From Tubulanus polymorphus (lineage: Eukaryota > Animalia > Nemertea), in contig NC_134030.1 of NCBI RefSeq assembly GCF_964204645.1, positions 1,037,355 to 1,101,354 of the forward strand: 64,000 nucleotides of DNA. Direction: 5' to 3'. Made by a program: the position numbers and the translations under genes. The notes beneath the pieces were generated by a model that was not told the origin of the DNA, did not search any database, and saw only the letters and a list, made by a program, of their open reading frames with translations. Within the stretch, counting starts at the first letter, position 1, and every line of letters starts with the position of its first letter. Of the stretch, positions 1 to 64,000 are shown piece after piece.

Positions 1-449
1 CGTATTGTTAAAATGAGGCAGTTTAACGTCGTACCACAGGACAAACAGATAAAAATCACTGATAAAATGTATGGATAAAACGTATTGTTAAAATGAGGCA
101 GTTTAACGTCGTACCACAGGACAAATAGATAAAAATCACTGATAAAATGTATGGATAAAACGTATTGTTAAAAAGAGGCAGTTTAACGTCGTACCACAGG
201 ACAAACAGATAAAAATCACTGATAAAATGTATGGATAAAACGTATTGTTAAAAAGAGGCAGTTTAACGTCATACCACAGGACAAACAGATAAAAATCACT
301 GATAAAATGTATGGATAAAACGTATTGTTAAAAAGAGGCAGTTTAACGTCATACCACAGGACAAACAGATAAAAATCACTGATAAAATGTATGGATAAAA
401 CGTATTGTTAAAAAGAGGCAGTTTAACGTCGTACCACAGGACAAACAGA
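1..449. repeat. 80-bp tandem repeat, ~5.6 copies (runs off the window start)
   Basis: Unit CGTATTGTTAAAA(T/A)GAGGCAG...ATGGATAAAA restarts at 1, 81, 161, 241, 321 and 401. Confidence 0.97.
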
Positions 450-648
450 GTGCAATAATCAATGATTTTAATCCAAATAAGATCTTTTTAGTTGTGACTG
501 TTTGAATTGAGAGGCGGCGATCTCGCTAGTGAGCCAAAAGACAGACACTTGAAATGAAAATAATATAAATAGTCAATTTCATTCGACATTTTTATTATGA
601 CGTTCATTAATTAAAAAATTAGCATGAAAGCAAAGAATTTATAATTAC

Positions 649-1094
649 AGGAGCATATGGGCTTGATGTTGAGGGACGCCCTTGTCCGCTGGGTGCCTTT
701 TTCGTGGCTTTTGATATCTAAAAAAATTAGTAATAATATTAAATAAATTGAAAATATATCATATATCGAGCGAGTCAAACAGTTCAGTACTTTCTAACAA
801 CTATTCTTAATCATGAATAAATTAGCATGGAAACAGTAAATTTGTACTAACAGTAGGATACGGGCTTGATGTTGAGGGCCCGCACCCCACGTTTTTTTCA
901 CTGCTTTCGGCATTATCTAGAAAAATAAGTAAAACTATAAAATCATTTGAAAATACATAATATATCAGATTGTGGTAATCATGGTAATCATGGTATGAAT
1001 AAATTAGCATGGACGCAGTAAATTTGTTCTAGCACCATTTGTACTGGACGTGAGGGTGCCCTCGCCCGCTGGGCGTTTTTGCAGCTTTAGGCAT
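649..1094 (-). pseudogene. Three orphan copies of coding exon 1 of the 334-aa gene family
   Basis: 717-649 reads AG|ISKATKKAPSGQGRPSTSSPYAP|GT with the ATG mutated to ATA. The copy at ~916-852 is frameshifted. The copy at ~1094-1030 reads MPKAAKTPSGRGHPHVQYKWC* and has lost its splice sites. Confidence 0.8.
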
Positions 1095-1199
1095 ATAGAA
1101 AAAGTAAAAACATTAAATCATTTGAAAATATATCTAGCCTCTCATACAGTTAAGTACTTTTACTTGCCTTATTCTTAAGCATGATATAAATGAATTATG

Positions 1200-1512
1200 C
1201 TGGGCGTGAGACAGAAACGGAAAGAAAACAGGCCGGCCCAATTCCCGGCCACCTTCATACCGAATGTTGAGTCAAAAAGGTGCTTTGGGCTTTAAAGAAT
1301 TGAAGACACTATTGTAAGCCGAAATAATTGTGGAATTGGACTAAAATTAAATCAAAAAATATGTGGTACATGTTATAGTTGATTTTTTTTCAGTGAAGGC
1401 ATATTAGGCGCACATGAACGACTCATGCGTTCAAGGCATATCCCTTCACTTATGAATATTTTTAAGATCAGTTAATAAATCCGGAATTGTCCCCGAACGA
1501 AGCCGCTCCTCC
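1200..1512 (-). pseudogene. Fragment of the last exon (C-terminus EERLVRGQFRIY, frameshifted) plus 3' flank of the 334-aa gene
   Basis: The reverse complement matches ~40213-40530. Confidence 0.8.
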
Positions 1513-1671
1513 AATAGGAATCTCCCAGAGGCAATTTAATTGATGGGCACATTTTCAAAATTTGTTTTGGTTAGCGGGCCCCCGACACAGAGTTATGAAA
1601 ACTGGTCACAACTTTTAACTACATACAAAAAAATTGAATGCATTGAAATTGTATTTGGAGACTGAACTTAC

Positions 1672-1712
1672 TTGGTGCTTGAAAGTCGGGAGGCGTCTCT
1701 GGAGGGGTGCTA

Positions 1713-1743
<31 letters not shown>

Positions 1744-1830
1744 TGTTGTTGTTATTTGACAGATTAGAAACAGGCGTCTCCGGAGGGGTGCGCTGCTGCT
1801 GCTGCTGCTGCTGCTGTTGTGATTCACCGA
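1672..1830 (-). pseudogene. Orphan exon-5 paralogue (polyQ/polyS, PPETP twice)
   Basis: TTTACAG acceptor and GTAAGT donor; encodes GESQ9RTPPETPVSNLSNNNNSNS10TPPETPPDFQAP. The flanks are homologous to 27240-27745 in inverted orientation. Confidence 0.8.
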
Positions 1831-2492
1831 CTGTAAATGGAAATAATATAAAAATAAATGCAACAGAAAATGAACACAACAGGCACTTATTACACGGTAG
1901 TTCAGTAGAATGAAGGGGTCTGGGTAGAAAAACGTGTATTCTAAGATTATCAGTATATTTTTCTGTGAGGAATTTCATAAAAACCGGCACGTACGAGGGA
2001 AGTGAGGCATGTGAGATTGAGGGCGTCACTGATACTTACATTTAGCAGCGGTGACCTTCGCTGCGAGGCAAACTGACGCTAGAAATGAAAATAATATAAA
2101 TACATTAGTCAAATTCATTAACGTTGCTAAGTTCAAGTTGCTGGTTTTTTAAACAATTTTAATAAGAAAAAAATATTCAGGTATAGCTAGCACTATATCA
2201 GGAACGTAGCTTGAGGCGGTTCGGGGGGGTTCGAAAATTCAGTTCCTCGCAAAGAAAAATTAAAAACAGAAATGTTAAACTTACAAATATTGAAATTTGT
2301 TCATTTAATCAAAACCTTCGTTATATCAATAGAAATCTCCCAGAGGCAATTTAATTGATGGGCACATTTTCAAAATTTGTTTTGGTTAGCGGCCCCCGAC
2401 ACAGAGTTATGAAAACTGGTCACAACTTTAACCGTTTTAGCTCCATACAAAAAATTGAATGCGTTGAAATTGTATTTGAAGACTGAACTTAC

Positions 2493-2797
2493 TTCGCGCT
2501 TGGAAGTCAGGAGGCGTCTCTGGCGGAAGGGATGCGCTTCTGCTGCTGCTGTTGTTGTTATCCGAATTCAGAGGTGGCGATCGGCCTGGCGACCCAAAGT
2601 AGAGACGCTAGAAATTAAAAAATAATATAAATATATTAGTCAATTTTATTAAAGTTTAAATTTTCAACATTTTTATTGTAACGTTCATTAGTTAATAAAT
2701 TAGCATGAAGCGATGAATTTGTACTCACAGGTGCATATGGACTTGATGTAGAGGGACCCCCTTGTCCGCTGGGTGCCTTTTTGGTGGCTTTTGACAT
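2493..2797 (-). pseudogene. Intact exon-1 variant (2797-2729) and partial exon 5 (2561-2493)
   Basis: AG|MSKATKKAPSGQGGPSTSSPYAP|GTGAGT and NNNSSSRSASLPPETPPDFQAR|GTAAGT. Confidence 0.8.
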
Positions 2798-2829
2798 CTA
2801 AAAACATTAGTTATAATATTAAATAATAT

Positions 2830-3198
2830 GAAAATATATAATATATCGAGCCAGTCAAACAGTTCAGTACTTTCTAACAACTATTCTTAATCATGAATAA
2901 ATTGAAAATATATCATATATCAACCAGTCAAACAGTTCAGTACTTTCTAACAACTATTCTTAATCATGAATAAATTGAAAATATATCATATATCGAGCCA
3001 GTCAAACAGTTCAGTACTTTCTAACAACTATTCTTAATCATGAATAAATTGAAAATATATCATATATCAACCAGTCAAACAGTTCAGTACTTTCTAACAA
3101 CTATTCTTAATCATGAATAAATTGAAAATATATCATATATCGAGCCAGTCAAACAGTTCAGTACTTTCTTACAACTATTCTTAATCATGAATAAATTA
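2830..3198. repeat. 73/74-bp tandem repeat, ~5 copies, derived from the intron sequence flanking exon 1
   Basis: ATTGAAAATATATC restarts at 2901, 2974, 3048 and 3121; a single copy of the same sequence occurs at ~748-822. Confidence 0.92.
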
Positions 3199-3923
3199 GC
3201 ATGGAAACAGTAAATTTGTACTAACAGTAGGATACGGGCTTGATGTTGAGGGCCCGCACCCCACGTTTTTTTCACTGCTTTCGGCATTATCTAGAAAAAT
3301 AAGTAAAACTATAAAATCATTTGAAAATAAATTATATATCAGATTGTCAAACGGTTCAATACTTTCTTAATCATGGTATGAATAAATTAGCATGGACGCA
3401 GTAAATTTGTACTAGCACCATCGTTTGTACTGAGGGTGCCCTCGCTCATTGAAATTCCCTTTTGTTTACCATGAGGTAACATTTCAGATGGAGCCACTTT
3501 GACTATAATAAACGGTTGTAGTTCTACAGTTCACTGCTTCAGGTTTTCTATTGCAATATGTCACTATTGAACAAGAAACAAGAAATCAATCGAAGTTTGT
3601 CCGAACTGGTTTTTCAGTTTTTCTCCACTCGTCTATAACGGGCTATCAATCAATATGGTCGAATGTGCAGAATGTTCCAGCTGATAAAAACTGGGTTCCA
3701 AAATAATCAGCCCTTTGCATGTGATGATGCGAACGATCTGCCTGGGTGCACCCTGGTATAGATTTGACGATGCAGTAATGTATGACGGACATTACCTGTC
3801 AGTAGCAGAAGCAGGGTTTAATATTCTATAATATAAATTTCGGTTTCAAGCTCAAGAATGATGACTTCAAACAGGCGTTTACGATAACTTACGTCAATTC
3901 CGGACATCGAAATATTAAACCGT

Positions 3924-3954
<31 letters not shown>

Positions 3955-4156
3955 CGGTTCTTTTTGCATACGGGCTTGATGTACTTGGACCCGCGCCCTG
4001 TGTTTTTTTTCATTGCTTTAGGCATAATCTAGAAAAACAAGTAAAAATATTAAATCGATTTAGGCGTTAATCCTTTTTGTGAAACTGGACCCAAGGGTAT
4101 AAAATACTAAGTAAGGGATGAATAAATAAGCATGGAAGCAGTAAATTTGTACTTAC

Positions 4157-4219
4157 TTTATTATAGGGGCTTGAATGTGAGGGGCCCGCGCCCCGTGTTT
4201 TTTTTACAGCTTTTGGCAT
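4157..4219 (-). pseudogene. In-frame exon-1 copy MPKAVKKTRGAGPSHSSPYNK
   Basis: TTTCTAG|ATA ATG ... AAT AAA|GTAAGT. Other in-frame copies: 7662-7600, 10342-10280 and 13965-13903. Confidence 0.85.
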
Positions 4220-4291
4220 TATCTAGAAAAACAAGTAAAAATATTAAATCGTTTGAAAATATATCAGTCAGTCTTATTCTGGTTCAGTGAA

Positions 4292-5186
4292 ATAATTCTT
4301 TATATGGTGCATGTAGGGGTCCAGGGACACCACATCCACTAATTCTCTATATGATGCATGTAGGGGTCCAGGGACACCACATCCACTAATTCTCTATATG
4401 GTGCATGTAGGGGTCCAGGGACACCACATCCACTAATTCTCTATATGGTGCATGTAGGGGTCCAGGGACACCACATCCACTAATTCTCTATATGGTGCAT
4501 GTAGGGGTCCAGGGACACCACATCCACTAATTCTCTATATGATGCATGTAGGGGTCCAGGGACACCACATCCACTAATTCTCTATATGGTGCATGTAGGG
4601 GTCCAGGGACACCACATCCACTAATTCTTTATATGGTGCATGTAGGGGTCCAGGGACACCACATCCACTAATTCTCTATATGGTGCATGTAGGGGTCCAG
4701 GGACACGACATCCACTAATTCTCTATATGGTGCATGTAGGGGTCCAGGGACACCACATCCACTAATTCTCTATATGATGCATGTAGGGGTCCAGGGACAC
4801 CACATCCACTAATTCTCTATATGGTGCATGTAGGGGTCCAGGGACACCACATCCACTAATTCTCTATATGGTGCATGTAGGGGTCCAGGGACACCACATC
4901 CACTAATTCTCTATATGGTGCATGTAGGGGTCCAGGGACACCACATCCACTAATTCTCTATATGGTGCATGTAGGGGTCCAGGGACACCACATCCACTAA
5001 TTCTCTATATGGTGCATGTAGGGGTCCAGGGACACCACATCCACTAATTCTCTATATGGTGCATGTAGGGGTCCAGGGACACCACATCCACTAATTCTCT
5101 ATATGGTGCATGTAGGGGTCCAGGGACACCACATCCACTAATTCTCTATATGGTGCATGTAGGGGTCCAGGGACACCACATCCACT
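4292..5186 (+). repeat. 47-bp satellite, ~19 copies
   Basis: Unit CTAATTCTCTATATGGTGCATGTAGGGGTCCAGGGACACCACATCCA; period 47 (4386 to 4433). Confidence 0.97.
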
Positions 5187-5378
5187 TAGTTGTTGGGCCC
5201 GGGCGCTTTCACCCTTCTTGCTGAAAATCAACTGATATCCTGAATTCTGACTAATTACAGATTGAAAACTGTAATTCACAAGTGCATAATCAATTATTTC
5301 AATCCAAATAAGATTTTCTTAGCTACAGTTTAAATCATCTTAGTTTAATGAAATATGAAAACAAATAAAGATTCTTAC

Positions 5379-5608
5379 CTCCGTCAGATCTCCTTCAAAC
5401 AGCCGTCCCCGGACTCTGTCTGACGAACGAGTGGCGGCCGGGGGCGGCTGTCTGACAGGCCGCTGCTGAGGCGAATTTAATGGACGTGGGGGAGGGGCAG
5501 CAGCGGGCGACATAGGATTAACCGGTGGTGGTATCCTATCGGGAACCAAGTTTCTTTTGAATTCCCCCACCAAGTCCCCAAACGGACATTCTTCTAAAAT
5601 GTTCATCA
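5379..5608 (-). pseudogene. Orphan exon-7 copy, in frame and nearly identical to 38536-38765
   Basis: TTTACAG acceptor, GAG|GTAAGA donor, 230 nt, MNILEECPFGDLV...RGRLFEGDLTE. Confidence 0.88.
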
Positions 5609-7359
5609 CTGTAAAATAAAAATAGAGAGAAATACATTAAACAACAAGTCGAATGGTTTTGATGCTACGGCTATGAATATTATTCCAACAGGGGGCGCCT
5701 GATGTTACTGAAGTATGATTTCAATGTAACTTCAGTAATTAAAATTATTTTTATTCAGCAGTTAAATTGTACAATTATTCGTTATCTATGATTTCCTGAT
5801 GAGATTTACTGTTTGAGCATCCAGAGATTCCAAACTTTGTCGTTTAACCAATAATTGGTTTAACGATATCACACGGCACCTGCTGAACTCTTTGTTACGT
5901 GTATCAGTCTTATATATGTATTTATTACTTATATTTGTGTAAGGATTGTGTGATGTGACAGTGAATAATTAGCATAATTAATGCAAACTGGATTTCGTCT
6001 ACGGACGGATGAAAAGTGAACGCAATAACTATAGTCCCAAGTGAGATAAAAAAAATTAATTAGTTTGAACTTGAAATAGATATCGCTGTCGTGCTGGATT
6101 GGTGAAAAAACCTGTAAAAATAAAATAAAACAAATTATTAGATGGATATTCATGGATGGAAATGACAACTGTAGAGATAGCATCATTGATATATAGCATC
6201 ATTGATATATTACTTCTACGATGATGATACTTAATTGAATTTGAATTTATTCCTAATTAGCGTAATTTATGCAAAACAGCTACTACCCTCTATTTTCAAA
6301 TTACAAATTGAAATAAGCGTGATTTATTAGAAAAAAGTTATCACTTACCGGCGTAGTAGGCGGTAAACTGGTGGCAGTGGCGGTAAACCGCTGGACGGCG
6401 TTGTCGGCAAAAACTGAAAATACAATCGAAGACAATGTTAAAATCCTGATCTGATTTGTATAGTGTAAGTGAATGGTTTTGGGGTTCGGACTGTCTGCCC
6501 ACACGAGAACACCCGACCCTCGCGCTACTGCTGCATATGACTGCTCGGTGCGTCTGAGGAGCCTTGATGGACACTTACCGGCGTAGTAGGCGATAAACCG
6601 GTGTCGAAACCCCGCTGGGCGGCGTTTTTGGCAAAAACTGAAAATACAATCAAAGACAATGTTAAAAACCTGATCTGATTTGTATAGTGTAAGTGAATGG
6701 TTTTGGGGTTCGGACCGTCTGCCCACACGAGAACACCCGACCCTCGCGCTACTGCTGCATTTGACTGCTCGGTGCGTCTGAGGAGCCTTGATGGACAGAA
6801 CACACCATTGATGGAATAATGGTCAATTCAGTCTAACCTCGTTAAAACTCTGTAAATGTGAGTTAAACTCATTGAAATTCCCTTTTGTTTACCATGAGGT
6901 AACATTTCAGATGGAGCCACTTTGACTATAATAAACGGTTGTAGTTCTACTGTTCACTGCTTCAGGTTTTCTATTGCAATATGTCACTATTGAACAAGAA
7001 ACAAGAAATCAATCGAAGTTTGTCCGAACTGGTTTTTCAGTTTTTCTCCACTCGTCTATAACGGGCTATCAATCAATATGGTCGAATGTGCAGAATGTTC
7101 CAGCTGATAAAAACTGGGTTCCAAAATAATCAGCCCTTTGCATGTGATGATGCGAACGATCTGCCTGGGTGCACCCTGGTATAGATTTGACGATGCAGTA
7201 ATGTATGACGGACATTACCTGTCAGTAGCAGAAGCAGGGTTTAATATTCTATATATATATATATATATAAATTTCGGTTTCAAGCTCAAGAATGATGACT
7301 TCAAACAGGCGTTTACGATAACTTACGTCAATTCCGGACATCCAAATATTAAACCGTCG

Positions 7360-7397
<38 letters not shown>

Positions 7398-7734
7398 CGG
7401 TTCTTTTTGCATACGGGCTTGATGTACTTGGACCCGCGCCCTGTGTTTTTTTTCATTGCTTTAGGCATAATCTAGAAAAACAAGTAAAAATATTAAATCG
7501 CTTTAGGCGTTAATCCTTTTTGTGAAACTGGACCCAGGGGTACAAAATACTAAGTATGGGATGAATAAATAAGCATGGAAGCAGTAAATTTGTACTTACT
7601 TTATTATAGGGGCTTGAGGTTGAGGGCCCCGCGCCCCGTGTTTTTTTTGTTGCTTTTGGCATTATCTAGAAAAACAAGTAAAAGTATTAAATCATTTGAA
7701 AATATATCAGTCGGTCTTATTCTGGTTCAGTGAA

Positions 7735-7876
7735 CTAATTCTTTATATGGTGCATGTAGGGGTCCAGGGACACCACATCCACTAATTCTCTATATGGTGC
7801 ATGTAGGGGTCCAGGAACACCACATCCACTAATTCTCTATATGGTGCATGTAGGGGTCCAGGGACACCACATCCAC
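7735..7876 (+). repeat. 47-bp satellite, 3 copies
   Basis: Same unit as 4292-5186. Confidence 0.95.
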
Positions 7877-8069
7877 TTAGTTGTTGGGCCCGGGCGCTTT
7901 CACCCTTCTTGCTGAAAATCAACTGATATCCTGAATTCTGACTAATTACAGATTGAAAACTGTAATTCACAAGTGCATAATCAATTATTTCAATCCAAAT
8001 AAGATTTTCTTAGCTACAGTTTAAATCATCTTAGTTTAATGAAATATGAAAACAAATAAAGATTCTTAC

Positions 8070-8285
8070 CTCCGTCAGATCTCCTTCAAACACCCGCCCA
8101 CGGACTCTTTCTGACCATCTTTTGGCACCCGGGGGCGGCTGGCTGAGGCGAATTTATTGGGCGTGGGGGAGGGGCAGCAGCGGGCGACAAAGGATTAAGC
8201 GGTGGTGGTATCCTATCGGGAACCAAGTTTCTTTTAAACTCCCTCACCAAGTCCCCAAATGGGCAGTCGTCTAAAATGTTGATCA
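8070..8285 (-). pseudogene. Divergent exon-7 copy with a 14-nt frameshifting deletion (a second such copy at 10750-10965)
   Basis: Same splice sites as 5379-5608 but 216 nt long, with 23 substitutions counted by eye. Confidence 0.88.
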
Positions 8286-10036
8286 CTGTAAAATAAAAAT
8301 AGAGAGAAATACATTAAACAACAAGTCGAATGGTTTTGATGCTACGGCTATGAATATTATTCCAACAGGGGGCGCCTGATGTTACTGAAGTATGATTTCA
8401 ATGTAACTTCAGTAATTGAAATTATTTTTATTCAGCAGTTAAATTGTACAATTATTCGTTATCTATGATTTCCTGATGAGATTTACTGTTTGAGCATCCA
8501 GAGATTCCAAACTTTGTCGTTTAACCAATAATTGGTTTAACGATATCACACGGCACCTGCTGAACTCTTTGTTACGTGTATCAGTCTTATATATGTATTT
8601 ATTACTTATATTTGTGTAAGGATTGTGTGACGTGACAGTGAATAATTAGCATAATTAATGCAAACTGGATTTCGTCTACGGACGGATGAAAAGTGAACGC
8701 AATAACTATAGTCCCAAGTGAGATAAAAAAAATTAATTAGTTTGAACTTGAAATAGATATCGCTGTCGTGCTGGATTGGTGAAAAAACCTGTAAAAATAA
8801 AATAAAACAAATTATTAGATGGATATTCATGGATGGAAATGACAACTGTAGAGATAGCATCATTGATATATAGCATCATTGATATATTACTTCTACGATG
8901 ATGATACTTAATTGAATTTGAATTTATTCCTAATTAGCGTAATTTATGCAAAACAGCTACTACCCTCTATTTTCAAATTACAAATTGAAATAAGCGTGAT
9001 TTATTAGAAAAAAGTTATCACTTACCGGCGTAGTAGGCGGTAAACTGGTGGCAGTGGCGGTAAACCGCTGGACGGCGTTGTCGGCAAAAACTGAAAATAC
9101 AATCGAAGACAATGTTAAAATCCTGATCTGATTTGTATAGTGTAAGTGAATGGTTTTGGGGTTCGGACTGTCTGCCCACACGAGAACACCCGACCCTCGC
9201 GCTACTGCTGCATATGACTGCTCGGTGCGTCTGAGGAGCCTTGATGGACACTTACCGGCGTAGTAGGCGATAAACCGGTGTCGAAACCCCGCTGGGCGGC
9301 GTTTTTGGCAAAAACTGAAAATACAATCAAAGACAATGTTAAAAACCTGATCTGATTTGTATAGTGTAAGTGAATGGTTTTGGGGTTCGGACCGTCTGCC
9401 CACACGAGAACACCCGACCCTCGCGCTACTGCTGCATTTGACTGCTCGGTGCGTCTGAGGAGCCTTGATGGACAGAACACACCATTGATGGAATAATGGT
9501 CAATTCAGTCTAACCTCGTTAAAACTCTGTAAATGTGAGTTAAACTCATTGAAATTCCCTTTTGTTTACCATGAGGTAACATTTCAGATGGAGCCACTTT
9601 GACTATAATAAACGGTTGTAGTTCTACTGTTCACTGCTTCAGGTTTTCTATTGCAATATGTCACTATTGAACAAGAAACAAGAAATCAATCGAAGTTTGT
9701 CCGAACTGGTTTTTCAGTTTTTCTCCACTCGTCTATAACGGGCTATCAATCAATATGGTCGAATGTGCAGAATGTTCCAGCTGATAAAAACTGGGTTCCA
9801 AAATAATCAGCCCTTTGCATGTGATGATGCGAACGATCTGCCTGGGTGCACCCTGGTATAGATTTGACGATGCAGTAATGTATGACGGACATTACCTGTC
9901 AGTAGCAGAAGCAGGGTTTAATATTCTATATATATATATATATATAAATTTCGGTTTCAAGCTCAAGAATGATGACTTCAAACAGGCGTTTACGATAACT
10001 TACGTCAATTCCGGACATCCAAATATTAAACCGTCG

Positions 10037-10077
<41 letters not shown>

Positions 10078-10414
10078 CGGTTCTTTTTGCATACGGGCTT
10101 GATGTACTTGGACCCGCGCCCTGTGTTTTTTTTCATTGCTTTAGGCATAATCTAGAAAAACAAGTAAAAATATTAAATCGCTTTAGGCGTTAATCCTTTT
10201 TGTGAAACTGGACCCAGGGGTACAAAATACTAAGTATGGGATGAATAAATAAGCATGGAAGCAGTAAATTTGTACTTACTTTATTATAGGGGCTTGAGGT
10301 TGAGGGCCCCGCGCCCCGTGTTTTTTTTGTTGCTTTTGGCATTATCTAGAAAAACAAGTAAAAGTATTAAATCATTTGAAAATATATCAGTCGGTCTTAT
10401 TCTGGTTCAGTGAA

Positions 10415-10556
10415 CTAATTCTTTATATGGTGCATGTAGGGGTCCAGGGACACCACATCCACTAATTCTCTATATGGTGCATGTAGGGGTCCAGGAACAC
10501 CACATCCACTAATTCTCTATATGGTGCATGTAGGGGTCCAGGGACACCACATCCAC
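10415..10556 (+). repeat. 47-bp satellite, 3 copies
   Basis: Same unit as 4292-5186. Confidence 0.95.
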
Positions 10557-11285
10557 TTAGTTGTTGGGCCCGGGCGCTTTCACCCTTCTTGCTGAAAATC
10601 AACTGATATCCTGAATTCTGACTAATTACAGATTGAAAACTGTAATTCACAAGTGCATAATCAATGATTTCAATCCAAATAAGATTTTCTTAGCTACAGT
10701 TTAAATCATCTTAGTTTAATGAAATATGAAAACAAATAAAGATTCTTACCTCCGTCAGATCTCCTTCAAACACCCGCCCACGGACTCTTTCTGACCATCT
10801 TTTGGCACCCGGGGGCGGCTGGCTGAGGCGAATTTATTGGGCGTGGGGGAGGGGCAGCAGCGGGCGACAAAGGATTAAGCGGTGGTGGTATCCTATCGGG
10901 AACCAAGTTTCTTTTAAACTCCCTCACCAAGTCCCCAAATGGGCAGTTGTCTAAAATGTTGATCACTGTAAAATAAAAATAGAGAGAAATACATTAAACA
11001 ACAAGTCGAATGGTTTTGATGCTACGGCTATGAATATTATTCCAACAGGGGGCGCCTGATGTTACTGAAGTATGATTTCAATGTAACTTCAGTAATTGAA
11101 ATTATTTTTATTCAGCAGTTAAATTGTACAATTATTCGTTATCTATGATTTCCTGATGAGATTTACTGTTTGAGCATCCAGAGATTCCAAACTTTGTCGT
11201 CTAACCAATAATTGGTTTAACGATATCACACGGCACCTGCTGAACTCTTTGTTACGTGTATCAGTCTTATATATGTATTTATTAC

Positions 11286-12446
11286 TTATATTTGTGTAAG
11301 GATTGTGTGATGTGACAGTGAATAATTAGCATAATTAATGCAAACTGGATTTCGTCTAGGGACGGATGAAAAGTGAACGCAATAACTATAGTCCCAAGTG
11401 AGATTAAAAAAATTAATTAGTTTGAACTTGAAATAGATATAGCTGTCGTGCTGGATTGGTGAAAAAACCTGTAAAAATAAAATAAAACAAATTATTAGAT
11501 CGATATTCATGAATGGAAATGACAACTGTAGAGATAGCATCATTGATATATTACTTCTACGATGATGATACTTAATCGAATTTGAATTTATTCCTAATTA
11601 GCATAATTTATGCATAACAGCTACTACCCTCTATTTTCAAATTACAAATTGAAATAAGCGTGATTTATTAGAAAATAGTTATCACTTACCGGTGTAGAAG
11701 GCGGTACACCACTCGGTGGCGTTGTCGGCAAAAACTGAAAATACAATCAAAGACAATGTTAAAAACCTGATCTGATTTGTATAGTGTAAGTAAATGGTTT
11801 TGGGGTTCGGACCGTCTGCCCACACGAGAACACCCGACCCTCGCGCTACTGCTGCATATGACTGCTCGGTGCGTCTGAGGAGCCTTGATGGACAGAACAC
11901 ACCATTGATGGAATAATGGTTAATTCAGTCTAACCTTGTTAAAACTCTGTAAATGTGAGTTAAACTCATTGAAATTCCCTTTTGTTTACCATGAGGTAAC
12001 ATTTCAGATGGAGCCACTTTGACTATAATAAACGGTTGTAGTTCTACTGTTCACTGCTTCACGTTTTCTATTGCAATATGTCACTATTGAACAAGAAACA
12101 AGAAATCAATCGAAGTTTGTCCGAACTGGTTTTTCAGTTTTTCTCCACTCGTCTATAACGGGCTATCAATCAATATGGTCGAATGTGCAGAATGTTCCAG
12201 CTGATAAAAACTGGGTTCCAAAATAATCAGCCCTTTGCATGTGATGATGCGAACGATCTGCCTGGGTGCACCCTGGTATAGATTTGACGATGCAGTAATG
12301 TATGACGGACATTACCTGTCAGTAGCAGAAGCAGGGTTTAATATTCTATAATATAAATTTCGGTTTCAAGCTCAAGAATGATGACTTCAAACAGGCGTTT
12401 ACGATAACTTACGTAAATTCCGGACATTGAAATATCAAACAGTCGA

Positions 12447-12491
<45 letters not shown>

Positions 12492-12559
12492 GTTCTAGTA
12501 GCGTACGGGCTTGACGTTGAGGGCCCCGCGCCCCGGGTTTTTTTTGTCGCTTTTGGCAT
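11286..12559 (-). CDS. Possible truncated paralogue of 124 aa: join(12559..12413, 11734..11690, 11468..11286)
   Basis: Fused exon 1+2 (49 codons, GTAAGT donor), intact exon 3 (15 codons), then exon 4 without its donor reading on to a stop at 11286. All junctions are phase 0. It may be a pseudogene. Confidence 0.4.
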
Positions 12560-12631
12560 TATCTAGAAAAACAAGTAAAAATATTAAATCATTTGAAAAT
12601 ATATCAGTCAGTCTTATTCTGGTTCAGTGAA

Positions 12632-13337
12632 CTAATTCTCTATATGGTGCATGTAGGGGTCCAGGAACACCACATCCACTAATTCTCTATATGGTGCATG
12701 TAGGGGTCCAGGGACACCACATCCACTAATTCTCTATATGGTGCATGTAGGGGTCCAGGGACACCACATCCACTAATTCTCTATATGGTGCATGTAGGGG
12801 TCCAGGGACACCACATCCACTAATTCTCTATATGGTGCATGTAGGGGTCCAGGGACACCACATCCACTAATTCTCTATATGGTGCATGTAGGGGTCCAGG
12901 GACACCACATCCACTAATTCTATATATGATGCATGTAGGGGTCCAGGGACACCGCATCCACTAATTCTCTATATGATGCATGTAGGGGTCCAGGGACACC
13001 GCATCCACTAATTCTCTATATGGTGCATGTAGGGGTCCAGGGACACCACATCCACTAATTCTCTATATGGTGCATGTAGGGGTCCAGGGACACCACATCC
13101 ACTAATTCTCTATATGATGCATGTAGGGGTCCAGGGACACCACATCCACTAATTCTCTATATGGTGCATGTAGGGGTCCAGGGACACCACATCCACTAAT
13201 TCTCTATATGATGCATGTAGGGGTCCAGGGACACCACATCCACTAATTCTCTATATGATGCATGTAGGGGTCCAGGGACACCACATCCACTAATTCTCTA
13301 TATGGTGCATGTAGGGGTCCAGGGACACCACATCCAC
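12632..13337 (+). repeat. 47-bp satellite, ~15 copies
   Basis: Same unit as 4292-5186. Confidence 0.97.
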
Positions 13338-13583
13338 TTAGTTGTTGGGCCCGGGCGCTTTCACCCTTCTTGCTGAAAATCAACTGATATCCTGAATTCT
13401 GACTAATTACAGATTGAAAACTGTGATTCACAAGTGCAATAATCAATGATTTCAATCCAAATAAGATTTTCTTAGCTACAGTTTAATCATTACCAAGTGG
13501 AGCTAGGAGCTGATCTAATGTGTTTTTCATCAGCTAATCATTCATATTTAGGCCTCTATCTAATACATCTGTATGATACTTAC

Positions 13584-13675
13584 GATGATTTTAAACGAAT
13601 CTGACTGTCCAATACGACGTCTGTGAAACGAATGATTCGATCAGCTGACCGCTGGTCACTGTTCAGTAGTGTTCG
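13584..13675 (-). other. Paralogue of non-coding exon 0 joined to the exon-2 acceptor sequence
   Basis: Shares GTCAGCTGATCGAATCATTCGTTTCACAGAC with 19861-19891, ends in a GTAAGT donor, and is preceded by GAATATGTTTTCTCTTTTATAG as at 24489-24510. Confidence 0.7.
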
Positions 13676-14309
13676 CTATAAAAGAGAAAACATATTCATA
13701 CAATGACAACCAATTCATATATATAGGAGTATAATATAATGATAATAATAGAAAAACTATCAGATTAAGAAATAAAGAATATCATAATATCAAATAAATT
13801 GAAAATCCATCATATATCGTGCCACAGTTCAGTACTTTCCTTACAACTATCCTTAATCATGGTATGAATCAATTAGCATGAAAGCAGTAAATTTGTACTT
13901 ACAGCAGCATACGGGCTTGATGTTGAGGGGCCCGCGCCCCGTGTTTTTTTCATAGCTTTTGGCATAATTCGTAATGTGGATGGGCTGGCGTCCCATGTTT
14001 TTTGTTTGCTTTTAGCATACTTGAATGGTTAATGCTTGACATCTCTCCCAGATTGTATTGGCTTGAAACCTGCCTTATTGGTATCTAGAAAAATATGTAT
14101 AACTATTTAATCATTTGAAAATACATTTTATAATTAGTCAGTCATACAGTTCAGTACTTTCTTACACTTATTCTTAAGCATAGTATGAATAAATTAGCAT
14201 GAAAAGAGTAAATTTGTAGTTAGCAGCATACGGGCTGGGAGTAGAGGGGCCGGCGCCCCACATTTTTTCATGGCTTTTGGCATTGTTTTCTTTGTTTGTG
14301 GCAGCAACT

Positions 14310-14500
14310 ATGGGTCGGTCTGTCTTGAGTTTGTTGGTTGTTGCAGCAGCTATGGGTCTGTCTTGAGTTTGTTGATTGTTGCAGCAGCTGGGTCAGTCTT
14401 GAGTTTGTTGGTTGTTTCAGCAGCTATGGGTCAGTCTTGAGTTTGTTGGTTGTTTCAGCAGCAGCAGCTATGGGTCAGTCTTGAGTTTGTTGGTTGTCTT
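14310..14500. repeat. ~38-bp imperfect tandem repeat, ~5 copies
   Basis: GTCTTGAGTTTGTTGGTTGTT(T/G)CAGCAGCTATGGGTC repeated. Confidence 0.85.
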
Positions 14501-14956
14501 GATTTTTTTCTATAGGAATTCAAGAACAAAGTAGTCGCATGTAGGTAGACACATTCATGAATCACTCAGTGTCTTCCTGTCCCACCATAACTTCCTTGAT
14601 CCTCATTACTCGGATTTATTCTCTGAACCACTTTTCCATGTTTGTTGTGGTTTGTTTGTTTTGATTTGCTGGTGGTTTAAGCATGCATGTAGAGGGAGCT
14701 CTATCAATCCAGGAACAGTCAGCTCACAAGCAGCCCCTGCCCCAAAAGGTTTTGACATATTTTCAAAAGCTCTTGTTCTGTAGAACCGAGAGCGGAGCTC
14801 TGACTTGTTCCCCTCACTGCTGAGGTCTACTTTCTCTGATTCGCTGATTGGCTTCTCTTTGGTACATATTGGATGATCAAAAACTAGAAACTGTCATGCG
14901 TTTATTCATTTTGGTATATGTTAAAATTCTTTTACAATAATGGCATATTAGGCACA

Positions 14957-15304
14957 TCAAAACAAATCCGGAATTGTCCCCGAACGAAGTGGCTCCCTCC
15001 ACTCTCCATCAGTATGCCGGGCCACCACCTCTACCTCTCGGGCCACTCGATCACTCGCCAGCTTTTTGGCGAGTGAACGAGTGACCGCCCGAGATACGGA
15101 TGGAGGAGCAGGACCCGCACCTGCCCCAGCCCCACCATCATCCCTCCTCGGCCTCTTCCTATTAATTCTTACCCCTTCCTCCTGATTGCCTTGATCAGCT
15201 GCGCCATCCGCAGGGGCAACTCTTGCCTCCCCTCCCTGAGGAGCCACGACGACCGCAACTTTTCTTTTTCGTTTGGTTCTTGTTTTTTTTGGCGGTGGTC
15301 GTGT
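14957..15304 (-). pseudogene. Orphan exon-8 paralogue, in frame from acceptor to stop
   Basis: TTTCTCTTTACAG|TRPPPKKTRTKRKRKVAVVVAPQGGEARV...WREPLRSGTIPDLF*; many synonymous differences from 39900-40292. Confidence 0.85.
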
Positions 15305-15632
15305 CTGTAAAGAGAAAAAATGAACAATAAGTATTTAGTATAATACACCTATGTGCGTATAATACACCTATGTGAGTCCTTCGCTATTAAACACATAGAA
15401 CTGTGGAACTGGATCCCGAGGCTAATCTAAATGCGCGCAACTGAGTCCAAGTGCAACTAAAGCACACAACTGCGGATCAGATAAATCATTGGTAGATTCA
15501 CTTGTAAAATATCTCGCTAAGAACAAACTAAAAACTGTAGAATGTTGTTGAAACTGTTGTGTGTTATTCATTTGGGTATATGTTATATTTGAATTTTTTT
15601 CAATGAAGGCATATTAGGCGCACATGAACGTC

Positions 15633-16030
15633 TCATGCGTTCAAGGCATATCCCTTCACTGAAAGAATATTCTTTAGATCAGTTAACAAATCCGGAATTG
15701 GCCCCGAACGAAGTGGCACCCTCCACTCTCCATCAGTATGCCGGGCCACCACCTCTACCTCTCGGGCCACTCGATCACTCGCCAGCTTTTTGACGAGTGA
15801 CCGCCCAAGATACGGATGGAGGAGCAGGAGGAGCAGGACCCGCACCATCTCAAGCCCCACCACCATCCCTCCTCGGCCGCTTCCTATTTATCCCCTCCCC
15901 TTCCTCCCGATTACCTTCGTCAGCCGCACCATCCGCCGGGACCACTCTTGCTCCTCCTCCCTGCGGAGCCACGACGACCGCAACTGGTACTTTTCGGTTT
16001 CTCTTGGTTTCCCACCATCTTTCAAAAGAG
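15633..16030 (-). pseudogene. Second exon-8 paralogue with altered 5' end and a frameshift
   Basis: Homologous to 39940-40330; deletion near VTRS. Confidence 0.8.
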
Positions 16031-16944
16031 AACTATCGATATATCATTAGCTACAAGGAAACTTTTCAGAAACTTTTTCAGGTCATTCTTTCTTGTATTA
16101 TTAGCATTTGATTCTCTATATATCGTCAGAACATGGACTCAGAGTGTTTCTTTAATGGTTAAGAATGTCTCTTTAACCAACATCCCCCTAGCCTGCTTCC
16201 TACATATCCCTTCCCTTTCCTCCTGATTACCTTTGATCCCCACTGCCTAGCAGCTAACAGCTGCTGCTATTTTATCTGGTTTACATGTTTTGCAGATAGT
16301 GTCTGTTATGCTATAGTTGTTCTTTTAATCGTTTAACTTCTTCATCTGAAATTTCATTATTCTAATTTCAGTTTCACGCAGGAAATGGTTCATGAAAATC
16401 TGCATTGAGACTGGGACGAAATGTGCATTGAGACGGATGAAATCTGCATGAACAGAGATATACTTTAAGATCCCCATTTTATCCATCGGAGTGAATGTAC
16501 ATCCACTACTCACAGGTAGCAAACCTACAAACGCTAAACACTCATCCCTGGGCCCTGATTCAAAAATAAAAATAAAAGATTAAATTAAGAATTAACATTT
16601 TTATGAATCAGTGATCAGTTTCATAAAATAAGTCCTAAATTAATTTTAGGGGTTTATTATTTCAGATTGAAATGAATTCTTCATGTTTATGCAATTCTCA
16701 TTATCTTTCATTGCAGCATTTATATATTCAATTTTAATCATACATGTGAAATATATAATGTATTTTCAGGGAAACGTAAACAAGAAAGGAAGGGAAGAAA
16801 GAGAAAGGAAGGGAAGAAACAGAAGGGAAGGGAAGAAAGAGAAGGGAAGAAAGAGTTGGATGATTAATGCGCAATTATTCTCCATTCCGAATTCCTGTAT
16901 TCGACTCTAGGTGATCATCATACGAACGAGATATAGAAAAAAAA

Positions 16945-17280
16945 CATTACTGAAGTCATCTCTATTTTTTAGTCTCAATTTGTATTTCTAATTCAATTTA
17001 CTAAGTGTGTAAGTCATCATTTGGAAGTGTAAGTCATCATTTGGATAAATCGTCACATTACTGAAGTCATCTCTATTTTTTAGTCTCAATTTGTATTTCT
17101 AATTCAATTTACCAAGTGTAAGTCATAATTTGGATAAATCGTCACATTACTGAAGTCATCTCTATTTTTTAGTCTCAATTTGTATTTCTAATTCAATTCA
17201 CTAAGTGTGTAAGTCATCATTTGGATAAGTCGTCACATTATTGAAGTCATCTCTATTTTGAAGTCTCAATTAGTATTCAA
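16945..17280. repeat. ~90-bp tandem repeat, ~3.5 copies
   Basis: CATTA(C/T)TGAAGTCATCTCTATTTT restarts near 16945, 17056, 17145 and 17236. Confidence 0.88.
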
Positions 17281-19729
17281 TTTACTTCAGATAACGTAAT
17301 TTGGTTTAATCACGAGTCGTCAACATTATAATCAATGTAACTACAGTGACTACATTATTGTCCTTTTATTGAGAAATTTATGTTAATTTTTGATTTCTGG
17401 GATAAATCAAAATTCAAATGTTATCATTTTTTGTATCAAAAATTGTAAAAAATTGAATAATTTGTGTGCTATTGAAACATTCAGTTATGGGGAGTTTTAA
17501 GCTCAGAAAACTTTGAGCCTGTTTATACAAGTGTTGTAACAAGTGTTGAACAATTCAAAGATCATGTTGTTTATACTTTGTCATGTTAGAAAAAATGTTT
17601 TCTAATATATTGATGTTTCTAAAAAAACATATGATTCAACTTTAAAAGGCCAACAAGCCTTCTAATAAAACTAGTTTGTCATATATATATATATATTACT
17701 TGGTCATTGTCAAGTTTTTAAAAAAATATTTTGGTTTTCTCAGCTTTCTCTGGTGGAAATTTCTTCGTGGAATTCCTCTTCTATACAAGTTCCTCCTCAG
17801 ACTTTTTTTATGCGAGAGTTTATAACAACCGGATCCTCAGAAAATGGTCGGAGTGCCAAGTCTTCGATTTAAGATCACCAGTCTTATCTGAGACCATAAG
17901 TTCACTAGCAAGTTTCACTAGCGATTCCAACAGCTATAGGATGGAACAGTATTATTATATAGGTCACCACTGTGCAATTGAGCCCAGATCATCAGAAAAA
18001 GATAAAAGTGAAGATATGTGATGGGATTCATTGAAAATTTTGCATATATAATTAATTCATTGAACTACTTAATTTGTATGATTTATTTTTTGGGAATTTT
18101 CGAATTTGTCATCAATAACTAGTATATATTTCTTTTCAAGTTGTGAGCGATCTAGTTCTCTGTCGACCCATTGAAAATGAATCGACTCTGAACTGTAGAA
18201 CTGGACCCAGGGAGCTGAATCTCGCGTGCCACAGCAAGATACAGAGCTCTTCAATGTCTTAACCGTCAGGTGCTGCCCGTAAACAAATCAATAGCGGTAA
18301 ATCTGTGAACTAACTTATAGCTCGCTTGCCAGAGTAGAATCATAGCGAGCTGTCTAAAATCTTGAACCGTCTAGTGCTGCCCCTTAATCGATATGTATCG
18401 GAAAAGTGAATTTATTACTCGCATGCCACAGTAGTTGAGTAGTTGGAACATCATGATAGACTCGTTTTTCTGTGCAGCTATAACGGGAACTATTTCAGAT
18501 CTGATAATGAATATAAACTCAGTCACAGTTCGATAACAAACGCCGCTGGGTGAAATTGATGTAAACAAATAATCGTGTTGAAATTGAATTTAGTTTAAGA
18601 TATATTTTCGTGGTAGTTTTTATTTTCAAGCTGTTTACGTTCACTTCAAATGATGAAACGATGAAACCATATTAAATACATCCCTGTTTTAGTGGGGATT
18701 TTGAGTTTTGGTCCTTTCCGTATCTTCTAGAAACATCAAGTAGAAAGGCATTAACTGAACCCTATGTCTTTAACTTCAGGAGTCTATATGGAGTTTTCGG
18801 ATGCCTCTTTTCCTCACTTCTTGCATTCGTCACTATTAGAAATCCGGACAAACTGAATTCAGTTCGACGAGGCCGAAGAACAGAAGACCAAAGAGTGATC
18901 TGCACTAGCCGCAGGGTTCGTGTTGGCTTGGACCGGTGGGAGGCAATCAAACCCCGACACGTGAAGATGTATCCTCAAAAATGGATACCGGAACGCTTCT
19001 CTGGTTTACGATGATCAGTCTGCAGGGATAACTCTTTGGCGGGGCGTGATCGCGTGAATAGCCCAAACTAAACCTTCAGAGTTCACTGTACTACAGCATA
19101 CAACATCTGATAACTTGCATAATAAAGCGCGGCGTGCATGAAAAGAATTGTATAAATGCGGGCAAGATTCCGTGCCCTGGCAATCGAACGCCGGAGTGGA
19201 GGTATTCCATACACTGGTAGGTGAGTCGGAGTAGACTGGTTGCTTGTCCCATAGAGACCGGTAACCAGTCTAGCCACCTCACGATCAGTCTACATTGAAA
19301 AACCATTACTGAAATATGGTTGACGGAAATATTCATTTTATATCAGATTCTAAAATATTTTCTCGTATTGAATACAAAATTTTTATTATCTTAATAAGAT
19401 AAATCTGCCAAAGCTCAACAATTTGAATTAGTGAAAACCGATGTGCGAAGTCGTCAATTCAGTAGCCGGATAGAGCCCGGTAACCAGTCTAACAGTCAAT
19501 GTTCATTGCGCGGGAATGAACGGGCAACCAATCTACGATGAAAAATCATTTCTGAAAAATTATGAACGGAGATATTCATTTTACTTTGAATTTTGAATTA
19601 TCTTTTAAAACTGACAGCCATATTAACCAAAGTATTAATAGTAAATCTGATAAAATCTAATACCGGTTTTAGAATAGGTGAAAACTGATTTATGTGATGC
19701 CGTCGGTTCAGAAGACTGATCCGTAGAAT

Positions 19730-19835
19730 CGTTCGCCACTTTCTTCCGGTCCACTTACTTCCGCGTTTGTGATTTGCATACAAGTAGTTTGAATGTTAAA
19801 TGTATTAAGCCGCGTGTTGATTGGTTGAGGTCAGT
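19730..19835 (+). promoter_or_regulatory. Candidate (possibly bidirectional) promoter of the 334-aa gene
   Basis: ETS-like CTTCCGG/ACTTCCG (~19744-19763), octamer ATTTGCAT 19772-19779, CHR-like TTTGAA 19788-19793, inverted CCAAT 19820-19824, Inr-like TCAGT 19831-19835, and donors on both strands. Duplicated at ~53770-53876. Confidence 0.5.
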
Positions 19836-19899
19836 GCGGTTTACTGAACGATGACCAGCTGTCAGCTGATCGAATCATTCGTTTCACAGACATTACGAC
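19831..19899 (+). other. Putative non-coding exon 0 (5' UTR); start approximate
   Basis: GAC|GTAAGT donor at 19900. Exon 1 begins directly at a splice acceptor, so an upstream exon is required. The sequence is conserved in the paralogue at 13584-13675. Confidence 0.6.
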
Positions 19900-20532
19900 G
19901 TAAGTATATTTTACATCTTTGATCAAAAATTGATCAAAAATTGTAGTGTAAAAAAACTCAAAACTGAGGCCTCTATAAATGATCGATTGACTTTAAATGA
20001 TTACTTTAGCACAGCTCTTGTAGACAATGATTAGGTGTCATAGTAGTTTAGCTCGAAAGTGCACATATAAGGTTAATTTTCATCCCTTATTTAGAGACCG
20101 AGGTATTGAGCGTCCATTTCAGCCCTTAAAACATCATCAACCTACCTCAAACTGACTGTTTTTAAATCCAACAATAGTTACCTAACTATTGACTCATCAT
20201 GGATTCGATTCAAAAACAATTTTTGATGATCATAGTGATTCGAAACGTTTGAATTTTTGAAAAACACGAATGCTAAACGACGGATCCGGACTTCGATTGC
20301 GGCCCAATGGCAGAGTTGATTTTCTTATTTGGAATTTGAAGATATAAATCACTGAAATCAATTGGTTTTCTCAACCAAAATTAAAATTAAGAAGAATTTA
20401 GGATGGAGATGTTTGATTTTCATTTTGTCTAAAATGCCGACTTAAAAATTAATTCAATTGAATCAAATTAATGAATTCATCATTTCACGATATTATAGAT
20501 AATCAAAATGTGAATATGAAATCACCTTTTCA

Positions 20533-22495
20533 ATCGCTGTTTTTGGGTAAGATCGCAGTTTTTAGGTAAGATCGCAGTTTTTAGGTTAGATCGCTGTTTT
20601 GAGGTTAGATCACCGTTTTTGGTTAGATTGCTGTTTTGTGTTAGATCACTTTTTGTGTTAGATCACAGTTTTTGTGTTAGATCGCTGTTTTTGGGTTAGA
20701 TCGCTGTTTTGTGTTAGATCGCTGTTTTAGGTTAGATCGCAGTTTTTAGGTTACATTGCAGTATTTTGGTTAGACCGCAGTTTTTTGTTAGATCGCAGTT
20801 TTTAAGTTAGATCGCTGTTTTGGGTTAGATCACAGTTTTTAAGTTAGATCGCTGTTTTGGGTTAGATCACAGTTTTTGTGTTAGATCGCTGTTTTAGGTT
20901 AGATCGCAGTTTTTAAGGTAGATCGCAGTTTTTGGGTTAGATCGCTGTTTTAGGTTAGATCGCAGTTTTTAAGTTAGATCGCTGTTTTGGGTTAGATCAC
21001 AGTTTTTGTGTTAGATCGCTGTTTTAGGTTAGATCGCAGTTTTTAAGTTAGATCGCTGTTTTGGGTTAGATCACAGTTTTTGTGTTAGATCGCTGTTTTA
21101 GGTTAGATCGCAGTTTTTAAGTTAGATCGCAGTTTTTGTGTTAGATCGCTGTTTTAGGTTAGATCGCTGTTTTTAAGTTAGATCGCTGTTTTGGGTTAGA
21201 TCACAGTTTTTGTGTTAGATCGCTGTTTTTAGGTTAGATCGCAGTTTTTAGGTTACATTGCAGTATTTGGGTTAGACCGCAGTTTTTTTGTTAGATCGCA
21301 GTTTTTAAGTTAGATCGCTGTTTTGGGTTAGATCACAGCTTTTGTGTTAGATCACAGTTTTTGGGTTAGACCACAGTTTTTTTGTTAGATCGCAGTTTTT
21401 AAGTTAGATCGCTGTTTTGGGTTAGATCACAGTTTTTGTGTTAGATCGCTGTTTTTAGGTTAGATCGCAGTTTTTAGGTTAGATCGCAGTTTTTGTGTTA
21501 GATCACTGGTTTTTTGTTAGATTGCAGTTTTTAGGTTAGATCGCTGTTTTGTGTTAGATCGCCGTTTTTAGGTTAGATTGCTGTTTTTAGGTTAGATCGC
21601 TGTTTTGTGTTAGATCGCTGTTTTTAGGTTATATCGCAGTTTTTGTGTTAGATCACTGTTTTTGTGTTAGATCACTGTTTTTGTGTTAGATCACAGTTTT
21701 TGGTTAGATCCCTGTTTTTAGGTTAGATTGCTGTTTTTAGGTTAGATCGCTGTTTTTAGGTTATATCGCAGTTTTTGTGTTCGATCACTGTTTTTGTGTT
21801 AGATCACAGTTTTTGTGTTAGATCACAGCTTTTAGGTTAGATAGCAGTTTTTAGGTTAGATTGCTGTTTTTAGGTTATATCACAGTTTTTGTGTTAGATC
21901 ACAGCTTTTAGGTTAGATAGCAGTTTTTAGGTTAGATTGCTGTTTTTAGGTTATATCGCAGTTTTTGTGTTAGATCACTGTTTTTGTGTTAGATAGCAGT
22001 TTTTAGGTTAGATCGCTGTTTTTGAGTTAAATCGCCTTTTTGGGTTAGATCACAGTTTTTGTGTTAGATCACAGCTTTTAGGTTAGATGGCTGTTTTTAG
22101 GTTAGATCCCTTTTTTCTCTTAGATCGCAGTATTTAGGTTAGATCTCTTTTTTTTTGGATTAGATCGCTGTTTTTGGGTTAGATCGCAGTTATTGTGTTA
22201 GATCGCAGTTTTTTGTTAGATCGCTGTTTTTGGGTTAGACCGCAGTGTTTAGGTTAGATTGCAGTTTTTAGGTTAGAACACTGTTTTTCTGTTAGATCGC
22301 AGTTTTTTGTTAGATCGCTGTTTTAGGTTGGATTGCTGTTTTAGGTTAGATCGCAGTTTTTTGTTAGGTCGCTGTTTTTGGGTTAGAAAGCTGTTTTTGT
22401 GTTAGATTGGTGTTTTTAGGTTAGATCGCTATTTTTGTGTAAGATCGCTGTTTTTGGGTTAGATCGCTGTTTTTGGGTTAGATCACTGTTTTTGT
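20533..22495 (+). repeat. 19-21-bp T-rich minisatellite, ~95 copies
   Basis: Unit approximately GGTTAGATCGC(A/T)GTTTTT(A/G). Confidence 0.95.
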
Positions 22496-22547
22496 GTTTT
22501 TGTCAATCATCATATCAAGATTTGCAATCCCAGTTGCCTTCAAGTTT

Positions 22548-23220
22548 CATATAGAGAATTAGTGGATGTGGTGTCCCTGGACCCCTACATGCACCATATA
22601 GAGAATTAGTGGATGTGGTGTCCCTGGACCCCTACATGCACCATATAGAGAATTAGTGGATGTCGTGTCCCTGGACCCCTACATGCACCATATAGAGAAT
22701 TAGTGGATGTGGTGTCCCTGGACCCCTACATGCATCATATAGAGAATTAGTGGATGTGGTGTCCCTGGACCCCTACATGTACCATATAGAGAATTAGTGG
22801 ATGTGGTGTTCCTGGACCCCTACATGCACCATATAGAGAATTAGTGGATGTGGTGTCCCTGGACCCCTACATGCACCATATAGAGAATTAGTGGATGTGG
22901 TGTCCCTGGACCCCTACATGTACCATATAGAGAATTAGTGGATGTGGTGTTCCTGGACCCCTACATGCACCATATAGAGAATTAGTGGATGTGGTGTCCC
23001 TGGACCCCTACATGCACCATATAGAGAATTAGTGGATGTGGTGTCCCTGGACCCCTACATGCACCATATAGAGAATTAGTGGATGTGGTGTCCCTGGACC
23101 CCTACATGCACCATATAGAGAATTAGTGGATGTGGTGTCCCTGGACCCCTACATGCACCATATAGAGAATTAGTGGATGTGGTGTCCCTGGACCCCTACA
23201 TGCACCATATAGAGAATTAG
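22548..23220 (-). repeat. 47-bp satellite, ~14 copies, ending ~70 bp upstream of exon 1
   Basis: Reverse complement of the 4292-5186 unit. Confidence 0.97.
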
Positions 23221-23289
23221 TTCACTGAACCAGAATAAGACCGACTGATATATTTTCAAATGATTTAATATTTTTACTTGTTTTTCTAG

Positions 23290-23352
23290 ATGCCAAAAGC
23301 CACAAAGAAAACCCGGGGCGCGGGGCCCTCAACATCTAGCCCCTATAATAAA
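23290..23352 (+). CDS. Exon 1: MPKATKKTRGAGPSTSSPYNK
   Basis: TTTTTCTAG|ATG ... AAA|GTAAGT, 63 nt. Confidence 0.88.
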
Positions 23353-26300
23353 GTAAGTACAAATTTACTGCTTCCATGCTTATTTATTCATACTTAGTAT
23401 TTTGTACCCCTGGGTCCAGTTTCACAAAAAGGATAAACGCCTTAATCGATTTAAGATAAACTGAATTAATGAAGAAATTAAATCGATTTAAGAGTTAAAC
23501 CTGTTTGTGAAACTAGGCCCTGAATTGCATCTAGAATGAAAAAAAAGAAAAAAAAATATTGAAAATAACGTTGGTGAAATATTTCTGGATCTTTCTGGAT
23601 TTCTGCTCAATGCATCGTTTAGTAAAATATCGATATTCTCTAAAAGTAAAGATATAAGAATAAAAATATTGTATTGAATCGTGATTAGTTACTGTATGCG
23701 CTGCTAGTTGTTGCCCAACCCATAGCCTCATTTCTCTCCATTCTAAATTTGCATTGTTTAACATTGTCTGGTCGCTATGGAAACTATTTATTTAAGTTTC
23801 TTTGTTGTATCCATGGCAACAGTAACGTTTAGGTAGTGGCACCAATTATGGGTCCCAACGTTCCCATGGCGATACATGAGAACATTTATCCTATTTTTGA
23901 CCTTCATGACGTAAGATGGTAGTGAGTCGATGACGTCATTTTCGTCTCACCACTAATGAAAAAAAAAATGAAATGAAAAAAAAGGAAAAAATCGTTAGAA
24001 TTACGTTTATGAAATTTTTCTGGATCGGCTAAATGTATTGTTCCATTAAATATCGACATTCTCTAAAATTATAGGCATCAATATCAAAATGATGATACAG
24101 CAGACTCCGCTTAACTCTGTTCTATTTGGACCATTAATTAACCGAATACCAACTTTTTAAAATTTTAGGATTTTAACTTTAAGGATCAGAAAATGTGTAT
24201 GCAATTTCAACCGGGTACCGAGTAGGGTGGCCGAGTCTACTGTAGTCTGCTGCCACCTCGAATCCATTACCTTATTATCTCTCAATTTGCATTGTTTGAC
24301 CTCGTCTGGTTGCTATGGAAACTATTTAGTTATATCAGGAACGGTTTTTTCGAGGTAACCAGTGGCAACATTTAACAGGCGTGTCCGTCCTAGAGATAAA
24401 CTGTCTGATTTCACAGCCACATCCGTCCTAGAGATAAACTGTTAGATAAACTCTGATTTCGCGTCTGTCCTATTTCTTGTCATTGTATGAATATGTTTTC
24501 TCTTTTATAGGGTACAGCGCAGCAACAACAACAACAACAACAACAACAGCAACAGCAACAACAACAACAAAAATTTAATATTTCTATGTCGGGAATAGAC
24601 GTAAGTTATCGTAAACGCCTGTTTGAAGTCATCATTCTTGAGCTTGAAACCGAAATTTATATTATAGAATATTAAACCCTGCTTCTGCTACTGACAGGTA
24701 ATGTCCGTCATACATTACTGCATCGTCAAATCTATACCAGGGTGCACCCAGGCAGATCGTTCGCATCATCACATGCAAAGGGCTGATTATTTTGGAACCC
24801 AGTTTTTATCAGCTGGAACATTCTGCACATTCGACCATATTGATTGATAGCCCGTTATAGACGAGTGGAGAAAAGCTGAAAAACCAGTTCGGAAAAACTT
24901 CGATTGATTTCACTCACATTTACAGAAATTTGGTCCGACCCCAAAACCATTTACTTACACTATACAAATCAGATCAGGTTTTTAACATTGTCCTTGATTG
25001 TATTTTCAGTTTTTGCCGACAACGCCACCGAGTGGTGTACCGCCTTCTACACCGGTAAGTGATAACTATTTTCTAATAAATCACGCTTATTTCAATCTGT
25101 AATTTGAAAATAGAGGGTAGTAGCTGTTATGTATAAATTATGCTAATTAGGAATAAATTCAAATTCGATTAAGTCTCATCATCGTAGAAGTCATATATTA
25201 ATGATGCTAAAGTTGTCATTTAAATTAAGTGTTATATTTACTACTTCATTTGCTTCATGACCCAAAAACCTCTACTATATAACTACTGGTTTTGTTCTAA
25301 TCTTGGAGAATTTGCTGCAAAATTTACTTATCATTTGTTAAACAGTTTTTATTGAAAACCTGAATCAGTGATACATGCATTCATGAATATCCATCTAATA
25401 TTTTGTTTTATTTTATCTTTACAGGATTTATCACCGATACAGCACGTGGACGTAAGAGATTAAACATTGATCTTGAATTTTAAGTTCAAACTAATTTATT
25501 TTTTATCTCACTCGGGACTATAGTTATTGCGTTCACTTTGCGTCCAGTTGTCTCGGCTAGTTTTTGATTTATCGTGTTGATAATTGGTTTATATACTCAA
25601 ACTCAAAATATCGGCGCAATTGGAATTAAGATGGCGCACTTGTATGTCCATTTTTTTCCCCGGCAAAATTAGCACTTTAGCAGATTTTAAGGATCAATTC
25701 TGTTGTTATATTACATTGAAATCAGAGTTTAATATATATCGGTATAGAGCAGGTTTTTGCTCTAGTTATAAATAAAGTTATAAATAATCTCATGACATGT
25801 TCTGTATATGTGTAGTGAGTTTCAATGTCTTTGGTTCCTTTTAAACCAGGGGGAGTTAAATTTGAAAATGTCAGATCGTCGAGCATTTCAGACCACTTCC
25901 AAAGTGGGTCCCTGCACCCCTAGTTATACCGTTAATATTTTAATAATATATTGATATACCATACATTGATATCAGTCTTGTAATTGGATCAACAACCATG
26001 AGATCAAAACACAGCAAATATGAACCTGCTGTGAATCAATAGATTTGTGATAAATGTAATGAAATTGTTATTTTTCATATTGACTTTTTGAGTTAAGGGT
26101 CTGTTGTATAAGAGTATTTGGTATCGCGTGTCAATGTATGATATCAATCTGTATTTCCTCGTTCCAATGTTTAAAAGGTGTTCGTCACCTTATATTAATA
26201 AACTACTTTTACCGTTAGATGGCGCCATAAGTGTGATATTTGATTTATGGGATACCCGCAAAACCAGCTATTCCACCAGATGGCGCAACGAGTAGTAGGT

Positions 26301-27571
26301 CGTTCGTTGTCAAAATTAGTTCATTTTCGATGAACTTTGAACTGGTTTGAAGAAGAAATACTTTCATTCTTCTACTCTGATATCGATTTAGTTTTCATTA
26401 ATAATTGATTCATTTAAGAGAACAATTCATTCAGATTTAATTGAAATGTACAAGAAAATCGAACGCAGACGACCAACTATTTACTAGCGACACCTGGTGG
26501 ATCCTCGCCTGCCATAAGTGGAATCCTCGATTGCCACAGTAAGACTGCGGGTATCCCATTGTTTGGCGTGTGAATTAAAGTAAAGTTAGAAAACGGATGT
26601 TTAACTTTGTTGTGAAACGAAAGCGTTTTGGAGATTTTTAAACCAATCAAATCAATATTTTGATATTACGCTTGAAACCCTTCCCACTCATATTCTACTT
26701 ACTAAGTATATATTCTTGTTTCCGTGGAAATCATGGTGAGTGGCGCCATCTATACAGTGGAGTTAGCTTTATAAATCGAGCATGATTCGACAAGTGGCTC
26801 CATCTATTCCCTAATACTGAAGCGAGGTAACCAGCAGCGCCCTCATATACAGGAAATGAACGCCTATCAAGTTTAACAATGCACGGTGTATTGACCACAG
26901 CGACCGGTGATAATTATATCAATGTTGATTAGCTATTGCCATAGACAGGTCCGTAGCGTTTGACTGGACCAGAACGGGGCCCCCTAACCAAAACAAATTT
27001 TGAAAACGTGCCCAGATAAATTGCCTCTGGGAGATTGATTTAACGAGGTTTTGATTAAATGAACAAATTTTAATATTTGTAAGTTTAACATTTCTGTTTT
27101 TAATTTTTCTTTGCGAGGAACTGAATTTTCGAACCCCCCCGAACCGCCTCAAGCTACGTTCCTGATATAGTGCTAGCTATACCTGAATACTTTTCTCTTA
27201 TTGAAATTGTCTAAAAAACCAGCACCTTGAACTAATGAACGTCATAATGAAAATGTTTAAAAATTCAACCATTAATGAATTTGACTAATGTATTTTTTTT
27301 ATTTTCATTTCTAGCATCAGTTTGCCTCAGAGGCAAGGTCGCCGTCGCTTAATGTAAGTATCAGTGACGCCCTCAATCTCACATGCCTCACTTCCCTCCT
27401 AATGTAACCATTTTTATGAAATTCCTCAAGAAAATATATACTAGTAATCTTAGAATACACGTTTTTGTACCCAGACCCCTTCATTCTACTGAACTACCGT
27501 GTAATAAGTGCCTGTTGTGTTCATTTTCTGTTGCATTGATTTATATATTATTTCTATTTACAGTTGTCAAA

Positions 27572-27612
<41 letters not shown>

Positions 27613-30600
27613 CACCCCTCCCGCCGGAGACGCCTCCCGACTTGCAAGCAAGAAGTAAGTTCAGTCTTCAAATACAATTTCAATGCATTCAATTTTGTGT
27701 ATGGCATTAAAACGGTTAAAGTTGTGACTAGTTTTCATAACTCCGTGACGTCATATTTCCATCGAGTACCGGACCCTTTCCTATGTTTTTTGCCAATTTG
27801 GATTGAATGATCGCCAGCGGTTTTTCTATACGACCCGGCTCTGCTGTATTGCATTTAGCCATCCTTTTTCTTGGCGTTTTTTATAAGAAGGTGTTTGATT
27901 TTGTCTCTAAGGGATTTAGGAATTTAAGAGACACTTGTACTTTCTATGCAGTGAGTTTGTTCTGTTTTTGTTCCCTCGTGAATTTTATTTTTGTTTGGTT
28001 TAATTTGATTTATCATAATCAAATCAAATCAGTGCATATTTCTTGAATTGCGTGTAAGTTATAATGTTATCAAATATCTGTTATATTTAAACCGAATATT
28101 TAATTGTTGTATTTTGAATGCGATAATGCCGCTCCCTGCTAAAGTCCAGCGTCATCATCGTGAGGGATGCGGTCATCTGTTCGGGCCCTGATTACGTTCT
28201 GTGTTCATCCTGTTGGGCTACATCGGGCGTTATATGAGTTCATCCTTCCTCGACTTGCGGATTGTGGTCGGAAGATCTATGGGTTCGGGCCGATAAGTCC
28301 CGGAAACAGAAAGTACAGTTTCTGCCGATGTGCCTATTGATGTCTCTATTTCAGAACATCACAGCGGTCGCCGGCTGTACAAGCACGGTCGGCTTCCCAA
28401 CTCCATTCTCTGAGGAGGATCGCTGGTTCTCTAGTAACGGTCAGTCACCAGTCAATCAACGGTTCAGCTGGTTCAGTTTCCCAGGTATCGGCGCGCGACA
28501 GTCGGGATACCTGCACAGGAACTCAGGTCCGGTCCGGGCTACTCCGAGCACCGGTCCGGTCCAGGCATCACCGGATACTGAACATCCTGTCCGGTAGCTT
28601 CGAGAACTGGTCCGGTCCAGGCATCACAGGGTACTGAACATCTGGTCTAGTCAGCTTCGAGAACCGGTCCAGGCATCACCGGATACTGAACATCTGGTCC
28701 GGTCAGCTTCGAGAACTGGTCCGGTCCAGGCATCACCGGGTAATAAACATCCGGTGCACGGGTACTGAACATCTGGTCCGGGAGCTTCGAGAGTCCGGTC
28801 CGGTCCAGGCATCACTGGGTACTGAACATCCAGTCTGGTCCAGTCCAGGCATCACCGGGTACTGAACATCCAGTCCGGTCTGGTCCAGGCATCACCGGAT
28901 ACTGAACATCTGGTCCGGTAGCTTCGACAACTGGTCCGGTCCAGGCATCACCGGGTACTGAACATCCAGTCCGGTCCGGTCTAGGCATCACCGGGTACTG
29001 AACATCCAGTCTGGTCCGGTCCAGGCATCAGTGGATACTGAACATCTGGTCCGGTAGCTTCGAGAACTGGTCCGGTCCAGGCATCACTGGGTACTGAACA
29101 TCCAGTCCGGTCCGGTCCAGGCATCACTGGGTACTGAACATCCAATCCGGTCCGGTCCAGGCATCACCGGGTACTGAACATCCAGTCTGGTCCGGTCCAG
29201 GCATCAGTGGATACTGAACATCCTGTCCGGTCAGCTCCGTGCACCGGTCCGGTCCAGGCATCACTGGGTACTGAACATCCAGTCTGGTCCAGTCCAGGCA
29301 TCACCGGGTACTGAACAGGGTTCGTCGCGGTGCTTGAAAAGCTTGAAATGGCTTGAATTTGAAAAATACTACTCAAGCGCTTGAAAACAGCTTGAAAATA
29401 GATCGAAAGCTTGAAATAATTATTTTTGACTTGAAATAAAAAGATATGGCTTGAAATGCTTGATTATCACAAATTTTCTTCATCGCGAATTTTTTTCGAT
29501 GAAATCGCAGACAGAATATGTTCTTGAGTTGTTTCTACGCGTGCGTCATGTTTTAGGCATCAATAAAGAAATTAATTGAATTGTATTGAATCGCTATGAG
29601 ACTCTTGTGGTGAAACTCTACGGTGTCTGGAGACATGAACATACGGGGAAATTTCAGTCATGCATGTTATCGAGCATTGATGTAAAATGGCATTGAAATC
29701 CCACACCAGGAGTGAGAGCCATGTTGAAGGCACCGCGACCTAGTCAAAGTCATTGAACATTACAAATTTCGTATTAGGCCATCCAAAAATCAAGGTCTGT
29801 TTGCCGTCATCCGACCGACCCGACTTCAAAGGTACCCAGTGGAAACTTTTTTCTTGGATTCATTGAAATAAATTGTATTTTTGATACAAATGGCCGACCC
29901 ACTGCCGATGTATGAGCTATGTATGTTTGAAGTTAAGTGTGCATCATGTGAAAACATGCCTCGACTATTTAGTTGAAGTTTTCCAGGAAACTGGCAGTGT
30001 TCCAATAAGCTGCCATTCATTCTAAAGCTGGTAATGTTATAGCGTGCATATATTCAATCTACTGTTTCATTTTGAACGCAGATTTCGGATGTTGTTTCCG
30101 CTAAAAGTGGTGATGATAAATTTGTTGTTTTTTTGCCCCAAAATTTTGCAAAAAAAAAATGATGCTACCTTCCTACTGACTTATCCCAAAAATAGTAGGT
30201 GTAACGGCAAAACAGACAATTAATTTGGGATGGCCAAATATCCAAATCTTGATTGATATGAATATTTAAGCTAGGAAATGCTGAAAATCATTGTGATGAA
30301 CAGGTTTCATCTCTAACAGAATCGTATCAACTCGGAGGTTCCACTGGAATCAAAATTTTACCTCTTTTTTAACATTTTTATACGAACCTGTTCAAAATAG
30401 GCAAATTGGCTGCGACTAACGAAAATTGCTTCCAACGTGCCATAAAAAATAGCTTGAAAATGGTATAAATCTAGCTTGAAATGGATTGAATTTCACCTGA
30501 GCTTGAGACAATGAACCCTGCTGAACATCTGGTCCGGTCAGCTTCCAGCACTGGTCCGGTCCAGGCATCACCGGTTACTGAACATCCGGTCCGGTCAGCT

Positions 30601-33600
30601 TCCAGCACCGGTCCAGGCATCACCAGGTACTGAACATCTGGTCTGGTCCGGGCGGCCTGGCATCAATGTTTCGAATTTAAAACATAGTTATCATGGTTCT
30701 AGGTTTGGTAGAGGGCGCTCTTCTACCAGATGCAGGAGCGAGGTCACCTTCACGGAGATCGAGATCGAGGGATTATGATTGATTCTGTAGGAACCATCAT
30801 CATTCATCAGTTCAGGTCGAGGGACCGTTTAGGAAGTTCACGTCTTTCACGTCGAGGGACCGTTTAGGAAGTTCACGTCTTTCACGTCGAGGGACCGTTT
30901 AGGAAGTTCACGTCTTTGACATCGAGGGACCGTTTAGGAAGTTCACGTCTTTGACGTCGAGGGACCGTTTAGGAAGTTCACGTCTTTGACGTCGAGGGAC
31001 CGTTTAGGAAGTTCACGTCTTTCACGTCGAGGGACCGTTTAGGAAGTTTACGTCTTTCACGTCGAGGGACCGTTAAGGAAGTCGTCACAATAATCAGGAT
31101 TTCCGCGATTTCGAAAGTCAGATTTTAAACTTGTTATTGTCATTGTAAGCTACCGCAGTTACAGGTAAGCCTATTTTTGATTGCCCGAGACAGGCGTGCA
31201 GATATTGTTCCCGACTTAAGTTTTTGGTTGATTTTCTTGTGACTTGTTTGTTTTAGGGGTGAGATGGATGAGCCTTATTGTTTTTTGACATATATAGGTC
31301 ATCCAAGATGGCCGCCACAGCCATTACAATGTGTAAAATAGCCATTTTGAAGCTTGTGACAACTCTACAATCTACAGTTTCAAACCAATTTGCCAATTAC
31401 TTATTCTGTGGTTTCATAATGGTAGGAGAATGAGCCTTATTGTTTTTGACGTATATAGGTCATCCAAGATGGCCGCCACAGCCATTTCAATGTGTGAAAT
31501 AGCCATTTTGAAGCTTGTGACAACTCTACAATCTACAGTTTCAGACCAATTTACCAATTACTTATTCTGTGGTTTCATAATGGTAAGAGGATGAGCCTTA
31601 TTGTTTTTGACATATATAGGTCATCCAAGATGGCCGCCACAGCCATTTCAATGTGTGAAATAGCCATTTTGAAGCTTGTGACAACTCTACAATCTACAGT
31701 TTCAGACCAATTTACCAATTACTTATTCTGTGGTTTCATAATGGTAAGAGGATGAGCCTTATTGTTTTTGACATATATAGGTCATCCAAGATGGCCGCCA
31801 CAGCCATTTCAATGTGTGAAATAGCCATTTTGAAGCTTGTTACCGCTCTACGGACTTAAGTTTTAAGCTTAAGACTTAAGATGGCCACCACAGTTATATC
31901 AATGTGTTAAATCTTATCCGATTTGGAGCTTGTTACTGCTCTAAGATGTAGAGGTTTAGAGGTTTATAATTTCATTCATACTTGTACTGTGGTTTATTTA
32001 TGGTGGTCAGAGGATGAGCCCTATTACAATTTGCATTCTCTACTTGACTCACTGGTCAAGGGTTAATATCTAGTTTGATAAATGTGGAGCATGTCGGTGA
32101 ATCACCCCCCCCCCCCCCCGGACTCTGATCTCAATGTCTGATGTCAATCGTCAGCAGTTTCAATGGAATGGGCTCGATTAGGTGTGGAACAAGTGGAATC
32201 CTCGATTGCCACAGTCGAACCTAGAGTATTAAGAGCTCAATTAGGTTGTTCTTTGCGTCTCTTCTCCGGTTGGAGTGCTCCAGTTTCCACCAAATGGAGG
32301 AAGATTAGAGATGTGCAGATTCAAGTCCACCATGCGGACTCCGGCTCCGGCAGCTCAAGGTTCAGCTCCGGCTCCGGCAGCTCAAGGTTCAGCTCCGGCT
32401 CCGGCAGCTCAAGGTTCAGCCCGAACTCACACAATGCCATCTCAAGCATCTACTAATGCTGGTTGGAGAACAAGTGCACAGCTCCAACATTCTCGTGCCC
32501 CTTCTGGTCAGAATAATTCTAGTTCATATCGGGGAATGCTCCTAAAAGGAGCTCTTCCTCTCGGAGAAACTCAAAATGAATGCTCGGGGCCAGTGAGAGG
32601 TTGTCTATAACGAGCAGCCACCTACTGATCCGGCGTTCCCGGGTCGTATCACGGCGGCTACTGTCTTCAATTCTGAACACCTCCCGACATGCGCCCGAAA
32701 GCAGGTCACGAGACACTAATCTCGTCAGCTCTCAAAGATCTGGCCAAAAAGAGAGCAATAGAACCAGTACGGGACGAAGCCACATCCGGCTGGTTTTCAT
32801 GAATATTTATGCTCCTGAAGACCACAGGGCGTCGATGGACTGTCATTCCTCGAGCGGCACCTGGATATCCCGAGGCTTCCGATGACTAAAACAGGGAGGT
32901 AATTCAAGGTCTCCGCCGAGGTTAATGGGCGGCTTCATTGGACCTGAAAGATGTCAGGTTCCTATTCACCCGAAATCTCATCAATTTCACAGAATGAAGT
33001 GGAAACGCCGCCAGTTCCAGTTCAGGTCTCTTCCAGTCGGCCTCAGTACAGCCCACGCCCTGGGTATTTACCAGCTTGGGTCAAGTCCAGAAGGTACACT
33101 ACACTCCAGGGCTGGGTTTCATAGATATGGAAGAAAAATAATTCCAGGGAACATTTTGAAATTTGTCAGTTATAACCATGGTTTCTCATTGTTAGTATGG
33201 TGGTTGAGGATTTATCCCTTTGGATAACTTTGATACTCAGTCTATGAAACCGGGTCCTGGAGTATTTGTCTGTTGGTTTACCTCGACGACTGGTTACTAG
33301 TACCAAACTCGACTATAGAATGTCAGGAGGCGGTGACCGCTGTCGACCGCTGTCGTAGACTTAGTTCACCAGTTCCGCGTAAACTAAGTAAAATCTCACT
33401 TGATGCCGTCCCAACAGTTCACATCTCCGGATCAGCACGGTCTTTCCGTCCATGGCTCGAGTAGCCAAACTTCAAGAAGCGTAGTTACCACAAACGAGAG
33501 GACAGCTAGTTATCGGTGACGCCTGTGGCTAAATGCAATACCGCAGTGCCAGGGGTCGTATCTCTGGCTATCTACACATTCAGAGAATATTAACTAAAAC

Positions 33601-36600
33601 CATAGGAAAGGGTCAAGCACTACTCCGAAAAAAAACTAATTTTATTTCCAAAAAATTATGATATTATATGGATTGCATGCTGTGTGGAAGAAGTTTTCAA
33701 AATTATTTAGGAGCTTATTATAATTTGAATGCATGAATTGAGAGCAATTTGAAATGTGTTGATATCCGAAAGTGTCTCCATTGACTTCACTCATTCACCT
33801 GATGAAGCTTCTATACATTAGTACCCAAAGCTTGTGTGTCAAATAAACTAGTTACACGTCCTATAAAGTACTACTTGTCTCGTTATATATTCTAAACCCC
33901 AGTTAACAATTCCAGTAAGTCAGGTTTAGGGAATAGATATTTAAACCTTGAGATGATACCGATGTAATACAATTCCAGTAAGTCAGGTTTAGGGAATAGA
34001 TATCTAAACCTTGAGATGATACCGATGTGATACAATTCCAGTAAGTCAGGTTTAGGGAATAGATATTTAAACCTTGAGATGATACCGATGTGATACAATT
34101 CCAGTAAGTCAAGTTTAGGGAATAGATATTTAAACCTTGAGATGAAACCGATGTGATACAATTCCAGTAAGTCAGGTTTAGGGAATAGATATTTAAACCT
34201 TGAGATGATACCGATGTGATACAATTCCAGTAAGTCAGGTTTAGGGAATAGATATTTAAACCTTGAGATGATACCGATGTGATACAATTCCAGTAAGTCA
34301 GGTTTAGGGAATAGATATTTAAACCTTGAGATGATACCGATGTGATACAATTCCAGTAAGTCAGGTTTAGGGAATAGATATTTAAACCTTGAGATGATAC
34401 CGATGTGATACAATTCCAGTAAGTCAGGTTTAGGGAATAGATATTTAAACCTTGAGATGATACCGATGTGATACAATTCCAGTAAGTCAGGTTTAGGGAA
34501 TAGATATTTAAACCTTGAGATGATACCGATGTGATACAATTCCAGTAAGTCAGGTTTAGGGAATAGATATTTAAACCTTGAGATGATACCGATGTAATAC
34601 AATTCCAGTAAGTCAGGTTTAGGGAATAGATATTTAAACCTTGAGATGAAACCGATGTGATACAATTCCAGTAAGTCAGGTTTAGGGAATAGATATTTAA
34701 ACCTTGAGATGATACCGATGTGATACAATTCCAGTAAGTCAGGTTTAGGGAATAGATATTTAAACCTTGAGATGATACCGATGTAATACAATTCCAGTAA
34801 GTCAGGTTTAGGGAATAGATATTTAAACCTTCAGATGATACCGATGTGATACAATCCCAGTAAGTCAGGTTTAGGGAATAGATATTTAAACCTTCAGATG
34901 ATACCGATGTAATACGATTCCAGTAAGTCAGGTTTAGGGAATAGATATTTAAACCTTGAGATGAAACCGATGTGATACAATTCCAGTAAGTCAGGTTTAG
35001 GGAATAGATATTTAAACCTTCAGATGATACCGATGTGATACAATTCCAGTAAGTCAGGTTTAGGGAATAGATATTTAAACCTTCAGATGAAACCGATGTG
35101 ATACAATTCCAGTAAGTCAAGTTTAGGGAATAGATATTTAAACCTTCAGATGAAACCGATGTGATACAATCCCAGTAAGTCAGGTTTAGGGAATAGATAT
35201 TTAAACCTTGAGATGAAACCGATGTAATACAATTCCAGTAAGTCAGGTTTAGGGAATAGATATTTAAACCTTGAGATGAAACCGATGTGATACAATTCCA
35301 GTAAGTCAGGTTTAGGGAATAGATATTTAAACCTTCAGATGATACCGATGTAATACAATTCCAGTAAGTCAGGTTTAGGGAATAGATATTTAAACCTTGA
35401 GATGAAACCGATGTGATACAATCCCAGTAAGTCTGGTTTAGGGAATAGATATTTAAACCTTTAGATGATACCGATGTGATACAATTCCAGTAAGTCAGGT
35501 TTAGGGAATAGATATTTAAACCTTGAGATGATACCGATGTAATATAATTCCAGTAAGTCAGGTTTAGGGAATAGATATTTAAACCTTGAGATGAAACCGA
35601 TGTGATACAATCCCAGTAAGTCAGGTTTAGGGAATAGATATTTAAACCTCGAGATGAAACCGATGTGATACAATTCCAGTAAGTCAGGTTTAGGGAATAG
35701 ATATTTAAACCTTCAGATGATACCGATGTTATACAATTCCAGTAAGTCAGGTTTAGGGAATAGATATTTAAACCTTTAGATGAAACCGATGTGATACAAT
35801 TCCAGTAAGTCAGGTTTAGGGAATAGATATTTAAACCTTGAGATGAAACCGATGTGATACAATTCCAGTAAGTCAGGTTTAGGGAATAGATATTTAAACC
35901 TTTAGATGAAACCGATGTGATACAATTCCAGTAAGTCAGGTTTAGGGAATAGATATTTAAACCTTTAGATGAAACCGATGTGATACAATTCCAGTAAGTC
36001 AGGTTTAGGGAATAGATATTTAAACCTTTAGATGATACCGATGTGATACAATTCCAGTAAGTCAGGTTTAGGGAATAGATATTTAAACCTTGAGATGATA
36101 CCGATGTAATATAATTCCAGTAAGTCAGGTTTAGGGAATAGATATTTAAACCTTCAGATGAAACCGATGTAATACAATTCCAGTAAGTCAGGTTTAGGGA
36201 ATAGATATTTAAACCTTCAGATGATACCGATGAATTTAGCAATTTTGAATGAATCAAACCAATATGAGATTTCGATCCTAAGAATATTGGAAGCTTGTGT
36301 TTAACGTTACTAAATATTAATATTATATAAAGCTAGAAGGACACGAGCGTATCCATTTTTCGCCCGATCGCGACGATTAAATTCGCCGGTGAATTTATAC
36401 GCCCGATACGAGCGGGTACCGATCTATCTATAAATCGGCCGTCACGGTGATTTCGTCGCCCGCCGACATTAAACATGTTCGATATTTATGCCGGTGTTCG
36501 GGTCACTTGTTAATTCGCTCGGCTTGTCGGCAAGCTTAAAAAGATTTAGAAAAAACTAGAAATTCTCATTCGTGAATGAACTGGATTCATCTGGGTTCAG

Positions 36601-39600
36601 TTTCATGAGACACAGTTCAAACTGCTCTTGAATTTGAGTTTGTAATTAATGTATGTGATTATAATGAATTGTATTTTTGTTTTACAGCTTTGGCATTTCG
36701 GTTAAGTCGTGCGTTCCGGCGGGAGGAGTTCGTCAGAATATTTCTACCGGAGTGTAAGTAGTTTAACTATTTTCATACAATATCATTTAGTGTGACGTGT
36801 GTTACTGATTCAGGCACGGATCCAGGAATGTTTCCAAGACGGGGTTCATAAAAATGCTGACTAAAATCTCTAATAATAGCCGGGGCCTATACGGCATATT
36901 TTTTGGCCAAACATAAGGCCTTTTTTTAATAGCATGGTTTGGTTGCTCCCAAAATTTGAAGAAACATAAAATAAAAAAGAATTAGAAAAAAAATTTTTTA
37001 TTCCTGTCTGTGAAACAAATTCAGTGAAAAACCGAGCAAAAAAGATTTTTCACCTCGGCCGAATGAGAATCCTGGATTGAACGATGAAACAATTGAAAAA
37101 CGCGAGGTTCTTTTTTGATCGCAGTGTGCAGAATTCAAACTTTCCAAGAATCATTTGTTCGGACATATGTATATTGCCCTATTGACAGTTCCCTCTTCCT
37201 TCTAAAAGTGATTTTATCTCACTGAGGGAATTTTTAAAAAATTTTCTCTGAAATGATATGGTAGCGTTTCTTTTTTTGCTTTAAAAATTTTTTGGTAGCC
37301 GATCAGCGGGGTCACGACCCCTGAAACCCTCCCTGGATCCGCGCCTATGATATCTCCTCAAAATCTAATAAAAACTTTCAATGAATTAATGCTGTAATGA
37401 CGATATGTAGCCATCTGTCTATTTGAATGCATTTGCAAAAAGACAAAAAGAAATAGTAGCAGAATTTTGGCTAAAAGTTTAGAATACCCAAATTCAACAT
37501 TGCTTGCAGCAGACGGAATTTCCGCCATTTTGGTTAACAGGGGATTCCCCCCTCCGGTACTTCCCATGATCAATAGTGTCTATGACGCGTTGCGTACGGA
37601 ATGCCATGGAATTCCCTCACATGATTTATGATAATAATGTTTACTTGCATTCTGATTGGTTAAAATCGCGTGTAGTTTGAACGTAGGCAATGTTTACATT
37701 TGTAACGTCACCGGCGAGTCGCTGACATTAACGTAGTCATTGAGTTAACATTATCTTGCACTGAATGGTGATATCAATCGCATTCATTTTATAAATTTTT
37801 TGAATATGAATTTGTTTTTATATATCAACTGCGAGTAACAGTGTTACGCTATTGAGTCTTAAGAGACAGCCTTTATGGACCTTATTGGTTGTTATAACTC
37901 ACAAGCTGACTGAGTTAGCATTCTGGATCCGTCAGATTAGTTACTTCTAGAAAATATGTTAGTCACATTTTCGGACTATATTCTGGAAAACAGTGGAAGC
38001 TTGTATCCACCCTAGATTAGAACCAATCAGAATAGAACCAATCAGAATACACTATTTTACAGAAAATATATTTATGACAATTGCGTAAGGTTTTAGTAAA
38101 ATAGTGTTTTTTCTCGAGTAGTTGCCGAAGAAGCATAAAAATTTGATTCAATTTCATTCAGATTTAAACAAACAAATCGAATTTCATTTCATTCAGCGCA
38201 AACTTCAAATCTAATTAAAATTTTGTTCAGTATGAATAAGTTGCAAATCATTGAGAGGAAAAAATAATTAATTGTGTTACTTAAAAAAATCACAATTGTA
38301 CTGTGTTTATCAAAACAGGAGACCACAGGACCTTTGGTCCTCTAGTATTCTTTTCCTAGTTATTCCAAAAACACTAAAACAGTCCAATCAGCGATCGCTG
38401 CCAGACCAACACGATTACATTGAAATCAAACTTAAGTAACATCAGGCGCCCCCTGTTGGAATAATATTCATAGCCGTAGCATCGAAACCATTCGACTTGT
38501 TGTTTAATGTATTTCTCTCTATTTTTATTTTACAGTGATGAACATTTTACAAGACTGTCCGTTTGGGGACTTGGTGGGGGAATTCAAAAGAAACTTGGTT
38601 CCCGATAGGATACCACCACCGGTTAATCCTATGTCGCCCGCTGCTGCCCCTCCCCCACGTCCATTAAATTCGCCTCAGCAGCGGCCTGTCAGACAGCCGC
38701 CCCCGGCCGCCACTCGTTCGTCAGACAGAGTCCGGGGACGGCTGTTTGAAGGAGATCTGACGGAGGTAAGAATCTTTATTTGTTTTTAAATTTTATTCAG
38801 GATATCAGTTGAAGTTCAGCAAATAAATTACCAGACCTGTAAACAGAAGAGTAGTCATAAATTTCCATTTGCGGGTAAAACCCCATAGTCGAAAACCTTC
38901 GGTTATTGATCTATATCTGCTTAAGACCAATGGTTGTACACACGAGTGCGAAAACTTATCGCTCAAACTTTGATTGTATCCATGGTAACGCGTACAGTAT
39001 ACTATGCGTGACTTACCGTTTCCTATCACTGGAATACAATACTGTTTTTGACCATGAGCGCCATCTGCGGCGGTCATAACGGACTGACTGGTGATTGGCT
39101 GAAATGCTCGTCTACCGTGGTGACGATTATTCGGTGTTACACGTGCAGCAGACACGTCTCTGAATATCTAACATTTGATTGTTGTAACTCATCGGGAAAA
39201 ATATGTTTATGAGTCGATTTTTTGTCGAAATTTTGTTCGGCAGAAAATTGGCTGCGTACGTCAAGAAGGCGGCTGATATTTGTATCGTGTGACCCCTCGT
39301 CCCGGTAATATGCCGACCCACGTACACCTGAGACCAGTTGCATAGTCAGAGCTTAGAATTAAGACCGTTTTAAGACCAACTTAGTTCTATAGCCAATCTA
39401 ATAACTTAAGACCAGTCTTTAGATTTAAGACCACTTTTGGACTTAAGTCTTGACCATGGAATCGGCCCCAGATGCTTATTCCGCTGTATTGGATGCTGAC
39501 GTGCTCGTGTCTTCCAGCAATGTTGTTATTCACCAAAAATATCATGTTTTGTTCGAATAACACAATTCATCTGAGTCTGGGTTTAACGGATGACACGTTC

Positions 39601-40292
39601 AAACAGAACTACGAAATCAATATCAGAAGTCCTTTTATATTGAAACGGTCCCAGAAGTCCCTGTTATAATGGGTACTTTTTCAAAAAAAGTAACGAGAAC
39701 TCCGATGGCTTTCCGTATCGGTAAAAACTAACTATTTCTATGAGCGTCACTCGTAGATTTACCGAAACGCCACCTTGTGACACGATATCCTAACTACGTA
39801 TAGGTGTTTTATTTGCTGAATCGCTGGTTTCTCATTCTCATTTTTTATACTTGTGTTTAATTTTATACTAAACAAATTTTTCACTTTTTCTCTTTACAGA
39901 CACGACCACCGCCAAAAAAAACTAGAACAAAAAGGAAAAGAAAAGTTGCGGTCGTCGTGGCTCCGCAGGGAGGAGGAGCAAGAGTGGTCCCGGCGGATGG
40001 TGCGGCTGACGAAGGTAATCGGGAGGAAGGGGAGGGGATAAATAGGAAGCGGCCGAGGAGGGATGGTGGTGGGGCTGGGGATGGTGCGGGTCCTGCTCCT
40101 CCTGCTCCTCCATCCGTATCTCGGGCGGTCACTCGTTCACTCGCCAAAAAGCTGGCGAGTGAACGAGTGGCCCGAGAGGTAGAGGTGGTGGCCCGACATA
40201 CGGATGGAATGTGGGAGGAGCGGCTTCGTTCGGGGACAATTCCGGATTTGTTAACTGATTTAAAAAATATTCTTTCAGTGAAGGGATATTAG
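23290..40292 (+). CDS. Unrecognised 8-exon gene, 334 aa, disordered basic probably nuclear protein: join(23290..23352, 24511..24600, 25010..25054, 25425..25451, 27564..27654, 36688..36753, 38536..38765, 39900..40292)
   Basis: Each exon has a pyrimidine tract plus YAG acceptor and each intron starts GTAAG(T/A). Intron phases 0,0,0,0,1,1,0 join to 1005 nt from ATG to TAG with no internal stop. Paralogous exons differ mostly at third codon positions. Confidence 0.82.
23413..23519. mobile_element. MITE, PIF/Harbinger-like (second copy at 56856-56962)
   Basis: ~40-bp imperfect terminal inverted repeats (GGTCCAGTTTCACAAAAAGG... / ...CCTGTTTGTGAAACTAGGCC), flanked by CTG on both sides (CWG-type 3-bp TSD). 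Confidence 0.75.
24511..24600 (+). CDS. Exon 2: GTA-Q17-KFNISMSGID
   Basis: TTTTCTCTTTTATAG| ... GAC|GTAAGT, 90 nt. Confidence 0.88.
25010..25054 (+). CDS. Exon 3: FLPTTPPSGVPPSTP
   Basis: ATTTTCAG| ... CCG|GTAAGT, 45 nt. Confidence 0.88.
25425..25451 (+). CDS. Exon 4 (27-nt micro-exon): DLSPIQHVD
   Basis: TTTATCTTTACAG| ... GAC|GTAAGA. Confidence 0.78.
26210..26850. promoter_or_regulatory. Cluster of CTCF-like motifs in intron 4
   Basis: CCACCAGATGGCGC at 26273-26286 (+), CCACCAGGTGTCGC at 26487-26500 (-), and further AGATGGCGC half-matches near 26217 and 26745. Confidence 0.4.
27564..27654 (+). CDS. Exon 5: LSNN-S12-APLPPETPPDLQAR
   Basis: TTCTATTTACAG| ... AGA A|GTAAGT, 91 nt, phase 0 to 1. 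Confidence 0.85.
29316..30520. mobile_element. Non-autonomous DNA transposon (hAT-like termini, 5-bp TSD)
   Basis: Termini CAGGGTTC and GAACCCTG, CTGAA duplicated at 29311-29315 and 30521-30525, subterminal GCTTGAAA repeats at both ends. Confidence 0.85.
29777..30235. mobile_element. Nested non-autonomous TIR element (superfamily uncertain, possibly Zator-like)
   Basis: GGCCATCCAAAAAT..GTCTGTTTGCCGT at the left end versus ACGGCAAAACAGAC..ATTTGGGATGGCC at the right end; TTA on the left flank. Confidence 0.7.
30816..31082. repeat. 35-bp tandem repeat, ~7.5 copies
   Basis: GTCGAGGGACCGTTTAGGAAGTTCACGTCTTT(C/G)AC; period 35. Confidence 0.95.
31230..32030. repeat. 161-bp tandem repeat (~4.5 copies), possibly the internal array of a Helitron/Helentron-type non-autonomous element (~31140-32110)
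   Basis: GAGCCTTATTG restarts at 31270, 31432, 31593 and 31754; each unit contains CAAGATGGCCGCC. The element class is an inference. Confidence 0.8.
33907..36232. repeat. 63-bp satellite, ~37 copies
   Basis: CAATTCCAGTAAGTCAGGTTTAGGGAATAG... with period 63; it produces the spurious 784-aa and 299-aa ORFs. Confidence 0.97.
36688..36753 (+). CDS. Exon 6: (T)LAFRLSRAFRREEFVRIFLPE(L)
   Basis: TTTTTGTTTTACAG| ... GAG T|GTAAGT, 66 nt, phase 1 to 1. It is a GC-richer island in AT-rich flanks and single copy in this window. Confidence 0.72.
36811..37347. mobile_element. Non-autonomous TIR element in intron 6
   Basis: AGGCACGGATCCAGG ... CCTGGATCCGCGCCT, a 15-bp inverted repeat with 1 mismatch; no clear TSD. 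Confidence 0.65.
38536..38765 (+). CDS. Exon 7: MNILQDCPFGDLVGEFKRNLVPDRIPPP...VRGRLFEGDLTE
   Basis: TTTTATTTTACAG| ... GAG|GTAAGA, 230 nt, phase 1 to 0. Confidence 0.88.
39331..39468. mobile_element. Degenerate MITE in intron 7
   Basis: AGACCAGTTGCATAGTC.. versus ..GACCATGGAATCGGCCC imperfect inverted repeats, CTG/CAG flanks, internal TTAAGACC repeats. Confidence 0.5.
39900..40292 (+). CDS. Exon 8 (terminal): TRPPPKKTRTKRKRKV...NRKRPRR...RAVTRSLAKK...WEERLRSGTIPDLLTDLKNILSVKGY*
   Basis: TTTTTCTCTTTACAG acceptor, 393 nt open to TAG; same frame as supplied ORF 39957-40292. Confidence 0.88.
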   Translation, partial: TRPPPKKTRTKRKRKVAVVVAPQGGGARVVPADGAADEGNREEGEGINRKRPRRDGGGAGDGAGPAPPAPPSVSRAVTRSLAKKLASERVAREVEVVARHTDGMWEERLRSGTIPDLLTDLKNILSVKGY

Positions 40293-40924
40293 GTGCCTTG
40301 AACGCATGAGTCGTTCATGCGCGCCTAATATTCCTTCACTGAAAAAAAATCAACTATAACATGTACCACATATTTTTTGATTTAATTTTAGTCCAATTCC
40401 ACAATTATTTCGGCTTACAATAGTGTCTTCAATTCTTTAAAGCCCAAAGCACCTTTTTGACTCAACATCCAGTATGAAGGTGGCCGGGAATCGGGCCTGT
40501 TTTCTTCCATTTTTGTATCCCGCCCAGCATACTGGTTGTTGACTCGAAAAGGTGCTCGCTCTGGGAGCTTATCAAAGGCAGGTGATGGGAAAGGTGCCAT
40601 CACACACTCTCCTTTGATAAGTTTCCTAGAGTGTCACGGGCTTTAACGGGTTGAATTCACTATAATACCAATTTTCCAAAATCAATTTAATTTCTTTCAG
40701 GCCATTCTTTTTCCATGTTTTTCTGGTACATGTTATGGTTGATTTCCATTTTCGAAAATCCGGAATTGAAGCCGTTCGAAGTCGGGGGGATGGTGGTGGG
40801 GTTGGGTTAGTTTAGGGTTCCTCTCTGATTACCTTCTTTAGCTCATCATCCGTGCAGGTGGCGCTTGCTCTTCTAGCCGGTGTTCCCTGGGGTAAACATT
40901 TTAAATTTAAAAAATCAAAAATAA

Positions 40925-41400
40925 AAAAAAAATTATAAAATCTTTAAAAATCTCATCTCATTTCATCCAATTCATTTATTTGCGGGTGCGATGCCTATCG
41001 CACCCATTCATGTCATTCATCCAAAAAAAAATAAAAAACGAAAAACGAAAAAAAAATATTAAAATTAAAAAATCTCATCTCATTTCATCCAATTTATTTA
41101 TTTGCGGGTGCGATGCCTATCGCACCCATTCATGTCATTCATCAAAAAAAAATTAAAACTAAAAACGAAAAAAAATATAAAAATTTAAAAAATCTCATCT
41201 CATTTCATCCAATTTATTTATTTGCGGGTGCGATTCCTATCGCACCCATTCATGTCATTCATCCAAAAAAAAATAAAAAACTAAAAACGAAAAAAAAATA
41301 TTAAAATTAAAAAATCTCATCTCATTTCATCCAATTTATTTATTTGCGGGTGCGATTCCTATCGCACCCATTCATGTCATTCATCCAAAAAAAATTTAAA
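40925..41400. repeat. ~121-bp A-rich tandem repeat, 4 copies, each with a perfect 9-bp hairpin
   Basis: GGGTGCGAT-(G/T)CCT-ATCGCACCC in every unit. Confidence 0.92.
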
Positions 41401-41669
41401 AACTAGAAATTAAAGTTCTAAGTTTGTTGTTAGATTCTATTCAAAGAACGTTGTAAAGTTCTTAATTTGTCGTAAAAAACGTTAGAAAAAAAGAACTTCT
41501 TAAAGTTCTCAATCTGCCGTAAAATGCAATTGAAAAGATTATAACTCACATGAAAATTAAAAAGATAAAATAATTGATAAATAATCATTAATAAAAATTG
41601 AACTTTGGTCTCGCAATGTTTCCCCGTTATGCATTTTTTACTCGTCGTCAAACATCGGCAGCTCATCGT

Positions 41670-42360
41670 CGATACTCGCAGCTCGATACACACCAGCAGC
41701 TCGTCGTCGATACACACCAGCAGCTCGATACACACCAGCAGCTTGTCGTCGATACTCACCAGCAGCTCGATTCACACCAGCAGTTCGTCGTTGATACACA
41801 CCAGCAGTTCTTCGTCGATACACACCAGCAGTTCGTCATCGATACACACCAGCAGTTCGTCGTCGATACACACCAGCAGCTCGATACACACCAGCAGTTC
41901 GTCGTCGATACACACCAGCAGCTCGATACACACCAGCAGTTCGTCGTCGATACACACCAGCAGTTCGTCGTCGATACACACCAGCAGCTCGATACACACC
42001 AGCAGTTCGTCATCTATACACACCAGCAGTTTGTCGTCGATACACACCAGCAGTTCGTCGTCGATACACACCAGCAGTTCGTCGTCGATACACACCAGCA
42101 GTTGGATACACACCAGCAGCTCGATACTCAGCAGCAGTTTGATACACACCAGCAGCTCGTCGATACACACCAGCAGTTCGTCGTCGATACACACCAGAAG
42201 CTCGATACGCACCAGCAGCTCGTCGTCGATACACACCAGCAGCTCGATACTCACAGCTCGATACACACCAGCAGCTCGTCGATACACACCAGCAGCTCGA
42301 TACTCACCAGCAGCTCGATACACACCAGCAGCTCGTCGTCGATACACACCAGCAGCTTGA
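41670..42360. repeat. 18/24/27-bp minisatellite
   Basis: TCGATACACACCAGCAGC with or without TCGTCG extensions. Confidence 0.95.
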
Positions 42361-43332
42361 TACCAAAACAGCTTTTAGCTGGTGAAAACCTACCCCCCAT
42401 CGGGGTTAAACATGATCAAGCTATTATTCTAGGAATATAACTGTTGCAAGGGAAGTTAAGATTCATTAACCTAAACTTGATACAAAGAGATTATTGCTAA
42501 TTATGAATTTCAAGGGTTTAAAAACTGATTTAAAAATCTTGAAAGACGCTCGGTCTCACTAGAGATTTTCATCTTAAAGATTTATTGTCCTCTTACTATT
42601 GTTTAGGTGATCTATAATTTGGTAAATGCTGCTGTTGGAAAGATGCCAGAAGAAAGTTGATTCGTGCACATCTTCACTTCACGTATTTATTGCACAAGGC
42701 GCCGACTTGCACCTGCACTACACCATTCACACTTCACCACTTCTGCATCTTTATCAATTAATTCTGGCATCTATTTGAAAATTACTTTAAACATCAGATC
42801 TCAAACTGAAACATTGAGGTATTGAATTTCAAACTGAAATATCGAGCTATCGAATCTCGATCTCAAATGTTTACTGGAAGCCATATTTGATGTTGTATTA
42901 TTCATCATAGATTGTTTAGTGTTTTCTGGCATATGCGGGCCATTTAAGATGGTCAGATAAATTCCCCGGTGGAAAATATATCTCGTGGAAGAGTCATGGA
43001 AATGAAAAATATCTTATGTAGATGTGAAGTTAGGAACCTTGCAACAGTTATTCCACCTGAGGATAATTTGATATAAGATGAATCAGTTATTGGATCATTT
43101 AACTGAAGCCAAATATAGTGAAAAATCTTAGTAAAAATTTGTCTCAAACTACAATTGAAAGGACTTATCACAATTCTAATTCGACTCTAGGTGCGTTCAG
43201 AAGAACTTCTTAACAGTGAAAAAACTTGACTAAAAATCAGGAATCGACCCTGTTCATTGATAAGATTTGATCTTTATTTGAAGATTAAGAATCAAACTCG
43301 CTAATTCACAATTTTTGGTAGTAAATACTGTT

Positions 43333-43607
43333 GATCCATCATATTCGCAGCCCCCCGTGGGCTTACCAATCCATCATACGTGCAGCCACCTTGCGCTTAC
43401 CAGTCTATCATACTCGCAGCCCCAGTGGGCTTACCAATCCATCATACGTGCAGCCACCTTGCGCTTACCAGTCTATCATACTCGCGGCCCCAGTGGGCTT
43501 ATCAATCCATCATACGTGCAGCCCCCGTGGGCTTACCAGTCCATCATACTCGCAGCCCCAGTGGGCTTATCAATCCATCATACGCGCAGCCCCCTTGGGC
43601 TTATCAA
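43333..43607. repeat. ~35-bp imperfect tandem repeat, ~8 copies
   Basis: TC(C/T)ATCATAC..GCAGCC....G(G/C)GCTTA(C/T)CA repeated. Confidence 0.88.
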
Positions 43608-44477
43608 TGAGAAACATTCAGACATAGTAACCGTTTTACTCGTGCTTTTCAACGACACCGTCTTATCACTCTGTAGAACGGCGATCGCAGCGTGAAATTT
43701 GTAATCGTATTTCTCCGCTGAATTTGAATATTTGATACGCGACGCGCGTGATTGAAGCTTTGTTTATGTTCGTGCTTGCCGCGATGAATTGTCATAAATA
43801 TATCCTCCGTACAGGAGGACCATGAAAAGGTTTGAAGGGATCCCTAGTTAGCGCTTGTCCAGGTTTGGCTCTGGACCCGCTTGTTCGACTAGGCATCTTG
43901 TTGGAAATTTTGTCGACTGAAACTTCCGTAACTTTCGTTTTAGACCTCGCTGCTCGAAGAGCCGTTGCTGCGTCGGTTACTGTCATGCTTCGGCACAATT
44001 TTGAACGATTGTTGGAAACCGCCTTGTTCTTCTGCTGCAGATGTTGACTGTGTCGTACCCACAGTAAAGTAGCCATCTTAAATTCAAATAGTTTCGGACA
44101 TTTGAGGTCCTCATCAACTCCGAGTCTTCATTCAACTGCAGTTACTGCCATTTGCCAGTGTCTGATGTAGAAGTTCTGACTTGACATTTTGATTTTCAGA
44201 ATTAAAACCTTTTTTCTATTAAAGAAATTAGATATTGGTTAAAAAGAAATTAGATATTGGTTAAAAAACAAGTGAATAATTGTTTGTAAGAAAAAAGAAA
44301 ATCATGTTAGAAAAAAATATAGATGTAAGAAAAAAAAAGTATATTGTAAATCGACGAGACGACAGAACCAGCATCAGCAACAACAACATCAGAGGAAGCA
44401 GTAACCAGTTATTTATCAGCTCCATAAATTACTGAAACGAAATCCACAACTCGGAAACCAACCACACTCAACTCTAG

Positions 44478-46660
44478 AATTGTTCATACAACTGTCAACA
44501 TGGAGTTCATCTCACAAGCAAATTAGGTAATTATCTTATGAAATTGTATGAATTGCCAATTTAACATTTTTGCATTTCAAGTAGGTGTAATTGAATGTTT
44601 GTCAACCTTACTCTTATAAAACTGTGTTAACCGTTGAACAGGATTCTAAGACTGTGCAGAAAACCCGTTATCGCTGCTTTGCAGCTATAATTATCTGATA
44701 AATTAGTATGGAATGCCAATTTTACATTTTTGCATTTAAGTTTAAGTGAGTTTAAAATCACGTTTCATTTGTTGTTTATTTTGTCTTTTCAGTTTTCAAT
44801 TTGCCGAGATCAGTCGTCAAAAACTGTTACAACGGAAACTAAGATAACAAAGACTTGATTTGGCAAAGATTGAAGAAATCCTGCGAAAAGATTATTCATG
44901 AATTGTTCATACAACTGTCAACATGGAGTTCATCTCACAAGCAAATTAGGTAATTATCTTATGATTTTGTATGAAATGCTAATTTTTACTCGTTAATTTT
45001 TTACAAATAAGTTGACTTTGAAATCTTTATTAATTTCTTGTTTATTTTGTTTTTTCAGTTTTCAATTTGCCGAGATCAGTCATCAAAAACTGTTACAACG
45101 GAAACTAAGATAACAAAGACTTGATTTGGCAAAGATTGAAGAAATCCTGCGAAAAGCTTATTCAAGAATTGTTCATACAACTGTCAACATGGAGTTCATC
45201 TCACAAGCAAATTAGGTAGTTATCTTATGATTTTGTATGAAATGCTAATTTTTACTCGTTAATTTTTTACAAATAAGTTGACTTTGAAATCTTTATTAAT
45301 TTCTTGTTTATTTTGTTTTTTCAGTTTTCAATTTGCCGAGATCAGTCATAAAAAAACTGTTACAACGGAAACTAAGATAACAAAGACTTGATTTGGCAAA
45401 GATTGAAGAAATCCTGCGAAGAGATTATTCAAGAATTGTTCATACAACTGTCAACATGGAGTTCATCTCACAAACAAATTAGGTAATTATCTTATGGTTT
45501 TGTATGAAATGCTAATTTTACATTTTTGCATTTAAGTTTAAATGAGTTTAAAATCACGTTTCATTTGCTGTTTATTTTGTCTTTTCAGTTTTCAATTTGC
45601 CGAGATCAATCGTCAGAAAACTGTTTCAACGGAAACTAAGATAACAAAGACTTGATTTGGCAAAGATTGAAGAAATCCTGCGAAGAGATTATTCATGAAT
45701 CATATAACTGTCAACATGGAGTTCATCTCACGAGCAAATTAGGTAATTATCTTATGATTTGTATGAAATGCTAATTTTTACATTTAAGTTTAAATGAGTT
45801 TAAAATCACGTTTCATTTGTTGTTTATTTTGTCTTTTCAGTTTTCAATTTGCCGAGATCAGTCGTCAGAAAACTGTTACAATGGAAACTAAGATAACAAA
45901 GACTTGATTTGGCAAAGATTGAAGAAATCCTGCGAAGAGATTATTCAAGAATTGTTCATACAACTGTCAACATGGAGTTCATCTCACAAGCAAATTAGGT
46001 AGTTATCTTATGATTTTGTATGAAATGCTAATTTTTACTCGTTAATTTTTTACGAATAAGTTGACTTTGAAATCTTTATTAATTTCTTGTTTATTTTGTT
46101 TTTTCAGTTTTCAATTTGCCGAGATCAGTCATAAAAAAACTGTTACAACGGAAACTAAGATAACAAAGACTTGATTTGGCAAAGATTGAAGAAATCCTGC
46201 GAAGAGATTATTCAAGAATTGTTCATACTACTGTCAACATGGAGTTCATCTCACAAACAAATTAGGTAATTATCTTATGGTTTTGTATGAAATGCTAATT
46301 TTACATTTTTGCATTTAAGTTTAAATGAGTTTAAAATCACGTTTCATTTGCTGTTTATTTTGTCTTTTCAGTTTTCAATTTGCCGAGATCAGTCGTCAGA
46401 AAACTGTTACAATGGAAACTAAGATAACAAAGACTTGATTTCGGCAAAGATTGAAGAAATCCTGAGAAGAGATTATTCATGAATTGTTCATACAACTGTC
46501 AACATGGAGTTCATCTCACAAGCAAATTAGGTAATTATCTTATGATTTTGTATGAAATGCTAAATTTTACTCGTTATTTTTTTACTAATAAGTTGACTTT
46601 GAAATCTTTATTTATTTCTTGTTTATTTTGTCTTTTCAGTTTTGAATTTGCCGAGATTCA
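44478..46660 (+). ncRNA. ~265-bp tandem array of exon-intron cassettes; candidate spliced lncRNA
   Basis: Seven ~154-159-nt segments (44793-44949, 45059-45215, 45325-45482, 45589-45742, 45841-45998, 46108-46265, 46372-46530), each bounded by a pyrimidine tract plus CAG and by TAG|GTA(A/G)TT. The unit I translated has stops in all three frames. The repeat is certain; transcription is inferred. Confidence 0.55.
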
Positions 46661-46759
46661 CATGTAGCAGATATAATGGAATTAAGTATTGAGAACCGCA
46701 ACTTAACAATAAACCGGATCAACTTAATATAGTGCTGAGGACCAAAAATAAAGGATAAA

Positions 46760-47355
46760 CCCGACCTGTGTAATTCAGTGTCGAGAACCGCAGTTAAACG
46801 ATGAACCCGACCAGTGTAATTCAGTGTCGAGAACCGCAGTTAAACGATGAACCTGACCAGTGTAATTCAGTGTCAAGAACCGCAGTTAAACGATGAACCC
46901 GACCAGTGTAATTCAGTATTGAGAACCACAATTAAACGATGAACCGGACCAGTGTAATTCAGTGTCCAGAGCCGCAGTTAAACAATGAACCGGACCAGTG
47001 TAATTCAGTGTCGAGAACCGCAATTAAACGATGAACCGGACCAGTGTAATTAAGTGTCGAGAACCACAATTAAACAATGAACCGGACCAGTGTAATTCAG
47101 TGTCGAGAACCGCAATTAAACGATGAACCGGACCAGTGTAATTAAGTGTCAAGAACCACAATTAAACGATGAACCGGACCAGTGTAATTCAGTGTCGAGA
47201 ACCGCAATTAAACGATGAACCCGACCAGTGTAATTAAGTGTCGAGAACCACAATTAAACGATAAACCGGACCAGTGTAATTCAGTGTCGAGAACCGTAAT
47301 TAAACGATGAACCGGACCAGTTTAATTCAGTTTCGCAATAACCGCAATAAAACGA
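46760..47355. repeat. 46-bp tandem repeat, ~13 copies
   Basis: GTGTAATTCAGTGTCGAGAACCGCA(G/A)TTAAACGATGAACC(C/G)GACCA; period 46. Confidence 0.95.
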
Positions 47356-47524
47356 TAATCTGGAGTTGTAATAGTGTTGTGTATTTGCGTAGTGGATCAA
47401 GTGGAAGGATTTTAAGTGTATTTGGTGACTTTAATTCGTTCGCATCCAACAGAATCAACAAAGACATTACAAAAAACGACAAAAAATGATTGAATGTAAA
47501 TGCATTGAATTTAGGTTTGATGAT

Positions 47525-48245
47525 CAAGATAATCACTGATCAAGATTGACAGTTATAATCCATAATTGTTGAACTTGATCAGAGATTTTCAAGATCGATT
47601 TTAAGGTGATTCAGAAGTTTAAATCTGATGTTTTAATCTCTGGGACTCAGATATTAAATCAATAGATTTTTACTGCTGAATGATCTTCATGTACAGATGA
47701 GCTACAATTGTTCCTAGTGTGTTCTGTTAAGACTGATTAAAGGGTGGAAAAACTTGACTCAAATTCAAATTGAGTCGAGTTTTTCCAAGATAATCTCTGA
47801 TCAAGATCGGCAGTTACCGGTATAATCCATAATTGTTGAACTTGATTGGTGATTTTCAAGATCTGTTTTAAGGTGATTCAGAAGTGTGAATCTGATGTTT
47901 TAATCTCTGGGTTTCAGAGATTAAATCAATAGGTTTTAACTTCTGAATCACTTCGGGTTTAGGTAAGTTAAAGTGTTTCCTATTGTAATCTGTTAAACTG
48001 ATTAAAGGGTGGAAAAACTTGATTCAAATTAATAATCTGAATCAAGTTTTCCAATGATAATCCGCGATCAAGTTCGGCAGTTATAATTCATAACTGTTGA
48101 ACTCAATTCACAATTAAATGAACTGTTTTAAGGTGATTCAGAAGTATAAATCTGATGTTTAAATCTCTGGGTTTCAGAGATTAAATCAATAGGCTTTACT
48201 TCTGAATCACTGTTAGGTTTTGATAAGTTGTAAGTTGTTCCTATT
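47525..48245. repeat. ~262-bp diverged tandem repeat, ~2.7 copies
   Basis: GATAATC...GATCAAG..GGTGATTCAGAAGT..TCTGATGTTT recurs near 47528, 47789 and 48055. Confidence 0.85.
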
Positions 48246-48939
48246 GTTTAATGAATTGGTAGAAATTCTATTTTTAGGTGACAGGTCAAATAGATTAGAA
48301 CAGTAATTTATGCAGAGGTTGAATTAATTTAATGTTTGATATACCAAAGAATGGTTTATTGTGAAGATTTAATTAAAATCTTAAATAAAGAGTTGTTCAA
48401 TTTCATAAATGTTTTGTTTTCGATGAAGTTTTTTCATTTTCTGGATTTGAGGAATTTGACTTTAAACACATCGGTGGATTCAGCACAGTTCTGTGGACAC
48501 AGTTTTTGGACCGAGACACAGCTCAAGACCCAGTTACAAGTTCAACTGGACTCCATCCCAAAAAACCCTGGGCCCTTCAAACCTTTAAGTAAGATGCTCA
48601 CTTACAGATTCATAAAATTGACCCTTATTATCTTGTCATCTGCAGCACCATCTCAGAGGCTTAAACCAAGAATTTCTTGTAATGTTCAACAAATGTGAAT
48701 TACATTAAGTAATTTTTGAGATCGACTTACACCAGTATTGAGTTTTTTCTAAATCACAGTCTACTTATTTTATATTCATCCACGATTTCATAGCTCTTTA
48801 ACTATTCAACCCTTTCCCTGATGGGCCCTGGCCCCAATTGCTGAACCCAGTTCTCCAAGTCTAACTTCTGGGTTTAATGGTTTATCAGAGAATTAATGGA
48901 TTCATTGGAAATAATCTAACAATCAATAAAGTTGTTCTT

Positions 48940-49001
48940 TTTTGATACGGGCTAGACGTTGAGGGGCCCGCCCCGGGTTTTCTTTAAAGCTTTTGGCATT
49001 A
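48940..49001 (-). pseudogene. Frameshifted exon-1 copy (MPKALKKTRG...)
   Basis: TTTCTAG|ATA ATG CCA AAA GCT TTA AAG AAA ACC CGG, followed by a 2-nt deletion. Confidence 0.8.
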
Positions 49002-49071
49002 TCTAGAAAAACAAGTAAAAATATTAAATCATTTGAAAATATATCAGTCAGTCTTATTCTGGTTCAGTGAA

Positions 49072-49916
49072 CTAATTCTCTATATGGTGCATGTAGGGGT
49101 CCGGGAACACAACATCCACTAATTCTCTATATGGTGCATGTAGGGGTCCAGGGACACGACATCCACTAATTCTCTATATGGTGCATGTAGGGGTCCAGGG
49201 ACACCACATCCACTAATTCTCTATATGGTGCATGTAGGGGTCCAGGGACACGACATCCACTAATTCTCTATATGGTGCATGTAGGGGTCCGGGAACACAA
49301 CATCCACTAATTCTCTATATGGTGCATGTAGGGGTCCAGGGACACCACATCCACTAATTCTCTATATGGTGCATGTAGGGGTCCGGGAACACAACATCCA
49401 CTAATTCTCTATATGGTGCATGTAGGGGTCCGGGGACACCACATCCACTAATTCTCTATATGGTGCATGTAGGGGTCCAGGGACACCACATCCACTAATT
49501 CTCTATATGGTGCATGTAGGGGTCCGGGAACACAACATCCACTAATTCTCTATATGGTGCATGTAGGGGTCCGGGAACACCACATCCACTAATTCTCTAT
49601 ATGGTGCATGTAGGGGTCCGGGAACACAACATCCACTAATTCTCTATATGGTGCATGTAGGGGTCCAGGGACACGACATCCACTAATTCTCTATATGGTG
49701 CATGTAGGGGTCCAGGGACACCACATCCACTAATTCTCTATATGGTGCATGTAGGGCTCCAGGGACACCACATCCACTAATTCTCTATATGGTGCATGTA
49801 GGGGTCCAGGGACACCACATCCACTAATTCTCTATATGGTGCATGTAGGGGTCCAGGGACACAACATCCACTAATTCTCTATATGATGCATGTAGGGGTC
49901 CAGGGACACCACATCC
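49072..49916 (+). repeat. 47-bp satellite, ~18 copies, with array-specific variants (CCGGGAACACAAC)
   Basis: Same unit as 4292-5186. Confidence 0.97.
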
Positions 49917-50708
49917 TATTCTGTTTGGGGCATGGAGATTGCCCAGATTGCCTCTGCTAACAACAGACACCCATTCAACATTTCTCTTTATGGTACTTTC
50001 TTCTTCCTCTTTTCTCTCATTTTACAAATTGATATTCAACTATGACCTTTTTCATTTTGATATGATGTTTATCTTTACATCATGGTTGCTGGAGATTGTA
50101 CAAGGAATGACACAAGAAATAATATCCTTAGTTTTAAACTCACAGCTGTTTGCAATTCTTTCATTTAAGCACAGGTTCAATTGAAACGATGCATTCCTAT
50201 ACATATACGCAATCATATCTTTTTTCGAGTCATCATTCTCAGGGAAATTTGATCTCCACTCAGGTACAGTCTACTGGCTTGCCAGTTATCCTTTAACTTT
50301 TTTACAAAATTATCTTTTCAAAATGAATTACCATGAAAGCAGTAAATTTGAACTTGCCTTATCATAAGGGCTTTTTCTTTTACTCTTTGTTTTAGCTTTA
50401 GGTATCTTTGATTTGCTGGTGGTTTTAACATGCATGTTGAGGGAGCTCTATCAATCCAGGAACAGTCAGCTCACAAGCAGCCCCTGCCCAAAAGGTTTTG
50501 ACATTATATTTTCAAAAGCTCTAGTTGTTCTGTAGAACCGAGAGCGGAGCTCTGACTTGTTCCCCTCACTGCTGAGGTCTACTTTCTCTGATTCGCTGAT
50601 TGGCTTCTCTTTGGTACATATTGGATGATCAAAAACTAGAAACTGTCATGCGTTTATTCATTTTGGTATATGTTAAAATTCTTTTACAGTAATGGCATAT
50701 TAGGCACA

Positions 50709-51050
50709 TCAAAACAAATCCGGAATTGTCCCCGAACGAAGTGGCTCCCTCCACTCTCCATCAGTATGCCGGGCCACCACCTCTACCTCTCGGGCCACTC
50801 GATCACTCGCCAGCTTTTTGACGAGTGACCACCCAAGATACGGATGGAGGAGCAGGAGGAGCAGGACCCGCACCATCTCCAGCCCCACCACCATCCCTCC
50901 TCGGCCGCTTCCTATTTATCCCCTCCCCCACCCGATTACCTTCGTCAGCCGCACCATCCGCCGGGACCACTCTTGCTCCTCCTCCCTGCGGAGCCACGAC
51001 GACCGCAACTGGTACTTTTCGGTTTCTCATGGTTTCCCCACCATCTTTCA
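50709..51050 (-). pseudogene. Chimeric exon-8 paralogue (fusion of the two copies at 14957-15304 and 15633-16030)
   Basis: The left part matches 14957-15070 and the right part matches 15790-16030. Confidence 0.85.
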
Positions 51051-54000
51051 AAAGAGAACTATCGATATATCATTAGCTACAAGGAAACTTTTCAGAAACT
51101 TTTTCAGGTCATTCTTTCTTGTATTATTAGCATTTGATTCTCTATATATCGTCAGAACATGGACTCAGAGTGTTTCTTTAATGGTTAAGAATGTCTCTTT
51201 AACCAACATCCCCCTAGCCTGCTTCCTACATATCCCTTCCCTTTCCTCCTGATTACCTTTGATCCCCACTGCCTAGCAGCTAACAGCTGCTGCTATTTTA
51301 TCAGTCTCAATTAGTATTCAGTTTACTTCAGATAACGTAATTTGGTTTAATCACAAGTCGTCAACATTATAATCAATGTAACTACAGTGACTACATTATT
51401 GTCCTTTTATTGAGAAATTTATGTTAATTTTTTATTTCTGGGATAAATCAAAATTCAAATGTTATCATTTTTTGTATCAAAAATTGTAAAAAATTGAATA
51501 ATTTGTGTGCTATTGAAACATTCAGTTATGGGGAGTTTTTAGCTCAGAAAACTTTGAGCCTGTTTATACAAGTGTTGTAACAAGTGTTGAACAATTCAAA
51601 GATCATGTTTATTATACTTTGTCATGCAAGAAAGAAAAAATGTTTTCTAGTATATTGATGTTTCTAAAAAAACATATGATTCAACTTCAAACGGCCAACA
51701 AGCCTTCTAATAAAACTAGTTTGTCATATATATATATTACTTGGTCATTGTCAAGTTTTTTTAAAAATATTTTGGTTTTTTCAGCTTTCTCTGGTGGAAA
51801 TTTCTTCGTGGAATTCTTCTTCTATACAAGTTCCTCCTCAGACTGTTTTAATGCGAGAGTTTATAACAACCGGATCCTCAGAAAATGGTCGGAGTGCCAA
51901 GTCTTCGATTTAAGATCACCAGTCTTATCTGAGACCATAAGTTCACTAGCAAGTTTCACTAGCGATTCCAACAGCTATAGGATGGAACAGTATTATTATA
52001 TATGTCACCACTGTGCAATTGAGCCCAGATCATCAGAAAAAGATAAAAGTGAAGATATGTGATGGGATTCATTGAAAATTTTGCATATATAATTAATTCA
52101 TTGAACTACTTAATTTGTATGATTTATTTTTTGGGAATTTTCGAATTTGTCATCAATAACTAGTATATATTTCTTTTCAAGTTGTGAGCGATCTAGTTCT
52201 CTGTTGACCCATTGAAAATGAATCGACTCTGAACTGTAGAACTGGACCCAGGGAGCTGAATCTCGCGTGCCACAGCAAGATACAGAGCTCTTCAATGTCT
52301 TAACCGTCAGGTGCTGCCCCTAAACAAATCAATAGCGGTAAATCTGTGAACTAACTTATAGCTCGCTTGCCAGAGTAGAATCATAGCGAGCTGTCTAAAA
52401 TCTTGAACCGTCTAGTGCTGCCCCTTAATCGATATGTATCGGAAAAGTGAATTTATTACTCGCATGCCACAGTAGTTGAGTAGTTGGAACATCATGATAG
52501 ACTCGTTTTTCTGTGCAGCTATAACGGGAACTATTTCAGATCTGATAATGAATATAAACTCAGTCACAGTTCGATAACAAACGCCGCTGGGTGAAATTGA
52601 TGTAAACAAATAATCGTGTTGAAATTGAATTTAGTTTAAGACATATTTTCGTGGTAGTTTTTATTTTCAAGCTGTTTACGTTCACTTCAAATGATGAAAC
52701 GATGAAACCATATTAAATACATCCCTGTTTTAGTGGGGATTTTGAGTTTTGGTCCTTTCCGTATCTTCTAGAAACATCAAGTAGAAAGGCATTAACTGAA
52801 CCCTATGTCTTTAACTTCAGGAGTCTATATGGAGTTTTCGGATGCCTCTTTTCCTCACTTCTTGCATTCGTCACTATTAGAAATCTGGACAAACTGAATT
52901 CAGTTCGACGAGGCCGAAGAACAGAAGACCAAAGAGTGATCTGCACTAGCCGCAGGGTTCGTGTTGGCCTGGACCGGTGGGAGGCAATCAAACCCCGACA
53001 CGTGAAGATGTATCCTCAAAAATGGATACCGGAACGCTTCTCTGGTTTACGATGATTAGTCTGCTGGGATAACTCTTTGGCGGGGCGTGATCGCGTGAAT
53101 AGCCCAAACTAAACCTTCAGAGTTCACTGTACTACAGCATACAACATCTGATAACTTGCATAATAAAGCGCGGCGTGCATGAAAAGATTTGTATAAATGC
53201 GGGCAAGATTCCGTGCCCTGGCAATCGAACGCCGGAGTGGAGGTATTCCATACACTGGTAGGTGAGTCGGAGTAGACTGGTTGCTTGTCCCATAGAGACC
53301 GGTAACCAGTCTAGCCACCTCACGATCAGTCTACATTGAAAAACCATTACTGAAATATGGTTGACGGAAATATTCATTTTATATCAGATTCTAAAATATT
53401 TTCTCGTATTGAATACAAAATTTTTATTATCTTAATAAGATAAATCTGCCAAAGCTCAACAATTTAAATTAGTGAAAACCGATGTGCGAAGTCGTCAATT
53501 CAGTAGCCCGATAGAGCCCGGTAACCAGTCTAACTGACAATGTTCATTGCGCGGGAATGAACGGGCAACTAGTCTACGATGAAAAATCATTTCTGAAAAA
53601 TTATGAACGGAGATATTCATTTTACTTTGAATTTTGAATTATCTTATAAAACTGACAGCCATATTAACCAAAGTATTAATAGTAAATCTGATAAAATCTA
53701 ATACTGGTTTAAGAATAGGTGAAAACTGATTTATGTGAAGCCGTCGGTTCAGAAGACTGATCCGTAGAATCGTTCGCCACTTTCTTCCGGTCCACTTACT
53801 TCCGCGTTTGTGATTTGCATACAAGTAGTTTGAATGTTAAATGTATTAAGCCGCGTGTTGATTGGTTGAGGTCAGTGCGGTTTACTGAACGATGACCAGC
53901 TGTCAGCTGATCGAATCATTCGTTTCACAGACATTACGACGTAAGTATATTTTACATCTTTGATCAAAAATTGTAGTGTAAAAAAACTCAAAACTAAGGC

Positions 54001-54563
54001 CTCTATAAATGATCGATTGACTTTAAATGATTACTTTAGCACAGCTCTTGTAGACAATGATTAGGTGTCATAGTAGTTTAGCTCGAAAGTGCACATATAA
54101 GGTTAATTTTCATCCCTTATTTAGAGACCGAGGTATTGAGCGTCCATTTCAGCCCTTAAAACATCATCAACCTACCTCAAACTGACTGTTTTTAAATCCA
54201 GCAATAGTTGACTATTGACTCATCATGGATTCGATTCAAAAACAATTTTTGATGATCATAGTGATTCGAAACGTTTGAATTTTTGAAAAACACGAATGCT
54301 AAACGACAGATCCGGACTTCGATTGCGGCCCAATGGCAGAGTTGATTTTCTTATTTGGAATTTGAAGATATAAATCACTGAAATCAATTGGTTTTCTGAA
54401 CCAAAATTAAAATTAAGAAGTATTTAGGATGGAGATGTTTGATTTTCATTTTGTCTAAAATGCCGACTTAAAAATTAATTCAATTGAATCAAATTAATGA
54501 ATTCATCATTTCACGATATTAGGCCTATAGATAATCAAAGTGTGAATATGAAATCACCTTTTC

Positions 54564-55650
54564 AATCGCTGTTTTTGGGTAAGATCGCAGTTTTTAGGTA
54601 AGATCGCAGTTTTTAGGTTAGATCGCTGTTTTGAGGTTAGATCACCGTTTTGTGTTAGATTGCGGTTTTGTGTTAGATCACTTTTTTGTGTTAGATCGCT
54701 GTTTTGTTTTAGATCGCTGTTTTAGGTTAGATCGCAGTTTTTAGGTTACATTGCAGTATTTGGGTTAGACCGCAGTTTTTTGTTAGATCGCAGTTTTTAA
54801 GTTAGATCGCTGTTTTGGGTTAGATCACAGTTTTTGTGTTAGATCGCTGTTTTAGGTTAGATCGCAGTTTTTGTGTTAGATTGCATTTTTGTGTTAGATC
54901 ACTGGTTTTTTGTTAGATCGCAGTTTTTAGGTTAGATGGCAGTTTTTAAGTTAGATGGCTGTTTTGTATTAGATCGCTGTTTTTAGGTTAGATTGCTGTT
55001 TTTAGGTTAGATCGCTGTTTTGTGTTAGATCGCTGTTTTTAGGTTAGATCACAGTTTTTGTGTTAGATCACAGCTTTTAGGTTAGATTGCTGTTTTTAGG
55101 TTAGATGGCTGTTTTTAGGTTAGATCCCTTTTTTTCTTAGATCGCAGTATTTAGGTTAGATCGCTTTTTTTGGATTAGATCGCAGTTTTTGGGTTAGATC
55201 GCAGTTATTGTGTTAGATCGCTGTTTTTGGGTTAGATCGCTGTTTTTGGGTTAGACGGCAGTGTTTAGGTTAGATTGCAGTTTTTAGGTTAGAACAATGT
55301 TTTTCTGTTAGATCGCAGTTTTTTTGTTAGATCGCAGTTTTTAGGTTAGATCGCAATTTTTTGTGTAAGATCGCAGTTTTTTGTTAGGTCGCTGTTTTTG
55401 GGTTAGAAAGCTGTTTTTGTGTTAGATTTGTGTTTTTAGGTTAGATCGCTATTTTTGTGTTAGATCGCTGTTTTTGGGTTAGATGGCTGTTTTTGGGTTA
55501 GATGGCTGTTTTTGGGTTTGATCGCTGTTTTTGGGTTAGATCGCTGTTTTTGGGTTAGATCGCTGTTTTTAGGTTAGATCGCTGTTTTTGGGTTAGATCG
55601 CTCTTTTTGGGTTAGATCGCTCTTTTTGGGTTAGATCACTGTTTTTGTGT
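54564..55650 (+). repeat. 19-21-bp minisatellite, copy B (~1.1 kb)
   Basis: Same unit as 20533-22495. Confidence 0.95.
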
Positions 55651-55700
55651 TTTTGTCAATCATCATATCAAGATTTGCAATCCCAGTTGCCTTCAAGTTT

Positions 55701-56656
55701 CATATAGAGAATTAGTGGATGTGGTGTCCCTGGACCCCTACATGCATCATATAGAGAATTAGTGGATGTGGTGTCCCTGGACCCCTACATGCACCATATA
55801 GAGAATTAGTGGATGTGGTGTCCCTGGACCCCTACATGCACCATATAGAGAATTAGTGGATGTGGTGTCCCTGGACCCCTACATGCACCATATAGAGAAT
55901 TAGTGGATGTGGTGTCCCTGGACCCCTACATGCACCATATAGAGAATTAGTGGATGTGGTGTCCCTGGACCCCTACATGCACCATATAGAGAATTAGTGG
56001 ATGTGGTGTCCCTGGACCCCTACATGCACCATATAGAGAATTAGTGGATGTGGTGTCCCTGGACCCCTACATGCACCATATAGAGAATTAGTGGATGTGG
56101 TGTCCCTGGACCCCTACATGCACCATATAGAGAATTAGTGGATGTGGTGTCCCTGGACCCCTACATGCACCATATAGAGAATAAGTGGATGTGGTGTCCC
56201 TGGACCCCTACATGCACCATATAGAGAATTAGTGGATGTTGTGTCCCTGGACCCCTACATGCACCATATAGAGAATTAGTGGATGTGGTGTCCCTGGACC
56301 CCTACATGCACCATATAGAGAATTAGTGGATGTGGTGTCCCTGGACCCCTACATGTACCATATAGAGAATTAGTGGATGTGGTGTCCCTGGACCCCTACA
56401 TGCACTATATAGAGAATTAGTGGATGTGGTGTCCCTGGACCCCTACATGCACCATATAGAGAATAAGTGGATGTGGTGTCCCTGGACCCCTACATGCACC
56501 ATATAGAGAATTAGTGGATGTGGTGTCCCTGGACCCTTACATGCACCATATAAAGAATTAGTGGATGTGGTGTCCCTGGACCCCTACATGCACCATATAG
56601 AGAATTAGTGGATGTGGTGTCCCTGGACCCCTACATGCACCATATAAAGAATTAGT
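55701..56656 (-). repeat. 47-bp satellite, ~20 copies
   Basis: Same unit, ending ~70 bp upstream of exon 1 of copy B. Confidence 0.97.
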
Positions 56657-56727
56657 TCACTGAACCAGAATAAGACTGACTGATATATTTTCAAATGATT
56701 TAATATTTTTACTTGTTTTTCTAGAAG

Positions 56728-59700
56728 ATGCCTAAAGCAACAAAAAAAACACGGGGCGCGGGCCCCTCACATTCAAGCCCGTATAATAAAGTAAGTACAA
56801 ATTTACTGCTTCCATGCTTATTTATTCATCCCATACTTAGTATTTTGTACCCCTGGGTCCAGTTTCACAAAAAGGATTAACGCCTAAATCGATTTAAGAT
56901 AAACTGAATTAATGAAGAAATTAAATCGATTTAAGAGTTAAACCTGTTTGTGAAACTAGGCCCTGAATTGCATCTAGAATAAAAAAAAAGAAAAAAAAAA
57001 TATTGAAAATAATGTTGGTGAAATATTTCTGGATCTCTCTGGATTTCTGCTCAATGCATCGTTTAGTAAAATATCGATATTCTCTAAAAGTAAAGATATA
57101 AGAATAAAAATATTGTATTGAATCGTGATTAGTTACTGTATGCACTGCTAGTTGTTGCCCAACCCATAGCCTCATTTCTCTCCATTCTAAATTTGCATTG
57201 TTTAACATTGTCTGGTCGCTATGGAAACTATTTATTTAAGTTTCTTTGTGGTATCCATGGCAACAGTAACGTTTAGGTAGTGTGACCAATTATGGGTCCC
57301 AACGTTCCCATGGCGATACATGAGAACATTTATCCTATTTTTGACCTACATGACGTAAGATGGTAGTGAGTCGATGACGTCATTTTCGTCTCACCACTAA
57401 TGAAAAAAAAAATTAAATGAAAAAAAAGGAAGAAATCGTTAGAATTACGTTTATGAAATTTTTCTGGATCGGCTAAATGTATTTTTCCATTAAATATCGA
57501 CATTCTCTAAAATTATAGGCATCAATATCAAAATGATGATACAGCAGACTCCGCTTAACTCTGTTCTATTTGGACCATTAATTAACCGAATACCAACTTT
57601 TTAAAATTTTAGGATTTTTACTTTAAGGATCAGAAAATGTGTATGCAATATCAACCGGGTACCGAGTAGGGTGGCCGAGTCTACTGTAGTCTGCTGCCCC
57701 CTCGAATCCATTACCTTATTATCTCTCAATTTGCATTGTTTGACCTCGTCTGGTTGCTATGGAAACTATTTAGTTATATCAGGAACGGTTTTTTCGAGGT
57801 AACCAGTGGCAACATTTAACAGGCGTGTCCGTCCTAGAGATAAACTGTCTGATTTCACAGCCACATCCGTCCTGGAGATAAACTGTTAGATAAACTCTGA
57901 TTTCGCGTCTGTCCTATTTCTTGTCATTGTATGAATATGTTTTCTCTTTTATAGGGTACAGCGCAGCAACAACAACAGCAACAACAACAACAACAACAAC
58001 AACAGCAACAGCAACAACAACAACAAAAATTTGATATTTCTATGTCCGGAATAGACGTAAGTTATCGTAAACGCCTGTTTGAAGTCATCATTCTTGAGCT
58101 TGAAACCGAAATTTATATTATAGAATATTAAACCCTGCTTCTGCTACTGACAGGTAATGTCCGTCATACATTACTGCATCGTCAAATCTATACCAGGGTG
58201 CACCCAGGCAGATCGTTCGCATCATCACATGCAAAGGGCTGATTATTTTGGAACCCAGTTTTTATCAGCTGGAACATTCTGCACATTCGACCATATTGAT
58301 TGATAGCCCGTTATAGACGAGTGGAGAAAAACTGAAAAACCAGTTCGGAAAAACTTCGATTGATTTCACTCACATTTACAGAAATTTGGTCCGACCCCAA
58401 AACCATTTACTTACACTATACAAATCAGATCAGGTTTTTAACATTGTCTTTGATTGTATTTTCAGTTTTTACCCACAACGCCGCCCAGTGGTGTTTCGAC
58501 GCCGGTAAGTGATAACTATTTTCTAATAAATCACGCTTATTTCAATTTGTAATTTGAAAATAGAGGGTAGTAGCTGTTATGTATAAATTATGCTAATTAG
58601 GAATAAATTCAAATTCGATTAAGTCTCATCATCGTAGAAGTCATATATTAATGATGCTATCTCTAAAGTTGTCATTTAAATTAAGTGTTATATTTACTAC
58701 TTCATTTGCTTCATGACCCAAAAACCTCTACTATATAACTACTGGTTTTGTTCTAATCTTGGAGAATTTGCTGCAAAATTTACTTATCATTTGTTAAACA
58801 GTTTTTATTGAAAACCTGAATCAGTGATACATGCATTCATGAATATCCATCTAATATTTTGTTTTATTTTATCTTTACAGGATTTATCACCGATACAGCA
58901 CGTGGACGTAAGAGATTAAACATTGATCTTGAATTTTAAGTTCAAACTAATTTATTTTTTATCTCACTCGGGACTATAGTTATTGCGTTCACTTTGCGTC
59001 CAGTTGTCTCGGGTAGTTTTTGATTTATCGTGTTGATAATTGGTTTATATACTCAAACTCAAAATATCGGCGCAATTGGAATTAAGATGGCGCACTTGTA
59101 TGTCCATTTTTTTCCCCGGCAAAATTAGCACTTTAGCAGATTTTAAGGATCAATTCTGTTGTTATATTACATTGAAATCAGAGTTTAATATATATCGGTA
59201 TAGAGCAGATTTTTGCTCTAGTTATAAATAAAGTTATAAATAATCTCATGACATGTTCTGTATATGTGTAGTGAGTTTCAATGTCTTTGGTTCCTTTTAA
59301 ACCAGGGGGAGTTAAATTTGAAAATGTCAGATCGTCGAGCATTTCAGACCGCATCCAAAGTGGGTCCCTGCACCCCTAGTTATACCGTTAATATTTTAAT
59401 AATACATTAATATTTTTATTTGATAGAATATATTGATATACCATACATTGATATCGGTCTTGTAATTGGATCAACAACCATGAGATCAAAACACAGCAAA
59501 TATGAACCTGCTGTGAATCAATAGATTTGTGAAAAATGTAATGAAATTGTTATTTTTCATATTGACTTTTTGAGTTAAGGGTCTGTTGTATAAGAGTCTT
59601 TGGTCTCGCGTGTCAATGTATGATATCAATCTGTTGTATTTCCTCGTTCCAATGTTTAAAAGGTGTTCGTCACCTTATATTAATAAACTACTTTAACCAT

Positions 59701-61130
59701 TAGATGGCGCCATAAGTGTGATATTTGATTTATGGGATACCCGCAAAACCAGCTATTCCACCAGATGGCGCAACGAGTAGTAGGTCGTTCGTTGTCAAAA
59801 TTAGTTCATTTTCGATGAACTTTGAACTGGTTTGAAGAAGAAATACTTTCATTCTTCTACTCTGATATCGATTTAGTTTTCATTAATAATTGATTCATTT
59901 AAGAGAACAATTCATTCAGATTTAATTGAAATGTACAAGAAAATCGAACGCAGACGACCAACTATTTACTAGCGACACCTGGTGGATCCTCGCCTGCCAT
60001 AAGTGGAATCCTCGATTGCTACAGTAAGACTGCGGGTATCCCATTGTTTGGCGTGTGAAGTAAAGTAAAGTTAGAAAACGGATGTTTAACTTTGTTGTGA
60101 AACGAAAGCGTTTTGGAGATTTTTAAACCAATCAAATCAATATTTTGATATTACGCTTGAAACCCTTCCCACTCATATTCTACTTACTAAGTATATATTC
60201 TTGTTTCCGTGGAAATCATGGTGAGTGGCGCCATCTATACAGTGGAGTTAGCTTTATAAATCGAGCTTGCTTCGACAAGTGGCTCCATCTATTCCCTAAT
60301 ACTGAAGCGAGGTAACCAGCAGCGCCCTCATATACAGGAAATGAACGCCTATCAAGTTTAACAATGCACGGTGTATTGACCACAGCGACCGGTGATAATT
60401 ATATCAATGTTGATTAGCTATTGCCATAGACAGGTCCGTAGCGTTTGACTGGACCAGAACGGGGCCCCCTAACCAAAACAAATTTTGAAAACGTGCCCAG
60501 ATAAATTGCCTCTGGGAGATTGATTTAACGAGGTTTTGATTAAAGGAACAAATTTTAATATTTGTAAGTTTAACATTTCTGTTTTTAATTTTTCTTTGCG
60601 AGGAACTGAATTTTCGAACCCCCCCGAACCGCCTCAAGCTACGTTCCTGATATAGTGCTAGCTATACCTGAATACTTTTCTCTTATTGAAATTGTCTAAA
60701 AAACCAGCACCTTGAACTAATGAACGTCATAATGAAAATGTTTAAAAATTCAACCGTTAATGAATTTGACTAATGTATTTTTTTTATTTTCATTTCTAGC
60801 ATCAGTTTGCCTCAGAGGCAAGGTCGCCGTCGCTTAATGTAAGTATCAGTGACGCCCTCAATCTCACATGCCTCACTTCCCTCCTAATGTAACCATTTTT
60901 ATGAAATTCCTCAAGAAAATATATACTAGTAATCTTAGAATACACGTTTTTGTACCCAGACCCCTTCATTCTACTGAACTACCGTGTAATAAGTGCCTGT
61001 TGTGTTCATTTTCTGTTGCATTGATTTATATATTATTTCTATTTACAGTTGTCAAACAACAGCAGCAGCAGCAACAGCAGCAGCAGCGCACCCCTCCCGC
61101 CGGAGACGCCTCCCGACTTGCAAGCAAGAA
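56728..61130 (+). CDS. Second gene copy, exons 1-5, 3' end outside the window: join(56728..56790, 57955..58056, 58466..58504, 58881..58907, 61049..61130)
   Basis: All splice sites are intact and all indels versus copy A are multiples of 3 (Q21 vs Q17, -6 nt in exon 3, -9 nt in exon 5). Exon-0 donor at 53941. Confidence 0.82.
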
Positions 61131-61219
61131 GTAAGTTCAGTCTTCAAATACAATTTCAACGCATTCAATTTTTTGTATGGCGTTAAAACGGTTAAAGTTG
61201 TGACTAGTTTTCATAACTC

Positions 61220-64000
61220 CGTGACGTCATATTTCCATCGAGTACCGGACCCTTTCCTATGTTTTTTGCCAATTTGGATTGAATGATCGCCAGCGGTTTT
61301 TCTATACGACCCGGCTCTGCTGTATTGCATTTAGCCATCCTTTTTCTTGGCGTTTTTATAAGAAGGTGTTTGATTTTGTCTCTAAGGGATTTAGGAATTT
61401 AAGAGACACTTGTACTTTCTATGCAGTGAGTTTGTTCTGTTTTTGTTCCCTCGTGAATTTTATTTTTGTTTGAATCAAATCAAATCAGTGCATCTTTCTT
61501 GAATTGCGTGTATGTTATAATATTATGTAAGTTATAACGTTAAAATATCTGTTATATTTAAACCGAATATTTAATTGTTGTATTTTGAATGCGATAATGC
61601 CGCTCCCTGCTAAAGTCCAGCGTCGTCATCGTGAGGGATGCGGTCATCTGTTCGGGCCCTGATTACGTTCTGTGTTCATCCTGTTGGGCTACATCGGGCG
61701 TTATATGAGTTAATCCTTCCTCGACTTGCGGATTGTGGTCGGAAGATCTATGGGTTCGGGCCGATAAGTCCCGGAAACAGAAAGTACAGTTTCTGCCGAT
61801 GTGCCCATTGATGTCTCTATTTCAGAACATCACAGCGGTCGCCGGCTGTACAAGCACGGTCGGCTTCCCAACTCCTTTCTCTGAGGAGGATCGCTGGTTC
61901 TCTAGTAACGGTCAGTCACCAGTCAATCAACGGTTCAGCTGGTTCAGTTTCCCAGGTATCGGCGCGCGACAGTCGGGATACCTGCACAGGAACTCAGGTC
62001 CGGTCCGGGCTACTCCGAGCACCGGTCCGGTCCAGGCCTCACTGGGTAATGAACATCTGGTCCGGTCCGGTCCAGGCATCACCAGATACTGAACATCCTG
62101 TCCAGTCAGCTCCGTGCACCGGTCCGGTCCAGGCATCACCGGGTACTGAACATCTGGTCCGGTAGCTTCGAGAACTGGTCCGGTCTAGGCATCACCGGAT
62201 ACTGAACATCCTGTCCGGTCAGCTCCGTGCACCGGTCCGGTCCAGGCATCACCGGATACTGAACATCTGGTCCGGTCAGCTTTGAGAACCGGTCCAGGCA
62301 TCACTGGGTACTGAACATCTGGTCCGGTAGCTTCGAGAACTGGTCCGGTCCAGGCATCACTGGGTACTGAACATCTGGTCCGGTAGCTTCGAGAACTGGC
62401 CTGGTCCAGGCATCACCGGGTACTGAACATCTGGTCCGGTCAGCTCTGTGCACCGGTCCGGTCCAGGCATCACCAGTTACTGGTCCGGTCCGGGCAGCTT
62501 TGAGCACCAGTCCATTCCAGGCATCACTGAGTACTGAACATCCAGTCTGGTCCGGTCCAGGCAACACCGGGTACTGATCATCCAGTCCGGTCCGGTCCAG
62601 GCATCACTGGGTACTGAACATCTGCTCCGGTAGCTTCGAGAACTGGTCCGGTCCAGGCATCACCGGGTACTGAACATCTGGTCCGGTAGCTTCGAGAACT
62701 GGTCCGGTCCAGGCATCACCGGGTACTGAACATCTGGTCCGGTAGCTTCGAGAACTGGTCCGGTCCAGGCATCACCGGGTACTGAACATCTGGTCCGGTA
62801 GCTTCGAGAACTGGTCCGGTCCAGGCATCACTGAGTACTGAACATCCAGTCTGGTCCGGTCCAGGCATCACCGGGTACTGATCATCCGGTCCGGTCCGGT
62901 CCAGGCATCACCGGGTACTGAACATCCAGTCTGGTCCGGTCCAGGCATCACCAGTTACTGAACATCCAGTCCGGTCCGGTCCAGGCATCACTGGGTACTG
63001 AACATCCAGTCCGGTCCGGTCCAGGCATCACCGGGTTCTGATCATCCAGTCCGGTCCGGTCCAGGCATCACCGGGTACTGAACATCCAGTCCGGTCCGGT
63101 CCAGGCATCACTGGGTACTGAACATCCAGTCCGGTCCGGTCCAGGCATCACTGGGTACTGAACATCCACTCTGGTCCGGTCCAGGCATCACCGGGTACTG
63201 AACATCCAGTCTGGTCCGGTCCAGGCATCACTGGGTACTGAACATCCGGTCCGGTCCGGTCCGGTCCAGGCATCACCGGGTACTGAACATCCAGTCCGGT
63301 CCAGTCCAGGCATCACCGGGTACGTCGCGGTGCTTGAAAAGCTTGAAATGGCTTGAATTTGAAAAATACTACTCAAGCGCTTGAAAACAGCTTGAAAATA
63401 GATCGAAAGCTTGAAATAATTATTTTTGACTTGAAATAAAAAGATATGGCTTGAAATGCTTGATTATCACAAATTTTCTTCTTCGCGAATTTTTTTCGAT
63501 GAAATCGCAGACAGAATATGTTCTTGAGTTGTTTCTACGCGTGCGTCATGTTTTAGGCATCAATAAAGAAATTAATTGAATTGTATTGAATCGCTATGAG
63601 ACTCTTGTGGTGAAACTCTACGGTGTCTGGAGACATGAACATACGGGGAAATTTCAGTCATGCATGTTATCGAGCATTGATGTAAAATGGCATTGAAATC
63701 CCACACCAGGAGTGAGAGCCATGTTGAAGGCACCGCGACCTAGTCAAAGTCATTGAACATTACAAATTTCGTATTAGGCCATCCAAAAATCAAGGTCTGT
63801 TTGCCGTCATCCGACCGACCCGACTTCAAAGGTACCCAGTGGAAACTTTTTTCTTGGATTCATTGAAATAAATTGTATTTTTGATACAAATGGCCGACCC
63901 ACTGCCGATGTATGAGCTATGTATGTTTGAAGTTAAGTGTGCATCATGTGAAAACATGCCTCGACTATTTACTTGAAGTTTTCCAGGAAACTGGCAGTGT
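61220..64000 (+). mobile_element. Copy B of the DIRS-like 5' region with its satellite and nested DNA transposons
   Basis: Collinear with 27748-30000. Confidence 0.75.

Follow-up and report, generated by a model that had tools for sequence, protein, structure and literature searches.

An amplified gene and a block of backward copies of its exons

The window, that is, the whole 64,000-nt stretch of Tubulanus polymorphus DNA analysed here, carries on its plus strand a gene, gene A, whose model we re-derived as eight exons, E1 to E8, spanning positions 23290-40292. AG/GT boundaries were present at every exon, and the coding length was 978 nt, that is, 325 codons and a stop. Exon numbers below follow this model, from which those of the original prediction are partly offset.

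Gene A, re-derived exon model, with its 47-bp satellite (sat47):
22548-23221, sat47 block ahead of gene A
22548-23352, plus strand, sat47 block and E1, right arm of a head-to-head inverted repeat
23290-23352, plus strand, E1
24511-24600, plus strand, E2
25010-25054, plus strand, E3
25425-25451, plus strand, E4
27315-27353, plus strand, E5
27564-27654, plus strand, E6
38536-38765, plus strand, E7
39900-40292, plus strand, E8

Gene A belongs to an orphan family of about 30 copies with fast-changing 5' exons, encoding a disordered, NLS-bearing protein. At least 27 sense copies showed the full E1-E2 spacing or an E7 at 96-100% identity. A large protein collection held no record of a protein resembling E8, and no Rfam match was found within the window. 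Among the sense genes, noncoding diversity was 0.4-1.8%, against up to 14% in E1 and up to 9% in E3, and the change in diversity came no more than a few bases from the splice sites. Most exon differences were silent, and the exon variants assorted independently of one another.

By blastn and pairwise alignment, about 38 minus-strand copies of exons E1-E8 were found at 0.6-16.2 kb, all in a single orientation and interleaved with sat47, which confirmed the 15-kb opposite-strand array of scrambled exon copies described in the original prediction. Most copies retained their splice-site flanks (the 12-nt flanks were those of the gene), and many were truncated or frameshifted. The block was 71-99% identical to the genes, as a mosaic, and exon-derived sequence made up 22% of it versus 5.8% of the gene. 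It extended at least 2.1 kb leftwards beyond the window start, with further backward E1 copies and one E7 copy lying outside the window, left of an 80-bp satellite. Three compact units (u1-u3) had a common make-up: E1, a fused E1+2 lacking the intron, or both, then E3 (once or twice), the remnant of an E4, and E7.

Features of the backward block:
1-449, 80-bp satellite, 5.6 copies, interrupting the block
637-726, 840-928 and 1022-1103, minus strand, three old E1-like mini-exons, 68-77% identical to E1: one in frame with ATA replacing ATG, one with a 1-nt deletion, one without splice sites
1196-1512, minus strand, E8 tail and 3' flank, 92% identical to genes, broken by indels near the stop codon
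1583-2557, minus strand, old-lineage block of three E6 and one E5, 83-90% identical to genes, gene order not kept, fixed differences from all sense genes
1672-1762, 1772-1830 and 2493-2557, minus strand, its E6 copies
2040-2078, minus strand, its E5 copy
2717-2806, minus strand, E1-like mini-exon, in-frame variant
2822-3197, 74-bp tandem repeat between E1-like mini-exons
3214-3302, minus strand, E1-like mini-exon with a 1-nt deletion
3893-4028, minus strand, fused E1+2 without intron 1; an extra base in the E1 part gives a frameshift and an in-frame stop
4157-4222, minus strand, intact class-I E1
4293-5186, sat47, 19 copies, opposite in orientation to that of gene A at 22548-23221
5187-7733, minus strand, compact unit u3
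5379-5608, minus strand, u3 E7, identical to E7 of gene B and of the gene at 232 kb, with block-type flanks
6090-6123, minus strand, u3 E4 remnant without donor site
6349-6413 (65 nt) and 6579-6637 (59 nt), minus strand, u3 E3 variants
7327-7471, minus strand, u3 fused E1+2, frameshifted
7600-7665, minus strand, u3 intact E1
7878-10413, minus strand, compact unit u2, 99.9% identical to u3 outside E7
8070-8285, minus strand, u2 E7, old type, with 23 substitutions and a frameshifting 14-nt deletion
10280-10345, minus strand, E1 copy
10558-12630, minus strand, compact unit u1
10750-10965, minus strand, u1 E7, old type, frameshifted
11447-11480, minus strand, u1 E4 remnant
11690-11734, minus strand, u1 E3, identical to E3 of gene A
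12413-12562, minus strand, u1 fused E1+2, reading frame intact
12631-13338, sat47, 15 copies
13891-13965 and 14212-14283, minus strand, two E1-like copies
14317-14497, minus strand, 38-bp tandem repeat derived from the 3' end of E1 and the 5' end of E2
14922-15316, minus strand, E8 copy 2, old type throughout, 11% diverged, acceptor site retained, open frame of about 115 codons ending early because of a replaced 3' end
15638-16010, minus strand, E8 copy 1, mosaic, 5' end replaced, deletions of 9 nt and 5 nt
16176-16243, minus strand, E8 fragment

The predicted identity between the u1 E3 copy and exon 3 of gene A held, and extended over 12 nt on each side. The left arm of the inverted repeat is formed by the sat47 block at 12631-13338 and the first 61 nt of the u1 fused exon (12504-12562). 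Compared with the sat47 and E1 of gene A (22548-23345), the stretch 12504-13304 was 97.3% identical over 801 nt, with a 9.2-kb spacer.

Recurrence and growth of the block

Beyond what had been predicted, the backward block turned out not to be unique to the window. The arrays total about 1.2 Mb, of which we read 264 kb. In all seven repeat units (about 33 kb each) readable there, a short antisense block made up of an E1 remnant, sat47 and a truncated E8 stood head-to-head with the gene.

Short block of the next repeat unit:
48921-51259, minus strand, whole short antisense block
48921-49027, minus strand, fused-type E1 remnant
49071-49916, sat47
50333-50372, minus strand, E1 fragment
50713-51020, minus strand, truncated E8
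51202-51259, minus strand, E8 fragment

Together with the gene's own sat47 and E1, the short block makes a palindrome-like head-to-head pair, whose inverted arms in this next unit (48927-49916 versus 55811-56805) were 94.8% identical. The long form of the block was present at about five places, the window copy being the left edge of the chromosome-6 array, and a junction specific to the compact units occurred eight times at five genomic places. A second long form, at 195-207 kb, was colinear at 96-99% identity and had only one compact unit. The chromosome-3 array also contained opposite-orientation E1 and E7-flank matches, as well as tandem E1 modules with splice sites, 174 nt apart.

One suggestion of the original prediction was that the array consists of decay products of unequal crossing-over. 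Several observations support it: the block holds three tandem 2.7-kb mini-copies flanked by sat47, two of which (u2 and u3) differ by 0.1%; frameshifts and deletions abound; and the colinear long form 195 kb rightwards has a different copy number. Growth proceeds by unequal crossing-over between sat47 blocks, and decay by frameshifts and deletions.

Gene conversion and its direction

Over the roughly 2,350 nt outside E7, 3 events separated u2 from u3, versus 24 events within a 203-nt E7 patch (binomial P about 1e-23). In this patch, u3 was exactly the sense E7 of gene B and retained block-type markers in its flanks. A similar mosaic was seen in E8 copy 1, whose centre was 2% from sense E8 and whose 3' part was 13% from it and matched the old copy 2 (Fisher P 4e-4). 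Within a single 2.7-kb unit, identity to genes spanned 80% to 99%. Relations among exon copies were therefore mosaic and not tree-like, the mosaicism lying mainly in the backward copies.

Conversion patches measured roughly 75-300 bp, and their direction was traceable at E7 and E8. Parsimony on 7 genes (E1-E6), 6 genes (E7-E8) and thirty 3-kb loci points to the backward copy as the recipient in two cases, E7 of u3 and the mosaic E8 copy 1. A sense-type segment at E3 of u1 is compatible with a transfer in the same gene-to-block direction, but it is not polarisable. None of the 6-7 intact genes had the variants that distinguish the block at E4, at E6 and in the 3' part of E8. An ambiguous candidate for the reverse transfer was found at 214.6 kb, where the E1 of the gene starts with 33 nt that matched no other sense gene and were those of the short-block E1 (at least 6 units).

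Gene conversion would thus overwrite patches of the block, and at E7 the donor was probably an intact gene, which may lie 66 kb or more away and not in the facing arm. Information seems to flow mainly from gene to block, so that the block would preserve, in overwritten form, exon versions both old and current and would not supply new ones. One observation is unaccounted for by a simple scrap-heap picture, namely that old-type E7 was 10.6% diverged from genes in the exon and 2-3% in the flanks.

Selection-filtered variation in E1

Class-I E1 showed a pS of 0.33-0.37 and a pN/pS of 0.20-0.24, alike for gene-gene, gene-block and block-block pairs, and the frame was intact in 12 of the 12 class-I copies of the block. 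At one orthologous position in four long-form blocks, 13 of the 66 sites of E1 were variable versus about 2% in the flanks, and of the codon differences, eight were silent and two changed the amino acid. Backward E1 variation is thus selection-filtered, with a pN/pS of 0.2 as in the genes. Repeated overwriting from diverse genes would explain such exon-limited diversity in untranslated copies.

Against a block that is mere debris stand the kept splice flanks and the intact E1 frames, which may point to use of some of its parts.

Interpretation of the block

We favour, at a probability of about 0.58, the view that the block is made of pseudo-copies of the adjoining amplified gene that were inverted, lost internal parts, were duplicated again in part and are overwritten in patches by gene conversion. 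The block is most likely non-coding, and we infer that it has no function.

It is possible, though unlikely, that the backward blocks are sources of silencing RNA, a further suggestion of the original prediction. As putative piRNA- or endo-siRNA-type loci, they would yield transcripts antisense to their exon copies, either by read-through from the array's upstream gene or from the duplicated sat47+E1 module toward its neighbour's 3' exons. By pairing with the mRNAs of the family, the RNAs would hold in check a nuclear-protein gene that is amplified and possibly selfish, and as exon versions change, gene conversion would update the guides. The family resembles a conflict gene (orphan, about 30 copies, NLS-bearing disordered protein, fast-changing 5' exons), the block is richer in exon sequence than the gene, antisense exon copies precede 7 of the 7 genes read, the chromosome-3 array also has its opposite-orientation matches, and in every intact gene antisense identity is exact over 132-230 nt at E7 and over 83-135 nt at E8. 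Parallels exist in Su(Ste)/Stellate (PMC2691822) and in the hairpin-RNA suppressors of Dox (PMC10292708). Part of this evidence has a simpler account, however: the exon enrichment of the block over the gene is expected anyway from a few deletions in long introns, and refreshing by gene conversion occurs between any repeats, selection being unnecessary. Moreover, no hairpin is possible within the block, where all copies have the same orientation, and the nearest opposite-orientation partner is 5.8-9.2 kb off. If the sat47+E1 modules were promoters, they would transcribe the block in its own sense direction.

The original prediction also raised the idea of a donor library, in which silent cassettes would be copied into intact genes by gene conversion to give hypervariable E1 and E3 versions. 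Conversion between block and genes is real, E1 and E3 variants are common to both, E1 diversity in the block equals that in the genes, and the 33-nt E1 match in one gene could be read in this way. We nevertheless consider this idea improbable, since wherever direction was traceable the backward copy was the recipient, and block-type E4, E6 and E8 variants did not appear in the genes. Explaining sense E1 from the block took 43 breakpoints and 13 novel sites, and from other genes 41 and 18; the counts being similar, the block adds no explanation of sense E1 haplotypes. The tracts implied, 12-20 nt, are far below the roughly 200-nt tracts observed, and E1 site incompatibility was independent of distance (PHI P 0.7). 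For the genes at 91.7 and 124.9 kb, no stretch that E1 had in common with a backward copy anywhere in the 264 kb was longer than 15 nt. Selection-filtered E1 variation is unexpected for silent donors, and about 30 intact genes are present instead of one expression site. As for E1 of gene B, which had been read as a combination of block segments, its 5' string does occur at 7600-7665 and 10280-10345 and its 3' string at 4157-4222, but both are also the commonest sense-gene strings, and this E1 is close to the commonest sense haplotype.

Finally, the block might contain genuine coding exons on the minus strand, with symmetric 63-69 nt E1-like mini-exons used in tandem or alternatively in a second, shorter gene form. 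This would fit the intact class-I frames and their pN/pS, the peptide motif kept through in-frame indels at 637-726 and 2717-2806, and the spliceable E1 modules of chromosome 3. It is nevertheless very improbable, as none of the compact units has a complete frame, fused E1+2 is frameshifted in 3 of 4 copies and E7 in 2 of 3, the E4 remnants are without a donor site, and the lack of E5 and E6 in the compact units makes E7 unreadable in phase. Nor does any intact E8 come after them, 1-nt deletions or loss of splice sites affect several E1-like copies, and the protein collection records nothing like E8.

Comparison with known systems

Chicken Ig pseudo-V genes and the trypanosome VSG archive are pseudogene donor arrays for gene conversion. 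As there, incomplete and partly frameshifted copies are clustered here beside intact genes and linked to them by gene conversion. In contrast, the flow here is into pseudo-copies, the variable exons of the genes are no better explained as mosaics of the block, variation in the block is selection-filtered, and the genes number about 30 where those systems have one expression site.

Su(Ste) is an antisense small-RNA suppressor of the amplified Stellate genes (PMC2691822, PMC10567549), and the Nmy and Tmy hairpin RNAs suppress the Dox family (PMC10292708, 10.1101/2021.08.05.454923). The present block likewise consists of fragments of an amplified, fast-evolving family placed in opposite orientation near or among the genes, and current exons are matched exactly over long stretches. 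Unlike those suppressors, it is known from sequence alone and has no inverted pair within one plausible transcript; its fragments carry introns and splice flanks, and they stand ahead of every gene read and not at one dedicated suppressor locus.

In MHC genes, introns are homogenised by gene conversion and exons remain distinct. The same has been described for the gibbon L/M opsin genes (PMC3213168). Low noncoding diversity (0.4-1.8%) next to 14% in E1 and 9% in E3, and the independent assortment of exon variants, resemble this situation. Here, however, most exon differences are silent, the boundary lies a few bases at most from the splice sites, and the exon-limited pattern is also seen at orthologous positions of untranslated backward copies.

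Human Y and X palindromes hold ampliconic gene arrays with arm-to-arm gene conversion (PMC3723533, PMC8600007). In those palindromes identity is above 99.9%, whereas here it is patchy, at 71-99%; one arm is a degenerate, scrambled pseudo-copy and not a second working gene, and the tracts are about 200-300 bp with a donor possibly 66 kb away or more. Features shared with the palindromes are a multi-copy family whose repeat units are large and almost identical to one another, arms in inverted orientation (sat47+E1, 0.8-1.0 kb at 95-97% identity) around a spacer of several kb, and non-reciprocal transfer between inverted copies, here in the E7 patch and the E8 mosaic.

The intact gene

The exons of gene A, the intact plus-strand copy at 23290-40292, were re-derived from the sequence.

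23290-23352, plus strand, exon 1 (E1)
24511-24600, plus strand, exon 2 (E2)
25010-25054, plus strand, exon 3 (E3)
25425-25451, plus strand, exon 4 (E4)
27315-27353, plus strand, exon 5 (E5)
27564-27654, plus strand, exon 6 (E6)
38536-38765, plus strand, exon 7 (E7)
39900-40292, plus strand, exon 8 (E8)

AG/GT boundaries were found at every exon, and the exons sum to 978 nt, that is, 325 codons and a stop. The next plus-strand copy, gene B, starts at ~56.7 kb, and 51293-64000 matches 17253-30000 at 94-95%. The window is AT-rich and satellite-filled, and its genes have very short exons. Large satellites, whose periods are 19 bp, 40 bp, 63 bp and 265 + 46 bp, occupy 20533-22498, 28528-29317, 33906-36232 and 44688-47356, inside and between the genes; the open frames that the 40-bp satellite keeps on the minus strand probably arise from its repetitive structure alone. 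Intron 1 contains a MITE-like insertion (23416-23525, plus strand), bounded by terminal inverted repeats of ~20 nt. E8 carries two near-perfect RNA/DNA hairpins, one inside the coding sequence (40112-40182, plus strand; -48.2 kcal/mol, z -9.1) and one across the stop codon (40262-40348, plus strand; -47.3 kcal/mol, z -11.9). Deletions in the backward E8 copies fall exactly at these palindromes: the one in the coding sequence has lost 9 nt, and the one at the stop codon 5 or 67 nt.

Protein searches covered E7, E8 and one pseudo-E8, each queried singly rather than as a joined spliced model. Against Pfam, E7, E8 and the pseudo-E8 with an open frame gave only sub-threshold matches, to domains of unknown function. 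A word-based search of a large protein collection found no relatives of E8 at E <= 0.001, and no transcript-derived expression evidence there either. Across the entire window, Rfam gave no match, and a scan of long ORFs for transposon genes gave nothing useful.

Content of the backward block

The original prediction described an opposite-strand archive of scrambled exon cassettes, head-to-head with gene A. By blastn with each exon and its 25-nt flanks, followed by pairwise alignment, we found ~38 minus-strand exon copies at 0.6-16.2 kb, and the archive is real.

15638-16010, minus strand, E8 copy 1
14922-15316, minus strand, E8 copy 2
10558-12630, minus strand, compact unit u1
7878-10413, minus strand, compact unit u2
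5187-7733, minus strand, compact unit u3

The predicted order of cassettes was essentially recovered by these alignments. Splice sites are mostly kept, as had been noticed: in most copies the 12-nt splice flank is that of the gene, with the exon between the flanks diverged. Many cassettes are broken, by a 14-nt deletion in E7 of u1 and u2, an extra base in three of the four fused E1+2 copies, E3 variants of 59 and 65 nt, an E4 without donor site, and truncation or frameshift of both E8 copies. The identity claimed for E3 extends beyond the exon, 11690-11734 being equal to E3 of gene A plus flanks. The fused E1+2 lacks intron 1 precisely, a condition seen in backward copies only, and may represent either an ancient form without the intron or a cDNA-mediated loss. 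The block continues for at least 2.1 kb past the left end of the window, with five further E1 modules and one E7 copy.

A backward block stands before every gene read

We searched a genome of 268 Mb (77 contigs) and read 264 kb of contiguous sequence, that is, the window and 200 kb rightward, plus thirty 3-kb loci; coverage was partial at the 1.49, 1.62 and 1.72 Mb long-form archives and for the greater part of a mirrored copy at 0.68 Mb. Within the 264 kb, a backward block stands 5-8 kb in front of all seven genes. In front of five it takes a short form (e.g. 48921-51259), with a fused-type E1 remnant, the 47-bp satellite sat47, an E1 fragment, a truncated E8 and an E8 fragment. The long form precedes the other two, in this window and at 195-207 kb. 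These two align colinearly, with 96-99% identity, the one at 195-207 kb holding only part of one compact unit. The E4-remnant/E7 junction, unique to the compact unit, was located eight times in the genome, at five places. Further long-form archives are placed at about 0.68, 1.33, 1.49, 1.62 and 1.72 Mb of chromosome 6 and at 0.54 and 0.65 Mb of chromosome 3. No sense E7 was found on chromosome 6 between 0.69 Mb and gene A, which puts the block at the left edge of the array spanning 1.04-1.75 Mb. The same chromosome carries, at 0.65-0.69 Mb, a mirrored module of archive plus gene. An assembly artefact was rejected, since the same architecture occurs at several places, each with its own sequence differences.

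Each unit also contains an inverted repeat, formed by the backward sat47+E1 and the gene's own sat47+E1. It reaches 97.3% identity over 801 nt with a 9.2-kb spacer at gene A, and 94.8% over ~1 kb with a 5.8-kb spacer in the next unit.

Growth and decay of the block

One early reading held that the block was the decay product of unequal crossing-over, and it is supported. The three compact units are bordered by sat47 blocks. Outside E7, the only differences between u2 and u3 are two substitutions and a single 3-nt length change in ~2,350 nt (0.1%), and these units are very recent tandem duplicates. Their near-identity, and the different number of units in the other long form, agree with unequal crossing-over at the sat47 blocks. 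Half of the MITE-like element of intron 1 marks the junction before the fused E1+2 in the compact units, and where the first E1 joins the fused E1+2 lies a short string common to that element and the upstream flank of E1. This points to a rearrangement at microhomology.

Identity of compact-unit segments to sense genes (the intact copies)
sat47+E1, within one 2.7-kb unit: 96-97%
3' half of E2 and intron 2, within one 2.7-kb unit: 94-97%
E4 region, within one 2.7-kb unit: 80-81%
both E3 copies of u2 and u3: 86-94%
E3 segment of u1: 97.6%, to the gene at 216 kb
E7 of u1 and u2: 88-89%
E7 of u3: 99%

Such a spread within a unit cannot be accounted for by one duplication followed by uniform decay. 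The enrichment of the block in exons was rejected as a sign of function: exons make up 5.8% of the gene, ~8 random breakpoints would all fall outside them in 60% of cases, and the long introns may have been acquired later by insertion.

Probable overwriting of archive copies at E7 and E8

Between u3 and u2, all 24 events of the E7 region fall inside one 203-nt patch of E7 (binomial P about 1e-23). The E7 of u3 is identical over 230 nt to that of gene B and of the 232-kb gene, and its upstream flank still carries three archive-type markers; the other E7 state is seen in u1, in u2 and in an older copy at 195 kb. The most economical explanation has a sense gene, 66 kb or more distant, overwriting the E7 of u3 once the u2/u3 duplication had occurred. 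In E8 copy 1 and the short-block copies, the distance from sense E8 is 2% over nt 58-270 and 11-13% over nt 271-345, where variants are shared with copy 2, which is old throughout (Fisher P 4e-4 to 0.01). Whichever way this is read, the recipient is an archive copy.

The archive E4, E5 and E6 form a separate old lineage. Archive-type variants of E4 or E6 were present in none of seven genes, and those common in the 3' part of E8 in none of the six genes read for that exon. Sense E8 has just six variable sites, and no single gene shows a cluster of archive states. The old archive E3 is intermediate between two sense alleles and ancestor-like. When differences of the old-type E7 were polarised by an older copy, seven were derived in genes, six in the archive, and ten were unassigned. 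Although frameshifted, this old-type E7 has diverged from the genes by 10.6% in the exon and by 2-3% in its flanks.

Variation of E1 in genes and in backward copies

Among seven sense genes, noncoding diversity is 0.4-1.8%, as compared with up to 14.3% in E1 and 9.1% in E3. Searching the genome for the exact splice-flank pattern yielded 41 E1 copies of class I, all in the arrays of the family, of which 29 (17 in genes, 12 in backward blocks) were analyzed. They comprise 25 haplotypes, with 25 of 63 sites variable. Silent-site diversity (0.33-0.37) and pN/pS (0.20-0.24) are alike in gene-gene, gene-archive and archive-archive pairs, and the frame is intact in each of the 12 backward copies. Across four long-form archives, the E1 at one orthologous position differs at 13 of 66 sites vs ~2% in 970 nt of flank, and the codon differences are eight silent and two amino-acid-changing. 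Variation filtered in this way by selection at the protein level could not originate in silent copies, so that backward E1 copies must either derive repeatedly from working genes or be in use themselves.

It had been proposed that E1 of gene B combines segments of different archive copies. Strings in common with the copies at 4157-4222 and 7600-7665 do exist; yet this E1 differs by no more than one base from the haplotype most frequent among sense genes of the chromosome-6 array, and needs no archive donor. Composing the E1 haplotypes of genes took 43 breakpoints and 13 novel sites from backward copies, vs 41 and 18 from other genes; by this count, the archive does not account for them. The implied segments of 12-20 nt are far below the ~200-nt tracts at other exons. 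In PHI and four-gamete tests, 107 of 190 site pairs were incompatible (Rm 2), with no distance dependence (P 0.7), and a cassette mosaic within the 63-nt E1 was rejected on that ground. One gene, at 214.6 kb, shares the first 33 nt of E1 with the short-block E1 of at least six units and with no other sense gene, which could reflect archive-to-gene transfer or a retained ancestral version.

Several further observations concern E1. The three bases between the acceptor AG and the ATG (23287-23289 and equivalents) also differ among copies (ATA, AAG, AAT, ATT, AAA or absent), so that the variable stretch begins exactly at the splice acceptor and not at the start codon; this suggests an unannotated exon 5' of E1. 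At serine 16 (E1 codon 16), TCG occurs on chromosome 6 in backward copies only, sense genes using TCT or TCA, and is still used by sense genes of the chromosome-3 array; backward copies seem to retain a spelling lost by local genes. At loci L027-L029 (C3:652802-656244, minus strand), three to five class-I E1 modules stand in tandem with 174-nt spacing, each with an intact 66-nt frame, both splice sites and its own silent spelling. Locus L050 (C6:1384412, around position 1514) is a sense copy, otherwise of gene type, whose E1 is 65 nt long with one G lost from a G run; thus, a frameshift in the first coding exon affects one or more of the seemingly intact genes of the array.

Could the block be a source of silencing RNA?

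The block had also been considered a source of silencing RNA, to which we give about one chance in four. Every gene read has exact antisense matches to backward copies, of 132-230 nt at E7 and 83-135 nt at E8. With such matches in every gene, the rewording of E1 and E3 cannot have freed mRNAs from block-derived RNAs, and this weakens the idea that escape from such RNAs caused the exon variability. It does not argue against the blocks making regulatory small RNAs. All block copies are in one orientation and the nearest opposite partner is 5.8-9.2 kb off, a structure that lends little support to a hairpin locus. If the sat47+E1 module starts transcription, short blocks would transcribe toward the 3' end of the upstream gene. 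A self-updating antisense record, in which conversion copies current exon versions of this amplified, fast-changing nuclear-protein gene into the pseudo-copies before every unit and their transcripts become dsRNA or piRNA precursors policing the family, strikes us as improbable. If true, it would amount to the equivalent, for a host gene, of a piRNA cluster or of Su(Ste), lying outside the arthropods and mammals where such systems are known. If the block makes small RNAs, a genome would here be using backward copies of an amplified gene to police it, as a new example.

Interpretation and comparison with known systems

The idea of a donor library finds no support, the probable recipient of conversion being the archive at E7 and E8, its E4, E6 and E8 3' variants being absent from the genes read, and E1 haplotypes being no better explained by it. 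We propose instead that intact genes would repeatedly overwrite the block by gene conversion, in addition to its decay after unequal crossing-over. The family around the block displays a rare pattern, in which tiny exons are 10-30 times more different between copies than the adjoining introns, mostly at silent sites. This exon-limited variability also occurs at untranslated positions of the block, for which repeated overwriting from diverse genes is the simplest explanation. The block preserves older versions of several exons, of use in polarising changes, and presents conversion tracts of ~200 bp moving between opposite-orientation copies at least 66 kb apart.

Among known systems, Su(Ste)/Stellate (PMC2691822) and the hairpin-RNA suppressors of Dox (PMC10292708) are close by analogy only. 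The closest likeness is to palindromic ampliconic arrays with conversion between inverted arms (PMC3723533, PMC8600007).

Follow-up and report, generated by a model that had tools for sequence, protein, structure and literature searches.

Probable gene-to-pseudogene conversion of exon 7 in a young tandem array of the nemertean Tubulanus polymorphus

The window analysed here, a stretch of 64,000 nucleotides from Tubulanus polymorphus, contains a tandem array of three truncated gene copies and an intact copy of the same gene. One of the truncated copies, U1, is chimeric: its exon 7 is of the type found in the intact genes and is embedded in sequence of the truncated type. This exon was most probably overwritten by ordinary ectopic, non-reciprocal gene conversion, running from gene to truncated copy after the tandem duplication of the array. 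In the following, the truncated units are referred to as the archive; the gene-type exon 7 is called A and the divergent exon 7 is called B.

Organization of the archive units and of the intact gene

The three units occupy positions 5379-13490 on the reverse strand, as established by a blastn self-comparison, TRF and the mapping of each unit to the gene. U1 extends over 5379-8069, U2 over 8070-10749 and U3 from 10750 to about 13490; the archive as a whole spans 649-16030. Each of them is bounded by a 47-bp satellite detected by TRF and carries exon 1 of the gene, the last part of the polyQ exon, a duplicated micro-exon and an exon-7 cassette. These 2.7-kb units are truncated and rearranged pseudogene copies of an orphan gene present in about 30 copies, and they are placed head-to-head with one intact copy of this gene. 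The exon 1 copy of U1 (7599-7662, reverse strand) differs from gene exon 1 (23290-23353) at five positions, all of them synonymous. Exon 7 of U1 (5379-5608, reverse strand) is the A version; its 230 nt correspond to 2 nt followed by 76 codons, and its translation shows an open frame. Exon 7 of U2 (8070-8285, reverse strand) is the old B version, a frameshifted pseudo-exon of 216 nt. The B version of U3 (10750-10965, reverse strand) has the same 14-nt deletion and one extra change at 10948.

An island of 383 nt (38415-38797, forward strand, query positions q32-414) is homologous in the intact gene and in the archive units; it is made up of exon 7 (38536-38765), 121 nt of the upstream intron and 32 nt of the downstream intron. 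Outside this island, the gene and archive contexts are unalignable. Exon 8, the last coding exon of the intact gene, is located at 39900-40292 on the forward strand; it encodes a basic NLS-like stretch and ends with a stop codon at 40290-40292. The match with a public contig, X1, stops exactly at 5379 and is followed by the start of exon 8, the letters after exon 7 in this contig beginning with the first base of gene exon 8. The source copies of this junction contain in the genome an intron of about 1 kb, and the exact join between exons 7 and 8 suggests that the gene is spliced. Among the sequencing runs, none recorded as RNA contained this stretch, and X8, presumed to be RNA, gave no match. 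A Pfam search with exons 7 and 8 taken singly gave nothing above threshold and an ESM Atlas feature search for the protein gave no match; the encoded protein is a basic and disordered orphan, probably nuclear.

A gene-type tract between archive-type flanks

The whole-unit alignment of U1 and U2 reproduced the 23 substitutions in 216 nt and the 14-nt deletion that an earlier note on this DNA had reported between 5608-5379 and 8285-8070, and all these differences are located within 5402-5604. The remaining 2,461 nt of the two units hold only three substitutions (5741, 5954 and 7986) and one GTT-microsatellite indel, which corresponds to a divergence of 0.12% outside exon 7; the clustering of the differences in this exon is highly significant (Fisher p = 5e-23; binomial p = 1.5e-22). 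The flanks are nearly identical, as the note had observed: on one side 192 nt are the same (5187-5378 = 7878-8069), and on the other a single difference, at 5741, is found in about 150 nt. The deletion, flanked by GCTG microhomology, corresponds to U1 5451-5464 and is placed in U2 between 8141 and 8142. The substitutions are of all types, with 9 transitions and 14 transversions, and eight changes are concentrated within 20 nt in the 3' block of the exon. The amino acid replacements are mostly conservative, again in agreement with the note: of the 12 residues that change, nine are replaced by similar ones, and only G>R, T>K and S>W depart from this rule. The two peptide pieces that had been read as one B version must be separated, however, as they belong to different frames, the 14-nt deletion shifting the frame of U2 and U3.

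In a seven-sequence alignment, U1 is without the deletion and shows the gene-type base at 23 of 23 diagnostic sites. Its exon 7 is identical (230/230) to that of five gene copies, L007-L011. It also matches at 228 of 230 positions the exon of the intact gene situated 33 kb away on the opposite strand (38536-38765), the two differences being at 5589 and 5594, and this resemblance had been correctly recognized from the start. At the nearest flank markers, 5350 (G, where the gene copies have A) and 5660 (T, where the gene copies have C), U1 is archive-type, and it is archive-type as well at 5710, at 5715 and over the other 2.4 kb or so of the unit. The resulting groupings are in conflict: the flanks place U1 with U2 and U3 (0.12%), whereas the exon places it with the gene copies (0%), at 10% from U2. 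The minimum conversion tract, delimited by the outermost A/B diagnostic sites, covers 203 nt (5402-5604); the maximum tract, bounded by the archive-type markers 5350 and 5660, covers 309 nt (5351-5659). Informative sites are absent within 28 nt of the splice site on the 3' side and within 51 nt on the 5' side, and the marker limits leave room for a tract that takes in as much as 28 nt of the downstream intron and 51 nt of the upstream one. The apparent exon shape of the transfer has two reasons: the 383-nt island is all that the gene and the archive have in common, and every diagnostic site is inside the exon. The whole-exon conversion initially proposed is therefore retained as a conversion, with a gene-type tract between archive-type flanks, but not as an exon-restricted one, given the slack of 28-51 nt and the confinement of any exchange to the shared island.

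The polarity is from gene to archive, because all the other archive units carry B. This version is confined to archive units and is found in all of them other than U1, including the orthologous units of four other archives and the colinear units L003/L043, L004/L044 and L030, of which L043 is colinear with the U0-satellite-U1 segment. In the genome, neither B nor any of the seven archive-private alleles is present in the 28 gene-type copies, and the search for an intact gene with the B exon run, suggested by the earlier note, found none. The donor side is unaltered, with no reciprocal product among gene-type copies genome-wide. The event is thus one-way, from gene to pseudogene, and the idea of a swap of exons between copies was abandoned.

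In the scenario that these observations favor, the archive would have inherited an old exon 7 allele, B, and the unit would have been tandemly duplicated first, as the small distance between U1 and U2 suggests. One ectopic, non-reciprocal conversion would then have put the A version of many intact genes into 203-309 nt of U1, and the deletion, where the ancestor unit had it, would have been erased by the same event. U2 and U3 would have retained B, already deprived of 14 nt through microhomology slippage. At the molecular level, heteroduplex repair or synthesis-dependent strand annealing may have been responsible.

Old exons in young introns and the alternative explanations

The B version is an old allele and not a new one: of the 23 differences, 16 are also found in distant (C8) paralogues or in fragments. 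The seven private differences (7/230 = 3.0%) match the non-coding divergence of 2.7%. Between A and B, dS in exon 7 is 0.19 versus 1/97 in the flank (p = 6e-4). The 5' patch of B is absent from all copies outside the archives, and its 3' patch is matched by C8 paralogues at only 92-93%, so that a recent donor was found for neither. Four of the seven full-length archive exon-7 copies (U2, U3, L004 and L030) are frame-broken, and L003 contains one B copy with an intact ORF. That B was once functional coding sequence, as the earlier note held, is hinted at by this ORF and by a dN/dS of 0.45 (one-sided p 0.04-0.10).

Exon 7 is not an independent oddity, as had been thought, for the divergence from the gene is in all four exons of the unit about 4-5 times that of non-coding DNA (exons 11.7%, 43/366; non-coding 2.7%, 22/825; p = 2e-9). 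The archive flank markers in the island are fixed at 4/153, or 2.6%, the same as the unit background. Archive and gene differ in the polyQ exon up to 4 nt before the donor site, and the 313 nt of intron that follow have two differences. A divergence extending equally into the introns, which would speak against exon exchange, is indeed observed relative to the distant C8 paralogues (exon 18-20%, flank about 20%), but not between A and B on C6 (10% versus 1%). Among 23 colinear gene copies, the pi value of exon 7 is 0.019 versus 0.02-0.05 for the introns, and the first 100 nt or so, at the 5' end of the exon, are hypervariable (0.042 versus 0.002-0.005 in the neighboring bins). Hypervariability of exon 7 as a whole was considered for the gene copies and dropped, the entire exon being not above the introns. 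The four-gamete test gives an Rmin of 5 within exon 7 (35 C6/C3 copies). The copies L002 and L032 are partly mosaic as well, their 5' part being gene-type, and transfers between gene and archive therefore recur. The single conversion of U1 accounts for the contrast between U1 and U2, not for the B exon itself, with its dS of 0.19, in flanks that are 1-2.6% from gene-type. A B exon in such young flanks needs a family-wide history of old exons and young introns.

The chimeric structure of U1 is read from the assembly, which is presumably correct at this point. In this assembly, the A-type exon occurs only once in an archive context, and no read or contig was seen linking the archive-specific flank to A-type exon bases across 5346-5402. 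U1 could accordingly be a true B unit, the exon consensus of which was overwritten during assembly or polishing by the reads of about 28 gene copies. Such a chimera is unlikely, as archive bases were kept at two positions of the shared island, 5350 and 5660, with gene-type reads outnumbering archive reads by about 10:1. About 90% of the Illumina reads, obtained from another individual, are gene-type at 5660 (120/132), and a polishing by majority vote would have overwritten this position. Moreover, U2 and U3 escaped overwriting, and the mosaics L002 and L032 show like exchanges elsewhere. In the same Illumina data, read depth fits about seven archive flanks and about two deletion-bearing B exons, as assembled; the depth of about 14 over the deletion-bearing B exon, at about 7x per copy, fits two copies better than three, a weak indication coming from a different individual. 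The opposite polarity, in which the unit was originally A and U2 and U3 received B from another archive, would be in keeping with the B exon of U2, since only the deletion separates it from the intact B exon of L003 (C6:1622812-1623041). This polarity is nevertheless very unlikely: every other archive unit is B, including L043 and L044, which are colinear with the position of U1, and more events are required. An identical B exon is also expected when the divergence between archives is about 1% (no difference against the 2.2 expected, p = 0.11), and the same figures give no significant sign that the B exon is unusually conserved from one archive to another.

The sharp shift of the archive/gene divergence at the splice sites, exemplified by the polyQ exon, and the splicing of the family suggested by the public contig junction would agree with an exon-precise transfer templated by spliced RNA or cDNA, in which the ends of the patch would fall exactly on the splice sites. 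This origin is highly improbable, since all the aligned copies with the exon end present keep the intron flank, none of at least 50 exon-7 copies being devoid of flanks, and since the fragment boundaries are inside exons or introns (q83, q229 and q317) and not at splice sites; the tract limits are equally well explained by ordinary DNA conversion of 200-300 nt. An in situ origin of B, through exon-targeted hypermutation or positive selection following the archive-gene split, is still harder to believe. An exon diverged by 10% between flanks diverged by 1%, together with the hypervariable 5' end in the gene copies, could be explained in this way, but the alleles common to C8 paralogues or fragments, the neutral proportion of private changes, the divergence of the synonymous sites, a spectrum without base specificity and the broken frames all stand against it. 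A DGR-like or deaminase-like mutation was ruled out by the presence of all substitution types with a majority of transversions. Finally, the antisense, exon-only cassette arrays might be small-RNA suppressor loci directed against an amplified, conflict-driven gene for a nuclear protein, or exon patches might have moved via spliced RNA templates, a quite unlikely pair of possibilities. Stellate/Su(Ste) and Dox/Nmy in Drosophila are the model for such suppressors. If this were the case, the gene exons would evade silencing through changes, silent ones included, and a gene-to-archive conversion such as that of U1 would bring the suppressor back into line with the allele that the gene now carries. 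Either of the two possibilities would account for exons that are older than their introns or differ from them.

Significance and comparison with known systems

Ordinary ectopic conversion from gene to archive is thus the preferred explanation for U1. By itself, this event is an ordinary process: a gene-to-pseudogene conversion, clean and datable, within a young array of tandem copies. Its value is that of a control for the family-wide pattern, in which the divergence of exons is several-fold that of the adjacent introns, silent sites included. The archive exons are dead, and selection therefore cannot protect them now. The excess of exon divergence consists of old shared alleles, with private changes at the neutral rate, which argues against an ongoing exon-targeted mutation. 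As to the cause of the old-exon, young-intron history of this orphan family, these data point to a pool in which exon alleles would have persisted for a long time and been shuffled through short conversions among copies sharing little beyond their exons.

The U1 event resembles ectopic gene conversion in its short, non-reciprocal tract of 203-309 nt, with a paralogous donor and recipient flanks, as well as in the mosaics of the family (Rmin at least 5) and in the conversion of a rare copy type by an abundant one. The classic medical conversions run from pseudogene to gene, as in CYP21A2/CYP21A1P, whereas the direction is here from gene to pseudogene. A second difference from the classic cases is that the exchangeable homology is reduced to a 383-nt, exon-centered island in unalignable DNA. 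Silent donor cassettes are used by the chicken Ig pseudo-V genes, the trypanosome VSG genes and Borrelia vlsE. Like them, the archive is composed of truncated, promoterless coding cassettes adjoining an expressed-type copy, with patchwise exchange. Unlike them, the flow is from gene to cassette, archive-private alleles being found in 0/28 gene-type copies, and four of the seven full-length cassettes are frame-broken.

In the primate L/M opsin genes (Hiwatashi et al. 2011, PMC3213168), exons are more diverged than introns, conversion tracts are mostly intronic and a few tuning exons are shielded by selection. The present family shares with the opsins a divergence of paralogue exons, synonymous sites included, that exceeds that of introns, and histories that differ between exon and intron. 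In contrast with the opsins, the recipient archive exons are frame-broken (U2, U3, L004 and L030), so that selection does not preserve exon differences in the archive copies; furthermore, the datable tracts (U1, L002 and L032) cover the exon, and the flank markers are fixed at the 2.6% background. Toxin exons reportedly undergo accelerated evolution or segment switch while introns are conserved (ASSET, PMC2711939; Conus, PMC3862624). The likeness to these toxins is the wholesale replacement of short exon segments between conserved introns; the differences are that the gene studied here encodes a probably nuclear orphan and not a secreted toxin, and that both versions of its block are old and common to paralogues instead of being newly made.

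Organization of the archive units and of the intact gene

The window (C6:1037355-1101354) belongs to an animal genome of 268 Mb (G000). It carries, on the minus strand, an archive with three tandem truncated pseudogene units at 5379-13490 (U1, 5379-8069; U2, 8070-10749; U3, 10750 to about 13490), bounded by a 47-bp satellite, and, on the plus strand, the intact gene of an orphan family at about 23290-40292. Every unit, in gene orientation, is a compacted and rearranged copy of parts of this gene: exon 1 (gene 23290-23353; MPKATKKTRGAGPSTSSPYNK), the end only of the CAA-repeat (polyQ) exon, a 45-nt micro-exon present twice per unit, and a 383-nt cassette equivalent to gene 38415-38797, in which exon 7 (38536-38765) is accompanied by 121 nt of upstream and 32 nt of downstream intron. 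Beyond this cassette, the DNA that surrounds exon 7 in the units cannot be aligned with that in the gene. The exon numbering was taken from the earlier note; two points were verified, namely that exon 7 is spliced to the final coding exon and that its frame, of 2 nt plus 76 codons, ends in phase 0.

Several other features of this region can be observed. An internal tandem duplication of 224-230 bp in each archive unit doubles the micro-exon cassette (6342-6797 and 9019-9474), which reads ttttcag/TTTTTGCC...CGCCG/gtaagtg, and one copy is expanded in frame by 21 nt compared with the 45-nt micro-exon of the gene (25010-25054). The start of exon 8 is found inside the archive at 15285-15304 (minus strand), upstream of the exon-7 units in minus-strand order, and the cassette order is therefore scrambled with respect to the gene. 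The archive and its head-to-head gene module occur five times on C6, at about 0.677, 1.045, 1.494, 1.622 and 1.723 Mb, one of them inverted; three tandem units are present only in the archive of the window, and two in that at 0.677 Mb. A long satellite of 63-bp repeats, in about 37 copies (33892-36257), lies in an intron of the intact gene and is shared at 95-98% with a paralogue unit on contig C8.

Probable gene conversion at exon 7 of U1

Exon 7 had been described as about 11% diverged between adjacent units with near-identical flanks, and this observation is confirmed. All 23 substitutions and the single 14-nt deletion separating U1 from U2 in exon 7 fall within 5402-5604, against three substitutions and one microsatellite indel in the other 2,461 nt (Fisher p = 5e-23). 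U3 has the version of U2, and the tree of the three units is star-like. The deletion, flanked by a GCTG microhomology, shifts the frame and thus makes exon 7 of U2 and U3 a pseudo-exon.

The gene-type exon (A) of U1 is equal to that of the genomic copies L007-L011 at 230/230 bases; the window's own gene differs from it at 5589 and 5594. Archive-type bases are nevertheless retained by U1 at 5350, 5660, 5710 and 5715, which sets the converted tract between a minimum of 203 nt (5402-5604) and a maximum of 309 nt (5351-5659). Conversion tracts of 200-300 nt are ordinary. The divergent version (B) is carried by L043, an archive at C6:1.62 Mb colinear with the U0-satellite-U1 segment of the window, and likewise by L044 and L030. 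Divergence decreases from 2.7% (archive/gene, non-coding) to about 1% (archive/archive), 0.12% (U1/U2) and 0% (U1 exon/donors). Together with the colinear archives, this order argues strongly that the ancestral unit had B and that a gene copy recently converted U1.

The event in U1 is best explained by an ectopic, non-reciprocal conversion of standard type, with a gene as donor and a pseudogene as recipient. The earlier interpretation, exon-restricted conversion with exons swapped between copies, is supported in part: conversion is supported, the exchange may reach into the introns as far as the nearest flank markers, 28 nt from exon 7 at its 3' end and 51 nt at its 5' end, and the evidence is for one direction, gene to archive. 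The exchange was physically confined to the 383-nt homology island.

An assembly artefact has also to be considered. In Illumina DNA reads from a different individual (run X6), depth fits about seven archive flanks, about two B exons with the deletion and a large number of exons of the gene type. At 5660, about 90% of these reads are gene-type; U1 retains the minority base, which argues against majority-vote polishing. The main caveat is that the joining of archive flank to A-type exon in U1 is known from the assembly alone.

Age of the divergent version and exon divergence in the family

A genome-wide census of exon 7 gave about 28 gene-type, nearly identical copies on C6 and C3, four diverged copies on C8, eight in archive context (U1-U3, L002, L032 (partial), L003, L004 and L030) and at least nine additional truncated fragments, retrieved and aligned. 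B is confined to archive units, with an open frame in L003, a 1-nt deletion in L004 and L030 and the 14-nt deletion in U2 and U3; the search for an intact gene with B, proposed in the earlier note, gave none in this census. Two more classes of truncated fragments have fixed breakpoints, q83-317 and q32-229 of the exon-7 query (L039, L045-L051), the fragments lying at C6:1489506, 1331807, 1035327, 1232485, 686639 and 1616448 and at C3:651093, 651956 and 536549. Five intact gene copies (L031, L033-L036) share the q83 breakpoint.

A and B differ at 23/230 exon sites and at 1/97 sites of the shared flank, with a dS of 0.19 and a dN of 0.084 (Nei-Gojobori, ratio 0.45); the comparison of synonymous sites with the flank gives p = 6e-4, and purifying selection receives marginal support (p 0.04-0.10). 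Sixteen of the 23 B alleles are found too in paralogues on C8, in fragments or in certain gene copies, and L038, L040 and L052 have the entire 3' block (q324-343) in common with B. The seven archive-private alleles amount to 3.0%, essentially the non-coding background. Judged by this allele sharing, B is an old allele and did not arise through recent exon-specific mutation. The A 3' block is present in L037, whose C8 unit is about 90% similar to those of C6, and this conflict with the flank tree shows patchwise transfer in the past. Among C6/C3 copies, the four-gamete test gives an Rmin of 5, 35 of the 38 informative sites within q102-411 are exonic, and L002 and L032 are partial mosaics.

Exon 7, previously regarded as an independent case, shares its excess divergence with exon 1 and the polyQ exon. 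Between archive unit and gene, 43/366 exon sites differ against 22/825 non-coding sites (odds ratio 4.9, p 2e-9). Exon 1 contributes five differences, all synonymous. In the polyQ exon, the final 37 aligned nt contain eight differences, and the 313 nt of intron that come next contain two. Among 21 copies of exon 1, 18 sites vary in 64 nt, versus 22 in 277 nt of flank. This exon is hypervariable, mainly at silent positions (window 23290-23353 and 20 other copies, L053-L072); codons 8 (Thr) and 16 (Ser) display all four third-position bases in copies with nearly identical flanks. Among gene copies, exon 7 as a whole is no more diverse than the introns, which only its first ~100 nt exceed. The ordinary event in U1 is a useful neutral control for this unusual family-wide pattern, for which a spliced-RNA template and a small-RNA arms race are possible candidates.

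Expression and comparison with known systems

The stretch was not found in any run recorded as RNA. A contig of run X1, of unstated library type and the sole transcript-like evidence found for the orphan gene, matches up to exactly 5379, and its next 30 bases are those that open a C3-type exon 8, which in the genome follows a canonical acceptor about 1 kb downstream from exon 7 (L073, C3:1248211-1251234, 253-482 and 1495 onward). This exact exon 7-exon 8 junction makes splicing and expression of the family probable. Exons 7 and 8, searched singly, matched no family by Pfam or Atlas feature search. A perfect inverted repeat of 16 nt (40130-40145 and 40154-40169, plus strand, 8-nt spacer) lies in the coding sequence of exon 8, and an exact 11-mer, GCCACTCGTTC, is common to the minus-strand arm of this repeat and to the derived A-type 3' block of exon 7 (38709-38719). 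This 11-mer may be the mark of a templated patch (shuffle p about 0.03, in a post hoc comparison).

In primate L/M opsins, exons are more diverged than introns, synonymous sites included (PMC3213168). The background excess of exon over intron divergence in the nemertean family resembles this situation; unlike in the opsins, the tracts of the archive are not intronic and its exons are without protection by selection. The archive differs also from silent-donor cassette systems, since their key feature is a flow from archive to gene and here nothing flows in that direction.

Follow-up and report, generated by a model that had tools for sequence, protein, structure and literature searches.

Marked divergence between copies in three tiny N-terminal exons of a tandemly repeated Tubulanus polymorphus gene, set in near-identical DNA

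In the ribbon worm Tubulanus polymorphus, three tiny N-terminal exons of a multi-copy gene are 15 to 50 times more divergent between copies than the DNA that surrounds them. The gene lies in a tandem array with repeats of about 34 kb, two of which, units A and B, are contained in the window analysed here, a stretch of 64,000 nt (NC_134030.1:1037355-1101354, GCF_964204645.1). We read the divergent stretches, hereafter islands, as peaks of divergence within a backbone under concerted evolution, as in the primate L/M opsin genes, an interpretation to which we give about an even chance of being right.

Each unit of about 34 kb carries one copy of the gene, an orphan predicted to have eight small exons (Table 1), and the family comprises at least 26 copies, 17 on contig C6 and 9 on contig C3. 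The predicted protein is basic and NLS-like, with polyQ and polyS stretches and an N-terminus beginning MPKATKK, at which inspection revealed no signal peptide. The last coding exon matched no Pfam family and gave no hits among 1.84 billion representative proteins.

Table 1. Features of units A and B and of the antisense region, in positions of the window
Feature	Position	Strand	Remarks
Unit A backbone (satellites, upstream region, introns 1-4)	17253-30000	+	About 99% identical to unit B 51293-64000 outside tandem repeats
Copy A exon 1	23290-23352	+	63 nt, MPKATKKTRGAGPSTSSPYNK; variable island; acceptor TTTTTCTAG, donor GTAAGT
Copy A exon 2, polyQ	24511-24600	+	Variable island is the last 30 nt only (24571-24600); first 12 nt invariant
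Copy A exon 3	25010-25054	+	45 nt, FLPTTPPSGVPPSTP; variable island, four protein alleles at codons 10-12
Copy A exon 4	27564-27654	+	91 nt, poly-Ser frame; internal control, varies only in CAG-repeat length
Copy A exon 7	38536-38765	+	230 nt; almost no variation among C6 genes
Copy A last coding exon	39900-40292	+	130 aa plus stop; basic NLS-like runs
Copy B exon 1	56728-56790	+	
Copy B exon 2	57955-58056	+	102 nt
Copy B exon 3	58466-58504	+	39 nt
Copy B exon 4	61049-61130	+	82 nt; the sole differences from copy A are an indel of the CAG repeat and one substitution within the repeat
Antisense compact partial copies	3582-12700	-	2.7-kb unit, three times over
Exon-1 cassettes	4047-4290, 7490-7733, 10170-10413	-	
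Fused exon 1+2 cassettes without intron 1	3853-4061, 7287-7499, 9964-10179, 12373-12630	-	
Exon-3 cassettes	6283-6483, 6597-6707, 8960-9160, 9274-9384, 11624-11804	-	
Exon-7 cassettes	5347-5729, 8038-8406, 10718-11086	-	
Older exon-1-like mini-exon arrays	610-3413 (610-1134, 2694-3413)	-	Flanks also diverged, 71-84% identity
Further set of exon-1-like mini-exons	13862-14283		

Extent and limits of the exon contrast

Between copies A and B, exon 1 differs by seven synonymous third-position changes and one ACA/CAT replacement (T/H), and exon 3 (45 vs 39 nt) by seven synonymous changes and an in-frame 6-nt indel, exactly the counts given in an earlier note on this DNA. The adjacent introns, which the note had called almost identical, are so: intron 2 (24601-25009) differs at 2 of its 409 sites. 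Pairwise pS is 0.49 in exon 1 and 0.58 in exon 3, and the two exons together differ at 16 of 102 sites, compared with 48 of 5026 in the introns and upstream flank (Fisher p = 4e-14). The comparison of dS with intron divergence across aligned copies that the note had proposed yielded, among the 17 C6 copies, a mean exon dS of 0.41-0.42 against an intron distance of 0.0086, a difference of about 48-fold, with segregating sites at 33 of 141 nt in the islands and 177 of 5047 nt in the introns (p = 3e-17). In exon 1, dN (0.066) likewise exceeds the intron distance, about eightfold, for a dN/dS of 0.16; in exon 3, dS is 0.42 and dN 0.005, giving a dN/dS of 0.01.

Across the 26 copies, 23 of the 63 sites of exon 1 are variable, 9 of them with at least three alleles and 14 at third codon positions, and the 28 nt flanking the exon on each side are identical across about 30 haplotypes. 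In exons 1, 3 and 7 the island borders fall within a few nucleotides of AG and GT, as does the border at the 3' end of exon 2. In copies other than A, three additional nucleotides between the AG acceptor and the ATG are variable, non-coding yet hypervariable like the exon itself. No comparable island was found across about 5 kb of intron. Changes in exon 1 comprise 19 transversions and 10 transitions with no CpG or single-base signature, bearing out the view that CpG decay does not suffice to explain them, and the third-position bias, the dN/dS of 0.01-0.16 and the in-frame indels indicate slow divergence under protein constraint.

The effect is not general to exons, for exon 4 (4 of 91 sites segregating, pi at about the intron level) and the first 12 nt of exon 2 vary as little as the introns. 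The statement that exons differ far more than introns thus holds for exons 1 and 3 and for the last 30 nt of exon 2, but not for these two stretches.

Since the region is a satellite-rich, multi-copy tandem array, the differences could in principle have been introduced by assembly or polishing of a collapsed repeat. Raw Illumina reads of run X5, which derives from a different study and a different sample than the assembly, carry the variants at substantial frequencies, both in exon 1 (23325 G>C in 51 of 192 reads, 23334 A>T in 43 of 194, 23343 C>G in 54 of 191) and in exon 3 (25027 A>G in 111 of 127, 25033 T>C in 115 of 128), at a depth that fits a family of at least 15 copies. Besides, the differences keep the reading frame and the same haplotypes recur in many copies. 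The exon differences therefore have independent read support, and the probability that they are an artefact is negligible.

Exchange of old exon haplotypes between copies

Near-identical units differ in exon 1 at either 0-1 or 10-12 sites. The pairs A/L043, L031/L044 and L036/L039 are separated by an intron distance of 0.2-0.5% and 0-1 exon differences, whereas L039/L040 and B/L039, with an intron distance of 0.3-0.4%, have 11-12 differences in exon 1 (for L039 and L040, 12 sites at 0.27% in introns). This all-or-nothing behaviour argues that old haplotypes were exchanged as blocks and did not arise by steady hypermutation.

Hypermutation targeted to exons, with replacement changes purged by purifying selection, would account for the excess of both exon dS and exon-1 dN over the intron distance and for the three to four alleles carried by four-fold sites; in the five closest unit pairs, summed, exon changes are also about twice as frequent as intron changes (6/705 vs 94/24530). 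However, a 48-fold rate would lead one to expect about 10% exon divergence in units that are 0.2-0.5% apart in introns and have 0-1 exon differences, and a burst of about ten random changes, almost all of them silent, is implausible. With alleles shared by both arrays, a mutation spectrum without a CpG or single-base signature and exon 4 spared, we consider hypermutation very improbable.

Genealogies of exons and introns are decoupled. On the intron-1 tree, the C3 array forms one clade (support 100/98), and the array label changes once, a value that 0 of 1000 shuffles reach; the alleles at codon 15 require 9 changes on the same tree and those at codon 11 require 8, and neither count improves on shuffled labels. 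The intron tree has a star-like shape, and intron 1 requires a minimum of 15 recombination events (Rmin), exon 1 a minimum of 6 and exon 3 one of 4. Additionally, 12 of the 63 sites of exon 1 are polymorphic in both arrays, compared with 7 of 1180 in intron 1. These data support the conclusion that the exon blocks are of greater age than the surrounding sequence and have moved between copies by recombination or conversion. The earlier note had suggested exon-limited conversion from older paralogues, and the movement of older blocks is borne out by L039 and L040; the limitation to exons is not supported by the same pair, in which the swapped tract spans at least 1.3 kb (23242-24585).

Antisense cassettes and the source of the variants

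Antisense cassettes of exons 1, 2 (3' part), 3, 7 and 8 span 1196-16000 and recur along the array. In every cassette of exon 1, fused exon 1+2, exon 3 and exon 7 listed in Table 1, a variable exon is set in a constant flank. Exon 7 of the gene is 83-91% identical to that of the antisense cassettes, with flanks at 95-98%, and 96% identical to that of four C3 genes, with flanks at 100%. Meanwhile, the paralogues on contig C8 present the normal pattern, with flanks 77-89% and exons 86-96% identical. In four antisense cassettes exon 1 is joined in frame to exon 2, intron 1 being absent at a codon-exact junction, and the flanks of these fused cassettes are identical to those of the gene. One cassette shows a Ser codon-family switch from TCA to AGT, a further sign of slow divergence under protein constraint. 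Some cassettes are frameshifted, and the cassettes are probably non-functional.

These sequences, together with the mini-exon arrays and the C8 copies, are the putative donors in a model in which recently amplified units take exons from older paralogues by ectopic gene conversion at the DNA level, homology being confined to the exons. The occurrence of older exon-1-like mini-exons with diverged flanks within the 64-kb window, the normal pattern of the C8 paralogues and the clear exchange of exon haplotypes as blocks are all consistent with such import, and by our own estimate the event rate needed lies within the usual range of ectopic conversion. Nevertheless, the characteristic last two codons and flank variants of the mini-exons never appear in exon 1 of the gene, and the alleles are common to both arrays. 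The older donor presumed by the earlier note was not found for the diverged exon-7 type, which lacks a closer relative beyond the cassettes (identity to C8 copies is only 78-83%). Moreover, the flank-identical candidate donors have the same unexplained contrast, which only pushes the origin of the diversity back one step. Taken together, we regard exon-limited import as unlikely.

Spliced RNA or cDNA could instead template the exchange or protection of exons, with tracts that would stop at splice junctions. The position of the island borders near AG and GT, the hypervariable non-coding nucleotides ahead of the ATG and the four cassettes from which intron 1 was precisely lost, with flanks as in the gene, are features that this process would leave. 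Against it, exon 4 and the start of exon 2 are spared, exon 7 hardly varies among C6 genes, and variable sites are concentrated towards the 5' end, opposite to what cDNA priming would produce; introns are kept in 26 of 26 genes, and the window holds no ORF of at least 150 aa outside satellites, hence no local reverse transcriptase. The sparing of coding stretches, the retention of introns and the lack of a reverse-transcriptase ORF in the window also speak against the general mRNA- or cDNA-level process raised in the earlier note. Exchange alone, besides, neither creates nor maintains diversity, and we find a templating role of this kind highly doubtful.

A different role for the antisense cassettes would be that of a source of siRNAs or piRNAs, selection recoding the neighbouring mRNA to escape them, in a conflict of the Stellate/Su(Ste) or Dox/Nmy type. 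As in those loci, antisense copies homologous to exons of the amplified gene are present here, those of exons 1, 2 (3' part), 3 and 7 lying head-to-head with the genes and recurring along the array. The segments that vary in the genes are those found in the cassettes, whereas the 2.7-kb units lack exon 4 and the start of exon 2, and the changes are mostly silent and extend to non-coding exon bases. Yet exon 7, although present in the cassettes, is almost invariant among C6 genes, the signature is one of long, slow accumulation and block swapping instead of recent directional change, and the same contrast occurs within the cassettes themselves. Purely silent recoding, as the earlier note envisaged, does not describe the islands either, as each contains a multi-allelic amino-acid site. 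Small-RNA escape is, in our judgement, rather unlikely.

Hot codons and peaks of divergence

At the centre of each island lies a codon with several alleles. In exon 1, codon 5 occurs as 9 codons encoding 7 amino acids and codon 15 has the two states ACA and CAT noted above; in exon 3, codon 10 is GTT, GTA, TCT or ACC (V/S/T) and adjoins a PP indel; in exon 2, an N/D dimorphism divides the copies 13:13, with synonymous variants around it. Strong linkage to the hot codon is restricted to the span from -20 to +10 nt in exon 1 and to about +/-13 nt in exon 3, and is nil in introns. Silent sites at the periphery, for example TTG/TTA in exon 3, 23 nt from the hot codon, are weakly linked to it yet remain at intermediate frequency, which speaks against the interpretation favoured below. 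No island is present in coding stretches that lack amino-acid polymorphism, namely exon 4 and the first 12 nt of exon 2. The islands, their signature of age, the swapping of blocks, the decoupling from the intron genealogy and the short range of linkage are established.

The explanation that fits best was missing from the earlier note: introns are homogenised by gene conversion and selection preserves the exon variants, which we hold to be as probable as its negation. Unequal crossing-over and gene conversion between units would keep the non-coding backbone about 99% identical, with the compact antisense partial copies also taking part as conversion partners. This homogenisation would bypass exons 1 and 3 and the terminal 30 nt of exon 2, and in some copies exon 7. 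Old haplotypes with several alleles would persist in these stretches, and silent differences up to about 20 nt from a hot codon would be sheltered along with it. Judging from the pattern, selection for diverse N-terminal variants, acting on the hot codons, may stop the erasure of the islands, and dense mismatches that block short conversion tracts may be of additional help. The islands appear to end at exon borders because the exons are only 45-66 nt long and the splice signals are constrained.

Selection explains less easily that cassettes which are probably non-functional also have a diverged exon in a near-identical flank. Islands confined to exons, with borders a few nucleotides from the splice sites in three exons, would also be predicted by a process delimited by spliced RNA and acting genome-wide in this worm, which would account for the cassettes precisely lacking the intron as well. 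Mature transcripts might template exon repair, shielding exons from the conversion that renews introns or exchanging them between paralogues; alternatively, small RNAs from the antisense cassettes might draw the genes into an arms race that drives silent recoding of the mRNA. We assign this process, in either form, a small probability.

Homogenisation with preserved exon variants has its closest precedent in the primate L/M opsins, in which exons are more diverged than introns, trees built from introns cluster by species and most conversion tracts are intronic (PMC3213168). Selection keeps exons 3-5 distinct there, with peaks centred on the selected amino-acid sites (PMC3213168; PMC3924837), and the “peak of divergence” model is described in a review citing Teshima and Innan 2008 (PMC3924837). 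The gene family described here resembles the opsins in that exon divergence, synonymous sites included, exceeds that of introns, exon alleles are older and intron trees follow the locus or array. Unlike the two to three opsin genes, it comprises at least 26 copies in two arrays, and its multi-allelic islands, only 30-66 nt wide, take up entire micro-exons. At silent sites the contrast reaches about 48-fold, far above that in the opsins, and it extends to cassettes that are apparently dead.

The peptide-binding exons of MHC genes combine balancing selection with intron homogenisation by recombination, so that old mosaic alleles common across lineages are flanked by young introns. Old, multi-allelic mosaic exon variants beside young introns are likewise seen here, but between tandem paralogues, with a dN/dS of 0.01-0.16 and only one or two hot codons per exon, whereas MHC variation is allelic at few loci and consists mainly of replacement changes, with dN > dS at binding sites. 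Chicken Ig pseudo-V genes and Borrelia vlsE, the latter with silent cassettes in opposite orientation, diversify a single expression site somatically or clonally. Such systems share with this locus variable segments between invariant flanks, oppositely oriented partial cassettes beside intact genes and mosaic variants; here, by contrast, the diversity is germline and spread over many intact copies, with no direction of transfer shown. Venom genes with accelerated exon evolution (snake PLA2 and three-finger toxins, ASSET; conotoxins, with conserved introns) have introns much more conserved than their coding exons (PMC2711939; PMC3862624). The present family is also multi-copy with introns far more conserved than exons, but venom genes encode secreted peptides that change mainly at the protein level, for which a dN/dS of about 1 or higher over the variable exon would be expected, whereas here the changes are mostly silent (0.16 in exon 1, 0.01 in exon 3) and no signal peptide is seen on inspection.

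If the peaks-of-divergence reading is correct, this array would be an unusually clean and extreme natural example of concerted evolution and selection partitioning a gene, with a 34-kb unit held about 99% identical while windows of 30-60 nt at a few codons keep ancient multi-allelic variation. The linkage range of about 20 nt would then be a direct readout of the scale of conversion tracts. Finally, it would point to a protein family, orphan and probably nuclear, with diversifying pressure on its N-terminus, a feature that would suggest a role in conflict or recognition.

Gene units and their predicted product

Comparison of the window with itself showed that 17253-30000 and 51293-64000 form a tandem repeat, ~99% identical outside satellite arrays, and that both units carry small ORF pieces bearing canonical AG acceptors, polypyrimidine tracts and GTAAGT donors (gene copies A and B in the table). 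Exons 5 and 6 of an eight-exon model proposed earlier were sought in the window and not located; the phases of the exon 4 end (27654) and the exon 7 start (38536) match, making direct in-frame splicing possible. Genome-wide, at least 26 full plus-strand copies are present, 17 on contig C6, which holds the window at 1037355-1101354, and nine on contig C3, accompanied by numerous partial copies in minus orientation. Spacing on C6 is mostly 31-38 kb, with several gaps of ~57-68 kb (e.g., 1194220-1251951, 1290361-1349498, 1449288-1506598, 1573025-1640545 and 1672407-1735092). Along this array, a block of antisense cassettes appears at intervals of two to four gene units, coinciding with the double-spaced gaps, and similar inverted clusters lie at 652-686 kb on C6 and at 536-552 kb and 651-671 kb on C3.

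Coordinates of gene exons, satellites and fused cassettes in the window
Feature	Positions	Strand
Copy A exon 1	23290-23352	
Copy A exon 2	24511-24600	
Copy A exon 3	25010-25054	
Copy A exon 4	27564-27654	
Copy A exon 7	38536-38765	
Copy A last coding exon	39900-40292	
Copy B exon 1	56728-56790	
Copy B exon 2	57955-58056	
Copy B exon 3	58466-58504	
Copy B exon 4	61049-61130	
47-nt satellite	22548-23221, 55701-56656, 4293-5186, 12631-13338, 49071-49916	
Fused exon 1+2 cassettes	12373-12630, 3853-4061, 7287-7499, 9964-10179	minus

Public runs yielded no spliced RNA and no spliced contig across the gene; run X7 had no match to the locus, and run X8 gave a single unspliced piece (24586-24879). The case for coding exons is therefore indirect, drawn from features of the sequence itself: splice signals, in-frame indels, third-position bias (14 of the 23 variable sites in exon 1) and a low dN/dS of 0.01-0.16 in the variable exons. 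In protein searches run exon by exon, Pfam held no family for exons 7 and 8, the two largest, and a search of 1.84 billion representative proteins found none related to the 130-aa last exon (exon 8), such that the predicted product is classed as an orphan. It combines a basic N-terminus, polyQ, polyS, S/T-P-rich stretches and K/R-rich runs, an amino-acid make-up that suggests a nuclear protein. One C6 copy, L037 (G000:C6:1383344-1393343), has lost 1 nt from exon 1 and is probably a pseudogene. The phase-0 exons 1-3 imply a poly-Ser frame for exon 4, and in copy L042 a TAG within the CAG repeat of that exon is silent in this frame, favoring it over the polyQ reading.

The units are rich in repeats. 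The 47-nt satellite (14-20 copies, 96-98% matches) accompanies each exon-1 copy of the genes and of the cassettes, ~68 nt upstream, and is immediately preceded in both gene units by a 19-nt satellite (20533-22498, 54565-55651). Three intron segments (23406-23581, 26222-26573 and 27806-27981) reach 4-20 times the family read depth in an independent DNA run and are high-copy elements; inverted, MITE-like ends occur at 23412-23520 and many loose read ends at 26483-26541. Large satellites lie within or beside the gene at 33906-36232, 44767-46657 and 28759-29317, their types being an intronic 63-nt unit repeated 37 times, a 267-nt unit repeated 7 times and a GC-rich repeat of 40-136-nt period; ORFs of at least 150 aa in the window occur only inside such repeats.

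Exon and intron divergence

The earlier note had claimed that exons are far more diverged than introns between copies, and its counts of differences between A and B proved exact on recount. Of 102 aligned sites in exons 1 and 3 combined, 16 differ, against 48 of 5026 in the introns and upstream flank (odds ratio 19, p = 4e-14); taken separately, exon 1 has a pairwise pS of 0.49 and exon 3 one of 0.58. An alignment of the 17 C6 copies over 5.3 kb, the set on which the exon 3 and exon 4 statistics are based, revealed a nucleotide diversity of ~0.01 throughout, with clean spikes of ~0.12 at exons 1 and 3 and a lesser one in the final 30 nt of exon 2. Exon dS averages 0.41-0.42 and intron distance 0.0086, and some 30 distinct exon-1 haplotypes are framed by identical 28-nt flanks on either side. 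The excess does not extend to exons in general: variation in exon 4 and in the first 12 nt of exon 2 is as low as in the introns, and exon 7, according to identity tables, hardly varies among C6 genes.

The contrast is genuine and highly significant, and it holds across the family. Raw Illumina reads of another sample, sequenced in a separate study, contain the exon variants at substantial frequency, at a depth consistent with at least 15 family copies; assembly error is rejected on these grounds, and an artefact is essentially excluded. One refutation foreseen in the earlier note, that reads might fail to bear out the exon differences, is thereby removed. CpG decay was likewise discarded, as the variability of intron CpG sites is just ~4-fold that of A/T sites, and most of the variable exon sites lie outside CpG, with 19 transversions and 10 transitions in exon 1.

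Exchange between units; antisense copies

Units only 0.2-0.5% apart in their introns show either 0-1 exon differences (A/L043, L031/L044, L036/L039) or 11-12 differences in exon 1 (L039/L040, B/L039). This all-or-nothing pattern rules out clock-like exon hypermutation, and a block of ~10 almost wholly silent changes could not arise from one random burst, indicating that the haplotypes are old and have been swapped between units; exon-targeted hypermutation as such is highly improbable. The intron tree of 17 copies is star-like, with exon haplotypes scattered across it. When all 26 copies are placed in a tree built from intron 1, the C3 array forms a single clade (support 100/98), and the array label needs one change, a value reached in 0 of 1000 shuffles, while the alleles at exon-1 codons 15 (T/H) and 11 (A/V/T) need 9 and 8 changes, no better than shuffled labels. 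Sites polymorphic in both arrays number 12 of 63 in exon 1 and 7 of 1180 in intron 1, and the exon variants are mosaic, exon 1 requiring at least 6 recombination events and exon 3 at least 4.

Swapping of old haplotypes agrees in part with the exon-limited conversion proposed in the earlier note, but the swap separating L039 from L040 reaches into the intron, with differences concentrated in 23242-24585 and rare downstream, and is not exon-limited. Import restricted to exons from older paralogues is unlikely. The old paralogues on contig C8 show the ordinary pattern, the exon being better conserved than its flank; as a source of the diverged exon-7 type they were rejected, their identity to it being merely 78-83%, and no closer relative of that type was found elsewhere.

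Compact partial copies occupy the minus strand of window positions 1-16000. A 2.7-kb unit, present three times, carries exon-1, exon-3 and exon-7 cassettes with shortened introns; nearby lie arrays of older exon-1-like mini-exons, whose flanks have diverged too. The cassettes reproduce the contrast seen in the genes: identity to the gene is 83-91% for the exon-7 cassettes and 95-98% for their 121-nt upstream flank. We consider it quite unlikely that small RNAs have driven the exons to be recoded against these antisense cassettes. In four fused cassettes, exon-1-like sequence is in frame with the polyQ exon 2, and intron 1, 1158 nt long in the genes, is missing at a codon-exact junction; the fused exon is strongly diverged from that of the genes through its last codon, but from the GT on, at the beginning of intron 2, the sequence is identical to the gene, as is the flank upstream. 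These cassettes could have lost the intron by way of a cDNA or could descend from an old lineage without it. Exchange templated by RNA or cDNA is very unlikely as the source of the islands.

Origin of the exon islands

Every island holds a codon encoding several amino acids: exon 1 has nine codons for seven amino acids at codon 5 and ACA/CAT at codon 15, the exon 2 island has N/D at a ratio of 13:13, and exon 3 has V/S/T at codon 10, adjoining a PP indel. Association with these hot codons is near-complete only close by, in exon 1 between about -20 and +10 nt and in exon 3 within about +/-13 nt, and is absent in introns. There is about an even chance that conversion homogenizes non-coding DNA among paralogues while selection keeps coding differences. 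Gene conversion would even out the non-coding DNA, selection would retain particular coding differences, and silent sites near the selected codons would be sheltered with them, here over ~20 nt on either side of a hot codon, producing a "peak of divergence". Because the exons measure 45-66 nt and splice signals are constrained, such islands would seem to end at exon borders with no need for an RNA intermediate. An RNA-delimited mechanism is improbable. The lack of amino-acid polymorphism in exon 4 and at the start of exon 2 would, under the same model, account for the absence of islands there.

Three features sit less easily with the peak model: seemingly non-functional cassettes display the same contrast, peripheral silent polymorphisms are only weakly linked to the hot codon, and 5 kb of intron contains no island at all. 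For these reasons, exon-limited import, small-RNA-driven recoding, RNA- or cDNA-templated exchange and targeted hypermutation are retained as rivals; both mechanisms originally put forward, exon-limited conversion and escape from silencing, find partial support only.

In gibbon L/M opsins, exon divergence likewise exceeds intron divergence, intron trees cluster by species and conversion tracts are mainly intronic (PMC3213168); the peak-of-divergence model and further cases have been reviewed (PMC3924837). Compared with these documented cases, the best-supported explanation for the Tubulanus polymorphus family is a very sharp, multi-copy and multi-allelic form of a known phenomenon.

Follow-up and report, generated by a model that had tools for sequence, protein, structure and literature searches.

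Macrosatellite and ampliconic arrays, among them D4Z4-DUX4 (near chromosome ends), TSPY, CT47 and GAGE, are built of large head-to-tail units that carry one gene copy each. GAGE/PAGE/SPANX are disordered families of the cancer-testis type, and Stellate/Su(Ste) is a further comparable system. In the Drosophila simulans clade, the Dox superfamily is met by hairpin-RNA suppressors, and 359-bp repeats lie around Dox-family genes (10.1101/2021.08.05.454923). In the red/green opsins, which are duplicated genes subject to gene conversion, divergence peaks in exon 5 (PMC3924837), and introns have been homogenised in the MHC (PMC3924837, PMC3434948).

The gene described here lies in a window of 64,000 nucleotides (the whole stretch of DNA that was analysed) of the Tubulanus polymorphus genome, and probably serves as the unit gene of a protein-coding, multi-copy family restricted to its lineage, with divergent patches that are kept apart under concerted evolution. 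It shares with macrosatellite arrays the large head-to-tail units with one gene copy each, a copy number in the tens (at least 10), the very high inter-unit identity, the open frames with intact coding capacity and, as for D4Z4, the position near chromosome ends. It differs from them in its much larger unit (30-45 kb), its eight-exon, 17-kb gene with satellite-filled introns, its protein without known domain and the defined coding patches in which the copies differ. Like GAGE/PAGE/SPANX, the family is lineage-restricted, intrinsically disordered and multi-copy in tandem; it has no sequence similarity to them, and its protein is larger and basic with a conserved helical C-terminus.

Gene structure and surroundings

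The preliminary description had proposed eight exons with strong splice sites and matching phases. All eight exons, and every peptide given for them, are located at the proposed forward-strand positions. The exon lengths total 1005 nt (334 codons plus stop), and every internal boundary, as read from the sequence, consists of a pyrimidine tract and AG and then GTAAG. The phases agree as well (0 after each of exons 1-4, 1 after both exon 5 and exon 6, and 0 again after exon 7), and the two split codons encode T and L, as noted earlier. The gene had indeed been missed by the open reading frame track, which lists nothing of it except exons 7 and 8 (84 and 111 aa, respectively). The features of the window are as follows.

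649-16030, minus strand: block of compacted, mostly broken gene copies (exons 1-5, 7 and 8 and intron parts)
20533-22498: 19-bp satellite, about 105 copies, upstream of the gene; found again upstream of the next unit at 54565-55651
22548-23221: 47-bp satellite, 14 copies, ending 68 nt ahead of the ATG
23290-23352, plus strand: exon 1, 63 nt, phase 0-0, ATG start, basic peptide, most variable patch among copies
24511-24600, plus strand: exon 2, 90 nt, poly-Q run (CAA/CAG); 84-102 nt in other copies, always in frame
25010-25054, plus strand: exon 3, 45 nt, Pro/Thr/Ser-rich; 39-48 nt in other copies
25425-25451, plus strand: exon 4, 27-nt micro-exon
27564-27654, plus strand: exon 5, 91 nt, poly-Ser (AGC) run, ending in phase 1; 61-91 nt in other copies, always 1 mod 3
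27655-36687, plus strand: intron 5, 9 kb, satellite-filled, with a decayed reverse-transcriptase-like stretch
28528-29317: 40-176-bp satellite family of intron 5, which also has 35-bp, 161-bp and 63-bp satellites (the last with 37 copies at 33906-36232)
36688-36753, plus strand: exon 6, 66 nt, phase 1-1, the last ~20 nt being a variable patch
38536-38765, plus strand: exon 7, 230 nt, phase 1 to 0, the first ~50 nt being a variable patch and the remainder a Pro-rich coil
39900-40292, plus strand: exon 8, 393 nt including the stop, aa 1-72 predicted to be disordered
39915-39944, plus strand: basic cluster KKTRTKRKRK, of the classical monopartite, SV40-like NLS type, judged by the NLS consensus
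40044-40061, plus strand: second basic cluster, RKRPRR
40122-40283, plus strand: C-terminal helical region of ~55 aa, four predicted helices, pLDDT 55-74
40273-40346, plus strand: near-perfect hairpin of ~33 bp with the TAG stop codon within its stem
56728-61130, plus strand: exons 1-5 of the next tandem unit's gene (56728-56790, 57955-58056, 58466-58504, 58881-58907 and 61049-61130), its exons 6-8 lying past the window end

Most full exon-1 copies in the window, whichever strand they are on, also have the 47-bp satellite ahead of them, and the hairpin at the stop codon is retained in 10 of the 10 copies examined. No known RNA family or tRNA was found in the window. A pyrimidine tract and AG acceptor directly ahead of exon 1 counts against the gene model. 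No canonical AATAAA was found near the stop codon, and exons 6-8 had no match in the organism's one candidate RNA run (38 million letters of contigs).

Arrays, selection and the predicted protein

Genome-wide, exon 8 has 34 stop-free full-length copies, and their protein is identical in 19. On contig C6 there are 17 in plus orientation, spaced by 30-36 kb (or about double), and one inverted copy; contig C3 carries 10, and six more diverged ones lie on C8. Exon 7 has ~30 open full-length copies of at least 93% identity, paired with the exon-8 copies, and a few more diverged ones, and exon 1 with 100-nt flanks has ~33 full copies. The family had been described as locally amplified; amplified it is, but in about 34 units distributed over three arrays on three contigs, each at most 1.8 Mb from a contig end. 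We read six of the about 30 complete units, the window copy included, and all six are intact: the other five are collinear, with eight exons, conserved AG/GT sites and only frame-preserving length changes, and the same sites and kind of length change are found in the diverged C8 paralogue. Across copies, exon 7 measures 230 or 233 nt and exon 8 measures 387 or 393 nt. Overall divergence between units is 1.05-1.36% over ~17 kb, and intron identity is 98.5-99.7% within C6 and 91.6-99.5% between arrays.

The presence of copies on three contigs, together with more distant paralogues in dispersed repeats (>8 kb, ~95% identical) on C11, C9 and C8, could be explained by the spread of a large mobile element or an integrated virus carrying the gene as cargo, and the reverse-transcriptase-like stretch of intron 5 would fit. 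However, the sampled parts of the unit have no transposase, integrase or capsid ORF and no Pfam hit, the remnant is an insertion in an intron common to all units, and head-to-tail arrays near contig ends point to exchange between chromosome-end regions, so we consider this origin highly improbable.

As the preliminary description had claimed, the paralogous exons differ mainly at synonymous sites: whole-CDS dN/dS among intact copies is 0.12-0.32 (Fisher P = 1×10−5 to 7×10−11), not near 1, and the substitutions show a period-3 pattern. This bears on whether the units are simply a young macrosatellite with relic exons, the frames of which are open only through recency. Such a repeat would be expected to show the very high inter-unit identity and the many broken copies nearby, and could lack, as this one does, both a homologue in protein searches and exons 6-8 in the RNA contigs. 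Yet copies that have reached an exon-8 dS of 0.16-0.26 from one another still give a dN/dS well below 1, and the last 65 codons differ from the most diverged C8 copy by 7 synonymous and 0 non-synonymous changes. In comparisons among copies, exon 8 codons 66-130 have a dN of 0-0.007 and a dS of 0.12-0.15. Moreover, every length change is in frame, including ones outside triplet repeats, and the exon 7/8 split is common to the diverged C8 paralogues and the 45%-identical distant paralogues. A non-functional repeat is thus very unlikely, and the data support a genuine multi-exon coding gene under purifying selection, with splicing predicted from the sequence.

The 334-aa protein is basic (pI ~11) and rich in Pro, Ser and Gln, with a K+R content of 14.7%. 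Its composition and AlphaFold models bear out the view that it is mostly disordered and of low complexity; the models and similarity searches were run exon by exon. A short helix had been placed in exons 6-7, and one is predicted at aa 10-20 of exon 7; it is, however, a variable patch and not the best-conserved or most structured part of the protein. That part, according to the models, is the C-terminal ~55 residues, which are invariant at the protein level in 34 of 34 copies and 45% identical in the distant paralogues. The two NLS-type basic clusters, and the finding of no signal peptide in the protein, suggest a nuclear location.

With the exons as queries, no relative was found in Pfam, PDB sequences, two billion-scale protein searches or the ESM Atlas, and the sole relatives are the more distant paralogues of the same genome. 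The family is lineage-restricted as far as these searches reach, with no characterised family matched. Two Pfam matches fall below their gathering cut-offs, LisH_WDR26 (PF23627; 12.0 bits vs 27) and DUF6508 (PF20118; 14.1 bits vs 23.6). A sperm nuclear basic or protamine-like protein was rejected as well: K+R make up only the above fraction of the 334 aa, and no exon has a Pfam domain.

Divergence patches in the coding sequence

What is new here is that inter-copy divergence is packed into short coding patches, located in exons 1-4 and at the end of exon 6 and the start of exon 7. At third codon positions, copies differ by 20-38% in exons 1, 2 and 4; the flanks of these exons differ by 1-2% (the flank figures for exon 3 are inflated by an intron indel), and the introns flanking the patches are 98-99.7% identical. 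Between the window copy and the next unit there are 18 differences among 210 nt in exons 1-4 and 37 among 4090 nt in introns 1-4 (P = 3.5×10−11). In the two closest units, compared over 17 kb outside satellites, substitutions cluster most clearly in exons 1 and 3 and, on a small scale, at one intronic place. The exon 6/7 patch ends inside exon 7, where codons 21-76 show no substitution and only a one-codon insertion relative to the C8 copy near 15.60 Mb. At the protein level, residue 5 of exon 1 has six states among copies, and pN is 0.16-0.32 in exon 7 codons 1-20.

Coding segments that are far more diverged than their flanking introns are also the mark of the opsin and MHC cases, in which, as here, introns of low divergence accompany highly diverged short coding segments with amino-acid differences in otherwise concerted genes. 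The opsins have two copies and this locus ~34, with several patches in each gene, and its exon 1 differences are for the most part synonymous. Concerted evolution is the best reading of the patch pattern, which has the same signature as the red/green opsin exon 5 peak: units would be homogenised by gene conversion or unequal exchange, and old variant segments would be held apart by selection. The product would be a basic, largely disordered nuclear protein, its constant C-terminal helical module probably docking it to a partner, possibly on chromatin, with variation between copies in the short helix and in the N-terminal half, which is rich in Q, S and P. Given concerted evolution with selection on old variants, the family would therefore supply one constant function in many variant flavours at high dosage. 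By analogy with such arrays, for which germline or embryo is usual, expression is probably stage- or tissue-restricted. For selection on amino acids to account for the patches, the synonymous differences must be old hitch-hikers, and the patch edges, which lie very near splice sites and are sharper than simple linkage predicts, count against this explanation.

The same edges raise the question of conversion templated by spliced RNA or cDNA, in which patches would be copied from transcripts of older diverged paralogues with introns untouched. The patches at the end of exon 6 and the start of exon 7 are contiguous in the mRNA and 1.1-1.8 kb apart in the DNA, with nearly unchanged intron flanks beside them; variants of the exon-7 patch are common to the C8 copy near 15.60 Mb and older C8 paralogues; and the exon 1 variants are mosaic (the four-gamete test fails for 7 of 91 site pairs). 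Nevertheless, a junction-spanning tract ought to remove the intron, and every intron is still present; in one copy on C3 the exon-6 patch occurs and the exon-7 patch does not; and 27-90 nt is very little sequence for homologous repair to work with. The same picture arises, with no new mechanism, from selection combined with long-term recombination, and we hold templated conversion to be very improbable.

Inverted exon blocks and possible genetic conflict

The minus-strand block at 649-16030 contains 2.68-kb tandem units with exons 1-4 and 7 and shortened introns, as well as two exon-8 copies, both with stops. Inverted partial copies of this kind adjoin the gene and, judged by spacing, recur along the C6 array about every 2-4 units; an inverted exon-7-like fragment is near the distant paralogues too. 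As in the Dox and Stellate systems, a gene for a basic protein has undergone recent massive amplification with satellite flanks and inverted or antisense partial copies. The present protein, however, has no protamine or HMG-box similarity, and its inverted copies are inside the array and not at separate autosomal loci.

These blocks could belong to a genetic-conflict amplicon, in which a selfish or conflict factor was amplified and antisense exon blocks give hairpin or antisense RNA and, from it, silencing small RNAs. The mostly synonymous divergence of the patches would then be escape of the mRNA from targeting, and the inverted archives would be updated with current exon versions. Consistent with such updating, one archive unit holds a gene-type exon 7 (2 mismatches) inside archive-type flanks, and its tandem sisters hold an 11%-diverged, frame-broken exon 7. 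Divergence limited to mature-mRNA sequence (and mostly synonymous in exon 1), satellite-flanked copies like the Dox-family genes with their 359-bp repeats (10.1101/2021.08.05.454923) and the basic protein point the same way. On the other hand, the archives also contain exon 5, exon 8 and most of exon 7, none of which shows excess divergence, and a dN/dS below 1 with an invariant C-terminal module suits ordinary host function equally. We therefore think a conflict amplicon unlikely. The broader proposition, that the patches diverge through some process reading spliced mRNA and not DNA, whether small-RNA-escape recoding or transcript-templated exchange, is somewhat less doubtful but still unlikely.

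Concerted evolution with selection on old variants thus remains our preferred reading. The locus adds a protein family without relatives, overlooked by ORF-based annotation, which occupies more than 1 Mb of a small, 268-Mb genome. Its arrays are an unusually clean natural experiment, with introns and intergenic DNA homogenised to ~1% and a handful of coding patches of 20-90 nt up to 38% different at third positions, and the patch pattern shows where variation matters (the N-terminal peptide and the short helix) and where constancy does (the C-terminal helices). If the antisense exon blocks make small RNAs, the family would be a case of genetic conflict from beyond the usual model organisms; if a process reading mRNA is at work, it would be a natural example of evolution limited to mRNA coordinates in an animal gene family and, in the small-RNA-escape version, of an arms race fought partly at synonymous sites.

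Gene structure and extent of the family

The preliminary description proposed a hidden gene of eight exons and 334 codons on the forward strand of the window (23290-40292). All of the peptides that it quoted are encoded at the positions claimed for them, and exon lengths, splice sites, phases and the two split codons (T and L) are likewise as it gave them: the eight lengths total 1005 nt in compatible phases, the acceptors have a pyrimidine tract and AG throughout, and the donors are GTAAG in 7 of 7 cases. The ORF track does miss the gene, as the ORF list has exons 7 and 8 only.

Exons of the gene
23290-23352, +, exon 1, 63 nt
24511-24600, +, exon 2, 90 nt
25010-25054, +, exon 3, 45 nt
25425-25451, +, exon 4, 27 nt
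27564-27654, +, exon 5, 91 nt
36688-36753, +, exon 6, 66 nt
38536-38765, +, exon 7, 230 nt
39900-40292, +, exon 8, 393 nt

We compared the gene with five further complete copies (two on C6, the contig of the window, two on contig C3 and one on contig C8) and with several partial or more diverged ones. The complete copies all have eight exons in identical order with AG/GT boundaries, and the length differences among copies keep the frame in every case: exon 2 ranges from 84 to 102 nt, exon 3 from 39 to 48 nt and exon 5 from 61 to 91 nt (always 1 mod 3), while two lengths each occur for exon 7 (230 and 233 nt) and exon 8 (387 and 393 nt). Triplet-repeat slippage makes up part of these length changes, and about five of them fall outside repeats. 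A conserved pyrimidine tract with AG precedes each exon-1 copy, 0 or 3 nt before the ATG (23262-23289 in the gene), so a leader further upstream might likewise be joined to exon 1 by splicing, or several cassettes might be linked in a chain. About 40 nt 5' of the gene's ATG there is a TATA-like GATATATTTT. In a search for spliced reads, the runs that contain the locus were three DNA-like ones, and a small fourth run, presumed to be RNA, has no contig on 36300-40700.

In the 268-Mb, 77-contig assembly, where the window is G000:C6:1037355-1101354, a search with exon 8 as protein gave 113 genome matches. Of these, 34 span the full length without a stop, including 19 with the window's own protein sequence. 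The amplification claimed in the preliminary description is thus evident, but "locally amplified" understates its scale, since the 34 stop-free copies lie on three contigs.

Exon-8 copies by contig
C6, 1.077-1.752 Mb: 17 copies in + orientation, spacing 30-36 kb or about double
C6, 0.65 Mb: 1 inverted copy
C3, 0.42-1.33 Mb: 10 copies, spacing 31-46 kb or about 70 kb
C8, 15.14-16.31 Mb of a 16.68-Mb contig: 6 dispersed, more diverged copies (87-99%)

All three groups are within 1.8 Mb of a contig end; TTAGGG telomere arrays exist in the genome, the matches listed being from contigs other than C6, C3 and C8. Of the + strand copies in the C6 array, that of the window comes first, and exons 1-5 of the next unit follow at 56728-61130. 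About 30 copies of exon 7 are open, full-length and at least 93% identical and pair with exon-8 copies, and a few extra ones are more diverged; for exon 1 taken with its 100-nt flanks, about 33 full copies were counted, in addition to hundreds of matches to satellites. Where the spacing is doubled, the gap is filled by minus-strand partial copies. The minus-strand block at 649-16030 (hereafter the archive) consists of compacted copies with shortened introns, 2.68-kb tandem units included, and most of them are broken.

A distant subfamily is 45% identical to the main family over the 69 C-terminal residues and about 50% over exon 7, and it shares the exon 7/8 split and a donor of similar kind. 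It is found on C11, C9 and C8 in dispersed repeats of more than 8 kb that are about 95% alike. Only exons 7 and 8 are recognisable, in at least 10 places, and at several of these an exon-7-like fragment lies inverted at a distance of 7-9 kb.

Loci of distant paralogues in the assembly (G000)
L013, G000:C11:2080878-2089075
L014, G000:C9:1577253-1585450
L015, G000:C11:2948655-2956852
L016, G000:C8:13957557-13965757

Stop-codon hairpin and intron repeats

Several further elements accompany the exons.

Hairpin and intron elements
40273-40346, +, near-perfect ~33-bp hairpin with the stop codon within its stem
about 1382-1512, a like hairpin arrangement
39240-39533, intron 7, short interspersed repeat
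32163-33464, +, intron 5, decayed retroelement insertion
33906-36232, 28528-29317 and 62062-63323, large satellites inside intron 5 (63 bp x 37 copies; 40-176-bp GGTCCGGTCCAGGCATCACC... family)

The stop-codon hairpin (RNAfold -47.5 kcal/mol, z -10.6) has hardly changed across the 10 copies examined, among them C8 paralogues with an exon 8 dS of about 0.2. Because no AATAAA occurs near it, the hairpin may mark a processing site, the 3' end of the mRNA or the joint of an old inversion. In the contigs of the DNA run, depth over the intron-7 segment reaches about 2×10^5 against about 1×10^3 around it, with many loose ends; this is a very abundant short interspersed repeat. The retroelement insertion of intron 5 is common to the units and carries short ORFs, one with a reverse-transcriptase-like YLDDWLLV motif, for which a Pfam search gave nothing. 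The long ORFs of the intron-5 satellites are repeat artefacts in the ORF list. An array of RNA genes with incidental exons was ruled out, since a scan across the window found no Rfam family and no tRNA.

The predicted protein and its constraint

The differences between copies are mainly synonymous, as had been claimed in support of coding constraint. Between complete copies, dN/dS is 0.12-0.32 (Nei-Gojobori), not near 1, and the synonymous and non-synonymous counts differ with P = 1×10^-5 to 7×10^-11 (Fisher tests). The comparison of exon 8 with the older C8 paralogues gives a dS of 0.16-0.26 and a dN/dS of 0.07-0.26. The last 65 codons of exon 8 have a dN of 0-0.007 and a dS of 0.12-0.145, and against the most diverged copy they show 7 synonymous and 0 non-synonymous changes. 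Over exons 6-8 as a whole, third positions differ by 4.1%, introns by 4.0% and second positions by 0.4%; third positions equal to introns with low second positions are the pattern of ordinary purifying selection.

The 334 residues (composition summed from per-exon counts) include 13% Pro, 10% Arg, 10% Ser and 7% Gln, with a net charge of about +17 and a pI of about 11; the N-terminus is hydrophilic and basic, and thus without a signal peptide. Exon 8 starts with a basic cluster, KKTRTKRKRK, and contains a second one, RKRPRR, both of which match the classical nuclear-localisation consensus. These two clusters point to a probable nuclear location of the product. The two AlphaFold models have low confidence (mean pLDDT 53.5 and 63.9): that of exon 7 has a single helix at residues 10-20 and coil elsewhere, and that of exon 8, built from 10 family sequences, has pLDDT <50 at residues 1-72 and four helices at 75-128 (pLDDT 55-74). 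The earlier reading of a mostly disordered, probably nuclear protein is largely right, except that the conserved part lies in the C-terminal region of exon 8 and not at the helix of exons 6-7.

All searches for relatives were made per exon, and the family, not recognised at first reading, stayed without a relative in each of them. Pfam gave only sub-threshold noise for each exon (LisH_WDR26, DUF6508) and nothing for a distant paralogue's exon. No homologue of exon 8 was found in a word-index protein search limited to proteins of 72-227 aa, and the ESM Atlas gave no usable match to it. A profile of the C-terminal 69 aa, built from the main family and the distant paralogues, had 0 matches among 1.84 billion representatives, and PDB sequence searches with the C-terminal profile and exon 7 also had 0 matches.

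Divergent coding segments among homogenised introns

Introns are 98.5-99.7% identical between units within C6 and 91.6-99.5% identical between arrays. Copies diverge in short coding patches, namely exons 1-4 and the end of exon 6 with the start of exon 7. Among all pairs of six complete copies, the difference at third positions amounts to 37.8% for exon 1, 25.3% for exon 2, 24.4% for exon 3 and 20.0% for exon 4, and the flanking 200 nt differ by 1-2% (indel-free alignment only, as the surroundings of exon 3 and the region upstream of exon 4 are disturbed). The window copy and the next unit differ at 18 of 210 nt in exons 1-4 vs 37 of 4090 in introns 1-4 (P = 3.5×10^-11). When the two nearest units are aligned with the window copy over about 17 kb, substitutions outside satellites cluster most clearly in exons 1 and 3. 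A further small intronic cluster, at 27092-27152, was examined as a possible hidden exon and showed no sign of one. The patches are not coextensive with exons. A comparison with the C8 copy near 15.60 Mb shows 7 differences in the last ~20 nt of exon 6 and 17 in the first ~50 nt of exon 7 (pS 0.67, pN 0.16); codons 21-76 of exon 7 have no substitution, only a one-codon insertion, and the adjoining intron flanks have 1-5 differences per 80-100 nt. The two half-patches adjoin in the mRNA and encode the segment around the short predicted helix, and the exon-6 half occurs alone in one C3 copy.

Among 11 copies, 26 of the 63 sites of exon 1 vary, third positions accounting for 15 of the 26, and the variants are mosaics. 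Residue 5 (codon 23302-23304) has six states (T, N, I, Q, V and M) among these copies; the 21-residue peptide is otherwise conserved, with residues 15 and 20-21 variable too.

Other exon-1 copies with the residue-5 codon
4163-4219
7606-7662
10286-10342
12503-12559
13909-13965
56728-56784

Three tandem 2.68-kb units of the archive have identical flanks around exon 7. The exon 7 at 5359-5628 (-) is nearly identical to that of the gene although its flanks are of the archive type, and the units at 8050-8305 (-) and 10730-10985 (-) have in common an 11%-diverged, frame-broken exon 7 with a 14-nt deletion. The gene-like exon 7 has the appearance of a conversion patch of exon size.

CpG decay or deaminase-type mutation was rejected as the source of the patches, for many of the changes are transversions at non-CpG third positions, and assembly error was rejected by the period-3 pattern. 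The least exotic explanation is that concerted evolution would homogenise the units while selection would oppose homogenisation in a few short segments. A related pattern is seen in MHC genes, whose loci are homogenised while coding diversity is maintained. The red/green opsin genes show raised divergence in exon 5 and low divergence in the flanking introns (PMC3924837). The divergence signature of the patches and the low introns beside them is a known one, as in that opsin exon. Under selection with concerted evolution, the patch variants would be old (pS up to 0.6-0.9), with synonymous differences hitch-hiking between selected residues, and each protein of the family would combine a C-terminal module that is constant with N-terminal and helix segments that vary. 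Two observations sit less easily with it: the change in exon 1 is predominantly synonymous, and patch edges are sharp at splice sites. Both leave room for readings based on mRNA, either escape from small RNAs that the antisense archives would give or sequence exchange with spliced transcripts as the template, which we consider unlikely even when taken together.

The Dox family encodes a basic protein and shows massive recent amplification, satellite-flanked copies and inverted copies giving suppressing hairpin RNAs (10.1101/2021.08.05.454923). The gene resembles it in its basic protein, recent massive amplification, satellites beside copies and inverted copies, a resemblance that may serve as a lead only. 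As judged from sequence comparison, the gene is probably part of a macrosatellite-type amplified family in which selected divergence peaks would persist under concerted evolution. The kind of system is already known; the gene itself, for which no relatives were found, is new.
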